The translations under genes were made by a program, and so were the position numbers. Positions 1-57,761 of a DNA stretch of 57,761 nt are shown piece by piece (the first letter of the stretch is position 1; each line of letters opens with the position of its first letter). The notes beneath the pieces are model-generated. The model ran no database searches. It was given only the letters and a program-made list of their open reading frames with translations, and was not told where the DNA came from. Source of the stretch: a virus (Duplodnaviria > Caudoviricetes). Location: positions 1 through 57,761 of the IMG/VR virus record IMGVR_UViG_3300034357_000936. One strand, 5' to 3'.

Positions 1-100
1 CGTAATCCATCCAAGCAATGGCGTCCAATTGCCACTTAACTCGATTACGTTTAAGTAAATCGTTGATTTCTTCAAATTTGTCTTCAAATGTATAATTCAT
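1..100 (-). CDS. N-terminal fragment of a gene running off the window; possibly a phage sigma-70-like factor
   Basis: ATG at 100-98 overlaps the stop of the upstream ORF; reads MNYTFEDKFEEINDLLKRNRVKWQLDAIAWMDY..., which resembles large-phage sigma-like proteins from memory only. Confidence 0.4.
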   Translation of the reverse strand, partial: MNYTFEDKFEEINDLLKRNRVKWQLDAIAWMDY

Positions 101-489
101 TCGCCAATAGTGGTTGAAGATTTAATTCTGCTGCATTCCTGTTGCATCTTGCGAATTATCTCTTCGCCACTTAAAGAGTCTTCTCCTCTCGCACCTTGTC
201 TAGATGCCCTAGCAGATTCATGCGAGGGAGGAGTCAAATCTCCAATGGTCATCTTATAGTTCTTATCTACATCGGCTTTAAAAATATTTTTGCGCTTCAA
301 ACTTTGCACATCAATATGCTCAACGGCGTCTTCGTCATCGTCCTCGTCTTCCTCTTCGTAACGGGTTGAAGCCTTGGAAACAGCAGATGCTGCTCTATTA
401 AATGGAGAACCGCAGCTTGGGCAAAATTTTGGCTTTGATACACTAAACTCTGCTTTCCCTCCACATTTAATACAATATTCGGTATTCAT
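97..489 (-). CDS. Zinc-ribbon protein
   Basis: CxxC...CxxC at N-terminus (CIKCG, CPSCG), acidic linker. Confidence 0.7.
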   Translation of the reverse strand: MNTEYCIKCGGKAEFSVSKPKFCPSCGSPFNRAASAVSKASTRYEEEDEDDDEDAVEHIDVQSLKRKNIFKADVDKNYKMTIGDLTPPSHESARASRQGARGEDSLSGEEIIRKMQQECSRIKSSTTIGE

Positions 490-537
490 GATTAATAAAG
501 TTTTTACTACTAATTATAGTAATAAATTCTTTAAAAA

Positions 538-1224
538 TCAATTATTAATATTCTCTATCTTCTCCAAGATGTAGGCGACAACAGGATCTCTCATGATGTC
601 TTCCTTCTCAAAACGAAGACTATGAATTCCGTGAGAACTCGCCTCTTCTGTTTGAAAGGTCTTGCATATTTTAGAAAAGCCTGTATTTCTGATATCGCTT
701 TGGAATTCATCGCCGCATATAAATATTTTTGTGTTGGAATTGATTCTAGTAAGAATCGTTGTTAATTCTTGAATTGTGGCATTTTGCATTTCATCTGCTA
801 TGACAATTTGATTTTTCCAATCCTGCCCACGAATAAAGTTAATAGGCGCGGCATTAAGGGCTTTGTTGTCTACAAGAAGGGAGGTTTCCTTCTCATTTAG
901 AATTTCCCCGATTTTATCAACAAGGGGTCTCATGTATGGATCGAACTTCTCATCAAGAGAACCTTTAAGGAACCCTAAGCTTTTTTGGGAGGATTCAACT
1001 ACCGTTCTTAAGTAGTTTATCTTGATGTTTTTAGAATCTTCGTTAAAAAGATGAAGGGCGGCATATACTGCTAAAAAGGTTTTTGATGTTCCCGCTGGTC
1101 CACTAAGGAAAACTATTTTTGTTTCCCTTTGGGTCATTATTTTAAAGAATTGTTGTTGTTTGGGGGTCAGTTCGATGTTGCCCAAGAGCAACCCTGTCTT
1201 AAAGTTCTTTTTACTTGACATCAT
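538..1224 (-). CDS. phoH: PhoH-family ATPase
   Basis: LTPKQ, GPAGTSKT Walker A, FIRG, IADEMQN, GDxxQSD, RDPVV. Confidence 0.92.
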   Translation of the reverse strand: MMSSKKNFKTGLLLGNIELTPKQQQFFKIMTQRETKIVFLSGPAGTSKTFLAVYAALHLFNEDSKNIKINYLRTVVESSQKSLGFLKGSLDEKFDPYMRPLVDKIGEILNEKETSLLVDNKALNAAPINFIRGQDWKNQIVIADEMQNATIQELTTILTRINSNTKIFICGDEFQSDIRNTGFSKICKTFQTEEASSHGIHSLRFEKEDIMRDPVVAYILEKIENINN

Positions 1225-1314
1225 GGTAATTTACACTGTTTCTTTTTGGAAAAGAAGGAAGGTTATTGTTTTATTTTTGTGCCGAAATCGTTATAATAAA
1301 GTGTAGGACTTATT

Positions 1315-1515
1315 ATGACCTTTCTTTATGAGATAAAAGATTATCCAACTGGCTTTTTTCAAGTCATAACGCCAGAGAGCGATATAACTGGAGAAATCAT
1401 TCATATAAATAAAGAAGGCCAAGTTCGATTCATCGGCGCAGATCGCGATTCTTGCGACTATCTTACCTATAAGGATACGCTTACCGACTTCTCTGAATTC
1501 CATAGAATAGAATAA
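1315..1515 (+). CDS. Small hypothetical protein
   Basis: 66-aa ORF preceded by GTGTAGGA. Confidence 0.5.
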   Translation: MTFLYEIKDYPTGFFQVITPESDITGEIIHINKEGQVRFIGADRDSCDYLTYKDTLTDFSEFHRIE

Positions 1516-1524
1516 AGAAGGAAA

Positions 1525-1595
1525 AACCCTATGGTGTAATGGTAGCACAAAAGATTTTGATTCTTTTGGTTGAGGTTCGAATCCTTATAGGGTTG
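1525..1595 (+). tRNA. tRNA-Gln(TTG)
   Basis: AACCCTA/TAGGGTT acceptor stem, AAAGA-TTTTGAT-TCTTT anticodon arm, GGTTCGAATCC T-arm. Confidence 0.88.
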
Positions 1596-1821
1596 CTTAT
1601 AGATAGTATGATATAGAATAATATGAAAAGCCGAAAAATGGTGAAATTGGTAGTGTGAACCACCCCCCCTCACTTTTTCGGTTTAGATCACCCCAACTCG
1701 ATTTTAATTAACCCCACCCCCTTTGGGTGTTCAAGTGAACATGGCGCAATCGCGGTTGGCTTGGTCAAAAGAAAATGCACAAAAGGATTTGCGCATCACG
1801 TTGGGTGTGGTATACTAGGAC

Positions 1822-1980
1822 ATGAAAGAAAACAACCAACTCCAGAAACTGAAAGACGAATTGAAAAAGCTTGATACCTATATCGGCTACATGGAAGATT
1901 GCCAAGGTTTCTGTGAAAGAAAATACAAGGAACAGTTTTGGAATCTTAAGAAAAAGATCGAAGAAACAATTGGAAAATAA
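1822..1980 (+). CDS. 52-aa hypothetical protein (leaderless)
   Basis: TTGCGC(1789)-16-TATACT-5-ATG; MKENNQLQKLKDELKK... Confidence 0.7.
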   Translation: MKENNQLQKLKDELKKLDTYIGYMEDCQGFCERKYKEQFWNLKKKIEETIGK

Positions 1981-2037
1981 TCGAAAGAAAAAGCACAAAA
2001 GGATTTGCGTATCACCTAATCTGTAGTAAATTAAAAC

Positions 2038-2250
2038 ATGAAAAAGAACCTTCAACTTGGCCAGATCGAAACCTTCGCACCTTCCACCCGCACTCTTCCC
2101 CGCACGGGTGAGGTTGTCAATACCTTCAAACAAGTTCCTAATGGAACCGAAGGGGAAGGCGTCAAGCTTTACCAGTGGGTTGTAAACTCTCTCACGGGAG
2201 AGTCTGTCATCCTTCTCCCTATCGAAAAGGCGAAAGCTTTCATCGCCTAA
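2038..2250 (+). CDS. Hypothetical protein (leaderless)
   Basis: TTGCGT(2005)-16-TAAATT-5-ATG; followed by terminator. Confidence 0.75.
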   Translation: MKKNLQLGQIETFAPSTRTLPRTGEVVNTFKQVPNGTEGEGVKLYQWVVNSLTGESVILLPIEKAKAFIA

Positions 2251-2254
2251 AGCG

Positions 2255-2280
2255 AAAGGGGAAGCGAAAGCTTCCCCTTT
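2255..2280 (+). terminator. Intrinsic terminator
   Basis: AAAGGGGAAGC-GAAA-GCTTCCCCTTT perfect hairpin after the stop codon. Confidence 0.8.
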
Positions 2281-2333
2281 AAATAATCAAAAAAGAAATT
2301 GCTTCTTCTCCATTTTTCGCCTATAATCTAGTC

Positions 2334-2429
2334 ATGATCAAAGAAATCCTTTACTTCGCTTTTCACGCCCTTCTTTCCTATGCTGTCATCATCGCGATTG
2401 CGGCCTTTGCCCATGCTGTTTGCCATTGA
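2334..2429 (+). CDS. 31-aa hydrophobic peptide, paralog of 4972-5067
   Basis: TTGCTT(2299)-17-TATAAT-6-ATG; MIKEILYFAFHALLSYAVIIAIAAFAHAVCH. Confidence 0.7.
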   Translation: MIKEILYFAFHALLSYAVIIAIAAFAHAVCH

Positions 2430-2482
2430 AAGAAAAGAGAGAAAAGAATTTGCATCTTACCCTTTTACCCTTATCTTACTAC

Positions 2483-2656
2483 ATGAAAGAAAAACAAATC
2501 ATTGCCATTGCTGTCGCTTCTCTCTCCCTCCTTCTCCTTTTCGGGTTTTGTTACCTTTGCATTGTAACGTCTCTTGAGCAAGAGAACCAACGTATCGAAA
2601 AAGAAGCGAAGGAGAAGATCATGCAAGAACGTATTCTTTTCCTAAATAATCGTTGA
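2483..2656 (+). CDS. Small single-TM protein
   Basis: TTGCAT(2450)-16-TATCTT-5-ATG; MKEKQIIAIAVASLSLLLLFGFCYL. Confidence 0.7.
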   Translation: MKEKQIIAIAVASLSLLLLFGFCYLCIVTSLEQENQRIEKEAKEKIMQERILFLNNR

Positions 2657-2699
2657 AAAAAACCCTTGCGCTTTTCTCTTAATCGCTTATACTTACAAC

Positions 2700-2903
2700 A
2701 TGAAAGAAAAACAAATCCTCATCGCCAACGTTTCCGATCTTGAGTTCGCCGAATCCGGTTACATTGCTTACAATACGCTTAATGGAACCTATTGTGATTG
2801 GACGGTTTACTTTCTTCATGAAGGGGAAGAGAAGCAAGGAAAGCTTTACGCTTCTCTTGAAAATCCAGAAGCGGACCACGGTAACACGATCACCCTCCTC
2901 TAA
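2700..2903 (+). CDS. Hypothetical protein
   Basis: TTGCGC(2666)-16-TATACT-6-ATG; first 18 nt identical to the gene at 2483. Confidence 0.75.
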   Translation: MKEKQILIANVSDLEFAESGYIAYNTLNGTYCDWTVYFLHEGEEKQGKLYASLENPEADHGNTITLL

Positions 2904-2928
2904 GGGTGGGAAATAGTAAAGGCAAAGA

Positions 2929-2955
2929 GGGAGGCGAGAGCCTCCCATTTTTTTT
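2929..2955 (+). terminator. Intrinsic terminator
   Basis: GGGAGGC-GAGA-GCCTCCC followed by a T-run. Confidence 0.8.
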
Positions 2956-3047
2956 AGTTAGCACAAACCGCTTGTGCTGTTCATTTGAACACGGCGCATA
3001 TACGTTAGTGTTCAATTGAACACCTTTTACCCCCCATTAAAAGGGCT

Positions 3048-3128
3048 TCGTAAGTCGTTCAGTATCAACGAGTTACGAGCGAGCCGCCCCGCTTTCGTCG
3101 TAAGTCGTTGTGTTTCAACGAGTTACAA
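3048..3128. repeat. Double-palindrome element 1
   Basis: 31-bp palindromes starting 3048 and 3098, GC spacer between. Confidence 0.95.
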
Positions 3129-3317
3129 AGGAAAGCCTCAAAGGGCTTTTTAGGCCGCAATCGCGCCAGTGTTCAATTGAACAACACGCAGCTTTTTTTA
3201 GTTAGCGCAAAACGTTTAAGGTGTTCAATTGAGCATCACGCAATCGCGCCATGCAAAAAAAGAAAGAAAAGAGAGAAAAGGATTTGCGCATTAGGCCAAA
3301 TCTGGTATAGTTAAAAC

Positions 3318-3476
3318 ATGAAAGAAAAAAGCGGATATGTGATGGCCCTTGAAAAAGGAATTGAAGCGTGGACCGAATTCCTTGGCGGTCGTTTGGTTTT
3401 TCGCGTGAAGCGTGAGGGAAAGATTCACACTTTCTCTAGTGATTCTTCCCTTGGAAAATGGGTTGTTTCTCTTTGA
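3318..3476 (+). CDS. 52-aa protein, paralog of 4106-4264
   Basis: TTGCGC(3284)-16-TATAGT-6-ATG; MKEKSGYVMALEKGIEAWTEF... Confidence 0.8.
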   Translation: MKEKSGYVMALEKGIEAWTEFLGGRLVFRVKREGKIHTFSSDSSLGKWVVSL

Positions 3477-3518
3477 GAAAAGCCCTTGCTTTTAATCCTT
3501 TTACCCTTACATTAGAAC

Positions 3519-3770
3519 ATGAACAAAATGAATCAATTCTGGAGCCTTGGAAAAACCTTTAAGAAAAGCGGAATGAAATACCGCGATCTGATCAACGAAA
3601 GCGGAAACGTTTTCATGACGCTGAAAGCAAAAAATGCCCTTTGGGTGGTGGACGGTTACAATGCCCGTCTTCGAAACAAGATCGAAAGGGAAGACCTTGA
3701 GAGGCAAGAGGCTGAGAGGGAAAACCTCGCCTATGGCGAGGCGGTCATGACCGCAATGGATGTCTGGTAA
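3519..3770 (+). CDS. Hypothetical protein
   Basis: TTGCTT(3486)-16-TACATT-5-ATG. Confidence 0.75.
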   Translation: MNKMNQFWSLGKTFKKSGMKYRDLINESGNVFMTLKAKNALWVVDGYNARLRNKIEREDLERQEAERENLAYGEAVMTAMDVW

Positions 3771-3794
3771 ATCGAAAAAATAACAAAGGAAAAA

Positions 3795-3822
3795 GGGGAG
3801 GCGAAAGCCTCCTCTTTTTTTT
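3795..3822 (+). terminator. Intrinsic terminator
   Basis: GGGGAGGC-GAAA-GCCTCCTC plus T-run. Confidence 0.8.
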
Positions 3823-3881
3823 AGTTAGCGCAAAATGGTTTTGGTGTTCATTTGAACAGCTTTTTTTCGTTTAAAAAGGAG

Positions 3882-3962
3882 TCGTAAGTCGTTGATACTT
3901 AACGAGTTACGAGGGAGCCGCCCCGCCCCCGTCGTAACTCGTTGAAAATGAACGAGTTACAA
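3882..3962. repeat. Double-palindrome element 2
   Basis: Palindromes at 3882 and 3932. Confidence 0.95.
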
Positions 3963-4105
3963 CATAATCAATTCAAGAGGTGTGCCAATGTCAACACCTT
4001 TTTTTCGGTGTTCAAATGGACACGGCGCAATCGCGTATAGATAAAAAAGGAAAAGAAAAGAAGAAATGCCCTTGCGCTTTTTCGGGAATATGGTATAGTT
4101 AAAAC

Positions 4106-4264
4106 ATGAAAGAACAAAACGGTTATCTGGTGGCGCTTGAAAAAGGTTTCGATGCATGGAGCGAATTTTCGATGGGAAGGCTCCGTTTCCGCGTCAAGCA
4201 TGAGGGCAAGATTCACACCTTTTCGAATGATTCCTCCCTCCTCTCTTGGATCAAATCCCTCTAA
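4106..4264 (+). CDS. 52-aa protein, paralog of 3318-3476
   Basis: TTGCGC(4072)-16-TATAGT-6-ATG; 36/52 identical by hand alignment. Confidence 0.8.
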   Translation: MKEQNGYLVALEKGFDAWSEFSMGRLRFRVKHEGKIHTFSNDSSLLSWIKSL

Positions 4265-4317
4265 TAAAAACAGCAAAAAAGATTTGCTTTTAATCGAATC
4301 GCGCCTATAGTCTCAAT

Positions 4318-4473
4318 ATGACAATCAAAGAACTTCAGCATGCCCTTTACATCTTCTCTTCAGACTCTAATGAGGAGGCGAAGGTGGTCCTTTTGATCGA
4401 CGGCAAAGAAATTCAAATCAATTCAATCTATCTTGATTGCAAAGAAGGAAAGGTGGAAATCGTTGGAGAATGA
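4318..4473 (+). CDS. 51-aa hypothetical protein
   Basis: TTGCTT(4284)-16-TATAGT-6-ATG; MTIKELQHAL... Confidence 0.7.
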   Translation: MTIKELQHALYIFSSDSNEEAKVVLLIDGKEIQINSIYLDCKEGKVEIVGE

Positions 4474-4727
4474 GCAGAACAAGCAAACGCCCCTACACAA
4501 AGTCTAAACGTTTCGATAAAACTTGCCGAAACAATGGATCTTGCCCATACTGTAAAAACAATCGTCTTCATAATTTCCATAGAGAAGGACAAAGAGCGAT
4601 GGATCAAATCAAAGAACAAGAGATTCCACAATTCCCAGAACCACAAGAATTACCACACTCACCAGATCTATCAGAATCTCCAGAATTCTTATACTTGCTT
4701 CCTGATGCTGAAACTCAGTCTCATTAA
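4470..4727 (+). CDS. Small basic Cys-containing phage protein with low-complexity PEP tail
   Basis: ATGA overlap with the previous stop; MSRTSKRPYTKSKRFDKTCRNNGSCPYC. Confidence 0.7.
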   Translation: MSRTSKRPYTKSKRFDKTCRNNGSCPYCKNNRLHNFHREGQRAMDQIKEQEIPQFPEPQELPHSPDLSESPEFLYLLPDAETQSH

Positions 4728-4971
4728 TCGGGGTTCACTATATCGCTATACAGCTATCTCGCTATATGGCAATGGGACCACGCCACAGGTGGGAACCATC
4801 AGAATTCCCAGAACCATCAGAAAAACCAGAAGGCCCGTTGGCCGAAGGGTTTTAATCCTATTTGGCCACGCTCAAATGAACTTCGCCCCTTTTGCTATTT
4901 GGCGGCGTTCAAATGATCTTGATCGTTAAAAACCTCTTGCTTTTCTTTCCATCCTCCATTATACTATTAAC

Positions 4972-5067
4972 ATGATTAAAGACATTCTAGATTTGGCGCT
5001 GGCCTTTGTTGTTGGTTCTTTTGTTATGATTTGTGCGGCTTGGTTTGCTCATGTCATTTGTCATTAA
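4972..5067 (+). CDS. 31-aa hydrophobic peptide, paralog of 2334-2429
   Basis: TTGCTT(4937)-17-TATACT-6-ATG; MIKDILDLALAFVVGSFVMICAAWFAHVICH. Confidence 0.7.
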   Translation: MIKDILDLALAFVVGSFVMICAAWFAHVICH

Positions 5068-5086
5068 AAATTCGTTAAGCTTAAAT

Positions 5087-5224
5087 ATGAAAAAAGAATG
5101 GTTTTACTTCTGGAACCCGCTTCTGGGTCGCGTCTGGTATAGTGACTATAACGAGGCCGTCGCCGCTCGCCGCGCCTATGAGTTGGCGGGGCATAAGGTG
5201 GGACCGCTCTTGCAAAAGAGCTAA
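5087..5224 (+). CDS. 45-aa hypothetical protein
   Basis: MKKEWFYFWNPLLGRVW...; stop just before element 3. Confidence 0.6.
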   Translation: MKKEWFYFWNPLLGRVWYSDYNEAVAARRAYELAGHKVGPLLQKS

Positions 5225-5232
5225 AAAACCCC

Positions 5233-5313
5233 TCGTAAGTCGCTGATTTTAAACGACTTATGAGGAGCGGCCCCCGGCCCCGCCGTAACTCGTTGAGAAT
5301 CAACGACTTATGA
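5233..5313. repeat. Double-palindrome element 3
   Basis: Palindromes at 5233 and 5283. Confidence 0.95.
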
Positions 5314-5400
5314 AAAGCCTAATCAAAGGATTTATTTACTATTTTGCAAAAATCGGGCATTTTTGACTTGCCTTTCCCCTTTCTTGGGTTACATTACCTC

Positions 5401-5520
5401 ATGAAAGAATTCCTTTGTAATTTCATTCTGTCCGCCAAGGGTGGGCATGTTTATCTTGGCCACGGTTACGAGTATACTTTTAGCGAAATTACTGAAATAG
5501 TTTTGGGCTTCTTTTCTTAA
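5401..5520 (+). CDS. 39-aa hypothetical protein
   Basis: TTGCCT(5368)-16-TACATT-5-ATG. Confidence 0.65.
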   Translation: MKEFLCNFILSAKGGHVYLGHGYEYTFSEITEIVLGFFS

Positions 5521-5562
5521 ATAAAACACTTGATCTTTTCCGCAAATAACCTATTGTTCCCT

Positions 5563-5709
5563 ATGAACGAAATCATCAAAGCCGAACTGAACGAATACAT
5601 CGATTACCTTGATTCCCTCGACTATCCCGAACAGGATGACGCACGGTGGGAAGCGATGGCAGAAGAACACGAAAACATTCAATACGGCATGGCCGTGATG
5701 GGAGTCTAA
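5563..5709 (+). CDS. 48-aa acidic protein
   Basis: TTGATC(5530)-16-TATTGT-5-ATG; MNEIIKAELNEYIDYLDSLD... Confidence 0.7.
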   Translation: MNEIIKAELNEYIDYLDSLDYPEQDDARWEAMAEEHENIQYGMAVMGV

Positions 5710-5724
5710 AACACACAAAAGAAC

Positions 5725-6318
5725 ATGAGATTCCTTGCCTTTTTCCTTGCCGTTAGCTTTCTTATCTATCAAGAGATTAAAAGCTTTTATCCTAAAGACT
5801 TCACCGAACAAGTCTTCGAAGAGACAACCGTTGATCCCCAACCTTTGGAGGATTACCCTAAAGAGAGATCCTTTGTGCCAATTCTCCCTTTGGAAAAGAA
5901 GGAAGATGATGAACTCATTTCTTTAATTAAAGAATTCGAAAGCTTTAGCCCCACGGTCTATAAATGCCAAGGTGGAGTTGATACCATTGGATATGGCATC
6001 ACTGATCCAGAGGTTGTAAAAAGGGGAATCCTCACAGAGGAAGAGGCTTCCGAAATTCTCAAAGAAGAAATAAACGTTCATCTTTCTTATGTGGATTCTT
6101 TTGTAAAGAAACCAATAACAGAACAACAAAGGAATGCCCTAGCTTCTTTCTCCTTTAATTGCGGAGATGGTAGTCTAAAGAAAATCGCAGCTAGAATTAA
6201 TAGTGGCAAAATGAAGGAAGCAGGTGAAGCGATCCTCTTGTATGTCTATGCTAAAGGAAAACCATCTAATGGTTTGAAAAAGCGTAGAGAGATAGAATAT
6301 CAAATGTTTAATAGTTAA
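5725..6318 (+). CDS. GH24 (T4/P21-type) lysozyme with N-terminal hydrophobic anchor
   Basis: IKEFESFSPTVYKCQGGVDTIGYG (E-x8-C-x5-T), ALASFSFNCG, GLKKRREIE. Confidence 0.88.
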   Translation: MRFLAFFLAVSFLIYQEIKSFYPKDFTEQVFEETTVDPQPLEDYPKERSFVPILPLEKKEDDELISLIKEFESFSPTVYKCQGGVDTIGYGITDPEVVKRGILTEEEASEILKEEINVHLSYVDSFVKKPITEQQRNALASFSFNCGDGSLKKIAARINSGKMKEAGEAILLYVYAKGKPSNGLKKRREIEYQMFNS

Positions 6319-6334
6319 CGTGTAACAAAGCTCT

Positions 6335-6415
6335 TCGTAAGTCGCTGGTTTTCAACGACTTACGGGGCGCGGCCCCGCCGCCCGTCGTAACTCGTTAAGG
6401 CTTAACGACTTACAA
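6335..6415. repeat. Double-palindrome element 4
   Basis: Palindromes at 6335 and 6385; consensus spacer GGCGCGGCCCCGCCGCCCG. Confidence 0.95.
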
Positions 6416-6498
6416 ACAATTTGGCATCACGCGATTGCGCCATGCGAAAAAAGACAGAAAAAGATTTGCGTTCTCCCTTTGGTATGGTATAGTTGGAC

Positions 6499-6678
6499 AT
6501 GAAAATTGAAGAAGGAACGGAAGTTGTGTTCAAAGGAAAATGGTGGATCGTGCAAGAGTTTTGCCCATCTTATGATGGCGTTGAAGGTTTTGATGAAGTG
6601 GTGATTGCTGATGAAGATGGAGAAGAAAAGGTGGCTTTTGTTTATCAAATCGATACCGTTCTCCCTTCTTTTTCTTGA
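6499..6678 (+). CDS. Hypothetical acidic protein
   Basis: TTGCGT(6466)-16-TATAGT-5-ATG. Confidence 0.7.
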   Translation: MKIEEGTEVVFKGKWWIVQEFCPSYDGVEGFDEVVIADEDGEEKVAFVYQIDTVLPSFS

Positions 6679-6703
6679 CAAATAACAAAAACCCTGATAT
6701 AAT
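6675..6703 (+). promoter_or_regulatory. Perfect sigma70 consensus promoter (example of the cassette promoters)
   Basis: TTGACA-17-TATAAT, ATG 6 nt later. Confidence 0.85.
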
Positions 6704-6709
6704 AACAGT

Positions 6710-6925
6710 ATGAAGAAGGCAATTTATTGGAAGCATGGTGAGGACAAGATGAGCGTTAAGGAGCTTGATAAAGCGCTTAAAGATATAAATGAGAATATCG
6801 TGAGCGAAGAGAAAAAACAGTCAGGGAGTGAACAGACTAAACTTGTGTTTCCTTCTATTCTCCCTCTCTTGCTCAAAGCGCAGCAAGGTTTGATGAGGCT
6901 GAGAGCAGAAAAAATCGGTAAATGA
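6710..6925 (+). CDS. Hypothetical protein
   Basis: Leaderless behind the consensus promoter. Confidence 0.7.
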   Translation: MKKAIYWKHGEDKMSVKELDKALKDINENIVSEEKKQSGSEQTKLVFPSILPLLLKAQQGLMRLRAEKIGK

Positions 6926-6944
6926 GGAACTCTAATATAATAGC

Positions 6945-7184
6945 ATGAGCCAACACTCCAACATCTGTAAGGAAGTCCTCTCCAAAGCGGTTAAATTTAA
7001 TCTGTCGCATGGACAAACGTCAGAATTGCTGAACGCTATTTTTGCCGCTGCTGAATATGAGTGGGAAGTGTCCGAAACAGAAATACCCAATCTTTCTTAT
7101 TCTTATCTTCGCACTCAAAAGGACGGATTGTATGGAGTGTCTCACGATCAAATTGATTCTTGGATGGAAACTTCAGCTAAGTAA
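6945..7184 (+). CDS. Hypothetical protein
   Basis: 79-aa ORF in operon. Confidence 0.65.
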   Translation: MSQHSNICKEVLSKAVKFNLSHGQTSELLNAIFAAAEYEWEVSETEIPNLSYSYLRTQKDGLYGVSHDQIDSWMETSAK

Positions 7185-7211
7185 CTCTAATATAAAAGGA
7201 ACGATAAAAAG

Positions 7212-7283
7212 GGGGGTGTAGCTAATTGGTCTAGCGCTCGACTCATAATCGAAGGAAAGCAGGTTCGATTCCTGTCGCCCCCA
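7212..7283 (+). tRNA. tRNA with CAT anticodon (elongator Met or Ile2)
   Basis: GGGGGTG/CGCCCCC acceptor, TCGA-CTCATAA-TCGA, GGTTCGATTCC; lacks initiator features. Confidence 0.8.
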
Positions 7284-7293
7284 TCTCTCACCT

Positions 7294-7374
7294 ACATAAC
7301 TCGTTGAAAATAAACCACTTACAGGGCGCGGCCCCGCCGCCCTTCATAACTCGTTGATAATAAAAGACTTACGA
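7294..7374. repeat. Double-palindrome element 5
   Basis: Palindromes at 7294 and 7344. Confidence 0.9.
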
Positions 7375-7454
7375 CACAAAGAATATCACGCAATCGCGCC
7401 AAAAAACATCATTAAACTACTTGCATCTTTCCTTTCTTATGTTATCTTTGATAC

Positions 7455-7628
7455 ATGACTGAAGAACAAGCATACGAACACGGTTTTTACGCAACTCTCA
7501 CCTTGAACCAAATGCCAGATGACGATGATCTTCTTGCGGCGTTTGATCAGGGCGAGCGGGACAGGCAGGAGGTCGCTGCCGTTGAGATGGCTCACGAAGC
7601 TTACGCGATGGAACTTTACGGCCATTGA
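7455..7628 (+). CDS. 57-aa acidic protein
   Basis: TTGCAT(7421)-16-TATCTT-6-ATG; MTEEQAYEHGFYATL... Confidence 0.7.
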   Translation: MTEEQAYEHGFYATLTLNQMPDDDDLLAAFDQGERDRQEVAAVEMAHEAYAMELYGH

Positions 7629-7637
7629 TAGCTTTCC

Positions 7638-7718
7638 CTGTAACTCCTTGATATTCAAGGGGTTACGGGGCGCGGCCCCGCCGCTGGTCGCAACTCGTTG
7701 AGAATCAACGAATTAGAC
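7638..7718. repeat. Double-palindrome element 6
   Basis: Palindromes at 7638 and 7688. Confidence 0.92.
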
Positions 7719-7790
7719 TATACGCAATCGCGCCATAAAGAAAGATGATGAATTAATTTGCACTTTCCTTTTCTTGGGTTACATTATCAC

Positions 7791-8009
7791 ATGTTCAAAT
7801 ACGAAGTCATTCAGCATCTTGTTGGTCCTTGGCACACTCCCGGTATGGGGAAGGTCGTTTATACTTGGTTTTCCAAGTCTCCCAAGGAGGCTTGCGCTCG
7901 CCGTGGAGCTTTCGCGGCTCATTTCGATGGGGATGACTCCCTCCCCTGCGTGATTGAGGAGGTTCGCCTTTGGCGCAACGGCAAGCTTCTGTTTTCGAAG
8001 TGGTCATAA
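7791..8009 (+). CDS. Hypothetical protein
   Basis: TTGCAC(7758)-16-TACATT-5-ATG; stop codon lies inside the first arm of element 7. Confidence 0.75.
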   Translation: MFKYEVIQHLVGPWHTPGMGKVVYTWFSKSPKEACARRGAFAAHFDGDDSLPCVIEEVRLWRNGKLLFSKWS

Positions 8010-8084
8010 GTGGTTGAGGCTCAAAGCCTTACGGCGAGCCGCCCCGCCGCCCGTCGCAACTCGTTGAGAAGCAACGACTTACGA
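8004..8084. repeat. Double-palindrome element 7
   Basis: Palindromes at 8004 and 8054. Confidence 0.9.
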
Positions 8085-8164
8085 CATAAACAAAATTCCG
8101 CCGCTTTATAAGAAAAAAGAGAGAAAAGGATTTGCATTCTTTCTTTAGAGTGGTATAGTTGGAC

Positions 8165-8356
8165 ATGCAATACATCATCAAAGCTGAGAGCGGTATCCGT
8201 GGAATTTGTAATCTTGGAGCGGGGGTTTCGGAAAAAGCCGCTTGGGAAGACGCTTTTGGCCCCAAGCCTTGGACCGACTACCAGAAAAAAACTGCTAAAA
8301 AATGCTGGTGCGAGCAGGAGGAGTCTGATGAACCCGTGAGCTATTCTGGCTACTAA
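8165..8356 (+). CDS. Hypothetical protein
   Basis: TTGCAT(8132)-16-TATAGT-5-ATG. Confidence 0.72.
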   Translation: MQYIIKAESGIRGICNLGAGVSEKAAWEDAFGPKPWTDYQKKTAKKCWCEQEESDEPVSYSGY

Positions 8357-8364
8357 TCGCAATC

Positions 8365-8445
8365 TCGTAAGTCGTTGAAAATAAACGACTTACGGGGCGC
8401 GGCCCCGCCGCCCGTCATAACTCCTTCATTATCAATGACTTACAA
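8365..8445. repeat. Double-palindrome element 8
   Basis: Palindromes at 8365 and 8415. Confidence 0.95.
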
Positions 8446-8645
8446 AGATGTGCCTCCAAAGGCTTTTTGCCCCGCAATCGCGCCATAAGCTATTTACAGA
8501 AACACGAATGATCTTGGCGCAATCGCGCCATAAAGATATTTGAAGAAAACGCTTGTATTCTTTGCTCAATAAGGCTTGGTTGTCTTATTGAATTATTTAA
8601 AGAAAGAATCTTGACAAACACCGAAAACCTGCTAAATTTACCGCC

Positions 8646-9089
8646 ATGAACCTACTGAAAGAAACCATCTCCGTTTTTAATAGTTACAACCTTGTTCCCC
8701 ACAACATCCTTTTTATCGGTTGTGAGGAAACTGGTCACCGCTGTTCTTGGGAACAGTTTCAAACCCTTGCGGATCGCGAATACAATGGCGGTTACGGTTG
8801 TGCGGAGGTTTTGACCGACCTTGTGATTATCTTTGTTGACGGAACGAAGCTCTCCCGTAGTGAATACGATGGTTCTGAGTGGTGGAGCGTCAAAAAGCCC
8901 TTCGTGATGCCAGAAGAAACCAAGGAAATCGATTCTCTTTTTGTTGAGAATTATAATTATCGTTTTCAAGACCTTAAAGAAGATTATTGGAATGATGTTG
9001 CCAGCGATGGAGAAGCCGATGGAGACGCCCTTGCGAGTGCTGGTTTTGGCACGGATGAGGACTATGGGTTCTTTGGTGATGAGTATTGA
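8646..9089 (+). CDS. Phage hypothetical protein with acidic tail (DGDALASAGFGTDEDYG)
   Basis: TTGACA(8611)-16-TAAATT-7-ATG; EYDGSEWW motif. Confidence 0.8.
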   Translation: MNLLKETISVFNSYNLVPHNILFIGCEETGHRCSWEQFQTLADREYNGGYGCAEVLTDLVIIFVDGTKLSRSEYDGSEWWSVKKPFVMPEETKEIDSLFVENYNYRFQDLKEDYWNDVASDGEADGDALASAGFGTDEDYGFFGDEY

Positions 9090-9099
9090 TTTTTAATCG

Positions 9100-9180
9100 T
9101 TGTAAGGTGTTGAGCATCAGCGTCTTACGACGGCGCACCGCCCGTCCCGTCGTAACTCGTTCATTCTTAACGACTTAGCC
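9100..9180. repeat. Double-palindrome element 9 (diverged)
   Basis: Palindromes at 9100 and 9150. Confidence 0.88.
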
Positions 9181-9253
9181 TATACGCAATCGCGCCATAT
9201 AAAATAAAGAAGAAAAGAGTTGAACCTTTCCTTTCTTCTGTTACATTACCTAC

Positions 9254-9439
9254 ATGAACAACGACCTATTCGAAGAAATCGAAAACACCGCTGAATGCCT
9301 TTTCGAAAAAGAAGAAGCAGATCGAGACTACGATACTGTTGCGAAAGAAATCGCTTCGCGCTATCCCGGCGCATCTTGGAGCAGTATTCGTCTTCAACTT
9401 GAATACATCGTTTCCGATATTGAAAACCTCGCCGCCTAA
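9254..9439 (+). CDS. Acidic hypothetical protein
   Basis: TTGAAC(9220)-16-TACATT-6-ATG. Confidence 0.75.
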   Translation: MNNDLFEEIENTAECLFEKEEADRDYDTVAKEIASRYPGASWSSIRLQLEYIVSDIENLAA

Positions 9440-9443
9440 TACC

Positions 9444-9671
9444 ATGCAAACCGAACAAGAAATCAAACTCTCATATCATCGCCTAAAACACGGTAGCCTC
9501 TATGATCGTGGCTCCGCTGATGCATACTACTGGCGTGATGCCGATCCGCACTATTACCCCAACGGAACCTACAATCCTCCCCGCATTGGAAAAGAGGAAT
9601 TGTCCAAAGAACAAATTGAGGAATACATGTTCGCCTATAACAACGAAACCGACAGAAAGGAATACCAATAA
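9444..9671 (+). CDS. Phage hypothetical protein (HGSLYDRGSADAYY motif)
   Basis: Motif recalled from other phage small proteins; operon spacing. Confidence 0.75.
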   Translation: MQTEQEIKLSYHRLKHGSLYDRGSADAYYWRDADPHYYPNGTYNPPRIGKEELSKEQIEEYMFAYNNETDRKEYQ

Positions 9672-9672
9672 C

Positions 9673-9858
9673 ATGGACGAAGACCAGTATATCGAAAGCT
9701 ATTGGGAGGCCGATATGTTTGGCAATCCCTACTTGCAGCCCGATCAAGTAGAAGATGATTCTTTTTATCGAGGTATGGATAGCGAAGAAGAAGAGGCAGA
9801 AGAACAAGAAGAAAGCTATCAAGAAGAATTCGGCTTTTCAGAATACAACGACTATTAA
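9673..9858 (+). CDS. Extremely acidic 61-aa protein
   Basis: 23 D/E versus 1 K/R by hand count. Confidence 0.7.
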   Translation: MDEDQYIESYWEADMFGNPYLQPDQVEDDSFYRGMDSEEEEAEEQEESYQEEFGFSEYNDY

Positions 9859-9861
9859 AAT

Positions 9862-9960
9862 ATGATATACGAAGATCCTAGCTTGCTTATAAACATTATT
9901 GCAGGAATTTGTGGGGCCGTTTTGATTGTTTGTTTGTTGATTGGTCAATACGGTCATTGA
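9862..9960 (+). CDS. 32-aa single-TM peptide
   Basis: MIYEDPSLLINIIAGICGAVLIVCLLIGQYGH; stop just before element 10. Confidence 0.55.
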   Translation: MIYEDPSLLINIIAGICGAVLIVCLLIGQYGH

Positions 9961-9970
9961 ATTAAAAGCT

Positions 9971-10051
9971 TCGTAACTCGTTGATCGTTAACGACTTACG
10001 GGGCGCGGCCCCGCCGCCTGTCGTAACTCCTTGATAATCAACGACTTAGCC
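9971..10051. repeat. Double-palindrome element 10
   Basis: Palindromes at 9971 and 10021. Confidence 0.95.
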
Positions 10052-10159
10052 CATACGCAATCGCGCCATGTAAAATAAAGAAGAAAGGGGTTGCATTCCC
10101 CCAAAAATGCATTACATTACTCTTGTCGAAAGGATAAACAAATAACCGAAAGACTAAAT

Positions 10160-10417
10160 ATGAAAGACCAATTAGATGCTACTGACAAACTGTATGTTGC
10201 CGCCCGAATCATCAATGGCGAGGAAGCCATTGCCGAATTCAATTACGAAGACAAATTCGGATGCATTACGCATCGTCGCGTAAAGGTTGATTCGGTAGTT
10301 ACCGACAACCACGGGAACTTCATCTGGTATAACTATTCGGATGGAGGTGGTCACGGTGGTGGTCATCGCGCCTTCAATGCTGAACGTATCAACGGATTCC
10401 GCTTTGTTCGCAAGTAA
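10160..10417 (+). CDS. Stand-alone WYL-like domain protein
   Basis: FNYEDKFGCITHRRVKV...HRAFNAERI fits the WYL pattern FxY-x4-G-x2-TxRxV...RxF-x2-(D/E)RI. Confidence 0.6.
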   Translation: MKDQLDATDKLYVAARIINGEEAIAEFNYEDKFGCITHRRVKVDSVVTDNHGNFIWYNYSDGGGHGGGHRAFNAERINGFRFVRK

Positions 10418-10474
10418 TGGGTAAAGGGGCGCGGTCTCACATTATGTGACGCCGCGCCCCAACTGTTTCATATA

Positions 10475-10840
10475 ATGAAAAAACGAGTTTACTTTAATCT
10501 GCACAAACGCCTTTTCTCTGTTCAAGAGAAGGTGAATGGTCAATGGAAGGTTGTCGGTCACACTGATGACATCACTCTTTACAATGTTACCTTTAAGGTA
10601 AGCGAGGCAGGGCGGCAAAGGGTTCTTAGAGAAAAGAAGAAGAATGTTCATGCTTTTGTTGAGGGAACTCTTTCCCCTTCTCCTCTTCAGTGCCACAGTC
10701 CACTAACCATTCGATACAATCCCTACAAGTGTGGATCGTTTACCTCTGGAGAATTCAACGTCAAGGAGGCGGGATCGGTTCGCCTTTCAAAGATCGATGG
10801 CAAGCCAACTATACAAGCCGATTTCTTTTATACAGCATGA
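10475..10840 (+). CDS. Conserved phage hypothetical protein
   Basis: VYFNLHK...KVSEAGRQRVLREKKKNVHAFVEG. Confidence 0.8.
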   Translation: MKKRVYFNLHKRLFSVQEKVNGQWKVVGHTDDITLYNVTFKVSEAGRQRVLREKKKNVHAFVEGTLSPSPLQCHSPLTIRYNPYKCGSFTSGEFNVKEAGSVRLSKIDGKPTIQADFFYTA

Positions 10841-11139
10841 TCGCAACTATCATTTATCCAAAGGAACTCGCTTTTCCTTTTAGCATTCCCTGTATTGGGG
10901 AATGCAATCAAGCCAATAAGATGAAATTTGCCGAAATGGTAACGGAATGTCTTATGGGCGATGGATGGGAAACGGAAACAGTAGTTTCTAATAACCTAGA
11001 AGTTAGGCCAATGAGATTTGGGGATATGATCCTATTCCCTGATGGAGAGACTTGGGCAGTAGGAAAAGATGATTTCTTTCTTTTAGATAGAAGGAAAATG
11101 ATTGACTTTCAAATCGCGCCAAGCTATTCCTATAACTAA
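10837..11139 (+). CDS. Hypothetical protein
   Basis: ATGA overlap with the previous gene. Confidence 0.7.
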   Translation: MIATIIYPKELAFPFSIPCIGECNQANKMKFAEMVTECLMGDGWETETVVSNNLEVRPMRFGDMILFPDGETWAVGKDDFFLLDRRKMIDFQIAPSYSYN

Positions 11140-11146
11140 ATCTACC

Positions 11147-11227
11147 TCGTAAGTCGTTGAGGTTCAGCGACTTACGGGGCGCGGCCCCGCCGCCCGTCGT
11201 AACTCGTTGACACTTAAGCACTTACAA
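11147..11227. repeat. Double-palindrome element 11
   Basis: Palindromes at 11147 and 11197. Confidence 0.95.
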
Positions 11228-11289
11228 CAAAAGCATTCTTTTCTTTCAAAAGGCTGTTGACATTTACAGAAGGTGTGTTATATTACCCC

Positions 11290-11466
11290 ATGCAGAACAT
11301 CGAAGATCATGCTGGCCGCTTTTGCGGATTCACCACCAAAACTCAAAAGAAAACCCATTGTGCAAAAGTATATCGAATTACTTCGCACTACATCAAGATT
11401 CAAGACCGTAACGACGGCAAGAACTACAAATATAATCGGAATTCTATTTTGGATTGTCGGTTCTAA
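11290..11466 (+). CDS. Hypothetical protein
   Basis: TTGACA(11257)-16-TATATT-5-ATG. Confidence 0.7.
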   Translation: MQNIEDHAGRFCGFTTKTQKKTHCAKVYRITSHYIKIQDRNDGKNYKYNRNSILDCRF

Positions 11467-11544
11467 TTAAAGTTTTCCAACAAAGAGTTTATCCGTTTTG
11501 CTCAGTTGGAATAATATAAACGGAACCTTTTAAATCGCCGCCCG

Positions 11545-11625
11545 TCGTAACTCTTTGATAATCAACAACTTACGACGAGGGCCGGGGCCGCGCCTCATAA
11601 CTCGTTTACTTTCAACGACTTATAT
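11545..11625. repeat. Double-palindrome element 12 (spacer inverted)
   Basis: Palindromes at 11545 and 11595; spacer CGAGGGCCGGGGCCGCGCC is the reverse complement of the consensus. Confidence 0.9.
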
Positions 11626-11716
11626 CATTTTCCTGTTTGGGGCCATTTTCTTAAATAAGAAAAACACTTTTTTGAAGAAAGAGGTTGCATTATTCCAGAA
11701 AGGCATTACATTAACT

Positions 11717-11882
11717 ATGTAACGGATCGCAAGCTATCCGTGAATCACCGATAAATCTCGCGAAGCAAATCTATTAGTAGGGGGAATATCCCGAACAAAA
11801 AACATCCGCAAGGGTTGGAAAATGCCTGTAAGCTGATTAATTATCTGAAACGGTGAGGGTTGGAAAAGATAAACGCCAACAC
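11717..11882 (+). ncRNA. Candidate structured non-coding RNA
   Basis: Own promoter TTGCAT(11685)-16-TACATT, then ATG-TAA; helices ACGGAT/ATCCGT, TCACCG/CGGTGA, GTTGG/CCAAC and two GCAA tetraloops. Confidence 0.5.
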
Positions 11883-11924
11883 AAAATCTATTGACAAACT
11901 TCTATTCTTGCATTACATTACTCC

Positions 11925-12401
11925 ATGCATTACTCCATGACAAAAAACACTCTTCTTCTCTTGGTTGACGAAAGCCCTACTTTTCGTAATTTGATTGCGA
12001 ATGAACTTATCACTAATTTGGATTACCCCATGCCATCCTCAACTATCGTAAGCCTGTTGGAGGAAAGCCGCACGTTCCAAAATTGGGCCATTGATCAGTT
12101 CGACTGCGAAATTACCATCAGCAATAACTTTAAAAACCTCATCGACACCACGCTTAATGCAGTGAAAGATAGTCTGCGCCGTGGGAACAAAATCGAAGCC
12201 ATCAAAGGTTTGCGCGATGCCTCTAAGGACGAGCAAATTCGTAAGGCATTGCTGAAAGAGTTCTTTCATTTCGCCAATGAATATAGACGCAAGGGAGATG
12301 ACATCTCTTATAAAAACTATTACTCAGATACGGAACATTTCACCTTGAAATTCTCACGCGATTTGGTGGAACACATCGAAGATTGTATCGATCCCTTTTA
12401 A
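11925..12401 (+). CDS. Hypothetical protein with bL12 C-terminal-like motif
   Basis: TTGACA(11891)-17-TACATT-5-ATG; GNKIEAIKGLRDAS. Confidence 0.7.
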   Translation: MHYSMTKNTLLLLVDESPTFRNLIANELITNLDYPMPSSTIVSLLEESRTFQNWAIDQFDCEITISNNFKNLIDTTLNAVKDSLRRGNKIEAIKGLRDASKDEQIRKALLKEFFHFANEYRRKGDDISYKNYYSDTEHFTLKFSRDLVEHIEDCIDPF

Positions 12402-12410
12402 TTTCTAACC

Positions 12411-12491
12411 TCGTAACTCGCTTAAAATCAACGAGTTACGGGGCGGGGCGGGGCCGCGAGTCATAACTCGCTCATAATCAACGACTTACGA
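12411..12491. repeat. Double-palindrome element 13 (spacer inverted)
   Basis: Palindromes at 12411 and 12461; spacer GGCGGGGCGGGGCCGCGAG. Confidence 0.92.
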
Positions 12492-12603
12492 CAGAAGCGA
12501 TTCAAGATCCATGCCAACCGCATGGATTTTTTTTGCGATATGGTGTAAAATAAATTGCCTCTTTTCTTTGACATTTAGACGAAGATGGTTTAATGTTGAA
12601 CAT

Positions 12604-12777
12604 ATGAAAGACGAACTCTTCCACAACGAATCCCTCCTTGACATCCTTGACGACATCGCCTCTTTTCGCGGAGACTACCGCTTCGGCAGCAGTCACTCCC
12701 GCTTTGATCGCGAACGCGACGAGCAGGAAGATGATCAGGAAAATACCGAATCTGATCACTTTTCTTTTGACAAATAA
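12604..12777 (+). CDS. Acidic hypothetical protein
   Basis: TTGACA(12568)-17-TAATGT-7-ATG. Confidence 0.65.
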   Translation: MKDELFHNESLLDILDDIASFRGDYRFGSSHSRFDRERDEQEDDQENTESDHFSFDK

Positions 12778-12839
12778 GATAAATCGTGATACATTACCTC
12801 TCGTTAAAGAACCAAAACAAACCTAACTAAAAAAAACAT

Positions 12840-13835
12840 ATGATCGTTATCGGAAAAAACCACGTTACCGCTGAACAACTCTTGAACGTTGTCACTCCTC
12901 CAGAAACTGAGTCCTTCAAGCCTCTCCCTCACCACATTTTGGTGGAATACACTCGCGAAGCTTTGAACGATGCTGGTTTCCAGATCGTGGAAGAGGACCA
13001 CGTTGTCGCCAAGGACGGTTTGCGCTACTTCGGCGGATTCGCCCTGTCTCACACTTCCCTTTCTGGTGATCGTCGCCAGATCGTTTGCGGTGTTCGCAAT
13101 GCCAACGACAAGTCTTTTCCTGCTGCCATTTGTATCGGCAACCGCATGATGGTTTGCGAAAACCTTTGCTTCTCTTCTGAAGAAAAGCTTACTCGCCGCC
13201 ACACCAAAAATATCATGCGCGACCTTCGCGGCGTGATCGTTTGCGCGATCACTCGTTTGATCAAGGCATGGAATGACATGGAGACCCGTATCAAGGCTTA
13301 CGAGAACGTCACTCTTGACGAACAGCAAGCCGCGCACCTGTTGCTTGGTTTGATCGACAATAATGGTCTTCCCGCCCGTGACTTCTACAATACGATTCTT
13401 TGCTGGCGCAATCCCGAAAATGCCGCAACGGACATTGTCGAGCGTAATACTTTCATCATCGAACAGGAAGACGGTTTCGGGTTTGATGAGGAAGGCTATC
13501 AGCAAGCCCTTGCTGCCAAGCAAGCCGAACTGATCGCGGAATTCGGCGGTGATACTTTGTGGGGTCTTTACAATGCGGTGACTCACGTTCTCAAGGGTTC
13601 CTGCCTTGACAAACTCCCACAACGCACGATGAACATGCAAGCCCTGTTTGACGGGTTCGCGGGAGTCGTCGTCTCCGTTGGCGAGGCGATCAACACGGCG
13701 GGTCTTGACGAAAACGATCAAGAGACCGACGAGGCGCGAGGTGAGTTTATCGAAACCTTCGGTGAGGTTGTCGAAGAGGTTGTCGAGGATTCTGACTCTA
13801 ACATTGACACCATCGCGATGCTGATCGAACGCTAA
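12840..13835 (+). CDS. DUF932-family protein with acidic C-terminus
   Basis: TESFKPLPH, RYFGG, GVRNANDKSF, VCENLCFS, RRHT, LWGLYNAVT. Confidence 0.8.
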   Translation: MIVIGKNHVTAEQLLNVVTPPETESFKPLPHHILVEYTREALNDAGFQIVEEDHVVAKDGLRYFGGFALSHTSLSGDRRQIVCGVRNANDKSFPAAICIGNRMMVCENLCFSSEEKLTRRHTKNIMRDLRGVIVCAITRLIKAWNDMETRIKAYENVTLDEQQAAHLLLGLIDNNGLPARDFYNTILCWRNPENAATDIVERNTFIIEQEDGFGFDEEGYQQALAAKQAELIAEFGGDTLWGLYNAVTHVLKGSCLDKLPQRTMNMQALFDGFAGVVVSVGEAINTAGLDENDQETDEARGEFIETFGEVVEEVVEDSDSNIDTIAMLIER

Positions 13836-13861
13836 CAGAACCACAACTTGGGAAGCTCGGG

Positions 13862-13890
13862 AGGGGAGGCGAAAGCCTCCCCTTTTCTTT
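13862..13890 (+). terminator. Intrinsic terminator
   Basis: AGGGGAGGC-GAAA-GCCTCCCCT plus T-run. Confidence 0.85.
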
Positions 13891-13907
13891 TGCTGCAACA
13901 ACTTAAG

Positions 13908-13988
13908 TCATAACTCGTTGAACGTCAACGAGTTACGAGGGCGCGGCCCCCCGCCCGTCGTAAGTCCCTGAGAATCAACGACTTACGA
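13908..13988. repeat. Double-palindrome element 14
   Basis: Palindromes at 13908 and 13958. Confidence 0.95.
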
Positions 13989-14078
13989 AGAAGCCTATTC
14001 AAGATCCATGCCAAGCTTGCAGAAATTCTTTTCTGTTTTTTGTGTTTGACTTCTCCCCTGTTTGCCTTACCTTTACAA

Positions 14079-14267
14079 ATGAAAGAAATCACTGTCGAGA
14101 TAATCAATCAATACGGAGTTGAACGGATTCGCGTTGTCGATCAAAAACTGCGTGAAACAATCACTTCTTTAACTGGAAGAAAAACCATTTTGCAAAGCGA
14201 CATCAAAGCTCTAAAGGAACTTGGCTTTAGCGTTCGCATGAAATCCGTTGAATCGGTCGAGCTTTGA
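14079..14267 (+). CDS. Small phage protein
   Basis: TTGACT(14046)-16-TACCTT-5-ATG; YGVERI...LTGRKT...IKALKELGF. Confidence 0.75.
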   Translation: MKEITVEIINQYGVERIRVVDQKLRETITSLTGRKTILQSDIKALKELGFSVRMKSVESVEL

Positions 14268-14304
14268 CCTTGACAAAACCCAATCCTGTGTTATACTTCT
14301 CACG

Positions 14305-14994
14305 ATGAAACTACTGAACAGCGGAAACGCAAAAACAAAGAAAGGGGAAGCTGTGGGTTGGAAAACCTTCGGAATCCATCTCGCCCCATCGCGCCTGTCT
14401 GGCTTTAACACTTGCCAACATGCGACGGTTGGTTGTGCTGCCTCTTGCCTTAATACGGCTGGAAGAGGCGCAATGTCGAGCGTCCAAAAGGCAAGGATTA
14501 ATAAAACCCTTTTCTTCTTTAAAAACAAAGAAGGATTCCTCGCTGAACTTCGAAAAGAAATTCGGGCCGCTATCAAATCTAGCGAGCGGCAAGGGTTGAA
14601 TCCATGTTTTAGGCTTAACCTCACTTCGGACATTCCCTTTCACAAGTTTGGAATCATGGAAGAATTTCCAGAGGTGCAATTTTATGATTACACCAAGGAT
14701 TATAAAAGGGCGCTACAATACATGCATGGCGAACTGCCGAAAAACTACCATCTGACTTTCTCCCGCGCCGAATCGGAAGAGAATCAACAGCAAGCCAAAT
14801 CCCTTCTTTCTATGGGAATGAATGTTGCGGCTGTGTTTCGCGAATACATTCCAGCAACGTGGAACGGGTTTAACGTTGTTGACGGTGATGAAAATGACTT
14901 GCGGTTTCTTGATCCGCAAGGCGTGATTGTCGGATTGGTTGAGAAGGGAAAAGCTAAACAAGATTCCTCTGGCTTTGTCCTTTCTCCCGCATGA
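14305..14994 (+). CDS. Gp88-like Cys-cluster (radical-SAM-like) phage protein
   Basis: TTGACA(14270)-16-TATACT-7-ATG; NTCQHATVGCAASCL, RLNLTSDI, FYDYTK, DLRFLD. Confidence 0.75.
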   Translation: MKLLNSGNAKTKKGEAVGWKTFGIHLAPSRLSGFNTCQHATVGCAASCLNTAGRGAMSSVQKARINKTLFFFKNKEGFLAELRKEIRAAIKSSERQGLNPCFRLNLTSDIPFHKFGIMEEFPEVQFYDYTKDYKRALQYMHGELPKNYHLTFSRAESEENQQQAKSLLSMGMNVAAVFREYIPATWNGFNVVDGDENDLRFLDPQGVIVGLVEKGKAKQDSSGFVLSPA

Positions 14995-15058
14995 ATGAAC
15001 TCATAATTTTACTTGCTTTTTGCGTCTTAGGGTATATGGTGTCAAAAAACTAAGCAAC

Positions 15059-15134
15059 GGGGCGGTAGTCCAATGGCAGAGACAGGAGACTTAAAATCTC
15101 TACAGTATGGGTTCGAATCCCATTCGCCCTACCA
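15059..15134 (+). tRNA. tRNA-Leu(TAA), short variable loop
   Basis: GGAGA-CTTAAAA-TCTCT anticodon arm, GGTTCGAATCC, encoded CCA. Confidence 0.85.
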
Positions 15135-15143
15135 ATTTTTAAA

Positions 15144-15220
15144 GCACCCTTAGCTCAATCGGATAGAGCAACGGATTTCTAATCCGTAGGTTACAGGTTC
15201 GAATCCTGTAGGGTGTGCCA
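15144..15220 (+). tRNA. tRNA-Arg(TCT)
   Basis: ACGGA-TTTCTAA-TCCGT, canonical cloverleaf, encoded CCA. Confidence 0.93.
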
Positions 15221-15241
15221 CTCTTAACAGAAAAAAAACAA

Positions 15242-15400
15242 ATGAACTATTCTAATAAATTCTGTTTTATTCAAAAGAAAGAAGAAGCATGGATTGTTTC
15301 CATGTATCAACGCGAAGGCAACGAGGCCAAACTAATTAAAGAGATTGCCACCTCTTCGGAAGGGGAAGCCCGTAAAGCTCAAAAAGAATTCTTTCAATAA
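15242..15400 (+). CDS. 52-aa hypothetical protein
   Basis: ORF between tRNAs. Confidence 0.55.
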   Translation: MNYSNKFCFIQKKEEAWIVSMYQREGNEAKLIKEIATSSEGEARKAQKEFFQ

Positions 15401-15415
15401 AAAACGCCTTTTAAA

Positions 15416-15490
15416 TGGCGCGTAGCTCACACTGGTGAGAGCATCCGCCTTATAAGCGGGAGGTTGCGGGTTCAATTCCCGCCGCGCCAA
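15416..15490 (+). tRNA. tRNA-Ile(TAT)
   Basis: TGGCGCG/CGCGCCA acceptor, TCCGC-CTTATAA-GCGGG, GGTTCAATTCC. Confidence 0.88.
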
Positions 15491-15506
15491 CCTTTTCAGA
15501 AAAGAT

Positions 15507-15587
15507 TCATAACTCCTTGAGTATCAACGAGTTACGAGGGGGCGGCCCCGCCCCCGTCGTAAGTCCTTCAAAATAAACGACTTACGA
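15507..15587. repeat. Double-palindrome element 15 (point of convergent transcription)
   Basis: Palindromes at 15507 and 15557. Confidence 0.93.
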
Positions 15588-15596
15588 AGCGGGAGT

Positions 15597-15782
15597 TTAA
15601 TAGTCTATGTCTGCGTCAACTTCGGGATGCATTTGGCCCGAATAATGAATAGGACATTCCTGCCAATAATCGAAAGGATTACAAATCCAGCCATTACTAC
15701 AAGGGCATTCCTTTCCATCTTCAAGAGCCGCGTGAGCAACCTGACTTGGATAGGCTAAAATTAGATCTTGAAAATCATTCAT
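15597..15782 (-). CDS. Small Cys-rich protein
   Basis: CPCSNGWIC...ECPIH...HPE. Confidence 0.65.
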   Translation of the reverse strand: MNDFQDLILAYPSQVAHAALEDGKECPCSNGWICNPFDYWQECPIHYSGQMHPEVDADIDY

Positions 15783-16021
15783 GCTTTAATATAACTGAAT
15801 TCGCTAAAAAGAGCAACAAAAAGTTCATCTCTTTCATTAAGATAGTCGTTAACTTCAACATCTTTGCCACGATACTTTTCGTGAAGATAATCGCGAGCAA
15901 TTTCTGTCAGATAGCCATTAACGTTTCCTTCTGGAATTCTGCCAGCATCGACAAGTTCCTTTAGCGTCAAGCCCGTCCAATTAAATGGGGCATCAAGAAG
16001 TTTTTTGGCAATTTCTTTCAT
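15779..16021 (-). CDS. Hypothetical protein
   Basis: MKEIAKKLL..., overlaps both neighbours. Confidence 0.65.
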   Translation of the reverse strand: MKEIAKKLLDAPFNWTGLTLKELVDAGRIPEGNVNGYLTEIARDYLHEKYRGKDVEVNDYLNERDELFVALFSEFSYIKA

Positions 16022-16188
16022 TAGTTTGGTTTTACAAAATAAGCTTGATTCATAAACGTGGACAGCTCCATGTTCCGCCCGTCCTTTTCGTAGCCGTAAT
16101 AAAGCCAACCGTGAAAGGTTGTCATCCACACAAGTCTCCACCCCTTCTCTTTAAGAAGTTCGCTTTTTTGTTCAAAGGTCTTTCTCAT
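16021..16188 (-). CDS. Hypothetical protein
   Basis: MRKTFEQKSELLKEKGW... Confidence 0.55.
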   Translation of the reverse strand: MRKTFEQKSELLKEKGWRLVWMTTFHGWLYYGYEKDGRNMELSTFMNQAYFVKPN

Positions 16189-16303
16189 TTTTTCGGCAGT
16201 GCGATTTGTTTTGTTGTTTCTTTTTGTCTGGAACGCACTTCGTTCCCATGTTGAGAACGAAAGCGGCTCCACGTTTAACCTTGTAGGGTGGAATGCTTTT
16301 CAT
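16172..16303 (-). CDS. 43-aa basic protein (leaderless)
   Basis: TTGAAC-17-TATTAT-5-ATG on the minus strand; MKSIPPYKVKRG... Confidence 0.6.
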   Translation of the reverse strand: MKSIPPYKVKRGAAFVLNMGTKCVPDKKKQQNKSHCRKNEKDL

Positions 16304-16350
16304 GCACTATAATACAATGAAAAGCCAAAAAGTTCAATCCTTTTCTTCGA

Positions 16351-16620
16351 TTAGATCGTGATTTTAATAAACACGTTTTTGTCGAAAGAATAGGAGGCAG
16401 GATAAGTATAACCAGAGGAATCAAGAGTTCGACCTCCCATCGTCATGCTGGAAACGCTATCGACGCGCACCACATGAACATAATTTGACCATTCCTTTTT
16501 GGCAACAACCAGAACCAAGTCTCCCTCCTTGATGTCGTAGCTGTTAAGATCCCTTTGAAGATCTTTGAGTTCTTTTTCCAAAAAGGCGATTTGACGTTCG
16601 ATTTCTTCTTTAGTTTGCAT
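16351..16620 (-). CDS. Hypothetical protein (leaderless)
   Basis: TTGCGC-16-TATATT-6-ATG on the minus strand. Confidence 0.7.
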   Translation of the reverse strand: MQTKEEIERQIAFLEKELKDLQRDLNSYDIKEGDLVLVVAKKEWSNYVHVVRVDSVSSMTMGGRTLDSSGYTYPASYSFDKNVFIKITI

Positions 16621-16683
16621 GAGGGTAATATACCACCTTTCCGCAAAAGCGCAAGAGAAAAGATAAAGGAAAAAGGCGATTCT

Positions 16684-16815
16684 CTGTAAGTCGTTGATAA
16701 CCAACAAGTTACGAGCCTCGCCCCCCGCCCCGCCTCATAACTCCTTCACACTCAACGACTTACGACAACAGAAAAATCATGCAGTCATAACTACCTGATA
16801 CTCAACGAGTTACGG
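16684..16815. repeat. Element 16: three palindromes
   Basis: Palindromes at 16684, 16735 and 16785 (51 and 50 bp apart). Confidence 0.9.
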
Positions 16816-16886
16816 TTTTGTGGGGTTTGGGGGTATATGTTATTTGGCTTATTTAGGGTAAACCTAGGCGTTTTTATTTGTCTCTT

Positions 16887-17165
16887 TTATAATGAAATTT
16901 CTCTTTTCACTCTATCGTATTTGGCGAGAACGCCAAGATTCCTGTCGCCATTGTATTTGACTATTTGAAAGTAACTATAGTAAAAATCGAGGGCATCGAA
17001 TCCTTTCCACTTTCCTTTGGTTTGATCGACGTTAAGGTCTATGCCCTGTTCGATATTATCAAACGTCTTAATGAATTTGTCGGCTTTCATGACGTTATCA
17101 AATACTCCAAGAACATCTTCACGATAACTCACATTATTAAAACCAAAAACAAGGTAGGCAACCAT
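16887..17165 (-). CDS. Hypothetical protein
   Basis: ORF in operon. Confidence 0.65.
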   Translation of the reverse strand: MVAYLVFGFNNVSYREDVLGVFDNVMKADKFIKTFDNIEQGIDLNVDQTKGKWKGFDALDFYYSYFQIVKYNGDRNLGVLAKYDRVKREISL

Positions 17166-17166
17166 A

Positions 17167-17712
17167 TTATTTATTTGAGTAAGTCTTCCAAATGTGAAGG
17201 TCTCTTTCTGCCAAGGTCATATTTGGGAACTCCTGCGCAGACAGGGAAAGAAAGAGGAGACCAAGTTCTTTATACTTATTTAGATCTTGTGGGGTTGACT
17301 TAGGGGCAGCATATCCTTTGACTCTAATGTATTTGAGAATGTGGGTATCAAGGACGGCAATGCTTTCGTTCTCTCTGGAGTGGGTAAGAAAGAAGGCAGC
17401 AGTCTTTGGACCAATCCCTTTTATTTGCATCAACTCAGTGAACCCAACCTTTCTTAAATCAATGCTTTTAGATTCATGAATTGCATTAGAGATTCTTTCG
17501 TATTGCCCAACGTTACAAAGCATCAACATGTTCTTTATTAAAGGCTTATCAAGTTGAAACATAACGTCGATACTAAAAACCTTATTTAGTTCCTCGACTT
17601 TATTTGCCGCCCAACTGCTCTTCTTCCCTGCTACAAGGATGCAGAACAACCAAAACTCAAGAAGTTCTTTATCGGACCTGTCGTATTTGGTGATGTTATT
17701 TGGATCGATCAT
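17167..17712 (-). CDS. HhH-GPD / 8-oxoG-type DNA glycosylase-like protein
   Basis: IKGIGPKTAAFFL helix-hairpin-helix, AVLDTHIL, DLHIW. Confidence 0.8.
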   Translation of the reverse strand: MIDPNNITKYDRSDKELLEFWLFCILVAGKKSSWAANKVEELNKVFSIDVMFQLDKPLIKNMLMLCNVGQYERISNAIHESKSIDLRKVGFTELMQIKGIGPKTAAFFLTHSRENESIAVLDTHILKYIRVKGYAAPKSTPQDLNKYKELGLLFLSLSAQEFPNMTLAERDLHIWKTYSNK

Positions 17713-17726
17713 AATTGTATAGGGGA

Positions 17727-18686
17727 TTACGCTTGTGAAGCAGTGAGGCGCATGAAGTCCCTACCTCGTTGACTAATGACCCGTTTGCCGTCAATGTCCA
17801 TCAGACCAGAGGCAAGAAGGTGCTTCTCATACTTTTGTTGAATGACGCTTCTAGAATAACCAGTAGAAGCAGACAAGGCTTGAAGAGAAAGAGGACCACT
17901 GGAGTAATACATTGTTTTCAAAACCCGAATCTCCGCAGGGGAAAGGCCAAAGTCATGAACTCCCATATCCTTCTTGAACTTCTCCCAAAGGTCTGGGGTA
18001 AGGAAGGTCTTACCGTTGGCGGAAAGGAAATCCTTCAGTTCTTCTGCCTTTGCAACAGCATCACGGGGATGACCTCGAAAGGTTTTAGAAACAGCATCTT
18101 TCATTGCATCAACAACAGCAATTGCCTTGGGCAGATTGTTCTTGAAGATATCAAACAATTCATCTTTGTTATACTTGGAAAGGGAGATCTCCGTAAGACG
18201 GTCGAGAAGAGGTTCGGGCAACTTCTGGGGATCGGTCGTTGCGAGGATGATTCCCATTTCAGTGAAGTCAAAGAGCAATTCCATTTCTCCCATCTCGCGA
18301 TCATTATAAGTAACGCGGCGAATGGGGTTGGGATCACGCTCAAGAATGGTAAGAAGATAAGTGAGAATCTGTCTACCAGCACCAGTTTCGGCAAGTTCAT
18401 GAACCTCATCAATAAAGAGAATAGCCTTTTCATTTCTCCAAACAGGATAAACCTGACCAGCAAAGATGTTCATGCTCTTAATGCTTGCGGCATTAATTTC
18501 GATGATCGGAGGAGTCGTGCCGTCTGGACGCTTAAGCGACCTACGGAATTCGCGAACCAGTTTCGTCTTGCCACCTCCACGCTCTCCTTCAAAGATAAGA
18601 AAGGGAAGTCTACCAGAGGTAGAATACGACTGAGAGAAAACGGCAAGTTTTGCTTTAGCTTGATGTTGACCAATGATTTGTTGCAT
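17727..18686 (-). CDS. ruvB: RuvB-like Holliday junction branch-migration AAA+ ATPase
   Basis: IIGQ, GERGGGKT, LFIDEVH, ATT...PLLDRL, RGHPR, C-terminal winged-helix pattern; leaderless promoter TTGACA-16-TATATT-6-ATG. Confidence 0.82.
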   Translation of the reverse strand: MQQIIGQHQAKAKLAVFSQSYSTSGRLPFLIFEGERGGGKTKLVREFRRSLKRPDGTTPPIIEINAASIKSMNIFAGQVYPVWRNEKAILFIDEVHELAETGAGRQILTYLLTILERDPNPIRRVTYNDREMGEMELLFDFTEMGIILATTDPQKLPEPLLDRLTEISLSKYNKDELFDIFKNNLPKAIAVVDAMKDAVSKTFRGHPRDAVAKAEELKDFLSANGKTFLTPDLWEKFKKDMGVHDFGLSPAEIRVLKTMYYSSGPLSLQALSASTGYSRSVIQQKYEKHLLASGLMDIDGKRVISQRGRDFMRLTASQA

Positions 18687-19007
18687 GGCGGCAATATAAT
18701 CGATCTTCTGCTTTTGTCAAGAGGTTCGGTAAAATATTCTCGTTCACCTTTTTCTTTTGACGTTTTCTTATATCTCGTCTTTTCTGGCGAGATGAGGCGA
18801 GTTTTAGGGGTTTATCCGTCAGTTATGACGAGTTGCTACCCAGAGTTATACTACATCCCAAGAAAAGGTTGCAGAAATTAAAGTAATAGCTACCATGCCC
18901 AAACTAAAACACACAACAAAAAACAAAAATAAAACAAAAGCTAAAAGCACATCGACTATATCATTATCATTCATATCTTATTTGGCGAAAGTCTGTTAAT
19001 CTTTGAC

Positions 19008-19463
19008 TCAATTAGAACGTCTTACCCCAAGGATCTTTCCCTTGTAATAATCTAATTCGATCTTTTTGATGGGGGAACTTCTGGTAGAACGATGAACACA
19101 CATTCCATCACCAACATAAATCAAGATGTGTCCACTATTTCCAGACCTAGAACCTCGCCAACATACGATAACATCTCCTTTTTTAATTGCAGATAAACTT
19201 ACAGGCTTGCCCCAATCGAGCCAATTCCTCGCAAGGTTTGGATTTGATGGAGTATTTCCTCCTGCTTCTTCTACAACGTCAGCTACAAAAGCCGCACACA
19301 TTAAAGAAGATCCTCTTCGGAATGATCCCCCAATTCGGGATTCTGCTTCTTTAGAGATACTTGTATTTAAAAAAGAACCATCCTTCTTTAAGAAACTGGA
19401 AAAGAAAGGTGCTGCATGTAGTGGATTAATAAAAAGAAAAAGGAGAATAAGAATCAATCGCAT
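19008..19463 (-). CDS. Secreted NlpC/P60 (TIGR02594-like) peptidoglycan peptidase
   Basis: Signal peptide; CAAFV, ARNWLDWG, GDVIV, SGHI. Confidence 0.8.
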   Translation of the reverse strand: MRLILILLFLFINPLHAAPFFSSFLKKDGSFLNTSISKEAESRIGGSFRRGSSLMCAAFVADVVEEAGGNTPSNPNLARNWLDWGKPVSLSAIKKGDVIVCWRGSRSGNSGHILIYVGDGMCVHRSTRSSPIKKIELDYYKGKILGVRRSN

Positions 19464-19532
19464 ATTATTTAGGATTTTTGTGGACGAAATTGGAAGGCAG
19501 ATTGTCGATTTGAAGTGTAAGTATTATTTGAA

Positions 19533-20180
19533 ATGAAAAATAAAAAGTGGTCCGAGTCAGAGATTGACCTTATAAAAGAATTAGCTTCTAAGGGGGTTGG
19601 GTATTCTAAAATGGAAGATCAAATAGGAAGAACAGGTAAAGCTATTTCTGAAAGAATGCAAAAACTTGGATATGTATTTGGGGACTTTTATAAGAAAGAA
19701 GAAAAGGAATGTTTAAATTGTGGAAAGATTCTTGGCCGTAACCAATATAAATATTGCTCAAGCTCTTGTTCAGCTAAATGCACAAACCCTAAAAGGGCAA
19801 AGAAAAAAACATGCAAAACTTGTGGCGAGGATTTTAGCGGCAGGGGTAAGATGAATAGTATTTATTGTTCTAGAGAATGTTTCTGGGAAGAAAGGAAAAG
19901 GCTCCAAAAAGAAAAGGTTCTAAATAATGATGTATCTATTGGCCAACCTTCTTATAAGAAATATTTGATAAATTTATATGGGGCAAAATGCATGGAGTGT
20001 GGGTGGGAAAAGATACATCCAATTACTTTAAAAGTTCCTGTTGAATTACATCACATTGACGGGGATAGCAAAAATAACAAATTAGATAATTTAATTCTTT
20101 TGTGTCCATCTTGTCATAGTTTAACTCCATCATTTAGAGGTTTAAATAGGGGAAATGGTCGTAAGAATAGAAAAGGGTAA
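19533..20180 (+). CDS. HNH endonuclease (homing-type) with Zn-finger repeats
   Basis: YCSxxC repeats; ELHHIDGDSKNNKLDNLILLCPSCH; opposite strand to neighbours and abutting a tRNA. Confidence 0.88.
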   Translation: MKNKKWSESEIDLIKELASKGVGYSKMEDQIGRTGKAISERMQKLGYVFGDFYKKEEKECLNCGKILGRNQYKYCSSSCSAKCTNPKRAKKKTCKTCGEDFSGRGKMNSIYCSRECFWEERKRLQKEKVLNNDVSIGQPSYKKYLINLYGAKCMECGWEKIHPITLKVPVELHHIDGDSKNNKLDNLILLCPSCHSLTPSFRGLNRGNGRKNRKG

Positions 20181-20251
20181 AGCTCCTTCCGTGAGTTGCA
20201 CACGGGACTAACCATTACAAGTGGTTTGTTTTACTGCTAAACTAAAGGAGC
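20181..20251 (-). tRNA. tRNA-Thr(TGT), atypical T-loop
   Basis: GCTCCTT/AAGGAGC acceptor, AACCA-CTTGTAA-TGGTT, T-loop TGCAACT. Confidence 0.78.
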
Positions 20252-20258
20252 ATTAACA

Positions 20259-20414
20259 TTACTTTATGTATTTAAGAAGACTGTCGAGATCTTGCAAGAG
20301 AGTATTGTTTATTTTATTTGCCTGTTTTCTATTAGAAATTGACTGACAACCAGACAATGCAGCAATATAAAGGACAGTTGAGATTCCTACAATAAGAAAG
20401 AGTTTGTTTTTCAT
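20259..20414 (-). CDS. Small putative lipoprotein
   Basis: MKNKLFLIVGISTVLYIAALSGC lipobox. Confidence 0.5.
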   Translation of the reverse strand: MKNKLFLIVGISTVLYIAALSGCQSISNRKQANKINNTLLQDLDSLLKYIK

Positions 20415-20447
20415 ATATTATTTGGCAAAATATTGGGCGAAATTGAA

Positions 20448-20521
20448 TCGGAATGACAGGATTTGAACCTGCAACTTCTTGCTCCCAAAGCAAGCGCACT
20501 ACCAGATTGTGCTACATTCCG
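20448..20521 (-). tRNA. tRNA-Pro(TGG)
   Basis: CGGAATG/CATTCCG acceptor, CTTGC-TTTGGGA-GCAAG. Confidence 0.93.
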
Positions 20522-20528
20522 TTATTTG

Positions 20529-20687
20529 TTATTCATAATTTATTAATTCGGGGTTTTGTTCCAAAACTCTCGATACAAGATATACGCATTCTTGTGCGGT
20601 AAAATGTGTTTTCCAATCGCATTCATCAAGAATTTTATCTATTTCTTGAACGTAGAGTCTGTGTAGTTCTTCTTTATTGATTTTCAT
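20529..20687 (-). CDS. 52-aa hypothetical protein
   Basis: MKINKEELHRLYVQEIDKILDECDWKTHF... Confidence 0.55.
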   Translation of the reverse strand: MKINKEELHRLYVQEIDKILDECDWKTHFTAQECVYLVSRVLEQNPELINYE

Positions 20688-20710
20688 GTCCACACCCGTT
20701 ATTTGTTATT

Positions 20711-20812
20711 TATTTGGGCGAACCTAGACGATCTTGGCTCTTTTTATTTGGAGAAACCTAGACGATCTTGACTTCTTTTATTTGGCGAAAATCGGACGAT
20801 CTTGGCTCTTTT
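20711..20812. repeat. 3 x 34-bp imperfect tandem repeat
   Basis: TATTTGG.GAAA..(A/G)GACGATCTTG.CT.TTT at 20711, 20745, 20779. Confidence 0.85.
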
Positions 20813-20814
20813 TT

Positions 20815-20843
20815 ATTATAGCACATTATTTGGCGAATGTCAA
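20815..20843 (-). promoter_or_regulatory. Consensus sigma70 promoter reading into the 34-bp repeats and tRNAs
   Basis: TTGACA-17-TATAAT on the minus strand; spacer contains TTCGCCAAATAA. Confidence 0.8.
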
Positions 20844-20914
20844 GACATTTTTAGAGATATTCTGCAAACTCAATATAAAGCCAAAAAAGAAAACCCATAA
20901 TAATATATTTGTCT

Positions 20915-21409
20915 TCAAGCATACAATCTTTGTTCTACGTTAATACCACTCTTTAAAAGAAAGGAAAGCCCATCATCTGATCTATATCTGTCAATAAAGT
21001 AAAAGTTCTTGATGTCGCTCATTACAATACCCTTGGCACATTCCATACAAGGGGTATGAGTGCAGAACATACTGGCATTATTTCCCGATTCATGAGACGA
21101 AGCGAGCTTATGAAGTGCATTCATTTCGGCATGAACGACTTCTGGTTTTGTTTTAAGGCGGGTATATTGCTTTGTTTTTTCATTAAATGTCCAATCCTTT
21201 TCTTCAAAGTAAATCTCTCTTTCGTCGTATGCTACTAGGAGTTCTTCGCATTCATTATCCCAACCGGGGGGTGTTCCATTAAATCCAATAGAGATGATTC
21301 TATTATCCTTAACTATAATGGCCCCAACCTTCAATCTATTTGCATAAGAAAGGTTTGAAATTTCTTGGGCAATATTATAATATACCTTCTTATATCTTTC
21401 TTTAATCAT
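20915..21409 (-). CDS. dCMP deaminase
   Basis: KVGAIIV, GFNGTP, HAEMNAL, PCMECAK. Confidence 0.93.
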   Translation of the reverse strand: MIKERYKKVYYNIAQEISNLSYANRLKVGAIIVKDNRIISIGFNGTPPGWDNECEELLVAYDEREIYFEEKDWTFNEKTKQYTRLKTKPEVVHAEMNALHKLASSHESGNNASMFCTHTPCMECAKGIVMSDIKNFYFIDRYRSDDGLSFLLKSGINVEQRLYA

Positions 21410-21410
21410 A

Positions 21411-22094
21411 TTAAAACAATAGATCAACTTCATCAATCTCCAAACAACGAAACTCGATTCCGTTAACGTTCTTTATTTGTCTAGTATGGTAATGACCATG
21501 CCAAGCTTTTTGAATGTTATTATTAGAGATGAGTTTAAAGGCTTCGGCAAGTTGTTCACCTTCTTCTTTTAATTCCTTAACTAAGGTAGTATCCCATTCG
21601 GAAAAATAGTCTACGATATCTCCTTTGTGCGATACAATAGGCACAACGTAGTTGGGACAACCATGTGAAATAACATAATCAATGCCTTGAAGAGAAGAAA
21701 GATAATCCCTTTCAAGAATAAACTTCTCATCCCTCCACCAAGATCTTCCTTCAATTCTCCTATACCTATCTACAGAGATAGCACCACCCAAAAACAGAAT
21801 ACCTTTATTATTTATTTGTCTGAATGAAGTTGGCGGCAAGAGTTCTAATGATCCAGAATACTTTTTATTTTCTTTAAAGTAAATTGGTTCGTCATGATTG
21901 CCTTGAACGACAAAACATCTACATCCAGCTTCGGAAAACTTATTTGCTAATGATTCTATCCTTTTTTCATGGACAAAACCCACGCCAAAGTCACCTACTT
22001 GAATTAAAACGTCACCTGTGTTGGCGAAATCTTGCAACCATCGCTCGATGGCTGCGAAATTTCCATGAATATCACCCATTACATAAACACTCAT
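21411..22094 (-). CDS. Calcineurin-like metallophosphoesterase
   Basis: GDIHG, GDFG, GNHD, SHG, HGHYH. Confidence 0.92.
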   Translation of the reverse strand: MSVYVMGDIHGNFAAIERWLQDFANTGDVLIQVGDFGVGFVHEKRIESLANKFSEAGCRCFVVQGNHDEPIYFKENKKYSGSLELLPPTSFRQINNKGILFLGGAISVDRYRRIEGRSWWRDEKFILERDYLSSLQGIDYVISHGCPNYVVPIVSHKGDIVDYFSEWDTTLVKELKEEGEQLAEAFKLISNNNIQKAWHGHYHTRQIKNVNGIEFRCLEIDEVDLLF

Positions 22095-22331
22095 ATAAAA
22101 CAATGTAGCGTAATTCGATAAAAAGTCAACTAATTTGATTAAAAAAGATAAAATAGAGACAAAATGGCACAAAACGACACAAAATAGAGACAAAATGGCA
22201 CACTTTTTATGGTATTTATATTTAGTGTGTTGGAGATATCACCTAACAAACCAATCCATCCTCCCAATCTTCCCATACTCTATCATATTCTTATATCTTA
22301 TCCTATATACTCTATACTATCTTCTCTCTTA

Positions 22332-22634
22332 TCAGTATACTCTTTCTTCTATCATTCTATTACAATAGAAACAATAATCATCTATTGTTCCTAAACAATT
22401 TTCGCATACCGAATCGGCTGGAACCCTTGATATATAAGGGTTTGCAGGTTTTTCTTCGTTAATAAAATCTTTCTCATTACGAGGAAAAGGACTTTCTTCA
22501 GATAGAATTTTCTCCATCAAATTTTTGGTATATTCACTTCCAAAAACACTCTTCATTTCATAAAGCTTAACGATAAAACGCCACTTAATTAAATCCCTAT
22601 CTACTGATCCTAATAAGTTGCTTAATTCACTCAT
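22332..22634 (-). CDS. Hypothetical protein
   Basis: ORF with C-terminal CxxC...CxxC. Confidence 0.55.
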   Translation of the reverse strand: MSELSNLLGSVDRDLIKWRFIVKLYEMKSVFGSEYTKNLMEKILSEESPFPRNEKDFINEEKPANPYISRVPADSVCENCLGTIDDYCFYCNRMIEERVY

Positions 22635-22695
22635 AATTATTTCTTAATTTGTAATTTAAAGAAGAAAGGTATTTGATAATTATAGCCCCAAAATC

Positions 22696-22923
22696 TTAAG
22701 ATTCTCTTAAAATTTCATCAATAGTCTTCTCATCTTCTCCAAAAGGGATATAATTCAAAGTCCACCCTGTTGATTCATCGAAGTTATCTGTCGTTGCTTC
22801 TGTTGCTTTATATTTCCACAAGGAACCAGTTCCCTCGCTAAGAGCAATATCAATAGCTCTTTCTTCCGATTCTGCCATTACATATACGATGTCTTCGACT
22901 TCTACTTTATATAGTTTTCTCAT
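22696..22923 (-). CDS. Hypothetical protein
   Basis: ORF; VMAESEERAI motif. Confidence 0.65.
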   Translation of the reverse strand: MRKLYKVEVEDIVYVMAESEERAIDIALSEGTGSLWKYKATEATTDNFDESTGWTLNYIPFGEDEKTIDEILRES

Positions 22924-22953
22924 AATTTTAGCGTTTCTTTTATTTACTTAACA

Positions 22954-23544
22954 TTAAACGTTTTGAAGGACAAACTCTGACCCTTTAATAGACTTGCCCC
23001 AAACCTTGATTGTTCCATTGGTTTTGATAACATAGTCAACCTTAGAGGGGAACCTCTTGAATTCTGCTGCAACTTCACCAGAACGATGCACAAGTCTATA
23101 GGTTTTGAATGATTGTCTTTTATTCTTAGTCTCTTCTTTAAAAACGAAAGTTGGGCTATTGTCTTCGGCCTTTTGGATTTGGTAGAACCTCTTAATTCTA
23201 AGACAACGACCTTCGCTCCAATCGTGAATTTTCCCGTCTCTTACTCCAGCAAAATGACCAGTGGCAAAAATAAGAAAGGAACCTTTTGGCGGCAAATTCC
23301 TTCCTAATGATCTCATTCCACCATGTGGACATTTTACTTCAACAACTTTAAAACCAAGGTGCTTTAAGGCAGAGAACATAGAAGAAACAAAAGTTCCTTT
23401 CCCCTTCTTCCTTCCAAAAAGAGAAAGTGTTTTATGGCATTCAACATAATTAAATCCAGTAATAACCGAAAGGGCTTTAACCCCACAATCATTCTTTTCT
23501 CCTAATTTGGAAGATTCGCCAACGAGTTCTTGGTAGATGTTCAT
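22954..23544 (-). CDS. Phage protein with Cys/His (papain-like?) signature
   Basis: NDCGVKAL...GHFAGVRDGKIHDW; leaderless promoter TTGACT-16-TAAATT-5-ATG. Confidence 0.7.
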   Translation of the reverse strand: MNIYQELVGESSKLGEKNDCGVKALSVITGFNYVECHKTLSLFGRKKGKGTFVSSMFSALKHLGFKVVEVKCPHGGMRSLGRNLPPKGSFLIFATGHFAGVRDGKIHDWSEGRCLRIKRFYQIQKAEDNSPTFVFKEETKNKRQSFKTYRLVHRSGEVAAEFKRFPSKVDYVIKTNGTIKVWGKSIKGSEFVLQNV

Positions 23545-23683
23545 GGCCTAATTTAGCACAAAACGTCCAATAGTCAAGAGATTACGTTCATCTTGTGAAG
23601 GAAAAGAATAAAAGTATAAGACAAAATGCCCCAATAAAAAATAGTAAAATATTCATTGTGTTATTTCCTTTATGTTATAAAAG

Positions 23684-25811
23684 TTATTTTTCCAAACAGT
23701 TTTGTTGGCACAAAGAAAAATTCTGATAAGCTTCGTATCGTTCTGCTTCCATTTTTAAAGACTCTACAGAGTGCATAAAAAAACCATTATCAAAATTAAG
23801 CAAAGGTAAGCAAGTTGATAAAATTTCCCCCTCTTTATCAAACACAAAACGAAAAACACCAATTGTTGAATAAGGGGTTTTGTATATTTTGTCCGTTTTC
23901 CAAACATCATAAATTATACCATCTTTTGAAACGATGTATTCGGGATCAGGAATAACGCGATCCTTTGTTCCGCCAATTTCTACCCATTTTTCGCAAGGAT
24001 TATTTTCTTTATTCATAATTCTTCTGTCCTGTTTTATCTAACCAATAGTCTAAGACTTTTTTCATTCATCATCGACCAAATAATCAGTAGCATAATAATC
24101 TAAAGCTTCCCAAGCTTTGTATGAATTCTTATATGGGCCAAAAGGATCTCCTAGCCAATCATAAAAATACCAACCGTCTTTTTCGAAATATACTCCCCAA
24201 GACTTTTCGTAGTTTCTTTGTGGCTTATTTGATGTCTGGACAAACATATGGATTATATTTGTTAATCTGCCGTTCCCACATATGTATAACCCAACTCTTC
24301 AGCAATTTCTTCTTTAGTCATGTCGCACTCAAGATCACTAAGGAGCATCTTAACAAGTCCACAAGTAAAGTGACAACAACCTTGCCAAGCATCAATTGCT
24401 TTAATTAGATTCCTTGCTTGTTCTGGGTTTAGAGATTTTGCCAAATCTTCTTCTTTAATTTCTATATTCATTCTCCAGTATAGGGGTGATAAATGTCTTT
24501 ATAACTTGGTGGACTTGGTAGTTGTTCTTGAGGGTTGACTGCATAAATACTAGCTGGAATGCAAGCAATATCATTTTCGATCTTGTGAATTGCTTGGGCG
24601 GCATTTTCCGCCTCAACGATGACTGTGCCACGCCAGACGCAATCCGCTGGTCCGCCGCTGTATTTGATAACGTATTTCATTTCACAAAATAATGCCAGAC
24701 TTCTTGATAAAGAATGAGGATTTTGATTTCATTTCCTTCTATGATTAATTGAATTAGTTTCATTTAATTAAATCGGGATCGACTCTGGGATATTTGTCAA
24801 GTTAAATCCTTCGTTTACCGATAGAGTATCATCATAAAATCCTCCAGAAGGAAAAACCTCTTCTCCACAATTTGGGCAAGTATCTAAAGAAGGAGAGAAG
24901 CAATCTCTGCTGGCATTTAAAAACTCAGCACCACAACCTTGTTGAGATTCTTCATCATTATAAATGTGGCATTTAAATTTTCTCCAACCCTGTTTAGATT
25001 TTTGATCGAAAAAGTTATTCGCTTTAAGCAAATAAGAAAAATGAATAGCATCGGAATAGTCTTTTTCATAAATGGCTTGTTTTAAAAGACCATACAGAGA
25101 AACATTTGGGTCCATAATATAAAAGTAATTTTAATAATTAAAGAAAGTAAGATTAAACATTAACTCTGGAAATTCTTCTAAAGAAATACTCACCCAACTA
25201 GAGTTAACAGAAACTTGTTTTGCCACATATTCTTTGCCGATTTCCAAAACTTCAGCATCCTTTTTCATGTTTAAGAACATGGGATAATAAAATTCGGGAA
25301 CACCTTTGAAGGTTAGTTTATCTCCTGCTTTTGGAAACTCTTGTCTTGTGTCGTTCATGATTATTTTGAAAGTTCTTTATTCCAAATTGGACAATTAGAA
25401 TGAGGGATAAGAGTCCCTTCTCCATCTTTTCTCCGAAACAGGGGTAGCGGTTTGCCTACGCCATAATCTAGAAAATAACAAGTTTCTCCAGAACCCATTG
25501 TATACGTCATATAAAATGGACAAACTTGCCCAAGGGTAAAATCTTTAGCACAACAAGGGTTGCCCTCGCTATCGCGATACGCTTCGATTTCAATTGTTCT
25601 TTTTTCTTTCATATTAATATCCGGCTAATTGGAGAATCTTTGCCTCTTCTGGAGAGAGTTCAGAAGAGATTTCTAAGACATCATCTTCTTCAAGTTCTCC
25701 AATTTCCTTGAGAATTTTCTGCAAACTTCTTACAAAAGATCCAACATCAGAAGTCTTATATTCGTAAATAAATTCTTCGGTCGCGATCTTGTAGCTCATG
25801 GTATTTTTCAT
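23684..25811 (-). CDS. Run of small co-oriented hypothetical genes (23684-24016, 24062-24247, 24262-24471, 24468-24680, 24768-25115, 25131-25358, 25361-25612, 25614-25811)
   Basis: Tightly packed minus-strand ORFs behind TTGACA-16-TATATT-5-ATG(25811). Confidence 0.65.
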
Positions 25812-25871
25812 AACCCAATATAACACAAAATAGACTTGTGTCAAGAGCTTTTTAAGACTTTAAGAAAAGAG

Positions 25872-26204
25872 TTAGATGAAATCTTTCTTTTCTTCTTTTA
25901 ACTGCAAGAGTTGAAACACCGTTCCTCCTCTTTTGATTGTCAATATAACTTTATTTTCAAGAAGTTTTCTATATTCAGCACTCCATTCTTCAGCAAATGT
26001 AACCGTTGAAACAATTTCAACAGAACCATTAATTAAGCAAATAAGAACCAACCTACCTTCTTTTATTTCTGCAACGGTCTTTTCGACTCCAGCAATAATT
26101 TCTTTTGCCGCTTCTTCTGGTTTTTGGTTTTGACCAAAGGATAAAGAAGTGATAAAAATAAAACCAAAGAATAAAGAAAGAAGATTTCTGCGAGAGAGTT
26201 TCAT
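25872..26204 (-). CDS. Exported hypothetical protein with Tat-like signal
   Basis: MKLSRRNLLSLFFG. Confidence 0.6.
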   Translation of the reverse strand: MKLSRRNLLSLFFGFIFITSLSFGQNQKPEEAAKEIIAGVEKTVAEIKEGRLVLICLINGSVEIVSTVTFAEEWSAEYRKLLENKVILTIKRGGTVFQLLQLKEEKKDFI

Positions 26205-26857
26205 GATGTTTTAGTGGGGTTTTTGTTTTCTGTTTTTACTTGATAGAAAAAGTTATCATCATCAGACGTTGCCCACTTATCATGAGACTCGCAATGATAT
26301 TTTTTCATATTAAGTTTATAATCTGGAATATTCTTAAACGGTTCAGAAACCATGCTTGGTTCCGCCCAAAGGATTCTATTATTTGGATAGGCACAAAAGT
26401 ATCCATCAGCTAATTCAATAACATGGGCGCATTTATGCTGAGAAGGTTCTTCTGAAAAAGAAGTAGAGATAGAACCAGACATATCGGCATCCCAATCAAT
26501 TGTAAAACGATAAATCCCTTCTCTCTTTGTTCCGTCTTTTAAAAGAACCAAGCAACGCTTACCTTTTAAAAACATGAACTGAGCAACGTGAGGAGAATAA
26601 CTAAAACAATCCCACAATTGAAGAACATGAAAATCTAAATGAGGAGCATCTGGCTTTTCGAAAGGAACCAAAGCACTGATCGGAATCTTATCATATACAG
26701 CACCAATGTCTGTCATGACCAAGAACAGCAAGGCCGTTCCTTGTAGACTCTTTATCGCAAATGCCGTTCCTTCGACAAGCTCGCCATGATGGGCTTCTAA
26801 ATTGTAAAGATACTCTTTACGAATATAGCATTCAATTGGTGGAATATTTATAATCAT
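26201..26857 (-). CDS. Conserved large-phage hypothetical protein
   Basis: NIPPIECYIRKEYLY...LQLWDCFSY...HKCAH...PNNRI. Confidence 0.8.
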   Translation of the reverse strand: MIINIPPIECYIRKEYLYNLEAHHGELVEGTAFAIKSLQGTALLFLVMTDIGAVYDKIPISALVPFEKPDAPHLDFHVLQLWDCFSYSPHVAQFMFLKGKRCLVLLKDGTKREGIYRFTIDWDADMSGSISTSFSEEPSQHKCAHVIELADGYFCAYPNNRILWAEPSMVSEPFKNIPDYKLNMKKYHCESHDKWATSDDDNFFYQVKTENKNPTKTS

Positions 26858-27078
26858 TTTTCTTTGAGTGAATTTAGGTAAAAGAAAACATTAACAAAAG
26901 AATCTACAACCCAACAAACCAACCAATAAAAGCAAGCAACAGACATAAACCATTCTTGCCATTTCATATTGATCGGAATTAGATCATAATAATCCATCAC
27001 TACTGGAACCCAAAAGCTCCAAGTAGTAAGAAGAATTGATGCAATAAAAAATCGAATTTGATTATAGAAGATTTTCAT
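26854..27078 (-). CDS. Small membrane protein
   Basis: Two hydrophobic segments. Confidence 0.55.
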   Translation of the reverse strand: MKIFYNQIRFFIASILLTTWSFWVPVVMDYYDLIPINMKWQEWFMSVACFYWLVCWVVDSFVNVFFYLNSLKEK

Positions 27079-27085
27079 AATATTA

Positions 27086-27865
27086 TTACCAACAAACAAA
27101 TGAATCTTTTTCTTGGTTTTTTGGGATTTTTCCATCTTCCCAAATTTGATTAATCAATACATCACTCCATTCTTCTTCTGCAAGATCTGGGTAACTAAAT
27201 CTTTCTTTTACAGGTCCGCTTAATAGCCAAAGTTGTTTAGTGTCTGTTTTGTGTTTCCACTTACTACCATCTGGGTTTTCCCTTACACTCCAAACTCCTT
27301 TATCTAAAAACAGAGGAAGTGCTGTTCCGTGGGCGTTTTGGGCAGAAACGGTAATGTATTTTAAATCATTTATTTTCATATACTGTTGGACAGACCACTC
27401 TGACCAATCAAGATCACAAAGAGGACCGGGACCACCAAAAGATAAAGGAACTTTAAAATAATTACTTTTACTTATAAAATGCGCTCTTTCACTGTATTGT
27501 CCATGACCCTGATCTCCTGCTACGTCAATATAAAAATACTCACCAGAAAGAATCATTGTTTTAAACTGCAATACGTTTTGTTCTGTTATATCGCAAATCA
27601 GTTGTTGATCCACTTGAATGTAAAAAGCAAAATCCGATTCACATTGTGCAAACAATTGTGAAGTCGCCGCACCACAACCTATATTAATTGAGTTGTTTAT
27701 AACTTTATCACAAAGTCCTTGTTCAAATAATTCATTAGCATATTTTCTTCCGCCATTATTTAATACAACGATTTTATGTTCAAATTTACAATGCTGTCTT
27801 AAGGATTCTAAAAGACTTTTTAACTCTTCTTCCCTATTAAAATCTAATACTAATACCTCTGTCAT
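27086..27865 (-). CDS. GT-A fold glycosyltransferase-like protein
   Basis: LVLDFNR...LLESL...IVVLNNG...NIGCG. Confidence 0.65.
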   Translation of the reverse strand: MTEVLVLDFNREEELKSLLESLRQHCKFEHKIVVLNNGGRKYANELFEQGLCDKVINNSINIGCGAATSQLFAQCESDFAFYIQVDQQLICDITEQNVLQFKTMILSGEYFYIDVAGDQGHGQYSERAHFISKSNYFKVPLSFGGPGPLCDLDWSEWSVQQYMKINDLKYITVSAQNAHGTALPLFLDKGVWSVRENPDGSKWKHKTDTKQLWLLSGPVKERFSYPDLAEEEWSDVLINQIWEDGKIPKNQEKDSFVCW

Positions 27866-27866
27866 G

Positions 27867-28906
27867 TTATTCAACAATTTTTCCATCAACATTCATATAT
27901 TCTCCTGATATTTCGTCAACGCAATAAAGAAAATCAAAATCCTTAAACTTTTCGCATACGATCTTCATTGTTTTTGGCTTTGCGATAGGTTGTCCCGGCA
28001 AGCTAAAGAAGAACTTCCTACCAGAAGCCTTAAGCGTTCCATCTGGAAATACTTTAGATTTTTCGGCAAAGAAACTTTCCTTTACTGAGTTATTAAGATG
28101 ACGTTCAACATATACCCAACCATTTTCAAAATCGCAAATATATGTTTTATATCTAATTGTTTTATCAAGAACTAATTGCATATTATTCCTTCCAAGAAAT
28201 TAAGTAATCGTGAATGATCTCTCTATTGGCTTTATCGAGGATTCTTCCGTTTTCATCTTTAACGGATTCTTCAACAAGAACACCTTCTGGTAGATCGAAA
28301 AGATATTCTAACATTTCAAGTTTCTTCTTGATTCCAAGACCATCTTGTCTTTTGAGAACGCACCATGCTAGATTGATTTCGCCCAATTCTGCTGTGTCAA
28401 TTTGTTGCTTTAAGGTATTCATAAATTAATCAACAAAAGTTATTACACGCTTTTATTAATAAATTTATGCCAAAAATTATCGAAATCAGAACCGTTAAAT
28501 GCCGTATCATAAAGATAAGGTTCTAACCCCTCTCCTTCTTGAATGTCTGTTTCAATCTCTTCCTTGAAGTCATTTAGAATTGATTGATAAATTTCTAATT
28601 CAACAGCTTGCAAGTTATTAATGTGTTTAATTTTTTGTTTAATCTTTTCTTTAATTGGATTCATTTTTTAAGTAGGCTTAAGAGTTTAATGACGCTTTGA
28701 TCGATTTCTGTTACTGAACCATGTTTAACATAACTAATAACAGATTTCCCGTATCCATCAAAGATTTTTGCAAACCAATATTTCTTACCACCTTCTTCTT
28801 TAATTTCATAATCTGAATTAGGAATAAGATCTTCAAGATAAGAAATGGCAATTCTCTTTTTTTCTTCTTCTGGAATTTGTAATTCAATTTCTGCTTTAAT
28901 TTTCAT
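27867..28906 (-). CDS. Four small hypothetical genes (27867-28181, 28183-28422, 28443-28664, 28661-28906)
   Basis: Tightly packed co-oriented ORFs. Confidence 0.65.
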
Positions 28907-29571
28907 TAGTGTGAGAATGCTTCAATGGTATATTTAAAAGGGTTGCCTTCGATATTCTTTACAAGATCCAGCATTGTTGCTGCAATATCTCTGATCTCCT
29001 TTTGGGCGTCAGGCTTGTTACGAAGCTCTAAGAAATGATGAAAGCTACGCCAGTTAAACATTACGTCCGCTTGAATTTGGGAGTTGTAAGTTTTGAAGAA
29101 ACGAGCAGATTCTTTTGCACGTTTGCGACCAAGAACAGGTTCAAGATCTTTGAGACATTCATGGTATAGTTTATTACCTGCTTTGGTATAATTTTCTAGA
29201 ATCTCAGACCATTTATAATAACTGTCTGCAAACTTATCTTCATACTGCGACTTAGCAATACCTTCCCAATCATCAGGAATGTAATACTTGTCTTCCTTTA
29301 GCTCTTTATACCTAGCACTTTCACCATTGATGGAAACACCAACGCGATGCTTAATCAGGTGAACGTGGCTCGCTATTTCGCAATCCACAAGAAAGTGAAG
29401 AGAACTTTTTTCAAAAGGAGTATGATGACCTGCGTCTGCCAGCATCTTAAGAAGGCTAGGAATACGCTCCCTCTTTTCTTCTGTAATATCTCGACTCGTA
29501 GAGGTCCAAGCAGAACATGCGTGAACCTCATCGCTTCCGTAGAATCCAATAAGTTCGATTTTATTATTCAT
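28906..29571 (-). CDS. thyX: FAD-dependent thymidylate synthase
   Basis: HHTPFE, KHR-x7-SARY (RHR variant), NWRSF...LR, AQKEIR. Confidence 0.9.
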   Translation of the reverse strand: MNNKIELIGFYGSDEVHACSAWTSTSRDITEEKRERIPSLLKMLADAGHHTPFEKSSLHFLVDCEIASHVHLIKHRVGVSINGESARYKELKEDKYYIPDDWEGIAKSQYEDKFADSYYKWSEILENYTKAGNKLYHECLKDLEPVLGRKRAKESARFFKTYNSQIQADVMFNWRSFHHFLELRNKPDAQKEIRDIAATMLDLVKNIEGNPFKYTIEAFSH

Positions 29572-29983
29572 TAGTAACAGTAATTTTTGCAAGAGGTTGT
29601 TCTGATGTTTTCATAGGTTCGCCATAATTAACTCCCGACATTTCTTTCCAGTTTCTCTCATCATTCTTGGAAGAGACATAGCCCTGTTTAATGGCGTGTT
29701 CCCATGAGATTTCCTTTCGTAGAACTTGATACAAGTCCCATGCGATGTTGCTTTTTGAGTCTGGATAAGAGTTGAAGGGAGGTTTTTTTAGATGTTTATT
29801 GAGAATTGTTTCAATTGCCAATTGATCGTCGTGATAGCCTTCATAATGGATGCTATTGTAGTCAATGGGAAGGTGATTAAAAATCTCTTTTATCTGACTC
29901 CTTCCTAGACGAGCAAGCAATTCGCAAGCCTGACTTAAAATAGCGGCTTGTTTTTCTGTTAGTTCAATGTTGTAGGTCTTCAT
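29564..29983 (-). CDS. Hypothetical protein
   Basis: TTGACA-16-TATAAT-7-ATG. Confidence 0.7.
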   Translation of the reverse strand: MKTYNIELTEKQAAILSQACELLARLGRSQIKEIFNHLPIDYNSIHYEGYHDDQLAIETILNKHLKKPPFNSYPDSKSNIAWDLYQVLRKEISWEHAIKQGYVSSKNDERNWKEMSGVNYGEPMKTSEQPLAKITVTNE

Positions 29984-30093
29984 CTTTTAAATTATAACAT
30001 ACTTATTACCAATGTCAAGATCTTTTTAAGAAAAAGGGGGCTTGGGAACCAAAACCCAAACCCCCTCAGATCGTCTAACCTAACTATTACCAA

Positions 30094-31116
30094 TTATGAC
30101 AGAAAAACCCTTTCGTTTTCAACCTTTTCTCCAAGTTCTTGGAGAGCGGCAAGAACCTTAGTTTTCGACGGATAATCTGGAGAGAAGGAATTCTGAATCT
30201 GTTTGATAGAGACAGAGGCTTCGTCAAGCACTCCAAGTTCTCCTGCTTGGTTCCACTTCTTATCCAAGTAGTTGGCGATTTTGTCAACAAACTTATCCCA
30301 CCCCCATTCGTTTTCTTTTACTTCTCCGTTTTCAACAGAGACTACAGGGGATTCAATTTCTTGTTTGATTTCTTGAATCACTTCGTATCTAGAAACTCGA
30401 CACTTGCAAGCCTCACGTTCTGGAACAGAAACAACGTCTTTTGGATCGATCTTTACAATCATAACCTTTCCATTTTCTCCTGCCCAATTTTTGGCATATT
30501 CCAAAGATCCAACATGAAGACCATGAGTAGAGCAAGCCTGTCGGCTTGAATCAACGTCTCCTCGATGACATTCAATAACATGACCGGGACCGTTGTAAAC
30601 CTGACCTCCAGAATTGGTTTGTCCTCTTAGAATTCGGGTTTTGGTATTTCCATTGATGGACCAATAATTTTCTTGAACTCCTTTATAAGCAAGGAAGCAA
30701 CCATCTTCAGTAATCGGAAGTTCCCTCACCGAAAGGAAATCAAACAATCCAAATTGATTACTTGAAATATTTTCCAGTTGAACAAGTTCGAACGATGGGT
30801 TTTCCGAATACCGTTGGAAGAATTCCTTAATGCAATGGGTAGGATATCCATCGTCATACAGTCTACGAAGTTTTTCAACGAAAACTGGATGCATTTTAAT
30901 TCCCTCAAATTCGGAAAGGTCTTCCGAAAAGCCTTCTTCAATTACTGGAGAAGAGTCAAGAATTTCTTCAATAGATTCCTTGAGAGTTTCTCCCGTCCAA
31001 CCGTGATCAAATAGTTCCAAAATTTCAGAGAACTTATTAGACGATTTCTTTACATTTACAACTCTATCTCCAAGAAAAAGAGTCATTCCGTTGTTATTGA
31101 TAATATGTGCGATCAT
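30094..31116 (-). CDS. rIIB: rIIB-like protein
   Basis: LFDFL...LPITEDGCFLAYKGV...CSTHGLHVG...VKIDPKDVVSVP...CRVSRYEV. Confidence 0.85.
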   Translation of the reverse strand: MIAHIINNNGMTLFLGDRVVNVKKSSNKFSEILELFDHGWTGETLKESIEEILDSSPVIEEGFSEDLSEFEGIKMHPVFVEKLRRLYDDGYPTHCIKEFFQRYSENPSFELVQLENISSNQFGLFDFLSVRELPITEDGCFLAYKGVQENYWSINGNTKTRILRGQTNSGGQVYNGPGHVIECHRGDVDSSRQACSTHGLHVGSLEYAKNWAGENGKVMIVKIDPKDVVSVPEREACKCRVSRYEVIQEIKQEIESPVVSVENGEVKENEWGWDKFVDKIANYLDKKWNQAGELGVLDEASVSIKQIQNSFSPDYPSKTKVLAALQELGEKVENERVFLS

Positions 31117-32999
31117 GCGATGTTTTTGATTAGATATTTGATTTCTTTTCTGTCGAAGCCATTATAACATAGGTGAGAGCTTCTGTCAACAAGTTTTTTG
31201 TGTAGGACGCTTTTTTCTGAGATTTTTTGCAAACCTTTTTGTAATTTATTCACATAAAAGTTTGCCATGTTAATCTTTTCAACATTCAAAGAATCATTAA
31301 CAAGTTTATTCAAAATCCTTTTCGACCTATTTGAAATTACAGCATTAGAGCAAATAAAACTTACTTCTGTTTTCTTATTTTTCAAATCTGATTCCAGACG
31401 CAAAAGTTTGTTATAAATATTTTTAACCCTTTCGTCGTTCCAGCTATAGTAGCCTTCTTTAATAAGAAGATTAAAAGCCGTTTTACAGCAGTAATTAAGA
31501 TTCGATTCAGCAACACGATTATTCGTTGAAACAATTGAGACACAAACCCTTTTAAGTTCTTTAATATTAGAAAGCTTTTGAAGATCAAAATCTTCTGGAA
31601 TTGGATTTTGTTTTATATACTGTTCAATAGAATACTTTTCTGCCTGAGTTCTACCATAGTCATATTCTCTTTTGAGAAAAGAAAACTCTTGTTTAAGATG
31701 ACTCTTTTCTTTTGGAATGCGAAACTGACTATTTTTCTCTGTAATGCATTCAATAGAGTTATCGATAGATTTGATTTTATCAATATGTTCTTTAAAATCC
31801 TTTGGATTTACATAAGCGTAAATAAAAGCACAATCTGAATTATTTGCTATAAAATAATCAATCTTTCTACGGCTCCAATGAGGCAGCTTACCTTTTTCAA
31901 AGAGGGCGGCAACCTTTTTGGTTTTTCCAATTAAAGATCCTTGGGAGAAACAACGTGGAAATTTAAAATTCTCTGTAATTTTAAACTGAAAACATTCAGA
32001 TTCAATGTTTTGAGAAATCAAATCTTCGTAATTTAATTTAATCAAGGCTTTTGTTTTATCGTAAAAGTCTTGAAGCTGAGAAGAAATTTGATTCCATTTC
32101 TTAATATTTTCTGGAACATCAGACAATGTTTCTCGCGAAGGAGGCATTGAAAACGTTCCAATTGGAACATCGATTAAAGTTCTTGAGCTATTAAATAAAT
32201 TATTGTTTAGATCGAAAAAGTCAGGCAATCGATAGACAATAGAACCCATTCGAATAGATATAGAATAATCTTTTTGAACATCTTTTTGGCAAACTTTAAA
32301 GTTGCCAATATTCCAAACCTTTTCTTTTAATGGGCGAATGGTTGAACTAAAATTTGAACTAAAATGATTAACATATACAACTTTACTTTCTTCAGAAAGG
32401 TCTTGAACAAAGTTTTTAGTAATGGTATTGGCTTTTTCAACATCTGCACTTTGAATGGGAATTCGAACTTCAATACCAGAAGCTTCATTTGTTTCTTCTT
32501 CATTAAACTTAGCAATCTTAGTAATGGAAGAACCCGTTACTCCTCGATCACGATAGAAAACAAATGATGTTTTCTTCTTATTAAAGAAGGAAGTGACAAT
32601 GAAGCTTTCTGCATAACAAATCGGACTCTTTGCACCAATTCCAAAACCTCCAGTAGCGGAGTTCGTAAGATTTTTGGTAGAACAAAAAAGACCACCAAAT
32701 ACTTCCCTCAAATCTTTTTCATCTAGACCCTTGGCAAAATCGCGAACAGATAACCAAGTTTCATTTTTTACGGTTTCAAGATTGATCTCAACATCACGAT
32801 CAATATTATATTTGATATGCTCATCAATTGCATTGGCAGTTGTTTCGCGAATTGCTGCTTCTAACTTGTTAGAATAAATGTCGTTTTGAAACATTTGAGA
32901 GACAATTTCCAAAGCATCAGCATTAACGCTGACAACGGAAACATCTTTAGATTCAAAACCCTGCGAGAGAGTGCCGATTGAGTTGTTTTGTAACTTCAT
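31113..32999 (-). CDS. rIIA: rIIA-like protein (GHKL ATPase N-terminus)
   Basis: IYSNK...IRETTANAID, VRDFAKGL, STK, GGFGIGAKS; directly upstream of rIIB. Confidence 0.85.
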   Translation of the reverse strand: MKLQNNSIGTLSQGFESKDVSVVSVNADALEIVSQMFQNDIYSNKLEAAIRETTANAIDEHIKYNIDRDVEINLETVKNETWLSVRDFAKGLDEKDLREVFGGLFCSTKNLTNSATGGFGIGAKSPICYAESFIVTSFFNKKKTSFVFYRDRGVTGSSITKIAKFNEEETNEASGIEVRIPIQSADVEKANTITKNFVQDLSEESKVVYVNHFSSNFSSTIRPLKEKVWNIGNFKVCQKDVQKDYSISIRMGSIVYRLPDFFDLNNNLFNSSRTLIDVPIGTFSMPPSRETLSDVPENIKKWNQISSQLQDFYDKTKALIKLNYEDLISQNIESECFQFKITENFKFPRCFSQGSLIGKTKKVAALFEKGKLPHWSRRKIDYFIANNSDCAFIYAYVNPKDFKEHIDKIKSIDNSIECITEKNSQFRIPKEKSHLKQEFSFLKREYDYGRTQAEKYSIEQYIKQNPIPEDFDLQKLSNIKELKRVCVSIVSTNNRVAESNLNYCCKTAFNLLIKEGYYSWNDERVKNIYNKLLRLESDLKNKKTEVSFICSNAVISNRSKRILNKLVNDSLNVEKINMANFYVNKLQKGLQKISEKSVLHKKLVDRSSHLCYNGFDRKEIKYLIKNIA

Positions 33000-33133
33000 G
33001 GAGACAATATAAGACGTTTCGTGAAAAAGTCAAGAGCTTTTTGAAAGAAAAAAGTTGGGGCTTTTATGTGCTTACCCCAAAGGTGATGAAACTAACCAGC
33101 ACTTATGCCGACACAATACCTATAAAAAATCAA

Positions 33134-33220
33134 TGGAAGGGGTGGGATTTGAACCCACGGTAGGTTGCCCTACGTTCGATTTCAAGTCGAAAGCCTTAAA
33201 CCAGACTCAGCCACCCTTCC
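33134..33220 (-). tRNA. tRNA-Ser(TGA)
   Basis: GGAAGGG/CCCTTCC acceptor, TTCGA-CTTGAAA-TCGAA, long variable arm. Confidence 0.93.
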
Positions 33221-33272
33221 TCATGTTGAGAACATATCACAAATTTTGCCGTTGTCAAGATCTTTTTTGCAT

Positions 33273-33875
33273 TCATCTAACAATACCCGAGAACCCAATA
33301 TCTTCTCTAACAATATTTAGATCCAATTTTTTACAATGGTATTCTAATAAAGTTTCTGGATGAAATTTACACCCTTCATCAAAGTATTTTTTAATATTAG
33401 GAAATACATCACAAAATTTATCCATCAAATCAGAGGAGCCATATGCAAATTGATCACACACATATCCCCCAACACAATTATGTGGTGTGAATATTTTATC
33501 TTTATCTTCTAAAAAGATAAGAGGTTTTTGAAAAGTGGTATCTGTTCGAAGGCGAACGACTGTATCGTATTTAAAATTGTGTTTATTTTCATGTTTTATT
33601 TTTAAATGATTGCACTTCATTATTTTATAAAACATATTAAGACCATTTTTTACAGATGTCCCTTCTCCTTTTCTGGAATTAAATTGTTCTAAAATAGATT
33701 CATCATAAAAAGATTGTTCGTCTTTTATTATTTCATGTTCTATATTAGATATTGATAAATCTTCATCGCATACAAAAAAAACATCAGTATTATCTCTAAT
33801 TATATTTTCTATAATATTATCTTTGATACGTTCCCAAGATCTAATTTGACCAGTTATACATACAGCTATTTTCAT
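33273..33875 (-). CDS. Glycosyltransferase-like protein
   Basis: MKIAVCITGQIR...YDTVVRLRTD...DQFAYG...HPE. Confidence 0.65.
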   Translation of the reverse strand: MKIAVCITGQIRSWERIKDNIIENIIRDNTDVFFVCDEDLSISNIEHEIIKDEQSFYDESILEQFNSRKGEGTSVKNGLNMFYKIMKCNHLKIKHENKHNFKYDTVVRLRTDTTFQKPLIFLEDKDKIFTPHNCVGGYVCDQFAYGSSDLMDKFCDVFPNIKKYFDEGCKFHPETLLEYHCKKLDLNIVREDIGFSGIVR

Positions 33876-34288
33876 AAGATATAATCACTACATACACCGT
33901 AACATTTATAATTCTTTTCTTTCCATTTCGGATCGTTGTCTACGATTATGGAATTTTCTAAAACATTTTTATTTGGATACGTCCATATAAATCCAGAAGA
34001 AGTTAATGTAAAATCGTCTTCTTGATGCCAGAAACAATTAATATTTTCCTTTAACATGTCACTTAACGCTTCAAGATTTTTAGCATGACACCATAAACCC
34101 TTTTGCATTAAAAAAGAAAAGTCTATTTTATGTTCTGGAAAATCGTGACCCAAATAAAAAGTATTGTCTATTTTCCAAACATCTATTTCGCATTCAATGC
34201 CATCGTTTAAACATTTTTGAATATGCGAAGGAACATTTTCATAAATGCTTGGACCATTTATATTTCCTCTATGAGAGACAATCTTCAT
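33872..34288 (-). CDS. GDPD/PLC-like phosphodiesterase
   Basis: SHRGN, EIDVW, LGHD, HAKN, GVCSDY. Confidence 0.75.
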   Translation of the reverse strand: MKIVSHRGNINGPSIYENVPSHIQKCLNDGIECEIDVWKIDNTFYLGHDFPEHKIDFSFLMQKGLWCHAKNLEALSDMLKENINCFWHQEDDFTLTSSGFIWTYPNKNVLENSIIVDNDPKWKEKNYKCYGVCSDYIL

Positions 34289-34878
34289 CTTTCAAAAAAG
34301 ATATTACATTCATTATTGTGAATATCATTGGCTTCAATTTTATTTATTTTAAAACCATTATCTTGTAAAAATAATACAATATCATCTACAAAATTATCTA
34401 TATTTTTATATAGTGGGTTTTTTGAAAAACCTTCTACAACTCCAGCTTTAAGTTTTGTAATCTCTTCTCCAAAAGATTTAAGAACTTTAAGATCGTTTCC
34501 TTGTGTGTCGCAATGTAAAAAATCTACAGAAGATATGTTATTCTTTTTAATAAAATCGTCAAGCCTTATAACCTCAACGTTTATCTTTTCTGTTACTTTA
34601 AAATCGTTTCTTCCCGGCCAAGTTGATGATAAATCATCTTGAAAAGAATTTAAAGAGCTACATCCCCAATCTGCTTGACCTGCGATATTGAATTCAGCAT
34701 ATCCATTAAAATCTGAGACGGCTTTATTTATAATAATATAATTATCGTCTTTTAATTTATTTAAATATGTTTCAATTAAAAATGGAGTTGGTTCAAAAGC
34801 ATAAACGATATTATTTTTATCATTTTTAAAATGAGCCGAATCTTTTCCACTATTTGCACCTACGTCAAATACTATCAT
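34285..34878 (-). CDS. FkbM-family methyltransferase
   Basis: FDVGANSG, YAFEP, AVSD, LHCDTQG. Confidence 0.85.
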   Translation of the reverse strand: MIVFDVGANSGKDSAHFKNDKNNIVYAFEPTPFLIETYLNKLKDDNYIIINKAVSDFNGYAEFNIAGQADWGCSSLNSFQDDLSSTWPGRNDFKVTEKINVEVIRLDDFIKKNNISSVDFLHCDTQGNDLKVLKSFGEEITKLKAGVVEGFSKNPLYKNIDNFVDDIVLFLQDNGFKINKIEANDIHNNECNIFFER

Positions 34879-36236
34879 ATATTCTTTTGTTTTAAAAAGG
34901 TTTCTAAATCTTCTGGAGTCCCAAGTCCCCACATTTTTTCTGCACTAAAGGTAGATATCTTTAAGCCAGATTCAATTGCTTGATTAAAAACTGGACATAC
35001 ATAAAATTCATTATTAACACGAATATCTTTATTTATCATTTGTTCTGCATATTTGATAAAATCTGAACCATGTTTCCAGTAATAATATCCAACAGTAGCA
35101 TTGTCTGAAATGGGATTTTTTTCCGCCACTTCTTCAACGAATCCAGATTCATTAACTTTTGCAAATGACCATTTTGGATGAGTCGATTTAAAGACAACAA
35201 TACCACCATCTACTTCTGTCTCTTGCATTTTATACAAGAATTCACTACTATTCCATTCTACAAATTGATCCGAATTTGCAAAGAAGAGGGGATCTTGATT
35301 ATTGATATGATCTTTAGCCAACAAAGCTGAACATGCTGCTCCTTCTGTGATTCCTTCGACTTCGACAATTTTACAATTTGGAGTAAGAAGGTTAAGTAAT
35401 GAATCTAAATTATACTTACTTCTGTGACTTTTTTGAACAATGTAAATAAAATTTGCATCAATGTTTAAATTATCAACGACAACTTGAATCATTGGTTTTC
35501 CATTAACATCAATTAATGGTTTTGGAAATGTATATCCAGCTTGTTCGAATCTGCTACCAGCACCAGCCATAGGAATAAGAACATTTATTTTTTTATTAGT
35601 CCATTTGGCAGTATTATTTTTCATCTTTGTGTTCGTATTCTTTTTTATGTTACTATAAGTAACCTCTTTAGGAGACTTGACTTGAAAAACATTTGCACCA
35701 CTAAGTTGAGCCGCAAGTAAACCATTTGGAGAATCTTCAATTATTAAAACCTCTTTTGGTAATAAAGAAAATTTAGAAATAGCTTGCCAATACATTTCTG
35801 GATGAGGTTTTCCATTTTTTACGTCTTCATTAGAAATAATCAAATCAAAGTAATGAATTATACACAATTTATGTAAAATCGTTAAAACGGTTTTTCTTAC
35901 GCTGTTTGAACAACAGGCTATTTTATAACCTTCTTGAGAAAGTTTATGAAAACAATTAATTAAAGCATCGTCGGGTTTAATTGATTGAAGTTGTTCAAGT
36001 GTAATTTTTTGTTTCTTTTCCCAAACTTTACTGTGATCTTCTTTTGGAAGACCTTTGTTTTTTGTTAAAAGATCTAATTTTTGAGTCGTTTTTAATCCGT
36101 CATAAATTGAAAGATGTTCACTTAATGATATCTTATATTTATCATCTAATGCTTCATTAAACGCCTTAAAATGAAGCTCCTTAGTTTCGATTAAAACTCC
36201 ATCTAAATCAAATATAATTAATTTTATATCATTCAT
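34875..36236 (-). CDS. HAD phosphatase fused to a sugar nucleotidyltransferase
   Basis: FDLDGVL, KPHP, EDSPNG; IPMAGAGSRF, PKPLI, EKNPIS, GLGTPEDL. Confidence 0.9.
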   Translation of the reverse strand: MNDIKLIIFDLDGVLIETKELHFKAFNEALDDKYKISLSEHLSIYDGLKTTQKLDLLTKNKGLPKEDHSKVWEKKQKITLEQLQSIKPDDALINCFHKLSQEGYKIACCSNSVRKTVLTILHKLCIIHYFDLIISNEDVKNGKPHPEMYWQAISKFSLLPKEVLIIEDSPNGLLAAQLSGANVFQVKSPKEVTYSNIKKNTNTKMKNNTAKWTNKKINVLIPMAGAGSRFEQAGYTFPKPLIDVNGKPMIQVVVDNLNIDANFIYIVQKSHRSKYNLDSLLNLLTPNCKIVEVEGITEGAACSALLAKDHINNQDPLFFANSDQFVEWNSSEFLYKMQETEVDGGIVVFKSTHPKWSFAKVNESGFVEEVAEKNPISDNATVGYYYWKHGSDFIKYAEQMINKDIRVNNEFYVCPVFNQAIESGLKISTFSAEKMWGLGTPEDLETFLKQKNI

Positions 36237-36269
36237 TCTTTGAAAACCCAACTGTGTTGGTGAGTTTTT

Positions 36270-37553
36270 TTAATTAACTTCTTCTATTTGATTCATTTTC
36301 AGCCAAAGCCAATTAGGAATTTCAATAACGCAAGAATCCTTTTTCTTTTTAATGTTTATTTGGCTTTTAGGTAGCCAATTTTCGCTATCATTATATTTAA
36401 AAAGGATAGCTTTTTCTGTTTCTCTTGAGATGGAACCTTCAAGAGAGGTTACTTCTTTTTGTTCTTTTTTATCTGTCATTATTTTTTATAAGATTGTATT
36501 TTTCTACCAACTCATGACCATCATCTTTTTTTATTTCAATCCAAACAAAATAATCTATTAAATTTTCAATTCCATTAGCGCAGAATTCCCAATAATTCTT
36601 TTTTCCAAAAGGATTAAAAAAAGCATCTGACTTTCTTAAAACAAAAGAAAAGAATTTATAATTAGATTTGTAAATCTTATTTAAAGCTTCTTCAATGCTT
36701 ATATCATTGCAAACTTCTCTTGTATAAGATTTTTTAGAGTCTAATCTTTCAATTAAGACTTTGTGTTTTAAGTTTAAACAATCTTGAATAAAAGAACCAA
36801 CTTGATCAAATTCAATTTGATAAATGTGATCGTGTCTAATTGGACCAGTTTCTTTTTTAATTAGTCTCTTTGCCATTTTCTATATTGATGTTAGATCTTA
36901 TTTCCTTTTCTTGTTCATGAATTTTAGATTCGGCTTCATCAATTAATGAATTAACCTTTTCGATTATTTTTACTGTTGCTCCTTCAAGGTAATCAACATA
37001 AACTCTTAATTCAGACCACTTTTCCTTTATTTGTGAAAATTCCACACAATCTTCGGCAATTTCATTAATATCCTCTGCTAACTTTTCTATTACAGGAAAC
37101 CAGTGGTAAGGAGTTTCAATGCCCCAATACATGCAACTTCCCTCTGGAGGAAGAGTAGCCTGTCGAAAAAGCTTAGGAAATCGATTAAAGATTTTTGCCT
37201 CTGCTTGATCAAATTGATCATGAATTCCTTGTATCATCTTTTGAATTTAAGATTATCTCTGCCAAATCTTTAGTGTTGCAAATCTTTTTTAACTTTTTCA
37301 TATTTGCGGTTTTTGCTTCTAGCTGATTGTCTCCGCATTTATTTTCATAGATATACCAACCGATCCAACCAGAAGCTTCAAAACAATCCTCTAGAGAGGA
37401 GAGCATACCTTCAAATGCAAGAAATATTGCATTGAATAGCGGCCCATCAATTTCAAGGCATCCTGCTTCGTTGGCTTTATCTACTGCTGAAGTCAGCTTT
37501 TGATAAAGATTAATAATCTTATCTAGTTTTTTAATTAGCTCTTGTTCTTTCAT
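36270..37553 (-). CDS. Four hypothetical genes (36270-36479, 36469-36876, 36857-37237, 37218-37553)
   Basis: Overlapping co-oriented ORFs; QIKEKWSELRVY motif in the third. Confidence 0.65.
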
Positions 37554-38049
37554 TTAAAAAATCAGTAATTATTTCTTCAAATTCTTCGTTTGCCACTCCG
37601 TAATAATCTGGAACCTTACAATAATTGCCAACATCAATTCCTAAGATTGACATCTTTTCTTCATTATGTCTAGGAGTAAGATTATCAATTAAAACATTGT
37701 TTTTGTTTTTGTATGGATTGATGAATTCGGGATCAAATCGAATATGATCAATCATAGCATAAATATCTTCTCTTGCCAAGATTTGATTTGAGGGAAATCC
37801 AAAATCACAAACGTTTACAACATTTTCTGCATAATCCCTTGTTCCAGTTGTAATCATCCAAACATTTTCTGCACCAACTAACTTGCGAGAAAATTCCAAC
37901 ATCTTCCATGCGTAAGGATTAATTTTGAGATTATAAACTTCGTTTTCTACTTTTATTCCTACGTCAAAATCAAATCTTTCATTTTCAGAAAAAACTTGAT
38001 AGGCACTAACGAGACACTCATCATTATCCCAAAAGATTTTATTTATCAT
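37531..38049 (-). CDS. HAD-superfamily hydrolase-like protein
   Basis: IFWDNDECLV, TTGTRDYA, LIDNL. Confidence 0.65.
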   Translation of the reverse strand: MINKIFWDNDECLVSAYQVFSENERFDFDVGIKVENEVYNLKINPYAWKMLEFSRKLVGAENVWMITTGTRDYAENVVNVCDFGFPSNQILAREDIYAMIDHIRFDPEFINPYKNKNNVLIDNLTPRHNEEKMSILGIDVGNYCKVPDYYGVANEEFEEIITDFLNERTRAN

Positions 38050-38154
38050 TTTTCTTTACCTTTTTCTTATCAAAGATTCGACTCCACCTTTTTGCCATTT
38101 CTTGTTCAGAAATTTGTTGAGGTCTTCTTTTGTCTCCCTTACCTGCACTCATAA

Positions 38155-38385
38155 TCAAAGAACCCATTCCCAACTGGTTGAAAATTCATCAGTGTGAAGA
38201 GTCGCAACAATATTGAACTCCTTCAACATTCTTGGAACTTCATATAAAGACTCTTCGTTTTCAATGAGGTTTTTTTCATTTAAGTAAGCAACCATCACGG
38301 TATATCCGTAATCGGTTGTTGCTTCAGAGGTATGAAAGACTGAAGGCAGTTCTTTGATCCTATCAATTATATCTGTAGTTTGCAT
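38155..38385 (-). CDS. Hypothetical protein
   Basis: ORF in operon. Confidence 0.55.
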   Translation of the reverse strand: MQTTDIIDRIKELPSVFHTSEATTDYGYTVMVAYLNEKNLIENEESLYEVPRMLKEFNIVATLHTDEFSTSWEWVL

Positions 38386-38902
38386 ATCTATTAAGAAATA
38401 GTTGTTTTGCTTGTTTTGCTGATTTGGGTTTTATTCTTTCATTTAGTGGTTTTATTTTTAAAAGCTTATTATCGCAGACGCTCATTAAATCTCTCATCTC
38501 TGTTGATAAAGCTATCAAATCATACTCTTTTACGATTTGTCCATATGGAAATTTGAATTGGAATTTATTTGCCAAAAACTTTTCCATTCTTGTTTCAGCT
38601 TTCTTAAAGCCGGGAAAGAACTTTTTGAATGGAGAAGGAACATCTGAAATAAAAGCCTCTGCCGCATCATGCATTAGTGCTGAATAAATTTCTTCTTGTG
38701 TTCCTCCGTTTTCCTTTACTTTATCTGCGACGAAGACAGAATGTTGAGCAACGCTATAAAATTCTTTAGTTGCTCCGTTAAATCTACAAATTAAAGAAAG
38801 AGCATGGGCAATATCTTCTATTTCTATTTTAGATTTCTCTGGATGGAAGTAATATAACTTTCCTCCTGTATAAGTCCTGATCCAAGCATCTTCTTTTTGC
38901 AT
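38363..38902 (-). CDS. HD-domain 5'-deoxynucleotidase (YfdR-like)
   Basis: IEDIAHALSLICRFNG, YSVAQHS, LMHDAAEA. Confidence 0.88.
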   Translation of the reverse strand: MQKEDAWIRTYTGGKLYYFHPEKSKIEIEDIAHALSLICRFNGATKEFYSVAQHSVFVADKVKENGGTQEEIYSALMHDAAEAFISDVPSPFKKFFPGFKKAETRMEKFLANKFQFKFPYGQIVKEYDLIALSTEMRDLMSVCDNKLLKIKPLNERIKPKSAKQAKQLFLNRYANYRYN

Positions 38903-38903
38903 C

Positions 38904-39530
38904 TTATTTATCGAAAATGATTTCAAATTTTTGCATTACTTGCATATCAATATTCCAGAAGTTTTTTAATGGAATAAGTTTTTCTGGCATTATGTCAACG
39001 AACTCTTCGTAAAGTTTTTGATTTTGTTTTAGAGAAAACCATTTTCCCTTTAAAAAACAAAACTGTTGAAAATATAGATAAGCATTTGCCTCCTTTGCAT
39101 AAGGCGCAGAATCAAACATTTGATATTTGTTAATATATTTGATCGCTCTTTTTTCACAGTCTCTTTCTAAGGCTATTACCGACATTACATTTTCATAGGC
39201 AAATGGATCAAACTTATTAGAGAAATCAAACCATCGCCAGTTTTTCCATTCATCTGAATCTTCAGCCTCCTGTTCTAAATGGCAAAATTCATGAATAAAA
39301 GTTTCAAAAGCTTTCCAGATTGAATTTTCATCAGATTGATATGCTACAACCAAACCTTCTTCGTCTGCATATCCCGTGCAAGCTTCCTTTCTATTTATAA
39401 GGAGATACTTGACATTTCTAAATTCAATCTTTTTATCACATCTTTCTGCAAAGTCTAGAGCGTAGTCCAAAAAAGCCATGCACTCTTTATTTGTATTTTT
39501 TAAAGTAAAAGGTGTTTTGACTTTTCTCAT
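38904..39530 (-). CDS. HExxH metallopeptidase-like protein
   Basis: FIHEFCHLEQ...LERDCEKRA. Confidence 0.6.
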   Translation of the reverse strand: MRKVKTPFTLKNTNKECMAFLDYALDFAERCDKKIEFRNVKYLLINRKEACTGYADEEGLVVAYQSDENSIWKAFETFIHEFCHLEQEAEDSDEWKNWRWFDFSNKFDPFAYENVMSVIALERDCEKRAIKYINKYQMFDSAPYAKEANAYLYFQQFCFLKGKWFSLKQNQKLYEEFVDIMPEKLIPLKNFWNIDMQVMQKFEIIFDK

Positions 39531-39561
39531 GCAATCACTTTAATGCATTTTGTTCACAATG

Positions 39562-40038
39562 TCAAGAGAAACTTTCAACCAAAAACTTTTGCTCCATCGC
39601 GTAAAGTTTACCTCGACCAAGGTTAATAATATTCTCTTCTTTTTTTACATCACTTGCTTTAGCAAAGCCTTTGAATTCATAACGAGGAAACTCTCCAACC
39701 ATAAGAGCATAATAATCAACCTCATCATTCTTCCATAAAGCACAAATTAATTTTCCAGTTTTATATTTGGTGGTTTTAATGTCGATCCTTTTGCCATTTA
39801 AAATGCAATCTCCAGAATCGGTTTCTTGTGATGTTACTTTTACTTCTAAATCGGGATAAAGATTAAACAATTTACAAAAAGCAAACTCTCCACCAAACCC
39901 ATCAAGGTCAGTCAAGTGATCACTCTGTTTTCCTTTTCTAGCATTCTTTACACCGTTTTGGCGATTTATTTCAAATCGTGATCTAGCAATATATTGAACG
40001 ATTTTTTGTTCAATGTCATTTAAAATAATACTTTTCAT
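39562..40038 (-). CDS. Possible PD-(D/E)XK nuclease-like protein
   Basis: GFGGEFAF...GDC...IDIKT. Confidence 0.5.
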   Translation of the reverse strand: MKSIILNDIEQKIVQYIARSRFEINRQNGVKNARKGKQSDHLTDLDGFGGEFAFCKLFNLYPDLEVKVTSQETDSGDCILNGKRIDIKTTKYKTGKLICALWKNDEVDYYALMVGEFPRYEFKGFAKASDVKKEENIINLGRGKLYAMEQKFLVESFS

Positions 40039-40850
40039 TCCCACCAAGGACTTTTTAGTTTATGAGCAAAATAAGTGTTTTCTTTTTCTAAAGCTTCAAT
40101 GGTTGTTGCCACTTCAACAGGCTTGCCTTCCATAGCTTCCCAACACTTCTTTCTGAACTTATTATGCTCTGCTCGCTTTGTCAAGTCCAAATATCCAAGA
40201 TGGATAACATGAGGCATTGAAATATCAAAAGATTCAGCCTCTTTATTTGTAAATGGTTGAGAAAATCTTGGATCAACAAAATAAGGAATAAGATTTCCAA
40301 TTTCATCAATTAATTCACAAGAATCACTCTTATTGATGTCAAGAGAACCATCTTCTCTTTTAGCAAAATTAACAGGTCCACGGTTACTTCCTTCTTTATG
40401 ATGTAAATACCATTTTCCGCCAACGCTCTTGTAATGATTATAGTCTTTGTAAAGATCAATAACTGGAACCATTGCAGCAAGCGGGGCTTTTCTATTTTTT
40501 AAAACGTATTTTAAACTATCCCACTGTTCTGTATCTCCACCAATTCTTTCATCCATGTCTTGTTGAATAACGAATTCATTTGAACAGGCTTGAAGAGCGG
40601 CGTTTTTAAGTTTGCCATCAAAAAGAGGATCATCTAATGACGTATCAGGACAAGAAACTATCTGAAATTCGGGAATATCCCAAAATCCACACATTTCAGA
40701 CCCTACAATTGCTGAAATATCTTTAGCCTGATCCTCAAAAGTAGCAATTACAATTTCATCAGCATATTGTGACCAATTTTTAAACGCCCCAAAAAGATCA
40801 AATTTATCAGGATCATAATTAAATAAGGAAGTATAAACAGAGGCTTTCAT
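40035..40850 (-). CDS. GT2-like glycosyltransferase
   Basis: ADEIVI, KNAALQAC, QDMDE, HLGY. Confidence 0.7.
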   Translation of the reverse strand: MKASVYTSLFNYDPDKFDLFGAFKNWSQYADEIVIATFEDQAKDISAIVGSEMCGFWDIPEFQIVSCPDTSLDDPLFDGKLKNAALQACSNEFVIQQDMDERIGGDTEQWDSLKYVLKNRKAPLAAMVPVIDLYKDYNHYKSVGGKWYLHHKEGSNRGPVNFAKREDGSLDINKSDSCELIDEIGNLIPYFVDPRFSQPFTNKEAESFDISMPHVIHLGYLDLTKRAEHNKFRKKCWEAMEGKPVEVATTIEALEKENTYFAHKLKSPWWE

Positions 40851-40852
40851 AA

Positions 40853-41611
40853 TTAGTCTTGTAAAATTTCTGGTAAAGGTTTTCCAATAGACTTAAAATG
40901 AGACTCATTAAAATGCAAACCCTTTTCTTCATTCCATTCATATGAACAGACTCCATTTTGGTGATCTTTTTGATAAATGCATTTTCTTTTGCCTAATTCA
41001 TTATTTGGCCAAGTATAATGAGGAATCCAAGCTATTTGTTTAGAAACTTCTCTATTTTTAAGGGATAAATAATTAATTACCTGCCCAAAATCTGTGATAT
41101 AATTTGCACAATTATCCCAAAAGAAAGAGGAGAATGAACACCCTAGTTTATTCATTTTGAAAACTCTTGGAGGAATGAAGGGTTCTTTTAAATAAGTTTG
41201 ATTATCAAATACATAATTCTTATAACTTAAAGACCACCAAAACGAATTTTTATCGTTTTCTATAAATTCAATAATGTTATCAAGATCTTCCTTAGATGGA
41301 ATTTCATCTGCATCAGCAATCCATAGATAATCTATATTATCTTCTTTTAAATAATCTAATGCTAAATTTCTGGCAACATTATCTTTAATATATTTTGGCT
41401 CATCAATAAAGTATTTAATTTTACCTTCTTGAAACGTCTTTCTTAAAATTTCAGTAGTCTTATCTTCATAAGGTTCTTGATTTTTATACTCTTCGAAGGG
41501 AACAGAAATAGCAGCAATTACAAACCTTTCATCATTTAAGAATGGATCAAGGGCTTGCTCAACAGTTTCTTCATGATTATATCCACAAAAAATAATTCCA
41601 AATTTACTCAT
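40853..41611 (-). CDS. GT2-like glycosyltransferase
   Basis: DKTTEIL, ARNLAL, WIADADE. Confidence 0.7.
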   Translation of the reverse strand: MSKFGIIFCGYNHEETVEQALDPFLNDERFVIAAISVPFEEYKNQEPYEDKTTEILRKTFQEGKIKYFIDEPKYIKDNVARNLALDYLKEDNIDYLWIADADEIPSKEDLDNIIEFIENDKNSFWWSLSYKNYVFDNQTYLKEPFIPPRVFKMNKLGCSFSSFFWDNCANYITDFGQVINYLSLKNREVSKQIAWIPHYTWPNNELGKRKCIYQKDHQNGVCSYEWNEEKGLHFNESHFKSIGKPLPEILQD

Positions 41612-41643
41612 TTTATTTAACTTTCACACTTTATTATAAGAAT

Positions 41644-42030
41644 TTAGATATCGTTATCAAGTTCTTTCTTTTTTTTCTTACTATGTCTTTCGTTATTGCA
41701 GACACTACATGCTAAGGCTAGATTGTCAAGGTCATTTGTCGCCCCGCCCTCACATCTTCTTTTTAAATGTTCAATCGTGCAGTATCTTGGATCAGATGGA
41801 CAAAGCGAAAAATCAAAGGGAGCCTTGCACCAGCAACAAAGATTTCCATCTCGTTCAAGTAGATATTCTCTTAAAACCTTCTTTCCAGAAGAGGATTTCC
41901 AAGAAGGATGGAACTTAACAATTTTCTTTTTCGATGTATTTTTAGGGAAGAAGTCTTTTAACTTATCTTCAATTTCTTTTTGGGAAACCCCCCAAATATT
42001 AAGCGTTACAGTAAATGCGTCTAACTTCAT
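41644..42030 (-). CDS. HNH endonuclease
   Basis: RDGNLCCWC, TIEH, GG, DNLALACSVCN. Confidence 0.88.
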   Translation of the reverse strand: MKLDAFTVTLNIWGVSQKEIEDKLKDFFPKNTSKKKIVKFHPSWKSSSGKKVLREYLLERDGNLCCWCKAPFDFSLCPSDPRYCTIEHLKRRCEGGATNDLDNLALACSVCNNERHSKKKKKELDNDI

Positions 42031-42644
42031 TTAATCAAAAGAGAATTTAAAGAAACTTTTGCCTCATAAGGTTTCGTCATAGAAACTCCATGACCATAAA
42101 AGTTTCCTCCACCAAAAATAACTGATAAACTAACTGGACTCGATAAACATTCTTGAAACCCTTTAAGACTTTCAGAATCAAACGTTGGAGTTTTTCCGTA
42201 AACACTGCACCACTCAGAACCGCTACTGTCTCCCGGTTCTAAGGGAATTGATAAAGAAAATTTACCCTTTTTTAATTCTAATCCCCTATTGCAAAACCAC
42301 CTATTATATTGACCAAACATGTTTTTAATTATGCAAATTCGAACGCTTTCGGGAGCCGTTCCTAAATTTGTATTTATGTCTGGTCTTGTAAATTCGGCGT
42401 TTTCACTGCATGAAACAGAAAAAGAAAGGGAGATGTTCTTTTTATTTTTAAGTGTTATTTCTTCATAGCACCTTAACATATTTAAGCTTTTAGGAAAAGA
42501 AGGAATTGAAGCGATTACCTTACCTCTTTGTCTTTCTAAGTTTTCATTAGAAGTCGAATACTCCATGTTCCAAAATACTTCGGGCTTAATTAATTGAATT
42601 GATCTCATCATGGAATACAATATCACTTTTCCCTCTTTTGTCAA
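42027..42644 (-). CDS. Hypothetical protein (start uncertain)
   Basis: ORF; RW...W.SVYGK...FGGGNFYGHGV. Confidence 0.6.
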   Translation of the reverse strand: MTKEGKVILYSMMRSIQLIKPEVFWNMEYSTSNENLERQRGKVIASIPSFPKSLNMLRCYEEITLKNKKNISLSFSVSCSENAEFTRPDINTNLGTAPESVRICIIKNMFGQYNRWFCNRGLELKKGKFSLSIPLEPGDSSGSEWCSVYGKTPTFDSESLKGFQECLSSPVSLSVIFGGGNFYGHGVSMTKPYEAKVSLNSLLIK

Positions 42645-42686
42645 ACAAAAAAGTTGACAACAGCAAAAATCGGGTTACATTGGCCC

Positions 42687-43214
42687 ATGAACATATTCTT
42701 CTTGAATCAAAATCCGTCCCTCGCAGCAAAAGATCTCTGCAACGTGCATGTTGTTAAGATGATTACAGAATCACTTCAAATGCTAACAACTGCCACAATT
42801 CGTCATGGCGTTAAAGAAAGTCAACTTCCGTTAACTAAAAAAGGAACTCCTGTTAAGAAGACTCACGAAAATCATCCATCTACTGTTTGGGCTGGAAATA
42901 CTCGATCTAATTATGATTGGTTATGCGAACACGCCATGACAATGTGCCAAGAATATACAAAAGCATACAAAAAAACCCACTTTTGTGAAAAAGGTATTTA
43001 CACCTTGTCTTCTTTGAATTATCTTATTCCAGATGGTCCTCTTCAAGAATTTGCGGTAGCCATTAGCGATCATATGAATTGTCGTCAATTGCCTGATTTT
43101 AATATGATGTCTGTTGTAGACAAATATCGTAATTATTATAAATTAGATAAACCCTTTGCTAAGTGGACTCATGGGCGTCAACAACCAGAATGGATTAACT
43201 CTTATCCTCTATAA
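42687..43214 (+). CDS. Pyrimidine-dimer DNA glycosylase/DenV-like family protein
   Basis: MNIFFL...HVVKMITESLQML...HENHPST...NYDWL...YRNYY; leaderless promoter TTGACA(42654). Confidence 0.8.
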   Translation: MNIFFLNQNPSLAAKDLCNVHVVKMITESLQMLTTATIRHGVKESQLPLTKKGTPVKKTHENHPSTVWAGNTRSNYDWLCEHAMTMCQEYTKAYKKTHFCEKGIYTLSSLNYLIPDGPLQEFAVAISDHMNCRQLPDFNMMSVVDKYRNYYKLDKPFAKWTHGRQQPEWINSYPL

Positions 43215-43250
43215 TCTTGACATGTCTTGTTTTTTGTGCTATATTGACAC

Positions 43251-43985
43251 ATGAAAATGAATACGGTTGAACTACCAAAAAAAGTTCTCTATCCTTATCT
43301 GACAAAAAGCGGATACGTCACGTTCGCAAGAACGAAAAAAGATGTTCGTAAAGAAAATTACGAAACAATTTATCTTCCTGATTGGCTTGTTGAAGCTATT
43401 AAAGAAAGAATTGAACTAGAATCAGAACGAAAAGTTAATGAATTTAAAAATCAAGTAAAAAACTTATTTTCATGAAAACACTACCAAAGACATTTAAAAA
43501 GTGGGGCGCAAATTGGACAATCATTAATCGTAATGATGATTGGTGTTTAGTTCGCCAAGATTGGCCATTGGGAGGCTATAATATGAATGTTTGTAAAATC
43601 AAAAAAACAAACGATTGTTTAATGCCTAATGGCAAAACCATTCCTGCTAAAGAGACTCTGCCTTGTGCAGAAGAGTATGGCAGGATTGCTTGGAACTTTG
43701 GTAAAGATATCGAAGGTGCTGAAAAGAAATTTGAAGAGTTGACAAAACAATAATACATATTTACATATGAATAAATACGATACATCAGCTATTCCAAAAG
43801 CATATGAAAAATTTGGAGTTCCTTATCTGTTAAAGTCTCCAAGTGGTTTTATTTTCAGATCTGAAAAAGATGGGAGCATTCAGATCCTATCTCAAAATCA
43901 AGAAGTCATTTTTGATATTCCAAAAAGCGATGCAAATATTTTATCGCTTTGGATTATGAATAGGAATATAAACTTAGACAGTTAA
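43251..43985 (+). CDS. Three small hypothetical genes (43251-43475, 43472-43753, 43767-43985)
   Basis: Co-oriented ORFs with TTGACA promoters. Confidence 0.6.
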
Positions 43986-44828
43986 GATCCCTTTTCTTCT
44001 ATCAACTTCTTCGATTAAGATATAAGGGATTGCGCGAACCTCTTGGCCCCAATCGTTTTTCATCTTTGGATTATTAAATTCTTCCATCTTCTGATAAATA
44101 TAATCACGAAGAACGATGTAATCGTTTGGTTTATTTGTTTGGCATCCTAACGAAGATGTTGAACTTTGTCCACCAGAGTGCCAATTAATTGCATGATATC
44201 CCGTATCTTCATACGAAGGATTTCCATCCCTAATCACTGTAAATGGACAACACTGTCTAAATGCAGGAGTCCCCTTATGAGTTCCCTTTCCAAAGAACCA
44301 AACACCCTTCTTCAAACAAGCCATTCCCTTGTTTGATCCGGTCCCGTATCCTTTTCTAAATCCATTTGGGTCAGTGTTCCCATCAAATGATTTAACTCCT
44401 TTTGGGGTAACAATAAAATGTTTGTCGTCATAAATGCGACGATCATTTTTTCCTTTTTCTCCTGCGTCAAGATTGAATCCACGAATTGCTACTGCAATAA
44501 CGTGTTTTTCTGGATCAAATCCGTTACTGATAAGTTTTGCGGAATTCTTGTAAATAATTTGAACAAGATCCGTTTCGGAAAAAGAAGAAGAGGGACTCAA
44601 TTCATTCCCTTCTTTCTGGAATCCTAATTCAATAAACTTTTCATAAGTTTTTGAACCAACAACTCCATCTGCTTTAAGATTAAATTGCTTTTGAAAAGTG
44701 ATTATAGATTCTTCAGTATTTTTACCGAAAACACCATCAATTAGACCTTTGTAAAAACCTTCGTCATCCAAAAATTCTTGCACAAGTCTAACTGCACTAC
44801 CTGAGTCTCCTTTTCTTAAAACCTGCAT
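43974..44828 (-). CDS. Peptidoglycan-binding domain plus YkuD/L,D-transpeptidase-like domain (endolysin candidate)
   Basis: LRKGDSG..V..VQ..L..DGVFG..T...FQ...DGVVG; INWHSGG...SSLGCQ. Confidence 0.78.
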   Translation of the reverse strand: MQVLRKGDSGSAVRLVQEFLDDEGFYKGLIDGVFGKNTEESIITFQKQFNLKADGVVGSKTYEKFIELGFQKEGNELSPSSSFSETDLVQIIYKNSAKLISNGFDPEKHVIAVAIRGFNLDAGEKGKNDRRIYDDKHFIVTPKGVKSFDGNTDPNGFRKGYGTGSNKGMACLKKGVWFFGKGTHKGTPAFRQCCPFTVIRDGNPSYEDTGYHAINWHSGGQSSTSSLGCQTNKPNDYIVLRDYIYQKMEEFNNPKMKNDWGQEVRAIPYILIEEVDRRKGILTV

Positions 44829-44870
44829 ACTTACAGATACACGATTTTATTATTGAGTGTAATTAAATTC

Positions 44871-46103
44871 ATGCAGAAAAGACATTTTCTTTTTGGTTTG
44901 TCTACATTAACTCTTCCCTCCCTGCTTAAGGCACAATATGGAGCAAAAAAGGCAAAGGCAAAAAATGTAATTAATATATTCTTGCCGGGAGGAATTGCTG
45001 CTCAAGAATTTTTAGATCCAAAATCTCTTGCTCCATCAGAATACAGAGGACCATTCGGTTCTATTAAAACGAATGTCTCTGGAATAGAGATCGGAGAAAA
45101 GTTTCAAAAGCTTTCTAAAGTTGCAGATAAGTTCTCAATCATTAGAAGTATGACTCATGGTGAGGCTGCTCATGAAAGAGGCGTTCATAGCATGATGACA
45201 GGTTATAAGCCTTCTCCTGCTTTGGTTTATCCTTCTATGGGAAGCGTTGTTTCTGTTGAGCTTGGCGGTAGAAATAAATTACCCGCTTATGTTTCTGTTC
45301 CTAATGCTTTAGAGAATGGTGGATCAGGATATTTGTCAAGCAAGTATAATCCATTTTCTCTTGGCTCTGATCCAATTAGTCCTTCTTTTAAAGTTAGGGA
45401 TTTAAATAGCGATGTCGATGCTCAAAGGTTTAATAGAAGAAAGAACATTCTTGAAGCTGTTGATTCTAAATTTAAGAATGAAGTGAATAGTGATAATGTT
45501 TCTGCTATTGATTCTTTTTATTCTCAGGCTTATGATCTTATTTCCTCAGAATCTGCCAAACTTGCTTTTGACATCAGTAAGGAAGATCAAAAGACAAAAG
45601 AAATGTATGGATTAACTACTGCTGGTCAAAGGCTTTTGATTTCAAGAAGACTTATTGAAGCTGGAGTTCGGTTTTTAACCGTGTCTTATGGAGGATGGGA
45701 TATGCATGATAATATCAAAAATGGATTTGAAAACCAAGCTCCAGAATTTGATCAAGCACTAGCTGCCCTTCTTTCTGATTTATCTGACAGAGGTTTATTA
45801 GATGAAACGGTTGTAGTCGTTACGAGTGAATTTGGAAGAACTCCTAAGATAAATAATACCGCAGGAAGGGACCATTGGCCAAGAGTTTTCTCAACTTTAA
45901 TTGCGGGAGGAGGAGTTAAAAATGGTCAAATTTATGGAACGTCAGATTCTCTAGGAGGAGAAGTTGATGAAAATCCTGTATCTCCATCAGATTTAAGTGC
46001 AACAATCTTTTCCTTATTAGGAATTGATCCAGAAAAACAATTCATGACTCCAGATTTAAGGCCAATTTTTATTTCACAAGGAAATGTTTTGCCTATTATA
46101 TAA
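44871..46103 (+). CDS. DUF1501-family protein
   Basis: AKNVINIFLPGG, LDPK, IRSM, GQRLLISRRLIEAGVRF, GWDMH, DLSDRGLLDET, EFGRTPKIN, GRDHW. Confidence 0.9.
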   Translation: MQKRHFLFGLSTLTLPSLLKAQYGAKKAKAKNVINIFLPGGIAAQEFLDPKSLAPSEYRGPFGSIKTNVSGIEIGEKFQKLSKVADKFSIIRSMTHGEAAHERGVHSMMTGYKPSPALVYPSMGSVVSVELGGRNKLPAYVSVPNALENGGSGYLSSKYNPFSLGSDPISPSFKVRDLNSDVDAQRFNRRKNILEAVDSKFKNEVNSDNVSAIDSFYSQAYDLISSESAKLAFDISKEDQKTKEMYGLTTAGQRLLISRRLIEAGVRFLTVSYGGWDMHDNIKNGFENQAPEFDQALAALLSDLSDRGLLDETVVVVTSEFGRTPKINNTAGRDHWPRVFSTLIAGGGVKNGQIYGTSDSLGGEVDENPVSPSDLSATIFSLLGIDPEKQFMTPDLRPIFISQGNVLPII

Positions 46104-46411
46104 TGAAGAGTAATAATATTTATAAAGCCAAGATTCTTAATGTTTTTGGTTCTTCTTCTTTTTGTCTTTTGATAGATTTGGGATTTAATGTTTTTGTTAT
46201 ACAAGAAGTTGAATTATTTGGCGTAAAGCCGCTCGAAATTGATGACGAGGCTAAAAGCTCTTTAAAGAGTCTTCTTATTAATAAAGAAGTTCGTATAAAA
46301 AGCTATAAGAATGAAGACAAATATCTTGTAGAGATTTCCGCAGAAATGCTAGGTTCAATAATCAATATCTCTTCTTATTTTTCCTCTTTAGGATATGTTA
46401 AGAAGATTTAG
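46103..46411 (+). CDS. Thermonuclease (SNase)-like protein, degenerate
   Basis: YKAKILNV...IDLGFNV...ELFGV; the usual DGDT is absent. Confidence 0.5.
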   Translation: MKSNNIYKAKILNVFGSSSFCLLIDLGFNVFVIQEVELFGVKPLEIDDEAKSSLKSLLINKEVRIKSYKNEDKYLVEISAEMLGSIINISSYFSSLGYVKKI

Positions 46412-46629
46412 TAACCTCGACGCTCTAATTCTCGAAATCTTTTGTCTGAATGCCAAACTTCTTCAGTTTGAGGGGTATAAAATCCTTCTTTTGTTTCAAC
46501 TTGTTTCCCCTCTTCCAAGACGATAATTGATGGTTGATAAATGTTTAATTTACCAATGATTTGAGTTGGAGAAGGTTTTGAAGAACAAGAGCAAAGAAAG
46601 AGACTAAAGACGGCTAAGTATTTTTTCAT
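46408..46629 (-). CDS. Small lipoprotein (o-spanin-like)
   Basis: MKKYLAVFSLFLCSC lipobox; overlaps the upstream gene end. Confidence 0.55.
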   Translation of the reverse strand: MKKYLAVFSLFLCSCSSKPSPTQIIGKLNIYQPSIIVLEEGKQVETKEGFYTPQTEEVWHSDKRFRELERRGY

Positions 46630-46840
46630 ATTTGATCTTTTCTTTTTGAAGTTGTAAAAATATGAAATCGGCTTTTTGGGTAGCCTCTTCTGTTTTTTTA
46701 CTTCTATTAAATTCAATTTCTTTAATAAGACTAGACTGCTTGTTTTCAGACTCATCAAGCATATCATAAACTAACTTCTCTTTTTTCAGAGACCAAAAAG
46801 CGGATAATGCCTCAAAAAGTCCTGTAAGTGCTGCTATCAA
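46604..46840 (-). CDS. N-anchored coiled-coil protein (i-spanin-like)
   Basis: Hydrophobic N-terminus, charged helix, overlap with the lipoprotein gene. Confidence 0.45.
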   Translation of the reverse strand: MIAALTGLFEALSAFWSLKKEKLVYDMLDESENKQSSLIKEIEFNRSKKTEEATQKADFIFLQLQKEKIKYEKILSRL

Positions 46841-46852
46841 AAGTTTATTACG

Positions 46853-47458
46853 TTACGAAGCTCTAGGATGACCTTTTGGTAAAAGATCGTTGTCTTGTTT
46901 GTAATTCGGATTTGAAGGTCTTCCGTTTCTAAGAAGATAAAGGAAAGCGTTAACTCTCGCTATTGCCCAACCGTGTCTTGACATATTTGGGGCGTGACTT
47001 GTTGAAAATGCACCAGAACCTCTTCTATAAACGGCTTTTAACATTGACAAGGAAGCTTTTGAACCCTTGTCTTTTTTATTATGTTCTTGGGCCAAGTTTT
47101 TTAATTGATCTTCTGTTTCTTTGCTAAATTGAATACTTGGATTAGCTTTTTCGGCACTCTTCTCTGGATTTTTTTCTGATCCTTTCTTTTGATCCTTTTT
47201 AGGTGCAGGAGTTTTTCTAGGATCATCCTTAGTGGGTTTGCCGTATTGAAGTGCTTCAGATTCTTCAAAGAAGAGTTGAGTATCATCCCCTTGTCCAATG
47301 ACAATAGATGCTTCGGATTCTTTCTTTTTAAAGATATCATAACAAACAGCAACTCTCTGTTTGGAATCTTTAAATTCTTCTTCGGTTGTTAATTCAGAAA
47401 CGCACCTACTAACAAATTCGCTTCTCTTTTCTTTCTTTTTTGGACTAGGTAAGGGCAT
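46853..47458 (-). CDS. Conserved basic large-phage protein
   Basis: MPLPSP..EFVSRC; KAVYRRGSGAFSTSH..WAIARVNAFL..DNDLLP. Confidence 0.8.
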   Translation of the reverse strand: MPLPSPKKKEKRSEFVSRCVSELTTEEEFKDSKQRVAVCYDIFKKKESEASIVIGQGDDTQLFFEESEALQYGKPTKDDPRKTPAPKKDQKKGSEKNPEKSAEKANPSIQFSKETEDQLKNLAQEHNKKDKGSKASLSMLKAVYRRGSGAFSTSHAPNMSRHGWAIARVNAFLYLLRNGRPSNPNYKQDNDLLPKGHPRAS

Positions 47459-47461
47459 GGC

Positions 47462-47857
47462 TTATTGTATTTCTTCTATTTGATCTTGAGAGAATAAATG
47501 TGACACATCTTCTTCATTTAAAAAAGTTTCTCCGTCCCATTCTGTTAAATCAACTTCGTAAGTAAAGTTGTTGCTGGCAGTCATTTTGCTGACGGGTTTT
47601 TGCGACCACATCTTGCAAGACCAGTAACCGGGAGTAGTTTTATCTTTTTGTTGATCACAATTATGTCTTGCGCGAAAAGACTTTCTTCTTTCTGGATCGT
47701 CTCTCTTAATTTCCATATTTGGATCACCAAATCTTACGATTTTAACATTGCCACTTTTTGGATCTTTAACATAAACAGCAAATTTCTTAGGACCACTTGG
47801 AGTTCTAAAAGGTTTGTTTAGGGCTTTCTTTTTTTCTGCTTCAGAGTATTTTTTCAT
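47462..47857 (-). CDS. Conserved basic large-phage protein
   Basis: LNKPFRTP..KKFAVYVK..VRFGDPNM..RKSFRARHNC..YWSCKMW. Confidence 0.8.
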   Translation of the reverse strand: MKKYSEAEKKKALNKPFRTPSGPKKFAVYVKDPKSGNVKIVRFGDPNMEIKRDDPERRKSFRARHNCDQQKDKTTPGYWSCKMWSQKPVSKMTASNNFTYEVDLTEWDGETFLNEEDVSHLFSQDQIEEIQ

Positions 47858-47858
47858 T

Positions 47859-48911
47859 TTATCCAATAAAAACATGAGAAGTTTCGCCACCACCACCTGC
47901 TTCAAATCCATCAAATATTGGTGCTAAGAACGCTTGTTTAGAGGTATTTACTGTCCAAGAACCTACGCCAGTTGGAGTTTGCGTGCATGTTGCATAAGCA
48001 AGAGAACTTCCTCCTAAAGGACTACCGTATCTCCATTGAGCGTTTGGAAAAGTCATAGTTGCTAAACCTATATTAGTTCCTGTTGTTGCCTCAAGAGCAA
48101 GCCAATAAGTTCCCGTCGCAAGATTGGCTGATCCAGTAAAAATATATTCTGCAACAAAAGCGGAGGTAGAGGGGGGAACTGTTGCAGATATTTCTGTTGA
48201 AGTTAATACCGTAGAACCGTCAGTGTCATAAAGTTTTATTGTCCCTGACGCATCTGCATCAACCCATATTTTGGCTCCACAAAATCTTGCAGGAACATTA
48301 AGAACCATACGATTTCCAATTGTGTCTGGAGTAGAAGATGACGTAAAGGTTTCTGTTGTGACAGAACTAAGTGGCCAAAAATGTTTGATTTGAACAGCGG
48401 TTCCATCGCTTCCTCCAACTCCAATATTTGGTGCTAAGTTATCTCTTAAAGTTGCTGATGCATCAAAATCAATACAGTAAGGAAGTCCTGATGCAGCATT
48501 ATCATCTGAAAATACTCCAATATTAACCGCGCTAGGAGTGCCTGCCTGACCAGCAATTCTCACACAACATAAAGTTCCTTTAGTTATGGTCGCTGGAGTA
48601 GAAAAAAATGCAGTATAATCATTAGCTGAATTTGTAACAGTCATATCATACGGACCTACTAAAACAGTTCCGTTTGGCTCTCCTGTTGCGGTGTTAACTC
48701 CTTCAATTGTAACTCTAACAGTGCAAGAAGCTGATGCAGCGGTATTGACGCGAAAAAACACGCGATCAATTTCTTTAGTTTCTGGCATTACAAATACCGC
48801 AGCAATCCATTGTGTCACACTGTTTATATCAAGAGTTGCCGCTCCAGCTAAAGTCGGAGTAGTCGCCGCATTACTTGGCATGTCATATCTTGGAAGAGAA
48901 ACTATACTCAT
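47859..48911 (-). CDS. Putative virion structural (beta-rich) protein
   Basis: T/G/A/S-rich composition, structural gene context. Confidence 0.6.
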   Translation of the reverse strand: MSIVSLPRYDMPSNAATTPTLAGAATLDINSVTQWIAAVFVMPETKEIDRVFFRVNTAASASCTVRVTIEGVNTATGEPNGTVLVGPYDMTVTNSANDYTAFFSTPATITKGTLCCVRIAGQAGTPSAVNIGVFSDDNAASGLPYCIDFDASATLRDNLAPNIGVGGSDGTAVQIKHFWPLSSVTTETFTSSSTPDTIGNRMVLNVPARFCGAKIWVDADASGTIKLYDTDGSTVLTSTEISATVPPSTSAFVAEYIFTGSANLATGTYWLALEATTGTNIGLATMTFPNAQWRYGSPLGGSSLAYATCTQTPTGVGSWTVNTSKQAFLAPIFDGFEAGGGGETSHVFIG

Positions 48912-49243
48912 GGTTGATATTGATTCCTCCTTTGATCAGCTAATTCTCTCTCTGCTATATTTAATGGAGACTGTAAGGGATCGTTAGCTATAAAATCAGC
49001 AATTAATAAATCAATTCTATCAAGAATTCCAGTCTTTGCTTGATTAAATTCTGTAATATGTTCTTCTGTTTCTGCTGCTGGTTCTGGAATCGCCACAACT
49101 ACTTGTCGAGCCAATTCATCTAATCCTTTATCAAATAATAAACTTAAATTTTCTCTGAGTGGAAAAAAAGATTGTTTAAACCAATCTGATTGGCCAAAAA
49201 AGAAGGCGTTCATTTCTGATCTAATTTCTTCTCTATTATTCAT
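48908..49243 (-). CDS. Hypothetical protein
   Basis: ORF overlapping both neighbours. Confidence 0.65.
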   Translation of the reverse strand: MNNREEIRSEMNAFFFGQSDWFKQSFFPLRENLSLLFDKGLDELARQVVVAIPEPAAETEEHITEFNQAKTGILDRIDLLIADFIANDPLQSPLNIAERELADQRRNQYQP

Positions 49244-49854
49244 ATCGATCTTCTAACATTAAGAGTCAAAGTTGCTTGTGTAACCCCCGTTACTGAGTCA
49301 ACATTAAACGCAAGATAATGTCCTCCAGTTAATGACGCCGCCCAATTTGTTAAAGTTAAATCTTGAGATTTCTGACCGGAAGAAAGGGTTGGAGTAGCTG
49401 AAGCTGTAATAGAATCTGCGTCAGTTGGAGGGAAATTTGCGAAAGTGTCTCTCCAAATATCAATAACAATACTACCAGTTTCTTTTGCGACAATTTCTGA
49501 TGAGGTAATCGTGCAATTGTAAGGAATTTTAAGATAACCTTTTACTCCTGCTGTTATTGCTGATCCAGCCCCATCAATAACAATACCTAAAGAACCTGAC
49601 GTAGTATGACTGTGATTTCCAGATGCAATCTGTGCCGCACCTGTTCCAATATTTAAAGAAATTTGTTGACCAGTTAAATTTATGCCGTTGCCAGCAACCG
49701 TAGCGGCATCATGAAGTTGGGCATGGGTATGATTTCCAGATGCGACTTGTCCAGCCCCCGTTCCATAGATAAGACCTAAAGCAGTTCTTGCAGCATCGTC
49801 GGTTAATGTTTGCAGAAATTCATGAATTTCGCTACTTACAGTAATGTTGGCCAT
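49240..49854 (-). CDS. Tail-fibre-like protein
   Basis: ARTALGL, two GTGAxQxASGNHxH repeats, GSIVIDIW..FPPTDADSI. Confidence 0.75.
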   Translation of the reverse strand: MANITVSSEIHEFLQTLTDDAARTALGLIYGTGAGQVASGNHTHAQLHDAATVAGNGINLTGQQISLNIGTGAAQIASGNHSHTTSGSLGIVIDGAGSAITAGVKGYLKIPYNCTITSSEIVAKETGSIVIDIWRDTFANFPPTDADSITASATPTLSSGQKSQDLTLTNWAASLTGGHYLAFNVDSVTGVTQATLTLNVRRSI

Positions 49855-49934
49855 AACAAATTTAATTACACAAAAAAAGGTTTTATACTTATTTAAATTT
49901 TATAGCATTAAGTTTTTCTATTTAATTTATGCCA

Positions 49935-50870
49935 TTATGGCGGCGAAGTTGGCGGCGAAGTTGGCGGCGAAGTTGGCGGCGAAGTTGGCGGCGAAGTTGG
50001 CGGCGAAGTTGGCGGCGAAGTTGGCGGCGAAGTTGGCGGCGAAGTTGGCGGCGAAGTTGGCGGCGAAGTTGGTGGAGCCGTCGTCGGACAAGCAGTAACA
50101 ACAGGAACGCCATCTGTTAAATAATAACCCGTAGTATTATATACAAATACTCCGTTATAAAGAGTCGTTCTTATTGAATCATTATAATATGTTCCAGTTG
50201 TAGAAAATGTTGAACTATTTGAATATGCTCTAGAAACAGGGCTTCCAGCACAATTATATCCATCAAAAGTAAAGGCGCAAATATAACCACCAGAAGCAAC
50301 TCCCGTATTATATAAAATAGGTTGACCAGTTCCTCCTAATATAAATTCTCCATTATAGAAATCTTGTAGACCAAATGAGGTGCTGTAAGCAATGCTTCCC
50401 GTAGAGAATGTGTCGTTGTTTGTATAAATTGTTATATTAGAACCTTCACAAGTTAGTCCATTATAAGCAGATCGATATTCGTAATAATCAATACCATTTG
50501 GTTGAAGATAATAATCAATACCATTTGGCTGAAGATAAGCATTAGTTGGCGGAAGTATGGGTGCAGCCGTTGTCGTCGTTGTCGGCGCAGCAGTCGTCGT
50601 AGGCCCATTAGATAATCCACTAAGGGCAGGAGGAATTGGTCTAAGACCTCCATCATAAGGAATAACCATTAAACCCGTAAGACCAACATTATAACACTTC
50701 TTATTAAATTCCCTCCAAACGTGACTATACGCCAAATTATAGTATCGATTAAAACTGCCAGTTTCTAATGCTGGTCCAGCTAAACCAGAGTCTATGACTC
50801 TTCCTTTCAGTGTTGAGAGTTGTCCACTGCTTGCAATATGAATTTCATGAATCAAAGAATGAAGACTCAT
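49935..50870 (-). CDS. Putative structural protein with mucin-like (TSPP)11 tail
   Basis: TTTAAP linkers, duplicated YLQPNGIDY, terminal tandem repeat. Confidence 0.75.
   Translation of the reverse strand: MSLHSLIHEIHIASSGQLSTLKGRVIDSGLAGPALETGSFNRYYNLAYSHVWREFNKKCYNVGLTGLMVIPYDGGLRPIPPALSGLSNGPTTTAAPTTTTTAAPILPPTNAYLQPNGIDYYLQPNGIDYYEYRSAYNGLTCEGSNITIYTNNDTFSTGSIAYSTSFGLQDFYNGEFILGGTGQPILYNTGVASGGYICAFTFDGYNCAGSPVSRAYSNSSTFSTTGTYYNDSIRTTLYNGVFVYNTTGYYLTDGVPVVTACPTTAPPTSPPTSPPTSPPTSPPTSPPTSPPTSPPTSPPTSPPTSPPTSPP
49939..50070. repeat. 11 perfect copies of the 12-bp unit GGCGGCGAAGTT
   Basis: Direct count. Confidence 0.97.
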
Positions 50871-50902
50871 CAATTAATACTACACTAATATAAAAAAAAT
50901 CA

Positions 50903-51466
50903 TCATTTAGTTGCTTGAAAATGCATAGCATCGCGACTCCAAAAGGCTCCAGCACTTAACCATCCTTCTTTTGCAAACTCTTCCATGATTTCTAATGGCA
51001 TTGTTGCCTTTGTTGGCCAAAAGGTATGATTTCCATTGGAAGAAGGGGAAAGGTCTATTGCCGCACCTCTTGCATGTAGACTTGGAAGACTTCCTCCTCT
51101 CATCTTTCTATTATTATAACATCCTGCGTATTCTTTTAGAATATGACTATTTGGGCTTTTTGAAATGGCAGTTAAAACTCTTTTAAGACTTTCGGCAACT
51201 TTTTTATGACAAAGAATAGTTTTAACTGGTTTATCTTCATATAAAATTCCTAAACCAAGAACGTCCAAGTTTACTAATTGAGATTCTCTTCCTGATGGGC
51301 CATAAAATTTAGTAAGACTTGATTGATCTGTTTTGGGCCAAGGATTTTGTGGCGGCATTAATTTTCTCAAATAAGATTGACAGGCTTTAACACTTTTTGG
51401 TCCCCAAAATCCATCTGGAGTTGTTCCGATTTTGGATTGAATAGCTTTTATTTGTTCTTGATTCAT
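50903..51466 (-). CDS. M15-family endopeptidase endolysin with short PG-binding N-terminus
   Basis: DGFWGPKS; RKMRGGSLPSLHARGAAIDL; DAMHFQ. Confidence 0.88.
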   Translation of the reverse strand: MNQEQIKAIQSKIGTTPDGFWGPKSVKACQSYLRKLMPPQNPWPKTDQSSLTKFYGPSGRESQLVNLDVLGLGILYEDKPVKTILCHKKVAESLKRVLTAISKSPNSHILKEYAGCYNNRKMRGGSLPSLHARGAAIDLSPSSNGNHTFWPTKATMPLEIMEEFAKEGWLSAGAFWSRDAMHFQATK

Positions 51467-51533
51467 ATGTTTTTTTTGCCTTAGTAAGATTTACACTTTA
51501 TAGATTAAAAGAGAATTATGTGTATAAGGTTTT

Positions 51534-52091
51534 ATGATAAGAGGAAAAGCTTCTTCAATTTTTAATAATGGAGATAACTTAATTGTTTCAAGAGTTAACG
51601 ATGAAACCTTTACAATATCAGAAGGAATCGTTTATCTAGGAGGAGATGCTATTTTTTTTGAGGGACAATCTTTTCCAGTTCGTAATACGAGTTTGCCATT
51701 TAGAATAGGAATAGAAGTTGAAGGATTACCTAGTTCAAGCCGTCCTGTAGAGACTTATAATATAGCTAAGGCTGGAAATTCAATAAAGCCAGCAGATGTT
51801 TTTGATTCTGTTGAACAAGCTGCAACTCCATATGATTTGTCTAAATCAAAACTTGTTCCAATTGGATATAATTTTGATGATAGGATACAAATCAAAAATC
51901 CATTTAAATCTTTAGCAATTGTTGAACAACAAAGAGGAAAAATAATAGTTAAGCAACATACTTATGGTCCATTAATATTTATACCGATTCAAGAATATGA
52001 TTATGGAGACGATTATGTTGCTCTTAGAACGTTGGGAGCAGATTCCTTTCCAGCTTATTATACTATAAATAAAAGACTTTTTTTAAAATGA
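51534..52091 (+). CDS. Hypothetical protein
   Basis: 185-aa ORF. Confidence 0.7.
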   Translation: MIRGKASSIFNNGDNLIVSRVNDETFTISEGIVYLGGDAIFFEGQSFPVRNTSLPFRIGIEVEGLPSSSRPVETYNIAKAGNSIKPADVFDSVEQAATPYDLSKSKLVPIGYNFDDRIQIKNPFKSLAIVEQQRGKIIVKQHTYGPLIFIPIQEYDYGDDYVALRTLGADSFPAYYTINKRLFLK

Positions 52092-52759
52092 TAATAAATA
52101 ATAAAGCAGATACGATTTTACTTTCTAATAAAAAACCTTATCCTCTTCGGCCCCTTTTTGTTGCTAAAAATGAACAAAAACAAACTTTAATTGTTTCAGT
52201 TGAACCGGGAACGATTGTCGATCTTAATGCATTAGAAGAGTATTCGGTTCTTGATGAAAGAAGACTTTTTGAATTGAAAGTAGGAGAATCTTTATGTATT
52301 CTTGCAGATGTTTATTTTCCAGAAAGAATTGCATCTGGAAATATTCAAGGATATGAATATGATGAAGAGAGCGATAAAAAAGAAGTTACAATAGGTGGAT
52401 ATAAGATCTATTTGAATAGATATAACATTCAAGGTTTTAGAATTGTTCAAACGAATGAAAAAGATCTTGAAAAATTGAAAAATTATCTTGTATTATGTTA
52501 CTATTCTCCCCCCAACCCACTTGATGTTACAGATACGGGGTTTCGTGAAGTTGTTTTTTATGATGATATCAATACCGCATTTAATCAAATGTATGTTGAG
52601 GGTTTCATGTCTTTTCGACAAGGTATTATTGTTCCTAAAGATGCAGAGGATGAATATGAATTACCACAACCAGACGAAAATGAAGACTTGGGAGAATTAA
52701 TATATTTTTTTGCATGGCAATATGAGGCTCCTATTACTACAACAACGCCGCCACCCTAA
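52088..52759 (+). CDS. Hypothetical protein ending in PITTTTPPP
   Basis: 223-aa ORF. Confidence 0.7.
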   Translation: MIINNKADTILLSNKKPYPLRPLFVAKNEQKQTLIVSVEPGTIVDLNALEEYSVLDERRLFELKVGESLCILADVYFPERIASGNIQGYEYDEESDKKEVTIGGYKIYLNRYNIQGFRIVQTNEKDLEKLKNYLVLCYYSPPNPLDVTDTGFREVVFYDDINTAFNQMYVEGFMSFRQGIIVPKDAEDEYELPQPDENEDLGELIYFFAWQYEAPITTTTPPP

Positions 52760-52804
52760 TATTAGACAAGTAACAGATTGAACCAAGAATACAAGCGTTA
52801 AAAA

Positions 52805-53608
52805 ATGAATATTTCAAAAAAAGTAGATACAATTTTTCCTAAAGATGAGATTCCTCTTTTGATTTCATCTCCATTTAATTTAGGACGACTAAAAGTAATT
52901 CGTTGTAATTATGGTGAACTTGTAGATGATATATATAAATTAATAAATGTAGAAAAGAAAGATAGAAAAGAAAATCTACTTCCCGGCGCGATAGATGAAT
53001 TAATAACATATGATTGTTCTTTATGGGATTTTCCTGACGAAGTTGAACAATGCAAAAAAAGAAAAAGAACAATATATGATAATACTTTTGAAATCCCATC
53101 CAAAGATGAATATTTAGTTGTTACCCTTTCTTTTCTTTTTGATTTATGGGACTTTTCGGCTAACGCAGGTCTTCTACGAATTAAGGAGGGTCCAATTGGT
53201 GTTATAAAAACTAAAATTAATTGGAAAAAAAAAGAAGATATATTACCGGCAACATTTACTAGCGATGATGTTGTAGATTTAATGAATCGAGTATCGGTAG
53301 AATTAGAGGGAAGAGAGTTTTGTAATACCGTCTCTTACGATGTTGATCTAGTAATCTATGGAAAAGGCATTCAATATTTTAAAGGACATATAAAATATAT
53401 TGTATCAACTTTTAGAGAAAATAATACGTTGGGTGATGAGGACGCTGCAAATCTTAATTATTATGCAAATTTATATAAGACTGATGATAGATTTTATGAA
53501 TGTCAAAATCCAGCAGAAATTTATGAAGAGGTAACATTACAAAAGTATCCAGAACAAGAACCACTTGTCTATCATATTAATTTTATTGGAACAAAATCTA
53601 GGGATTAA
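52805..53608 (+). CDS. Hypothetical protein
   Basis: 267-aa ORF. Confidence 0.7.
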   Translation: MNISKKVDTIFPKDEIPLLISSPFNLGRLKVIRCNYGELVDDIYKLINVEKKDRKENLLPGAIDELITYDCSLWDFPDEVEQCKKRKRTIYDNTFEIPSKDEYLVVTLSFLFDLWDFSANAGLLRIKEGPIGVIKTKINWKKKEDILPATFTSDDVVDLMNRVSVELEGREFCNTVSYDVDLVIYGKGIQYFKGHIKYIVSTFRENNTLGDEDAANLNYYANLYKTDDRFYECQNPAEIYEEVTLQKYPEQEPLVYHINFIGTKSRD

Positions 53609-53664
53609 CTAATTAGAGAATCAAAAATAATAATTAAAAAGTTTTATATATTTTGAAATATAAT

Positions 53665-54192
53665 TTAACTTACATGGTTTGGCCAAAATTGAGTTTTAAT
53701 ATCCATTCTTTCTAAAGAATCTGTAAATTTTTTAACATCAGATCTGAGGAAATTTGTTTCTTTAGAAATGGGAACATTAAAAAGTTTTTCTAATTTGTTT
53801 TGAAGTTCTATTTCTCGATTATTTATTTCTCTTTCATATGAAAAACAAATTGCATGTGGAGAAACTAATTTGTCCTCATTAATAATCCATTTTTTAAAAC
53901 CCTCTTTAGAGTTATTAGTTAATTTTTTAAAGCCTTCTTCGTCTGTTATTTTTTCTCTTTTACAATATGAAAAAATTACATCATCAACATTTCTATATGA
54001 ATAAAAAAGTAACTCATTACCCTCGTATCCTCCCGGTCCAACCCATTTTTTTTCAGTGTTTGTCCAATTTGTATGTTGTTTTTCAACAATAAAAGAAAGT
54101 TTGTTTTTTTCTACTATTTCTTTTAAAATATTAAATAACAAAGTTCCACCACTCCGATACATAGAACATACTATTATTTTTTGTTTATTCAT
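53665..54192 (-). CDS. Sulfotransferase-like P-loop protein
   Basis: CSMYRSGGTLL (5'-PSB-like), YRNVDDVIFS (3'-PB-like), FSYE. Confidence 0.65.
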   Translation of the reverse strand: MNKQKIIVCSMYRSGGTLLFNILKEIVEKNKLSFIVEKQHTNWTNTEKKWVGPGGYEGNELLFYSYRNVDDVIFSYCKREKITDEEGFKKLTNNSKEGFKKWIINEDKLVSPHAICFSYEREINNREIELQNKLEKLFNVPISKETNFLRSDVKKFTDSLERMDIKTQFWPNHVS

Positions 54193-55006
54193 ATTGTTTA
54201 ATATATTTATTATAAAGGTCTTTTTTGATTATAGATTCATTATTTAAATCTTTATCTATATTTTCTTTAATAACATTGATGTGTCGAGAGTATATTTCTT
54301 TAACATCTACATCAGCTTTTAATTTATCTTTTGCAAAATCTTTTGTATTTTGTTTGTGATATTCAAAATTATCTTCTCTATATATTGTTCCACTTTGTTT
54401 ATGTCCTCCCATTTCTCCTTCGTCTGACCAATTAAAACAATAAGAAGGAACGATATCTTTTTCTATATGAAACTTGTTTAATTTTTGAAATTCATCCATC
54501 CAATGATGATGTTCTCCACCTCCTTGGTGATTTGAGAATCCAAATTCTTTTAGTTTATTTAAATCAACTAAAATACTTGCTTCCATATAACTTTTAAAAA
54601 ATACTGGTTCACAGTTCTTTTGCCAAAACATGCCCATAGAGGGTTTCCAAGCCCAAATCTCTTCATTCTTTTCAAATCCATCAACACATTGTCGAATGTG
54701 CCAAGGTAAAAAAATATCATCATCATCCCAACAAATATAATGAGTTCCGTTAGCAAAATTTAAACTATCCCTTCTTATACTTCCAATATTTGTATAAGGT
54801 TCTTTCGTTTGTAAATCTGTATTATTATTTATTACAATAATGTTTTTGTTTAAAAGATTTTCCGATAATTCTAATGGATATTCTGTATCAGTATTATAGA
54901 TAATTAATTCCTTTTCGACATCACAGTCTTGATCTAAAAAGAATTTAATAGAACGATTCACGCATGTAAATCGTCTATATGTATTCATTATGCAAGAGAC
55001 TTTCAT
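54185..55006 (-). CDS. GT2 glycosyltransferase
   Basis: VSCIMNTYRR, KELIIYN, WDDDDIFLP. Confidence 0.82.
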   Translation of the reverse strand: MKVSCIMNTYRRFTCVNRSIKFFLDQDCDVEKELIIYNTDTEYPLELSENLLNKNIIVINNNTDLQTKEPYTNIGSIRRDSLNFANGTHYICWDDDDIFLPWHIRQCVDGFEKNEEIWAWKPSMGMFWQKNCEPVFFKSYMEASILVDLNKLKEFGFSNHQGGGEHHHWMDEFQKLNKFHIEKDIVPSYCFNWSDEGEMGGHKQSGTIYREDNFEYHKQNTKDFAKDKLKADVDVKEIYSRHINVIKENIDKDLNNESIIKKDLYNKYIKQYE

Positions 55007-55647
55007 AATTGTTGTCCTTCTTTTAATTTTTCCCACCTTTTTGGTTCCCAGCTATATAAATATAAATGTTTACCGTATTGCTCTTGAAAATCTGCATATC
55101 TGTAATATAGTGAACTTTTATTTTTTAATAAAGTTTTTAGCTCTTCATGATTAATTTCGAAAGGTAATTCAAAATATTTTTTAATGATTTCACCAAACCA
55201 AGTTGGGCCATACCAATCTTTTTCCCCTATCTCATTTATACAAAAATTTAATACATCACTATCTTTTTTAGCAAAAAAGATCTGATTAGGTATACCAATA
55301 CCGTTATCATGATAAAAATAAACATTATCAAAATTTAAAAAATAATCTAATTTATTTTTTATATCCCAATCTACATCAAAATAAAGTCCTCCAAATCTAT
55401 TTATTACTATAATTCTTAAAATATCAGCGCACTGCACATAATTTTTCTTTTGATAAAAATAATCATACTTTTTTCTTACTGCTTCTGGCATGTTAAGAAT
55501 TGATTCATTTTTTAAAACCAATTCATCTGTCCAAAAAATATGATCATAATCTGGATGAGATTCTTTTAATTTTTCAATTAAAGATTGTTCTCTTAATGGA
55601 ATCTTAAAATCTCCCACCCATATTTGATGTATTGTTTTGGGTATCAT
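55003..55647 (-). CDS. GT32 (DXD) glycosyltransferase
   Basis: IPKTIHQIW, ADILR, GGLYFDVD, GP. Confidence 0.88.
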   Translation of the reverse strand: MIPKTIHQIWVGDFKIPLREQSLIEKLKESHPDYDHIFWTDELVLKNESILNMPEAVRKKYDYFYQKKNYVQCADILRIIVINRFGGLYFDVDWDIKNKLDYFLNFDNVYFYHDNGIGIPNQIFFAKKDSDVLNFCINEIGEKDWYGPTWFGEIIKKYFELPFEINHEELKTLLKNKSSLYYRYADFQEQYGKHLYLYSWEPKRWEKLKEGQQL

Positions 55648-56177
55648 AAGGGTTTTTGTATAAACCAAGTTGGAAAATGTATATCAACAGTATTTACTAT
55701 TATGTCTTTTTCATAAAAGAATTTATCAACAGCATCTTTTACTCCAAAATCATTAATTTCTTCTTTTAAATTTAAATAATCATGACCTGCTAAAATTCCT
55801 CCCTTTTTAACTTTTGGATACCATCTTATTAAATCATTATATACAAATTCTTCAGAATGATTAGCATCCATGTAAATAAAATCAAAAATTTCATCTTTAA
55901 AAAAATCAACAGCAATTTCAGATAATTCGCGCATTAAAGTAAATCTTCCATCAAATTCTTTTAACTTTTTTAAGGTATTATTCATAAACATTATATGCTT
56001 CTCTGTATTAACATTTGCTTTATCGTGGTAGTCGTTTAATTCCCGCCAAGAGTCAAGTAAAATTAAATGTAAATTACTATATTCTAATATTTTAGAAGAA
56101 TAGTTACCAGACTGCACACCTATTTCTATACCTAATCCTTTTAAATTTAATGATTTTATAAACTCTTCTCTATTCAT
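55644..56177 (-). CDS. Class I SAM methyltransferase (Methyltransf_24-like)
   Basis: EIGVQSG, FDFIYMDANH, KKGGILAGHDY. Confidence 0.88.
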   Translation of the reverse strand: MNREEFIKSLNLKGLGIEIGVQSGNYSSKILEYSNLHLILLDSWRELNDYHDKANVNTEKHIMFMNNTLKKLKEFDGRFTLMRELSEIAVDFFKDEIFDFIYMDANHSEEFVYNDLIRWYPKVKKGGILAGHDYLNLKEEINDFGVKDAVDKFFYEKDIIVNTVDIHFPTWFIQKPL

Positions 56178-57024
56178 TTATTAAAGTAGTTTTTGCCTCT
56201 TCAAGAATTTTATCTAATCTTTCTGTTGATAAAGATTCTTTAAAATGATTATAAATTTCTTTAATCATTTTATGCTCTGGATCTTTATAAATCTCAAGCC
56301 ATCCAACAAAATAATTCCAAATTCTATCTTCTAAAAGATTTAAATAAGGAACTCCATTCGGTCTTGAGAAACGGTGAACCCATTTTAAGTTTGGTAAACA
56401 AATACATTTTCCACCCGCCTGACGAAACTTCTCATGAATATACCCTTCTTCTCCTCCAAATCCTCTAAAGTTTTCATTGAAACCCTGCCATTCAGAAGTC
56501 TTGCAAGAAAACATTCCTAATCCCATCATGAGAATCTCAAAAGGTTCTCCTTTATCCATTTCTTCTTTATTATTTCCCCAGATTCCATACATATTTGCTC
56601 TCCAAACGGGATCAAATTGAGTAGAAATACTTGAATCTAAGCTGTCATACCAAAGCGGCCCTTGGATTAAGTTTTTGGTATTTGGATTTTCTTCGTAATA
56701 TTTAAGAAGGTTGGTTATTGCATTTGGCTCAAACATTACATGAGAGTCCATACAAAGAGTATATTCTCCAGACGCATTCTTAAAAACTTGATTACGAACT
56801 GATGTGCTTTTTTTATCAGTAAATGGAATATATTTTACTTTTGCCCATCCTTCTGCAAATTTTTTAACTTCTTCTCCGTGTTTACTTTCTGGATTATTAT
56901 CAATTACAATAATTTCAACGTCCTTTTCTATATCTTTTAACTGATAAAGCTTTAAAGCTTGGATAGAGAAGTATACGCCATCAAAATCATCATAGGTGGC
57001 CATTCCTATTGTCAATTTTTTCAT
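56170..57024 (-). CDS. GT2 glycosyltransferase
   Basis: LTIGMATY, IIVIDN, CMDSH, GFGGEE. Confidence 0.85.
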   Translation of the reverse strand: MKKLTIGMATYDDFDGVYFSIQALKLYQLKDIEKDVEIIVIDNNPESKHGEEVKKFAEGWAKVKYIPFTDKKSTSVRNQVFKNASGEYTLCMDSHVMFEPNAITNLLKYYEENPNTKNLIQGPLWYDSLDSSISTQFDPVWRANMYGIWGNNKEEMDKGEPFEILMMGLGMFSCKTSEWQGFNENFRGFGGEEGYIHEKFRQAGGKCICLPNLKWVHRFSRPNGVPYLNLLEDRIWNYFVGWLEIYKDPEHKMIKEIYNHFKESLSTERLDKILEEAKTTLINE

Positions 57025-57033
57025 AAATTACTA

Positions 57034-57761
57034 TTATGGTCCCGGCGTTGTAGACGTAGTTGGTCCCGGCGTTGTAGACGTAGTTGGTCCCGCCGTTGTT
57101 GGCGTTATACCTGTGAAAGCTACAACAGCTTGATTAATTACCATATCCAAAGCAACCGATGCGCTTCCAGTAAAACCTCCTCCTATAATACTTAATTGAA
57201 AAACAGTATTATTATAAGGATCGTTACTAATTTTAGAACCAGAAAATAAAAGACCGTGTCCAGTTCTTGTTGTTGTAATTTTGCATTCATTATAATTAGC
57301 GAATCCTATTCCTTCTATAAAGGTATTAACGTTATTATTAATATCTACTATGTGTGCTTTTAAAAAAAGTCCAGCACTTGTTAGAGCAGGAATAGTTATA
57401 TAAGAACTATCAGAGACAACACGACTAAAATAAATTGGAGACGGCGGGGCGGTATTATCAAAATATGAAATTCCAATAAATTGGGATCTTTGTGCTAATT
57501 CAAAACCATTTCCTTGAACTAATTCATGAGAATTATGTGATACAGTATTTGACCCTAAACAAACAGAGTAACTTGCACTTGCTTCAGTTTTATTTCGATA
57601 TCCACCTAGTATAACTGAATTTGAACCATTTCCTGTATTTAATAGACCTCCAATAATTGCACCTCTTGTCCCATTGACTCTATTTTCTTGTCCACCTAAA
57701 AGAATGCTAAAATCAGCAGCAGCAACTTGATTAGAATATCTTCTTAGTATTTGGGTATCAA
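57034..57761 (-). CDS. C-terminal part of a tail-fibre/adhesin-like protein with TTSTTPGP repeats (5' truncated)
   Basis: GGxxN repeats (SILLGGQEN, AIIGGLLN, SVILGGYRN); ends ...TTAGPTTSTTPGPTTSTTPGP then TAA TAG TAA. Confidence 0.7.
   Translation of the reverse strand, partial: DTQILRRYSNQVAAADFSILLGGQENRVNGTRGAIIGGLLNTGNGSNSVILGGYRNKTEASASYSVCLGSNTVSHNSHELVQGNGFELAQRSQFIGISYFDNTAPPSPIYFSRVVSDSSYITIPALTSAGLFLKAHIVDINNNVNTFIEGIGFANYNECKITTTRTGHGLLFSGSKISNDPYNNTVFQLSIIGGGFTGSASVALDMVINQAVVAFTGITPTTAGPTTSTTPGPTTSTTPGP
57037..57099. repeat. 24-bp tandem repeat (2 perfect copies plus a partial one)
   Basis: TGGTCCCGGCGTTGTAGACGTAGT. Confidence 0.9.

Follow-up and report, generated by a model that had tools for sequence, protein, structure and literature searches.

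In the E. coli BIME-1 element, which is located at operon ends, two REP hairpins flank an IHF site, and REPs are credited with roles as terminators, mRNA stabilisers and topological (supercoil) insulators, according to a section of PMC3333891. The IHF consensus consists of WATCAR, on either side of which the DNA is kinked (the kinks being separated by 9 bp), and TTR, which is part of the flanking clamp (bioRxiv 10.1101/382655). The known IHF sites treated in the same part of that preprint lack symmetry, in that the consensus is present in just one of the two halves. HU families are expanded in Bacteroidetes and include an integration host factor, as stated in an excerpt of PMC5499826.

The window analysed here, which is a whole 57,761-nucleotide stretch of DNA from an uncultivated lake phage, contains small early genes that end at paired 31-bp palindromes. 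The motif is widespread in other phages, is native to some bacteria and resembles an IHF site. No published name for the element was found in the literature, in agreement with the first-pass annotation, which did not recognise it as a named element.

Paired palindromes in the early region of the window

The array of paired palindromes at 3.0–16.8 kb of the window is real, and its 33 palindromes, which are grouped into 16 elements, are confined to this region. When the window is scanned with the consensus of the first-pass annotation at up to three mismatches, 24 matches are obtained, all within 3048–16765, as compared with 0.00 expected from 100 dinucleotide-preserving shuffles. The other nine palindromes show greater degeneracy, yet are located at the offsets given in that annotation. 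A single core match with three mismatches is detected outside the array, at 31570, and shuffled sequence gives about as many (0.85 matches per shuffle on average). All 16 annotated elements are present at their annotated starts, and the annotation was right in placing none of them outside 3–17 kb.

The spacing of the palindromes within an element is exactly 50 bp in 15 of the 16 elements, as previously annotated, the exception being element 16 (16684–16815, plus strand), the last of the array, which has three palindromes (at 16684, 16735 and 16785; 51 and 50 bp apart). Element 1 (3048–3128) has the order palindrome, 19-bp GC spacer, palindrome, and element 2 (3882–3962) is identified by the consensus scan and from the sequence. 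The spacer is polar, as had been claimed, and is letter-perfect in elements 4 (6335–6415), 8 (8365–8445) and 11 (11147–11227), but its polarity is inverted in two of the 16 elements, 12 (11545–11625) and 13 (12411–12491), which are assigned to the minus strand, all others being on the plus strand. In element 15 (15507–15587), the spacer is a perfect 18-bp GC palindrome. The central 7 bp of the palindrome, which had been described as widely varying, are GA-NNN-TC in most copies, so that the arms are 14 bp long and only a 3-nt centre is free.

Ten of the 16 elements overlap, or start 8–17 bp after, a stop codon or tRNA end in the ORF and tRNA lists. Element 3 (5233–5313) starts 9 bp past the stop codon of ORF 5033–5224, element 4 starts 17 bp past that of a lysozyme-like ORF (5725–6318), element 5 (7294–7374), of which palindrome 1 is degenerate, starts 11 bp past tRNA-Met (7212–7283), and element 15 starts 15 bp past tRNA-Ile (15416–15492). 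The first arm of element 7 (8004–8084) contains the stop codon of ORF 7758–8009, as had been noted. The proximity of ~20 bp or less that had been given as usual therefore holds for these ten elements, but the remaining six are located 73–113 bp away or behind a separate terminator. A separate canonical terminator adjoins five elements as judged by eye (two of the five by terminator scan). A T-run hairpin follows element 1 (by eye) and element 13, and an intrinsic terminator (13859–13886) precedes element 14 (13908–13988). None of the 33 palindromes of the window gives a T-run or terminator-like call.

The cassettes in the array carry their own promoters. The earlier claim that a new promoter follows the elements is supported for 11 of the 16, in which a promoter-like match, called with ad hoc patterns of our own, is found 30–276 bp 3' of the second palindrome, but not for the other five. 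The gap between the end of the second palindrome and this site is 30–60 bp in nine of the 11. A generic sigma-70 scan of the window is at chance level overall (26 found vs 27.8 expected). A 14-bp GC box, of which nine copies with up to two mismatches are found between 3155 and 10068, is located 4–27 bp past the second palindrome in 7 of the 16 elements. This conserved box is present at 7722–7735 (plus strand), 3' of the second palindrome of element 6 (7638–7718), at 9184–9197 for element 9 (9100–9180) and at 10055–10068 for element 10 (9971–10051), with promoter-like sites at 7758–7786, 9220–9248 and 10091–10119 respectively. The promoter-like site of element 11 is at 11257–11285.

Conserved sequence of the phage palindromes and its candidate binders

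Non-compensated mismatches are tolerated in the arms, as the first-pass annotation had claimed. Among the 396 arm pairs of the window, 305 are Watson-Crick pairs and 17 are G.T; A.C-type mismatches number 30, as compared with these 17 G.T, on the transcribed strand, and position 7, which is mid-stem, is C.C or G.G in 18 of the 33 copies. For 689 distinct copies, taken from the window and from 117 stretches in IMG/VR, each of the 15 mirrored pairs has the Watson-Crick frequency expected for independent half-sites (0.59 vs 0.58 and 0.78 vs 0.77 are two examples), the largest excesses being 0.51 vs 0.43 and 0.54 vs 0.46. The stem is not extended into the flanks of the palindromes. The elements fold on paper, and an Rfam search gives no family match to them. 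Because the mirrored positions show no excess pairing in the phages, it is the sequence that is conserved, not the hairpin. This result supports a double-stranded protein site better than a hairpin, and the preference of the first-pass annotation for the former is upheld by the pairing in the 689 copies, by the stemless flanks and by the downstream palindrome of the 58-bp lineage described below.

At least 117 stretches of IMG/VR contigs contain the motif, as do complete phages of which rIIA is only 28–34% identical to that of the window and the half-site is nearly identical. The spacing of the palindromes is 42, 50 or 58 bp depending on the lineage and keeps no single helical phase; this, together with the promoter distance of 30–276 bp in the window, speaks against an HU/IHF reading. 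The spacer of the 58-bp lineage is a stable hairpin with a T-run, oriented with the genes, and is a true intrinsic terminator. Its loop triplets are present in both orientations (TTC 10, GAA 5, TAC 4, GTA 3). The palindrome 3' of the T-run is no less well conserved than the 5' one (core mismatches, 0.46 downstream vs 1.17 upstream, n = 24), which is not predicted by an RNA role.

The logo of 279 partner palindromes, a less biased set, shows the highest conservation at T4 A5 A6 and T12 G13 A14 and at their mirrors T18 C19 A20 and T26 T27 A28. The half-site is YAA-N4-TTGA, mirrored as TCAA-N4-TTR, with TCAR-N4-TTR in one fixed register; this core is present in 42 of the 66 half-sites of the window. 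Exact WATCAR-N4-TTR is found 29 times in the window, and 18 of the 29 are within palindromes, always in the same register, giving a density of 17.6 per kb inside the palindromes (1,023 bp in total, 1.8% of the window length) vs 0.19 per kb outside. As judged from the sequence, the published IHF consensus, when rendered symmetric about its dyad, gives the half-site, in a comparison done after the logo had been viewed. We take the symmetry centre of the palindrome to be the IHF dyad, partly on the basis of the presumed kink positions in the crystal structure. Position 7 is G (0.46) or C (0.46), and 75% of the logo set have A or T at the centre; these degeneracies would fit minor-groove or indirect readout. 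In the phage copies, N4 is S-T-C-G at positions left free by the IHF consensus, and the half-site is also readable as two TCGT heptads. Conservation in the phage copies extends beyond what the IHF consensus requires, which speaks against an HU/IHF reading and would fit a different protein.

We tentatively propose, as the best of the explanations considered but a possible rather than a probable one, that the elements serve a DNA-bending dimer of the host, of the HU/IHF type, as double-stranded binding sites, arranged around a GC-rich spacer at cassette boundaries. Each 31-bp palindrome would be bound as double-stranded DNA by a two-fold symmetric DNA-bending host protein, most likely a homodimer of the HU/IHF (DNABII) family. 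Two such sites, 42–58 bp apart by lineage (50 bp here), would flank the spacer, and the composite would lie directly past the stop codon or tRNA of a cassette and mostly 30–60 bp 5' of the next early promoter. The host protein on both sites would fold the boundary into a compact nucleoprotein unit, which may separate the strongly transcribed early cassettes, as a stop or a topological insulator, and may offer bent upstream DNA to the next promoter. The near identity of the half-site despite the divergence of rIIA indicates that the binder must be highly conserved, and the lack of a Bac_DNA_binding or HU-HIG match in three phage records (the window and two complete relatives) points to a host factor. 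The IHF site of BIME-1 and the expanded HU families of Bacteroidetes serve as precedents for this reading.

There is a minor but real chance that the palindromes are sites for another sequence-specific DNA-binding protein, either a phage early regulator, for instance of the ribbon-helix-helix type, which would read four TCGT-type repeats of 7 bp arranged two-and-two, or another host protein, such as gyrase acting on the GC-rich centre between bendable arms. The evidence for double-stranded recognition (pairing, flanks and conservation in the 58-bp lineage) would be shared by such a protein. The two TCGT words 7 bp apart per half-site and the conservation of N4 in the phages are in its favour, and BIME-2 repeats bind gyrase, according to part of PMC3333891. 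A phage binder, however, should have diverged with rIIA, whereas the site is constant, and the bacterial copies keep GTAA and TTGAT-W-ATCAA, not the TCGT words. No DNA-binding family is found among the 25 listed of the 41 Pfam families for the 101 window ORFs, from which a small regulator may have escaped.

Copies in bacteria and the remaining alternatives

The bacterial copies are found in Bacteroidota and Fibrobacter MAGs and lend no support to the PVC host that had been guessed. At up to one mismatch, Bacteroidota MAG G006 contains 137 copies, Fibrobacter MAGs contain 11, 8 and 3 copies, and 29 of the 41 genomes of G006's family contain the motif, as compared with no matches in G006 and the Fibrobacter MAGs and 2 of the 41 genomes for a reversed-pattern control. 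In a Bacteroidota sample, only 22 of 151 genomes have near-perfect copies, mostly 1–2 each (control, 10 of 151), and the motif is therefore restricted to certain lineages, an unexpected pattern for a universal nucleoid protein. The copy number is patchy, with 0–9 copies in relatives of G006 and 15 identical copies in G086. Bases that the search did not constrain also conform to the consensus: in 24 G006 copies, the three central bases are T (0.92), A/T (0.96) and A (0.71); GTAA and TTGAT-W-ATCAA are kept, but the N4 positions vary and the TCGT words are not kept. One exact bacterial copy has a tRNA 3' fragment on one side and a tyrosine integrase gene on the other, a position at which att arms would be expected to have accessory bending sites.

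In the flanks of the bacterial copies, 83 of 144 positions pair vs 54.5 in shuffles (reached by 0 of 2000), and at N4, 52 of 96 pair vs 38.2 (reached by 1 of 2000). Many of these copies are flanked by A-runs and T-runs, and several are located directly 3' of tRNA genes. The hairpin is under selection in bacteria, as part of terminator-like hairpins, and the bacterial motif may be recognised as RNA or single-stranded DNA, which speaks against an HU/IHF reading. It is improbable that the phage palindromes are RNA hairpins at the 3' ends of early transcripts and tRNA precursors, acting as part of a compound terminator, as a processing site or as a 3' stabiliser. These covarying bacterial hairpins, the ten elements that overlap or closely trail a stop codon or tRNA end, the gene-oriented hairpin and T-run of the 58-bp-class spacer and the folding on paper are consistent with such a role. 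Selection for pairing is, however, absent in the phage copies, C.C or G.G pairs are frequent in mid-stem, A.C exceeds G.T on the sense strand, no window palindrome has a T-run or terminator call while separate terminators stand beside five elements, the palindrome 3' of the terminator is the best conserved, and Rfam gives no match.

Cassette content varies between close relatives. L114, a near-identical phage and the one close relative that could be aligned, has three palindromes in an element that has two in the window, and the joint of its cassette swap with the window is inside a repeated promoter, not in a palindrome. Resolved breakpoints among relatives are likewise in promoters or gene bodies, not in palindromes. 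Neither Phage_integrase nor Resolvase nor Y1 transposase is found in the window, in which that annotation also saw no recombinase, or in two complete element-bearing relatives, and no Y1 gene of the bacterial MAGs is flanked by the motif. The tyrosine-recombinase or integron-like shuffling that had been suggested is disfavoured by the variable 3-nt centre, the lack of recombinase genes and the L114 joint. The other roles suggested there, a nucleoprotein scaffold or a decoy array, may apply. It is highly doubtful that the elements are mobile or recombinogenic REP/BIME-like or attC-like DNA that spreads between bacteria and phages and drives the gain and loss of cassettes while doing little for the phage, because the patchy bacterial copy number, the variable number of palindromes and cassettes in close relatives and the two orientations of the 58-bp-class loop triplets are outweighed by the missing enzymes, the unflanked Y1 genes, the position of the breakpoints and the near identity of the half-site across very distant phages, which argues for selection.

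Comparison with known systems

Like BIME-1/RIP, as far as the source sections describe them, the elements are extragenic repeats of mosaic structure, located at transcription-unit 3' ends, and consist of palindromes together with a linker and an IHF-type site, with a unit number that varies between strains. Unlike BIME-1/RIP of enterobacteria (REP, IHF site, REP), they have the inverted order of site, GC spacer and site, contain the IHF-like consensus within the palindromes themselves, lack the GTAG tetranucleotide, are accompanied by no Y1 transposase gene in the three phage records searched, and occur in phage genomes and FCB-group bacteria. The PeSL units of T4-type phages, in the sections of PMC4122927 that deal with them, similarly form composite boundaries, a stem-loop plus an early promoter, in a plastic early region of small ORFs, and close relatives swap cassettes with joints in the repeated promoter, as in L114. 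The PeSL stem-loops are simple lineage-specific terminator hairpins according to the same sections, whereas the elements have two conserved 31-bp palindromes without T-runs that are common to phages ~30% identical in rIIA. The elements share inverted arms, a short centre and a position behind cassette genes in one orientation with tyrosine-recombinase core sites and integron attC, but their effective 3-nt centre differs between copies, no recombinase is found, and the phage cassettes, unlike those of integrons, carry their own promoters. The phage sites are symmetric, paired and arrayed, unlike known IHF sites. Like IHF sites of att arms and promoter-upstream regions, however, their half-sites match WATCAR-N4-TTR in a fixed register, one bacterial copy, next to an integrase gene and a tRNA fragment, has the position of an att-arm site, and in the window the second palindrome ends 30–60 bp before the promoter-like site in nine of 11 elements.

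Anatomy and distribution of the paired palindromes

The 16 elements and 33 palindromes that the first-pass annotation placed at 3048-16815 are all found at their assigned positions, and the number expected by chance is zero. Each palindrome is better described as a pair of 14-bp arms around a 3-nt centre. In the logo of 279 'partner' palindromes, which were picked by their position beside a good copy and not by their own match, the strongest positions are T4 A5 A6 and T12 G13 A14, with T18 C19 A20 and T26 T27 A28 as the mirror set. G and C are equally frequent at position 7, and 75% of the palindromes have A or T as their central base. The palindromes of one window element are 50 bp apart, and the 19-bp spacer between them is approximately 90% GC, with its polarity inverted in two of the 16 elements. 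Ten of the 16 elements either overlap a stop codon or begin at most 17 bp from one or from the end of a tRNA. In seven elements, the second palindrome is followed after 4-27 bp by a conserved 14-bp GC box. This box (ACGCAATCGCGCCA) is present in nine copies on the plus strand between 3155 and 10068; its end is located 22-23 bp ahead of a -35-like hexamer in four copies, and its inner four bases are inverted in the copy at 6429. A promoter-like site is found 30-276 bp downstream of 11 elements, and five elements adjoin a separate terminator consisting of a hairpin and a T-run (recognized by eye, two of them confirmed by a terminator scan). Generic promoter and terminator scans of the window are at chance level overall.

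Early start codons are located 3-8 nt past a -10-like box (window 3280-12800, and the element-bearing loci L082 and L085), which would leave many early mRNAs with little or no leader. Both a sigma-70-like and a Bacteroidetes-type reading of the early promoters are possible. A second, unrelated 16-bp palindrome of the type GTGTTCA-N-TTGAACAC is present in seven copies, at up to two mismatches, at 1727-4023, and often adjoins a conserved T-run and a TAGTTAGCRCAAA box (three copies). These palindromes look like the operator set of another regulator at the start of the array.

The record is linear, 57,761 bp long and approximately 42% complete as estimated by CheckV. It comes from a large phage that encodes rIIA and rIIB, a RuvB-like AAA+ protein, of which the PHROGs matches are clamp-loader families (the RuvB C-terminal domain is also matched in the ORF set), PhoH, ThyX, dCMP deaminase, glycosyltransferases, two HNH endonucleases and eight tRNA genes. 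The GC content is approximately 41-48% in the array region (2000-18000) versus 26-39% in the intervals beyond 18 kb. Near-identical DNA is present in lake-water metagenomes: 13 runs with 13 study codes, with six possible source samples counted apart, contain 0.89-0.97 of the sampled words, and contigs from three of these runs span the entire window. The nearest cultured phages are less than 35% identical in two proteins. A 96-nt element query does not match cultured phages at E up to 1, and the only match of the 14-kb region to cultured phages is at a tRNA-Arg gene.

One metatranscriptome run contains 0.23 of the sampled words. Its contigs, which are 90-97% alike to the window, map to gene bodies, and one of them crosses the last element; these matches are assembled contigs, in which RNA ends are not readable and uncovered parts carry no meaning. 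A contig of this 90-97% relative lacks 173 bp inside the ORF at 4534-4929 (window 4644-4818), probably as the result of a strain deletion.

The original observation is confirmed and extended. A search of IMG/VR for exact matches to a 25-nt core pattern finds at least 117 stretches. The palindromes of these stretches are also paired, and their spacing is lineage-specific: among the stretches listed, 106 pairs are spaced by 50 bp, 48 by 58 bp, 34 by 51-52 bp, 24 by 42 bp and 11 by 48-49 bp. The spacers of different spacing classes are wholly unlike one another, and all are GC-rich (64-96%). In two complete phages that are distant relatives, the elements are confined to 64.1-73.8 kb (G002) or located at 24.0-27.0 kb and 140.3-143.0 kb, with one copy at 9.2 kb (G001). 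Three other lineages have the same order of stop codon or terminator, element, A/T-rich stretch, promoter and start codon, the last being located a few bases past a -10-like box. The 58-bp-class spacer folds into a stable hairpin (mean z -3.1, 24 of 24 below -1). Because this hairpin is followed by a T-run and is oriented with the genes, the spacer is a real intrinsic terminator between the palindromes. Within one genome and one transcription direction, the 3-nt loop of this hairpin is found in both orientations (for example at the 58-bp-class loci L035 and L065); the loop triplets are TTC (10), GAA (5), TAC (4) and GTA (3), which look like 'flip-flop' inversions.

A candidate host DNA-bending protein

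The half-site reads TCAR-N4-TTR behind A/T-rich bases, and matches the IHF consensus WATCAR-N4-TTR in the excerpted text of bioRxiv 10.1101/382655. According to the same excerpt, proline induces two kinks at a distance of 9 bp, with WATCAR between them and TTR in the flanking clamp (bioRxiv 10.1101/382655). Exact WATCAR-N4-TTR occurs 29 times on both strands of the window, and 18 of these sites fall inside the palindromes (1,023 bp in total), where a single register is kept throughout; their density is approximately 90-fold higher there than elsewhere in the window. The TCAR-N4-TTR core is present in 42 of the 66 window half-sites. If the kink is located before the last base of WATCAR, as we assume, the palindrome centre would coincide with the dyad of the protein, and the site would therefore be what a homodimer prefers. 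The parity of G and C at position 7, together with A or T at the centre, fits a minor-groove or shape readout. The match to the IHF consensus is a lead with quantitative support and not proof, because the comparison was made after the logo was known.

Classical HU/IHF (PF00216) and HU-HIG (PF18291) proteins are not matched in the window, G001 or G002. HU-HIG matches are present in the bacterial MAGs G003 and G006. The rIIA proteins of the two complete relatives are 28% and 34% identical to that of the window; the half-site is almost unchanged. A conserved host factor is therefore likelier than a phage protein, because a phage protein should have diverged along with rIIA. Taken together, these sequence comparisons make it plausible, though by no means assured, that the palindromes are sites for a host HU/IHF-type dimer. 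The bound dimer would sharply bend its palindrome, and a stiff GC-rich spacer (in one lineage, a terminator) would lie between the two bends. Both bends and the spacer would form a compact boundary particle after an early cassette, just upstream of the next promoter. This particle would insulate neighbouring transcription units, and may also aid the next promoter. Upstream IHF sites help promoters elsewhere.

That another DNA-binding protein occupies the palindromes is rather unlikely. Whatever the binder, a 14-bp half-site that is nearly unchanged across phages with approximately 30% protein identity represents a strong and unexplained constraint.

Duplex symmetry, RNA hairpins and bacterial copies

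The symmetry of the palindromes could also serve an RNA hairpin. Elements fold either into hairpins or by long-range pairing across the two palindromes. Among 689 distinct phage copies, the Watson-Crick frequency at each mirrored pair equals the expectation for independent columns, the biggest excesses being 0.51 versus 0.43 expected and 0.54 versus 0.46 expected, and the flanks of the phage palindromes add no pairing. C.C or G.G is found mid-arm in 18 of the 33 window copies, and A.C-type mismatches (30) are more frequent than G.T mismatches (17) on the sense strand of the window. These pairing, flank and mismatch data indicate that the symmetry reflects two conserved half-sites and not selection for pairing. 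When the 58-bp-class elements are oriented by their T-run, the core mismatches are 0.46 in the downstream palindrome versus 1.17 in the upstream palindrome (n=24); the palindrome copy that is expected to be rarely transcribed is kept at least as well as the transcribed one. The two palindromes of the window are alike in core mismatches (1.2 and 1.8 among the copies listed). None of the 33 window copies is itself terminator-like, and terminator features are seen only in the 58-bp-class spacer and the bacterial copies. The spacer is a hairpin in the 58-bp class only; the 137 distinct 19-nt spacers of the window's class (89% GC) are no more stably folded than shuffles (mean z -0.28).

In an Rfam search of window 1-20000, only tRNAs pass the gathering score, and no match overlaps an element at E up to 1. 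A sub-threshold match to PrrB/RsmZ at 3726-3821 (30.9 bits versus a gathering score of 44, E 8e-4) overlies the end of the ORF at 3519-3770 and the terminator after that ORF, and is probably due to chance.

When 596 Gb of bacterial genomes are searched for exact matches to a 27-nt pattern, only eight stretches are found, and these belong to four Fibrobacter MAGs, two Bacteroidota MAGs and small phage-like contigs. Three Fibrobacter loci look orthologous, as their flanking ORFs are similar; the only protein flanking a Fibrobacter locus that is identified by family is an M23 peptidase at L122. The copies in the Bacteroidota MAGs are located behind a tRNA 3' end, and one of them has a tRNA fragment on one side and a tyrosine integrase gene on the other. 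An Rfam search of 15 bacterial loci finds only tRNAs beside the copies. When the four 'N' positions are freed and one mismatch is allowed, with the reversed pattern as a control, 137 copies are found in G006, a 5.4-Mb Bacteroidota MAG, and 11, 8 and 3 copies in three Fibrobacter MAGs, with none for the control in any of them. A copy is present in 29 of 41 genomes of the G006 family (control, 2 of 41) and in 22 of 151 genomes of its phylum (control, 10 of 151). In 24 G006 copies, the central three bases, which are free in the search, are T, A/T and A, giving TTGAT-W-ATCAA with a fully symmetric WATCAA, and the N4 bases vary. The bacterial copies pair at 83 of 144 flank positions versus 54.5 in shuffled partners, and at 52 of 96 N4 positions versus 38.2. 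They either separate convergent genes or follow tRNAs, and A- and T-runs adjoin them. The bacterial motif is therefore the upper part of terminator-like hairpins, because the flanks and N4 bases pair, the copies lie at gene ends and A/T-runs adjoin them.

At six G006 loci (L135, L141, L142, L144, L150 and L153), the copies are central in much longer perfect palindromes that are built of 7-nt tandem repeats (ATGATGA-type) on both sides, which suggests that a repeat family is growing around the motif. The Bacteroidota genome G086 contains 15 relaxed-motif copies on two contigs, of which 13 share an identical 27-mer sequence and the other two deviate from it at two letters; they probably represent an insertion-sequence end or a different repeat.

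The hairpin covariation of the bacterial copies is the main fact that the HU/IHF reading does not fully explain, and keeps an RNA or single-strand role alive. Such a role for the palindromes is nevertheless improbable, because the phage copies do not covary. The absence of covariation, the flanks and the conservation of the downstream copy support the preference of the first-pass annotation for a double-stranded protein site over an RNA hairpin. The other half of its interpretation, a recombinase system, is not supported.

Cassette turnover, significance and likeness to known repeats

A close relative, L114, is 99% identical to the window across the first 1.5 kb, and carries different small ORFs between copies of one shared promoter. 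The swap joins in this promoter, and the two sequences become homologous again in the stretch ahead of the first palindrome. The element of L114 that corresponds to window 3048 (L114 6979-7113) has three palindromes versus two in the window; the extra palindrome is on its upstream side, and the 23-nt spacer that links it to the rest is not rich in GC. Between L051 and L065, two loci of the 58-bp class, the breaks lie 115-470 bp from the elements. These differences indicate that cassette shuffling happens. Breakpoints inside palindromes are not seen in L114 or between L051 and L065. Phage_integrase (PF00589) and Resolvase (PF00239) are not matched in the window or the two complete relatives, and Y1 transposase (PF01797) is not matched in the window, G001 or G002. 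The recombinase-system model of the first-pass annotation is not supported, as a cognate recombinase gene is absent from the window and the two complete relatives; its proposed recombinase site has a centre of 3 nt plus a partly conserved GA/TC that varies between copies, and not an identical overlap of 6-8 bp. Despite the shuffling of cassettes, it is thus very unlikely that the elements are mobile or recombinogenic DNA.

Element-to-element 'joints' in DNA runs are rejected as recombination products, since their sides are just 23-27 letters long and lie at repeats; several contain a 58-bp-class spacer that belongs to other phages in those samples. DNA contigs that end at elements are repeat-induced assembly breaks. 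A RAYT/REP link is likewise rejected, since the Y1_Tnp genes in G003 (five) and G006 (one) are not flanked by the motif, and the phages have none.

We tentatively regard the element as a mosaic boundary repeat that would use an architectural protein. If this is true, it is a compact, sequence-defined boundary module recruiting a host architectural protein and common to many uncultivated phages and some likely hosts. The HU/IHF-family proteins of Bacteroidota and Fibrobacter, which are poorly understood, would then gain a concrete DNA target, and early, plastic regions in metagenomic phage contigs would gain a marker. The element would further provide a testable model for the independence of tightly packed, strongly transcribed early cassettes. 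It may also provide a host-linking signal, because the same motif is present in phage and bacterium. A more far-reaching and distinctly doubtful idea is that a bending protein of FCB-group bacteria uses the palindrome as a portable landing pad of high affinity. In the bacteria, the pad would be placed atop terminator hairpins, and their phages would have copied it in pairs, so that each early-gene cassette is insulated and self-contained. With dozens of sites, the first-expressed DNA could also soak up host HU-family proteins, including the expanded HU-HIG forms that are proposed to intercept invading DNA. The array would then be both a gene-boundary system and an anti-defence sponge.

A description of the element is not found in full-text searches of an open-access library. 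Like PeSL, the elements of the window and three other lineages form a unit of stem-loop and early promoter ahead of ORFs in a plastic region, and cassette turnover is common to both according to the excerpted text on PeSL of T4-type phages (PMC4122927). In that excerpt, the PeSL stem-loops are plain, lineage-specific terminators, whereas the palindromes of the elements are conserved across lineages and lack T-runs (PMC4122927). The elements resemble REP/BIME in being extragenic imperfect palindromes, paired with a linker, 3' of genes. They differ in that the motif begins with GTAA on both sides, whereas REP has a conserved 5' GTAG, and in that, unlike REP, they are not associated with a Y1 (RAYT) transposase gene in the window, G001 or G002. 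If the HU/IHF reading holds, the element would be to phages what BIME elements are to bacteria. Among named analogues, E. coli BIME-1 as described in the excerpted text of PMC3333891 comes closest; relative to it, the order of hairpin and IHF site is inverted in the elements.
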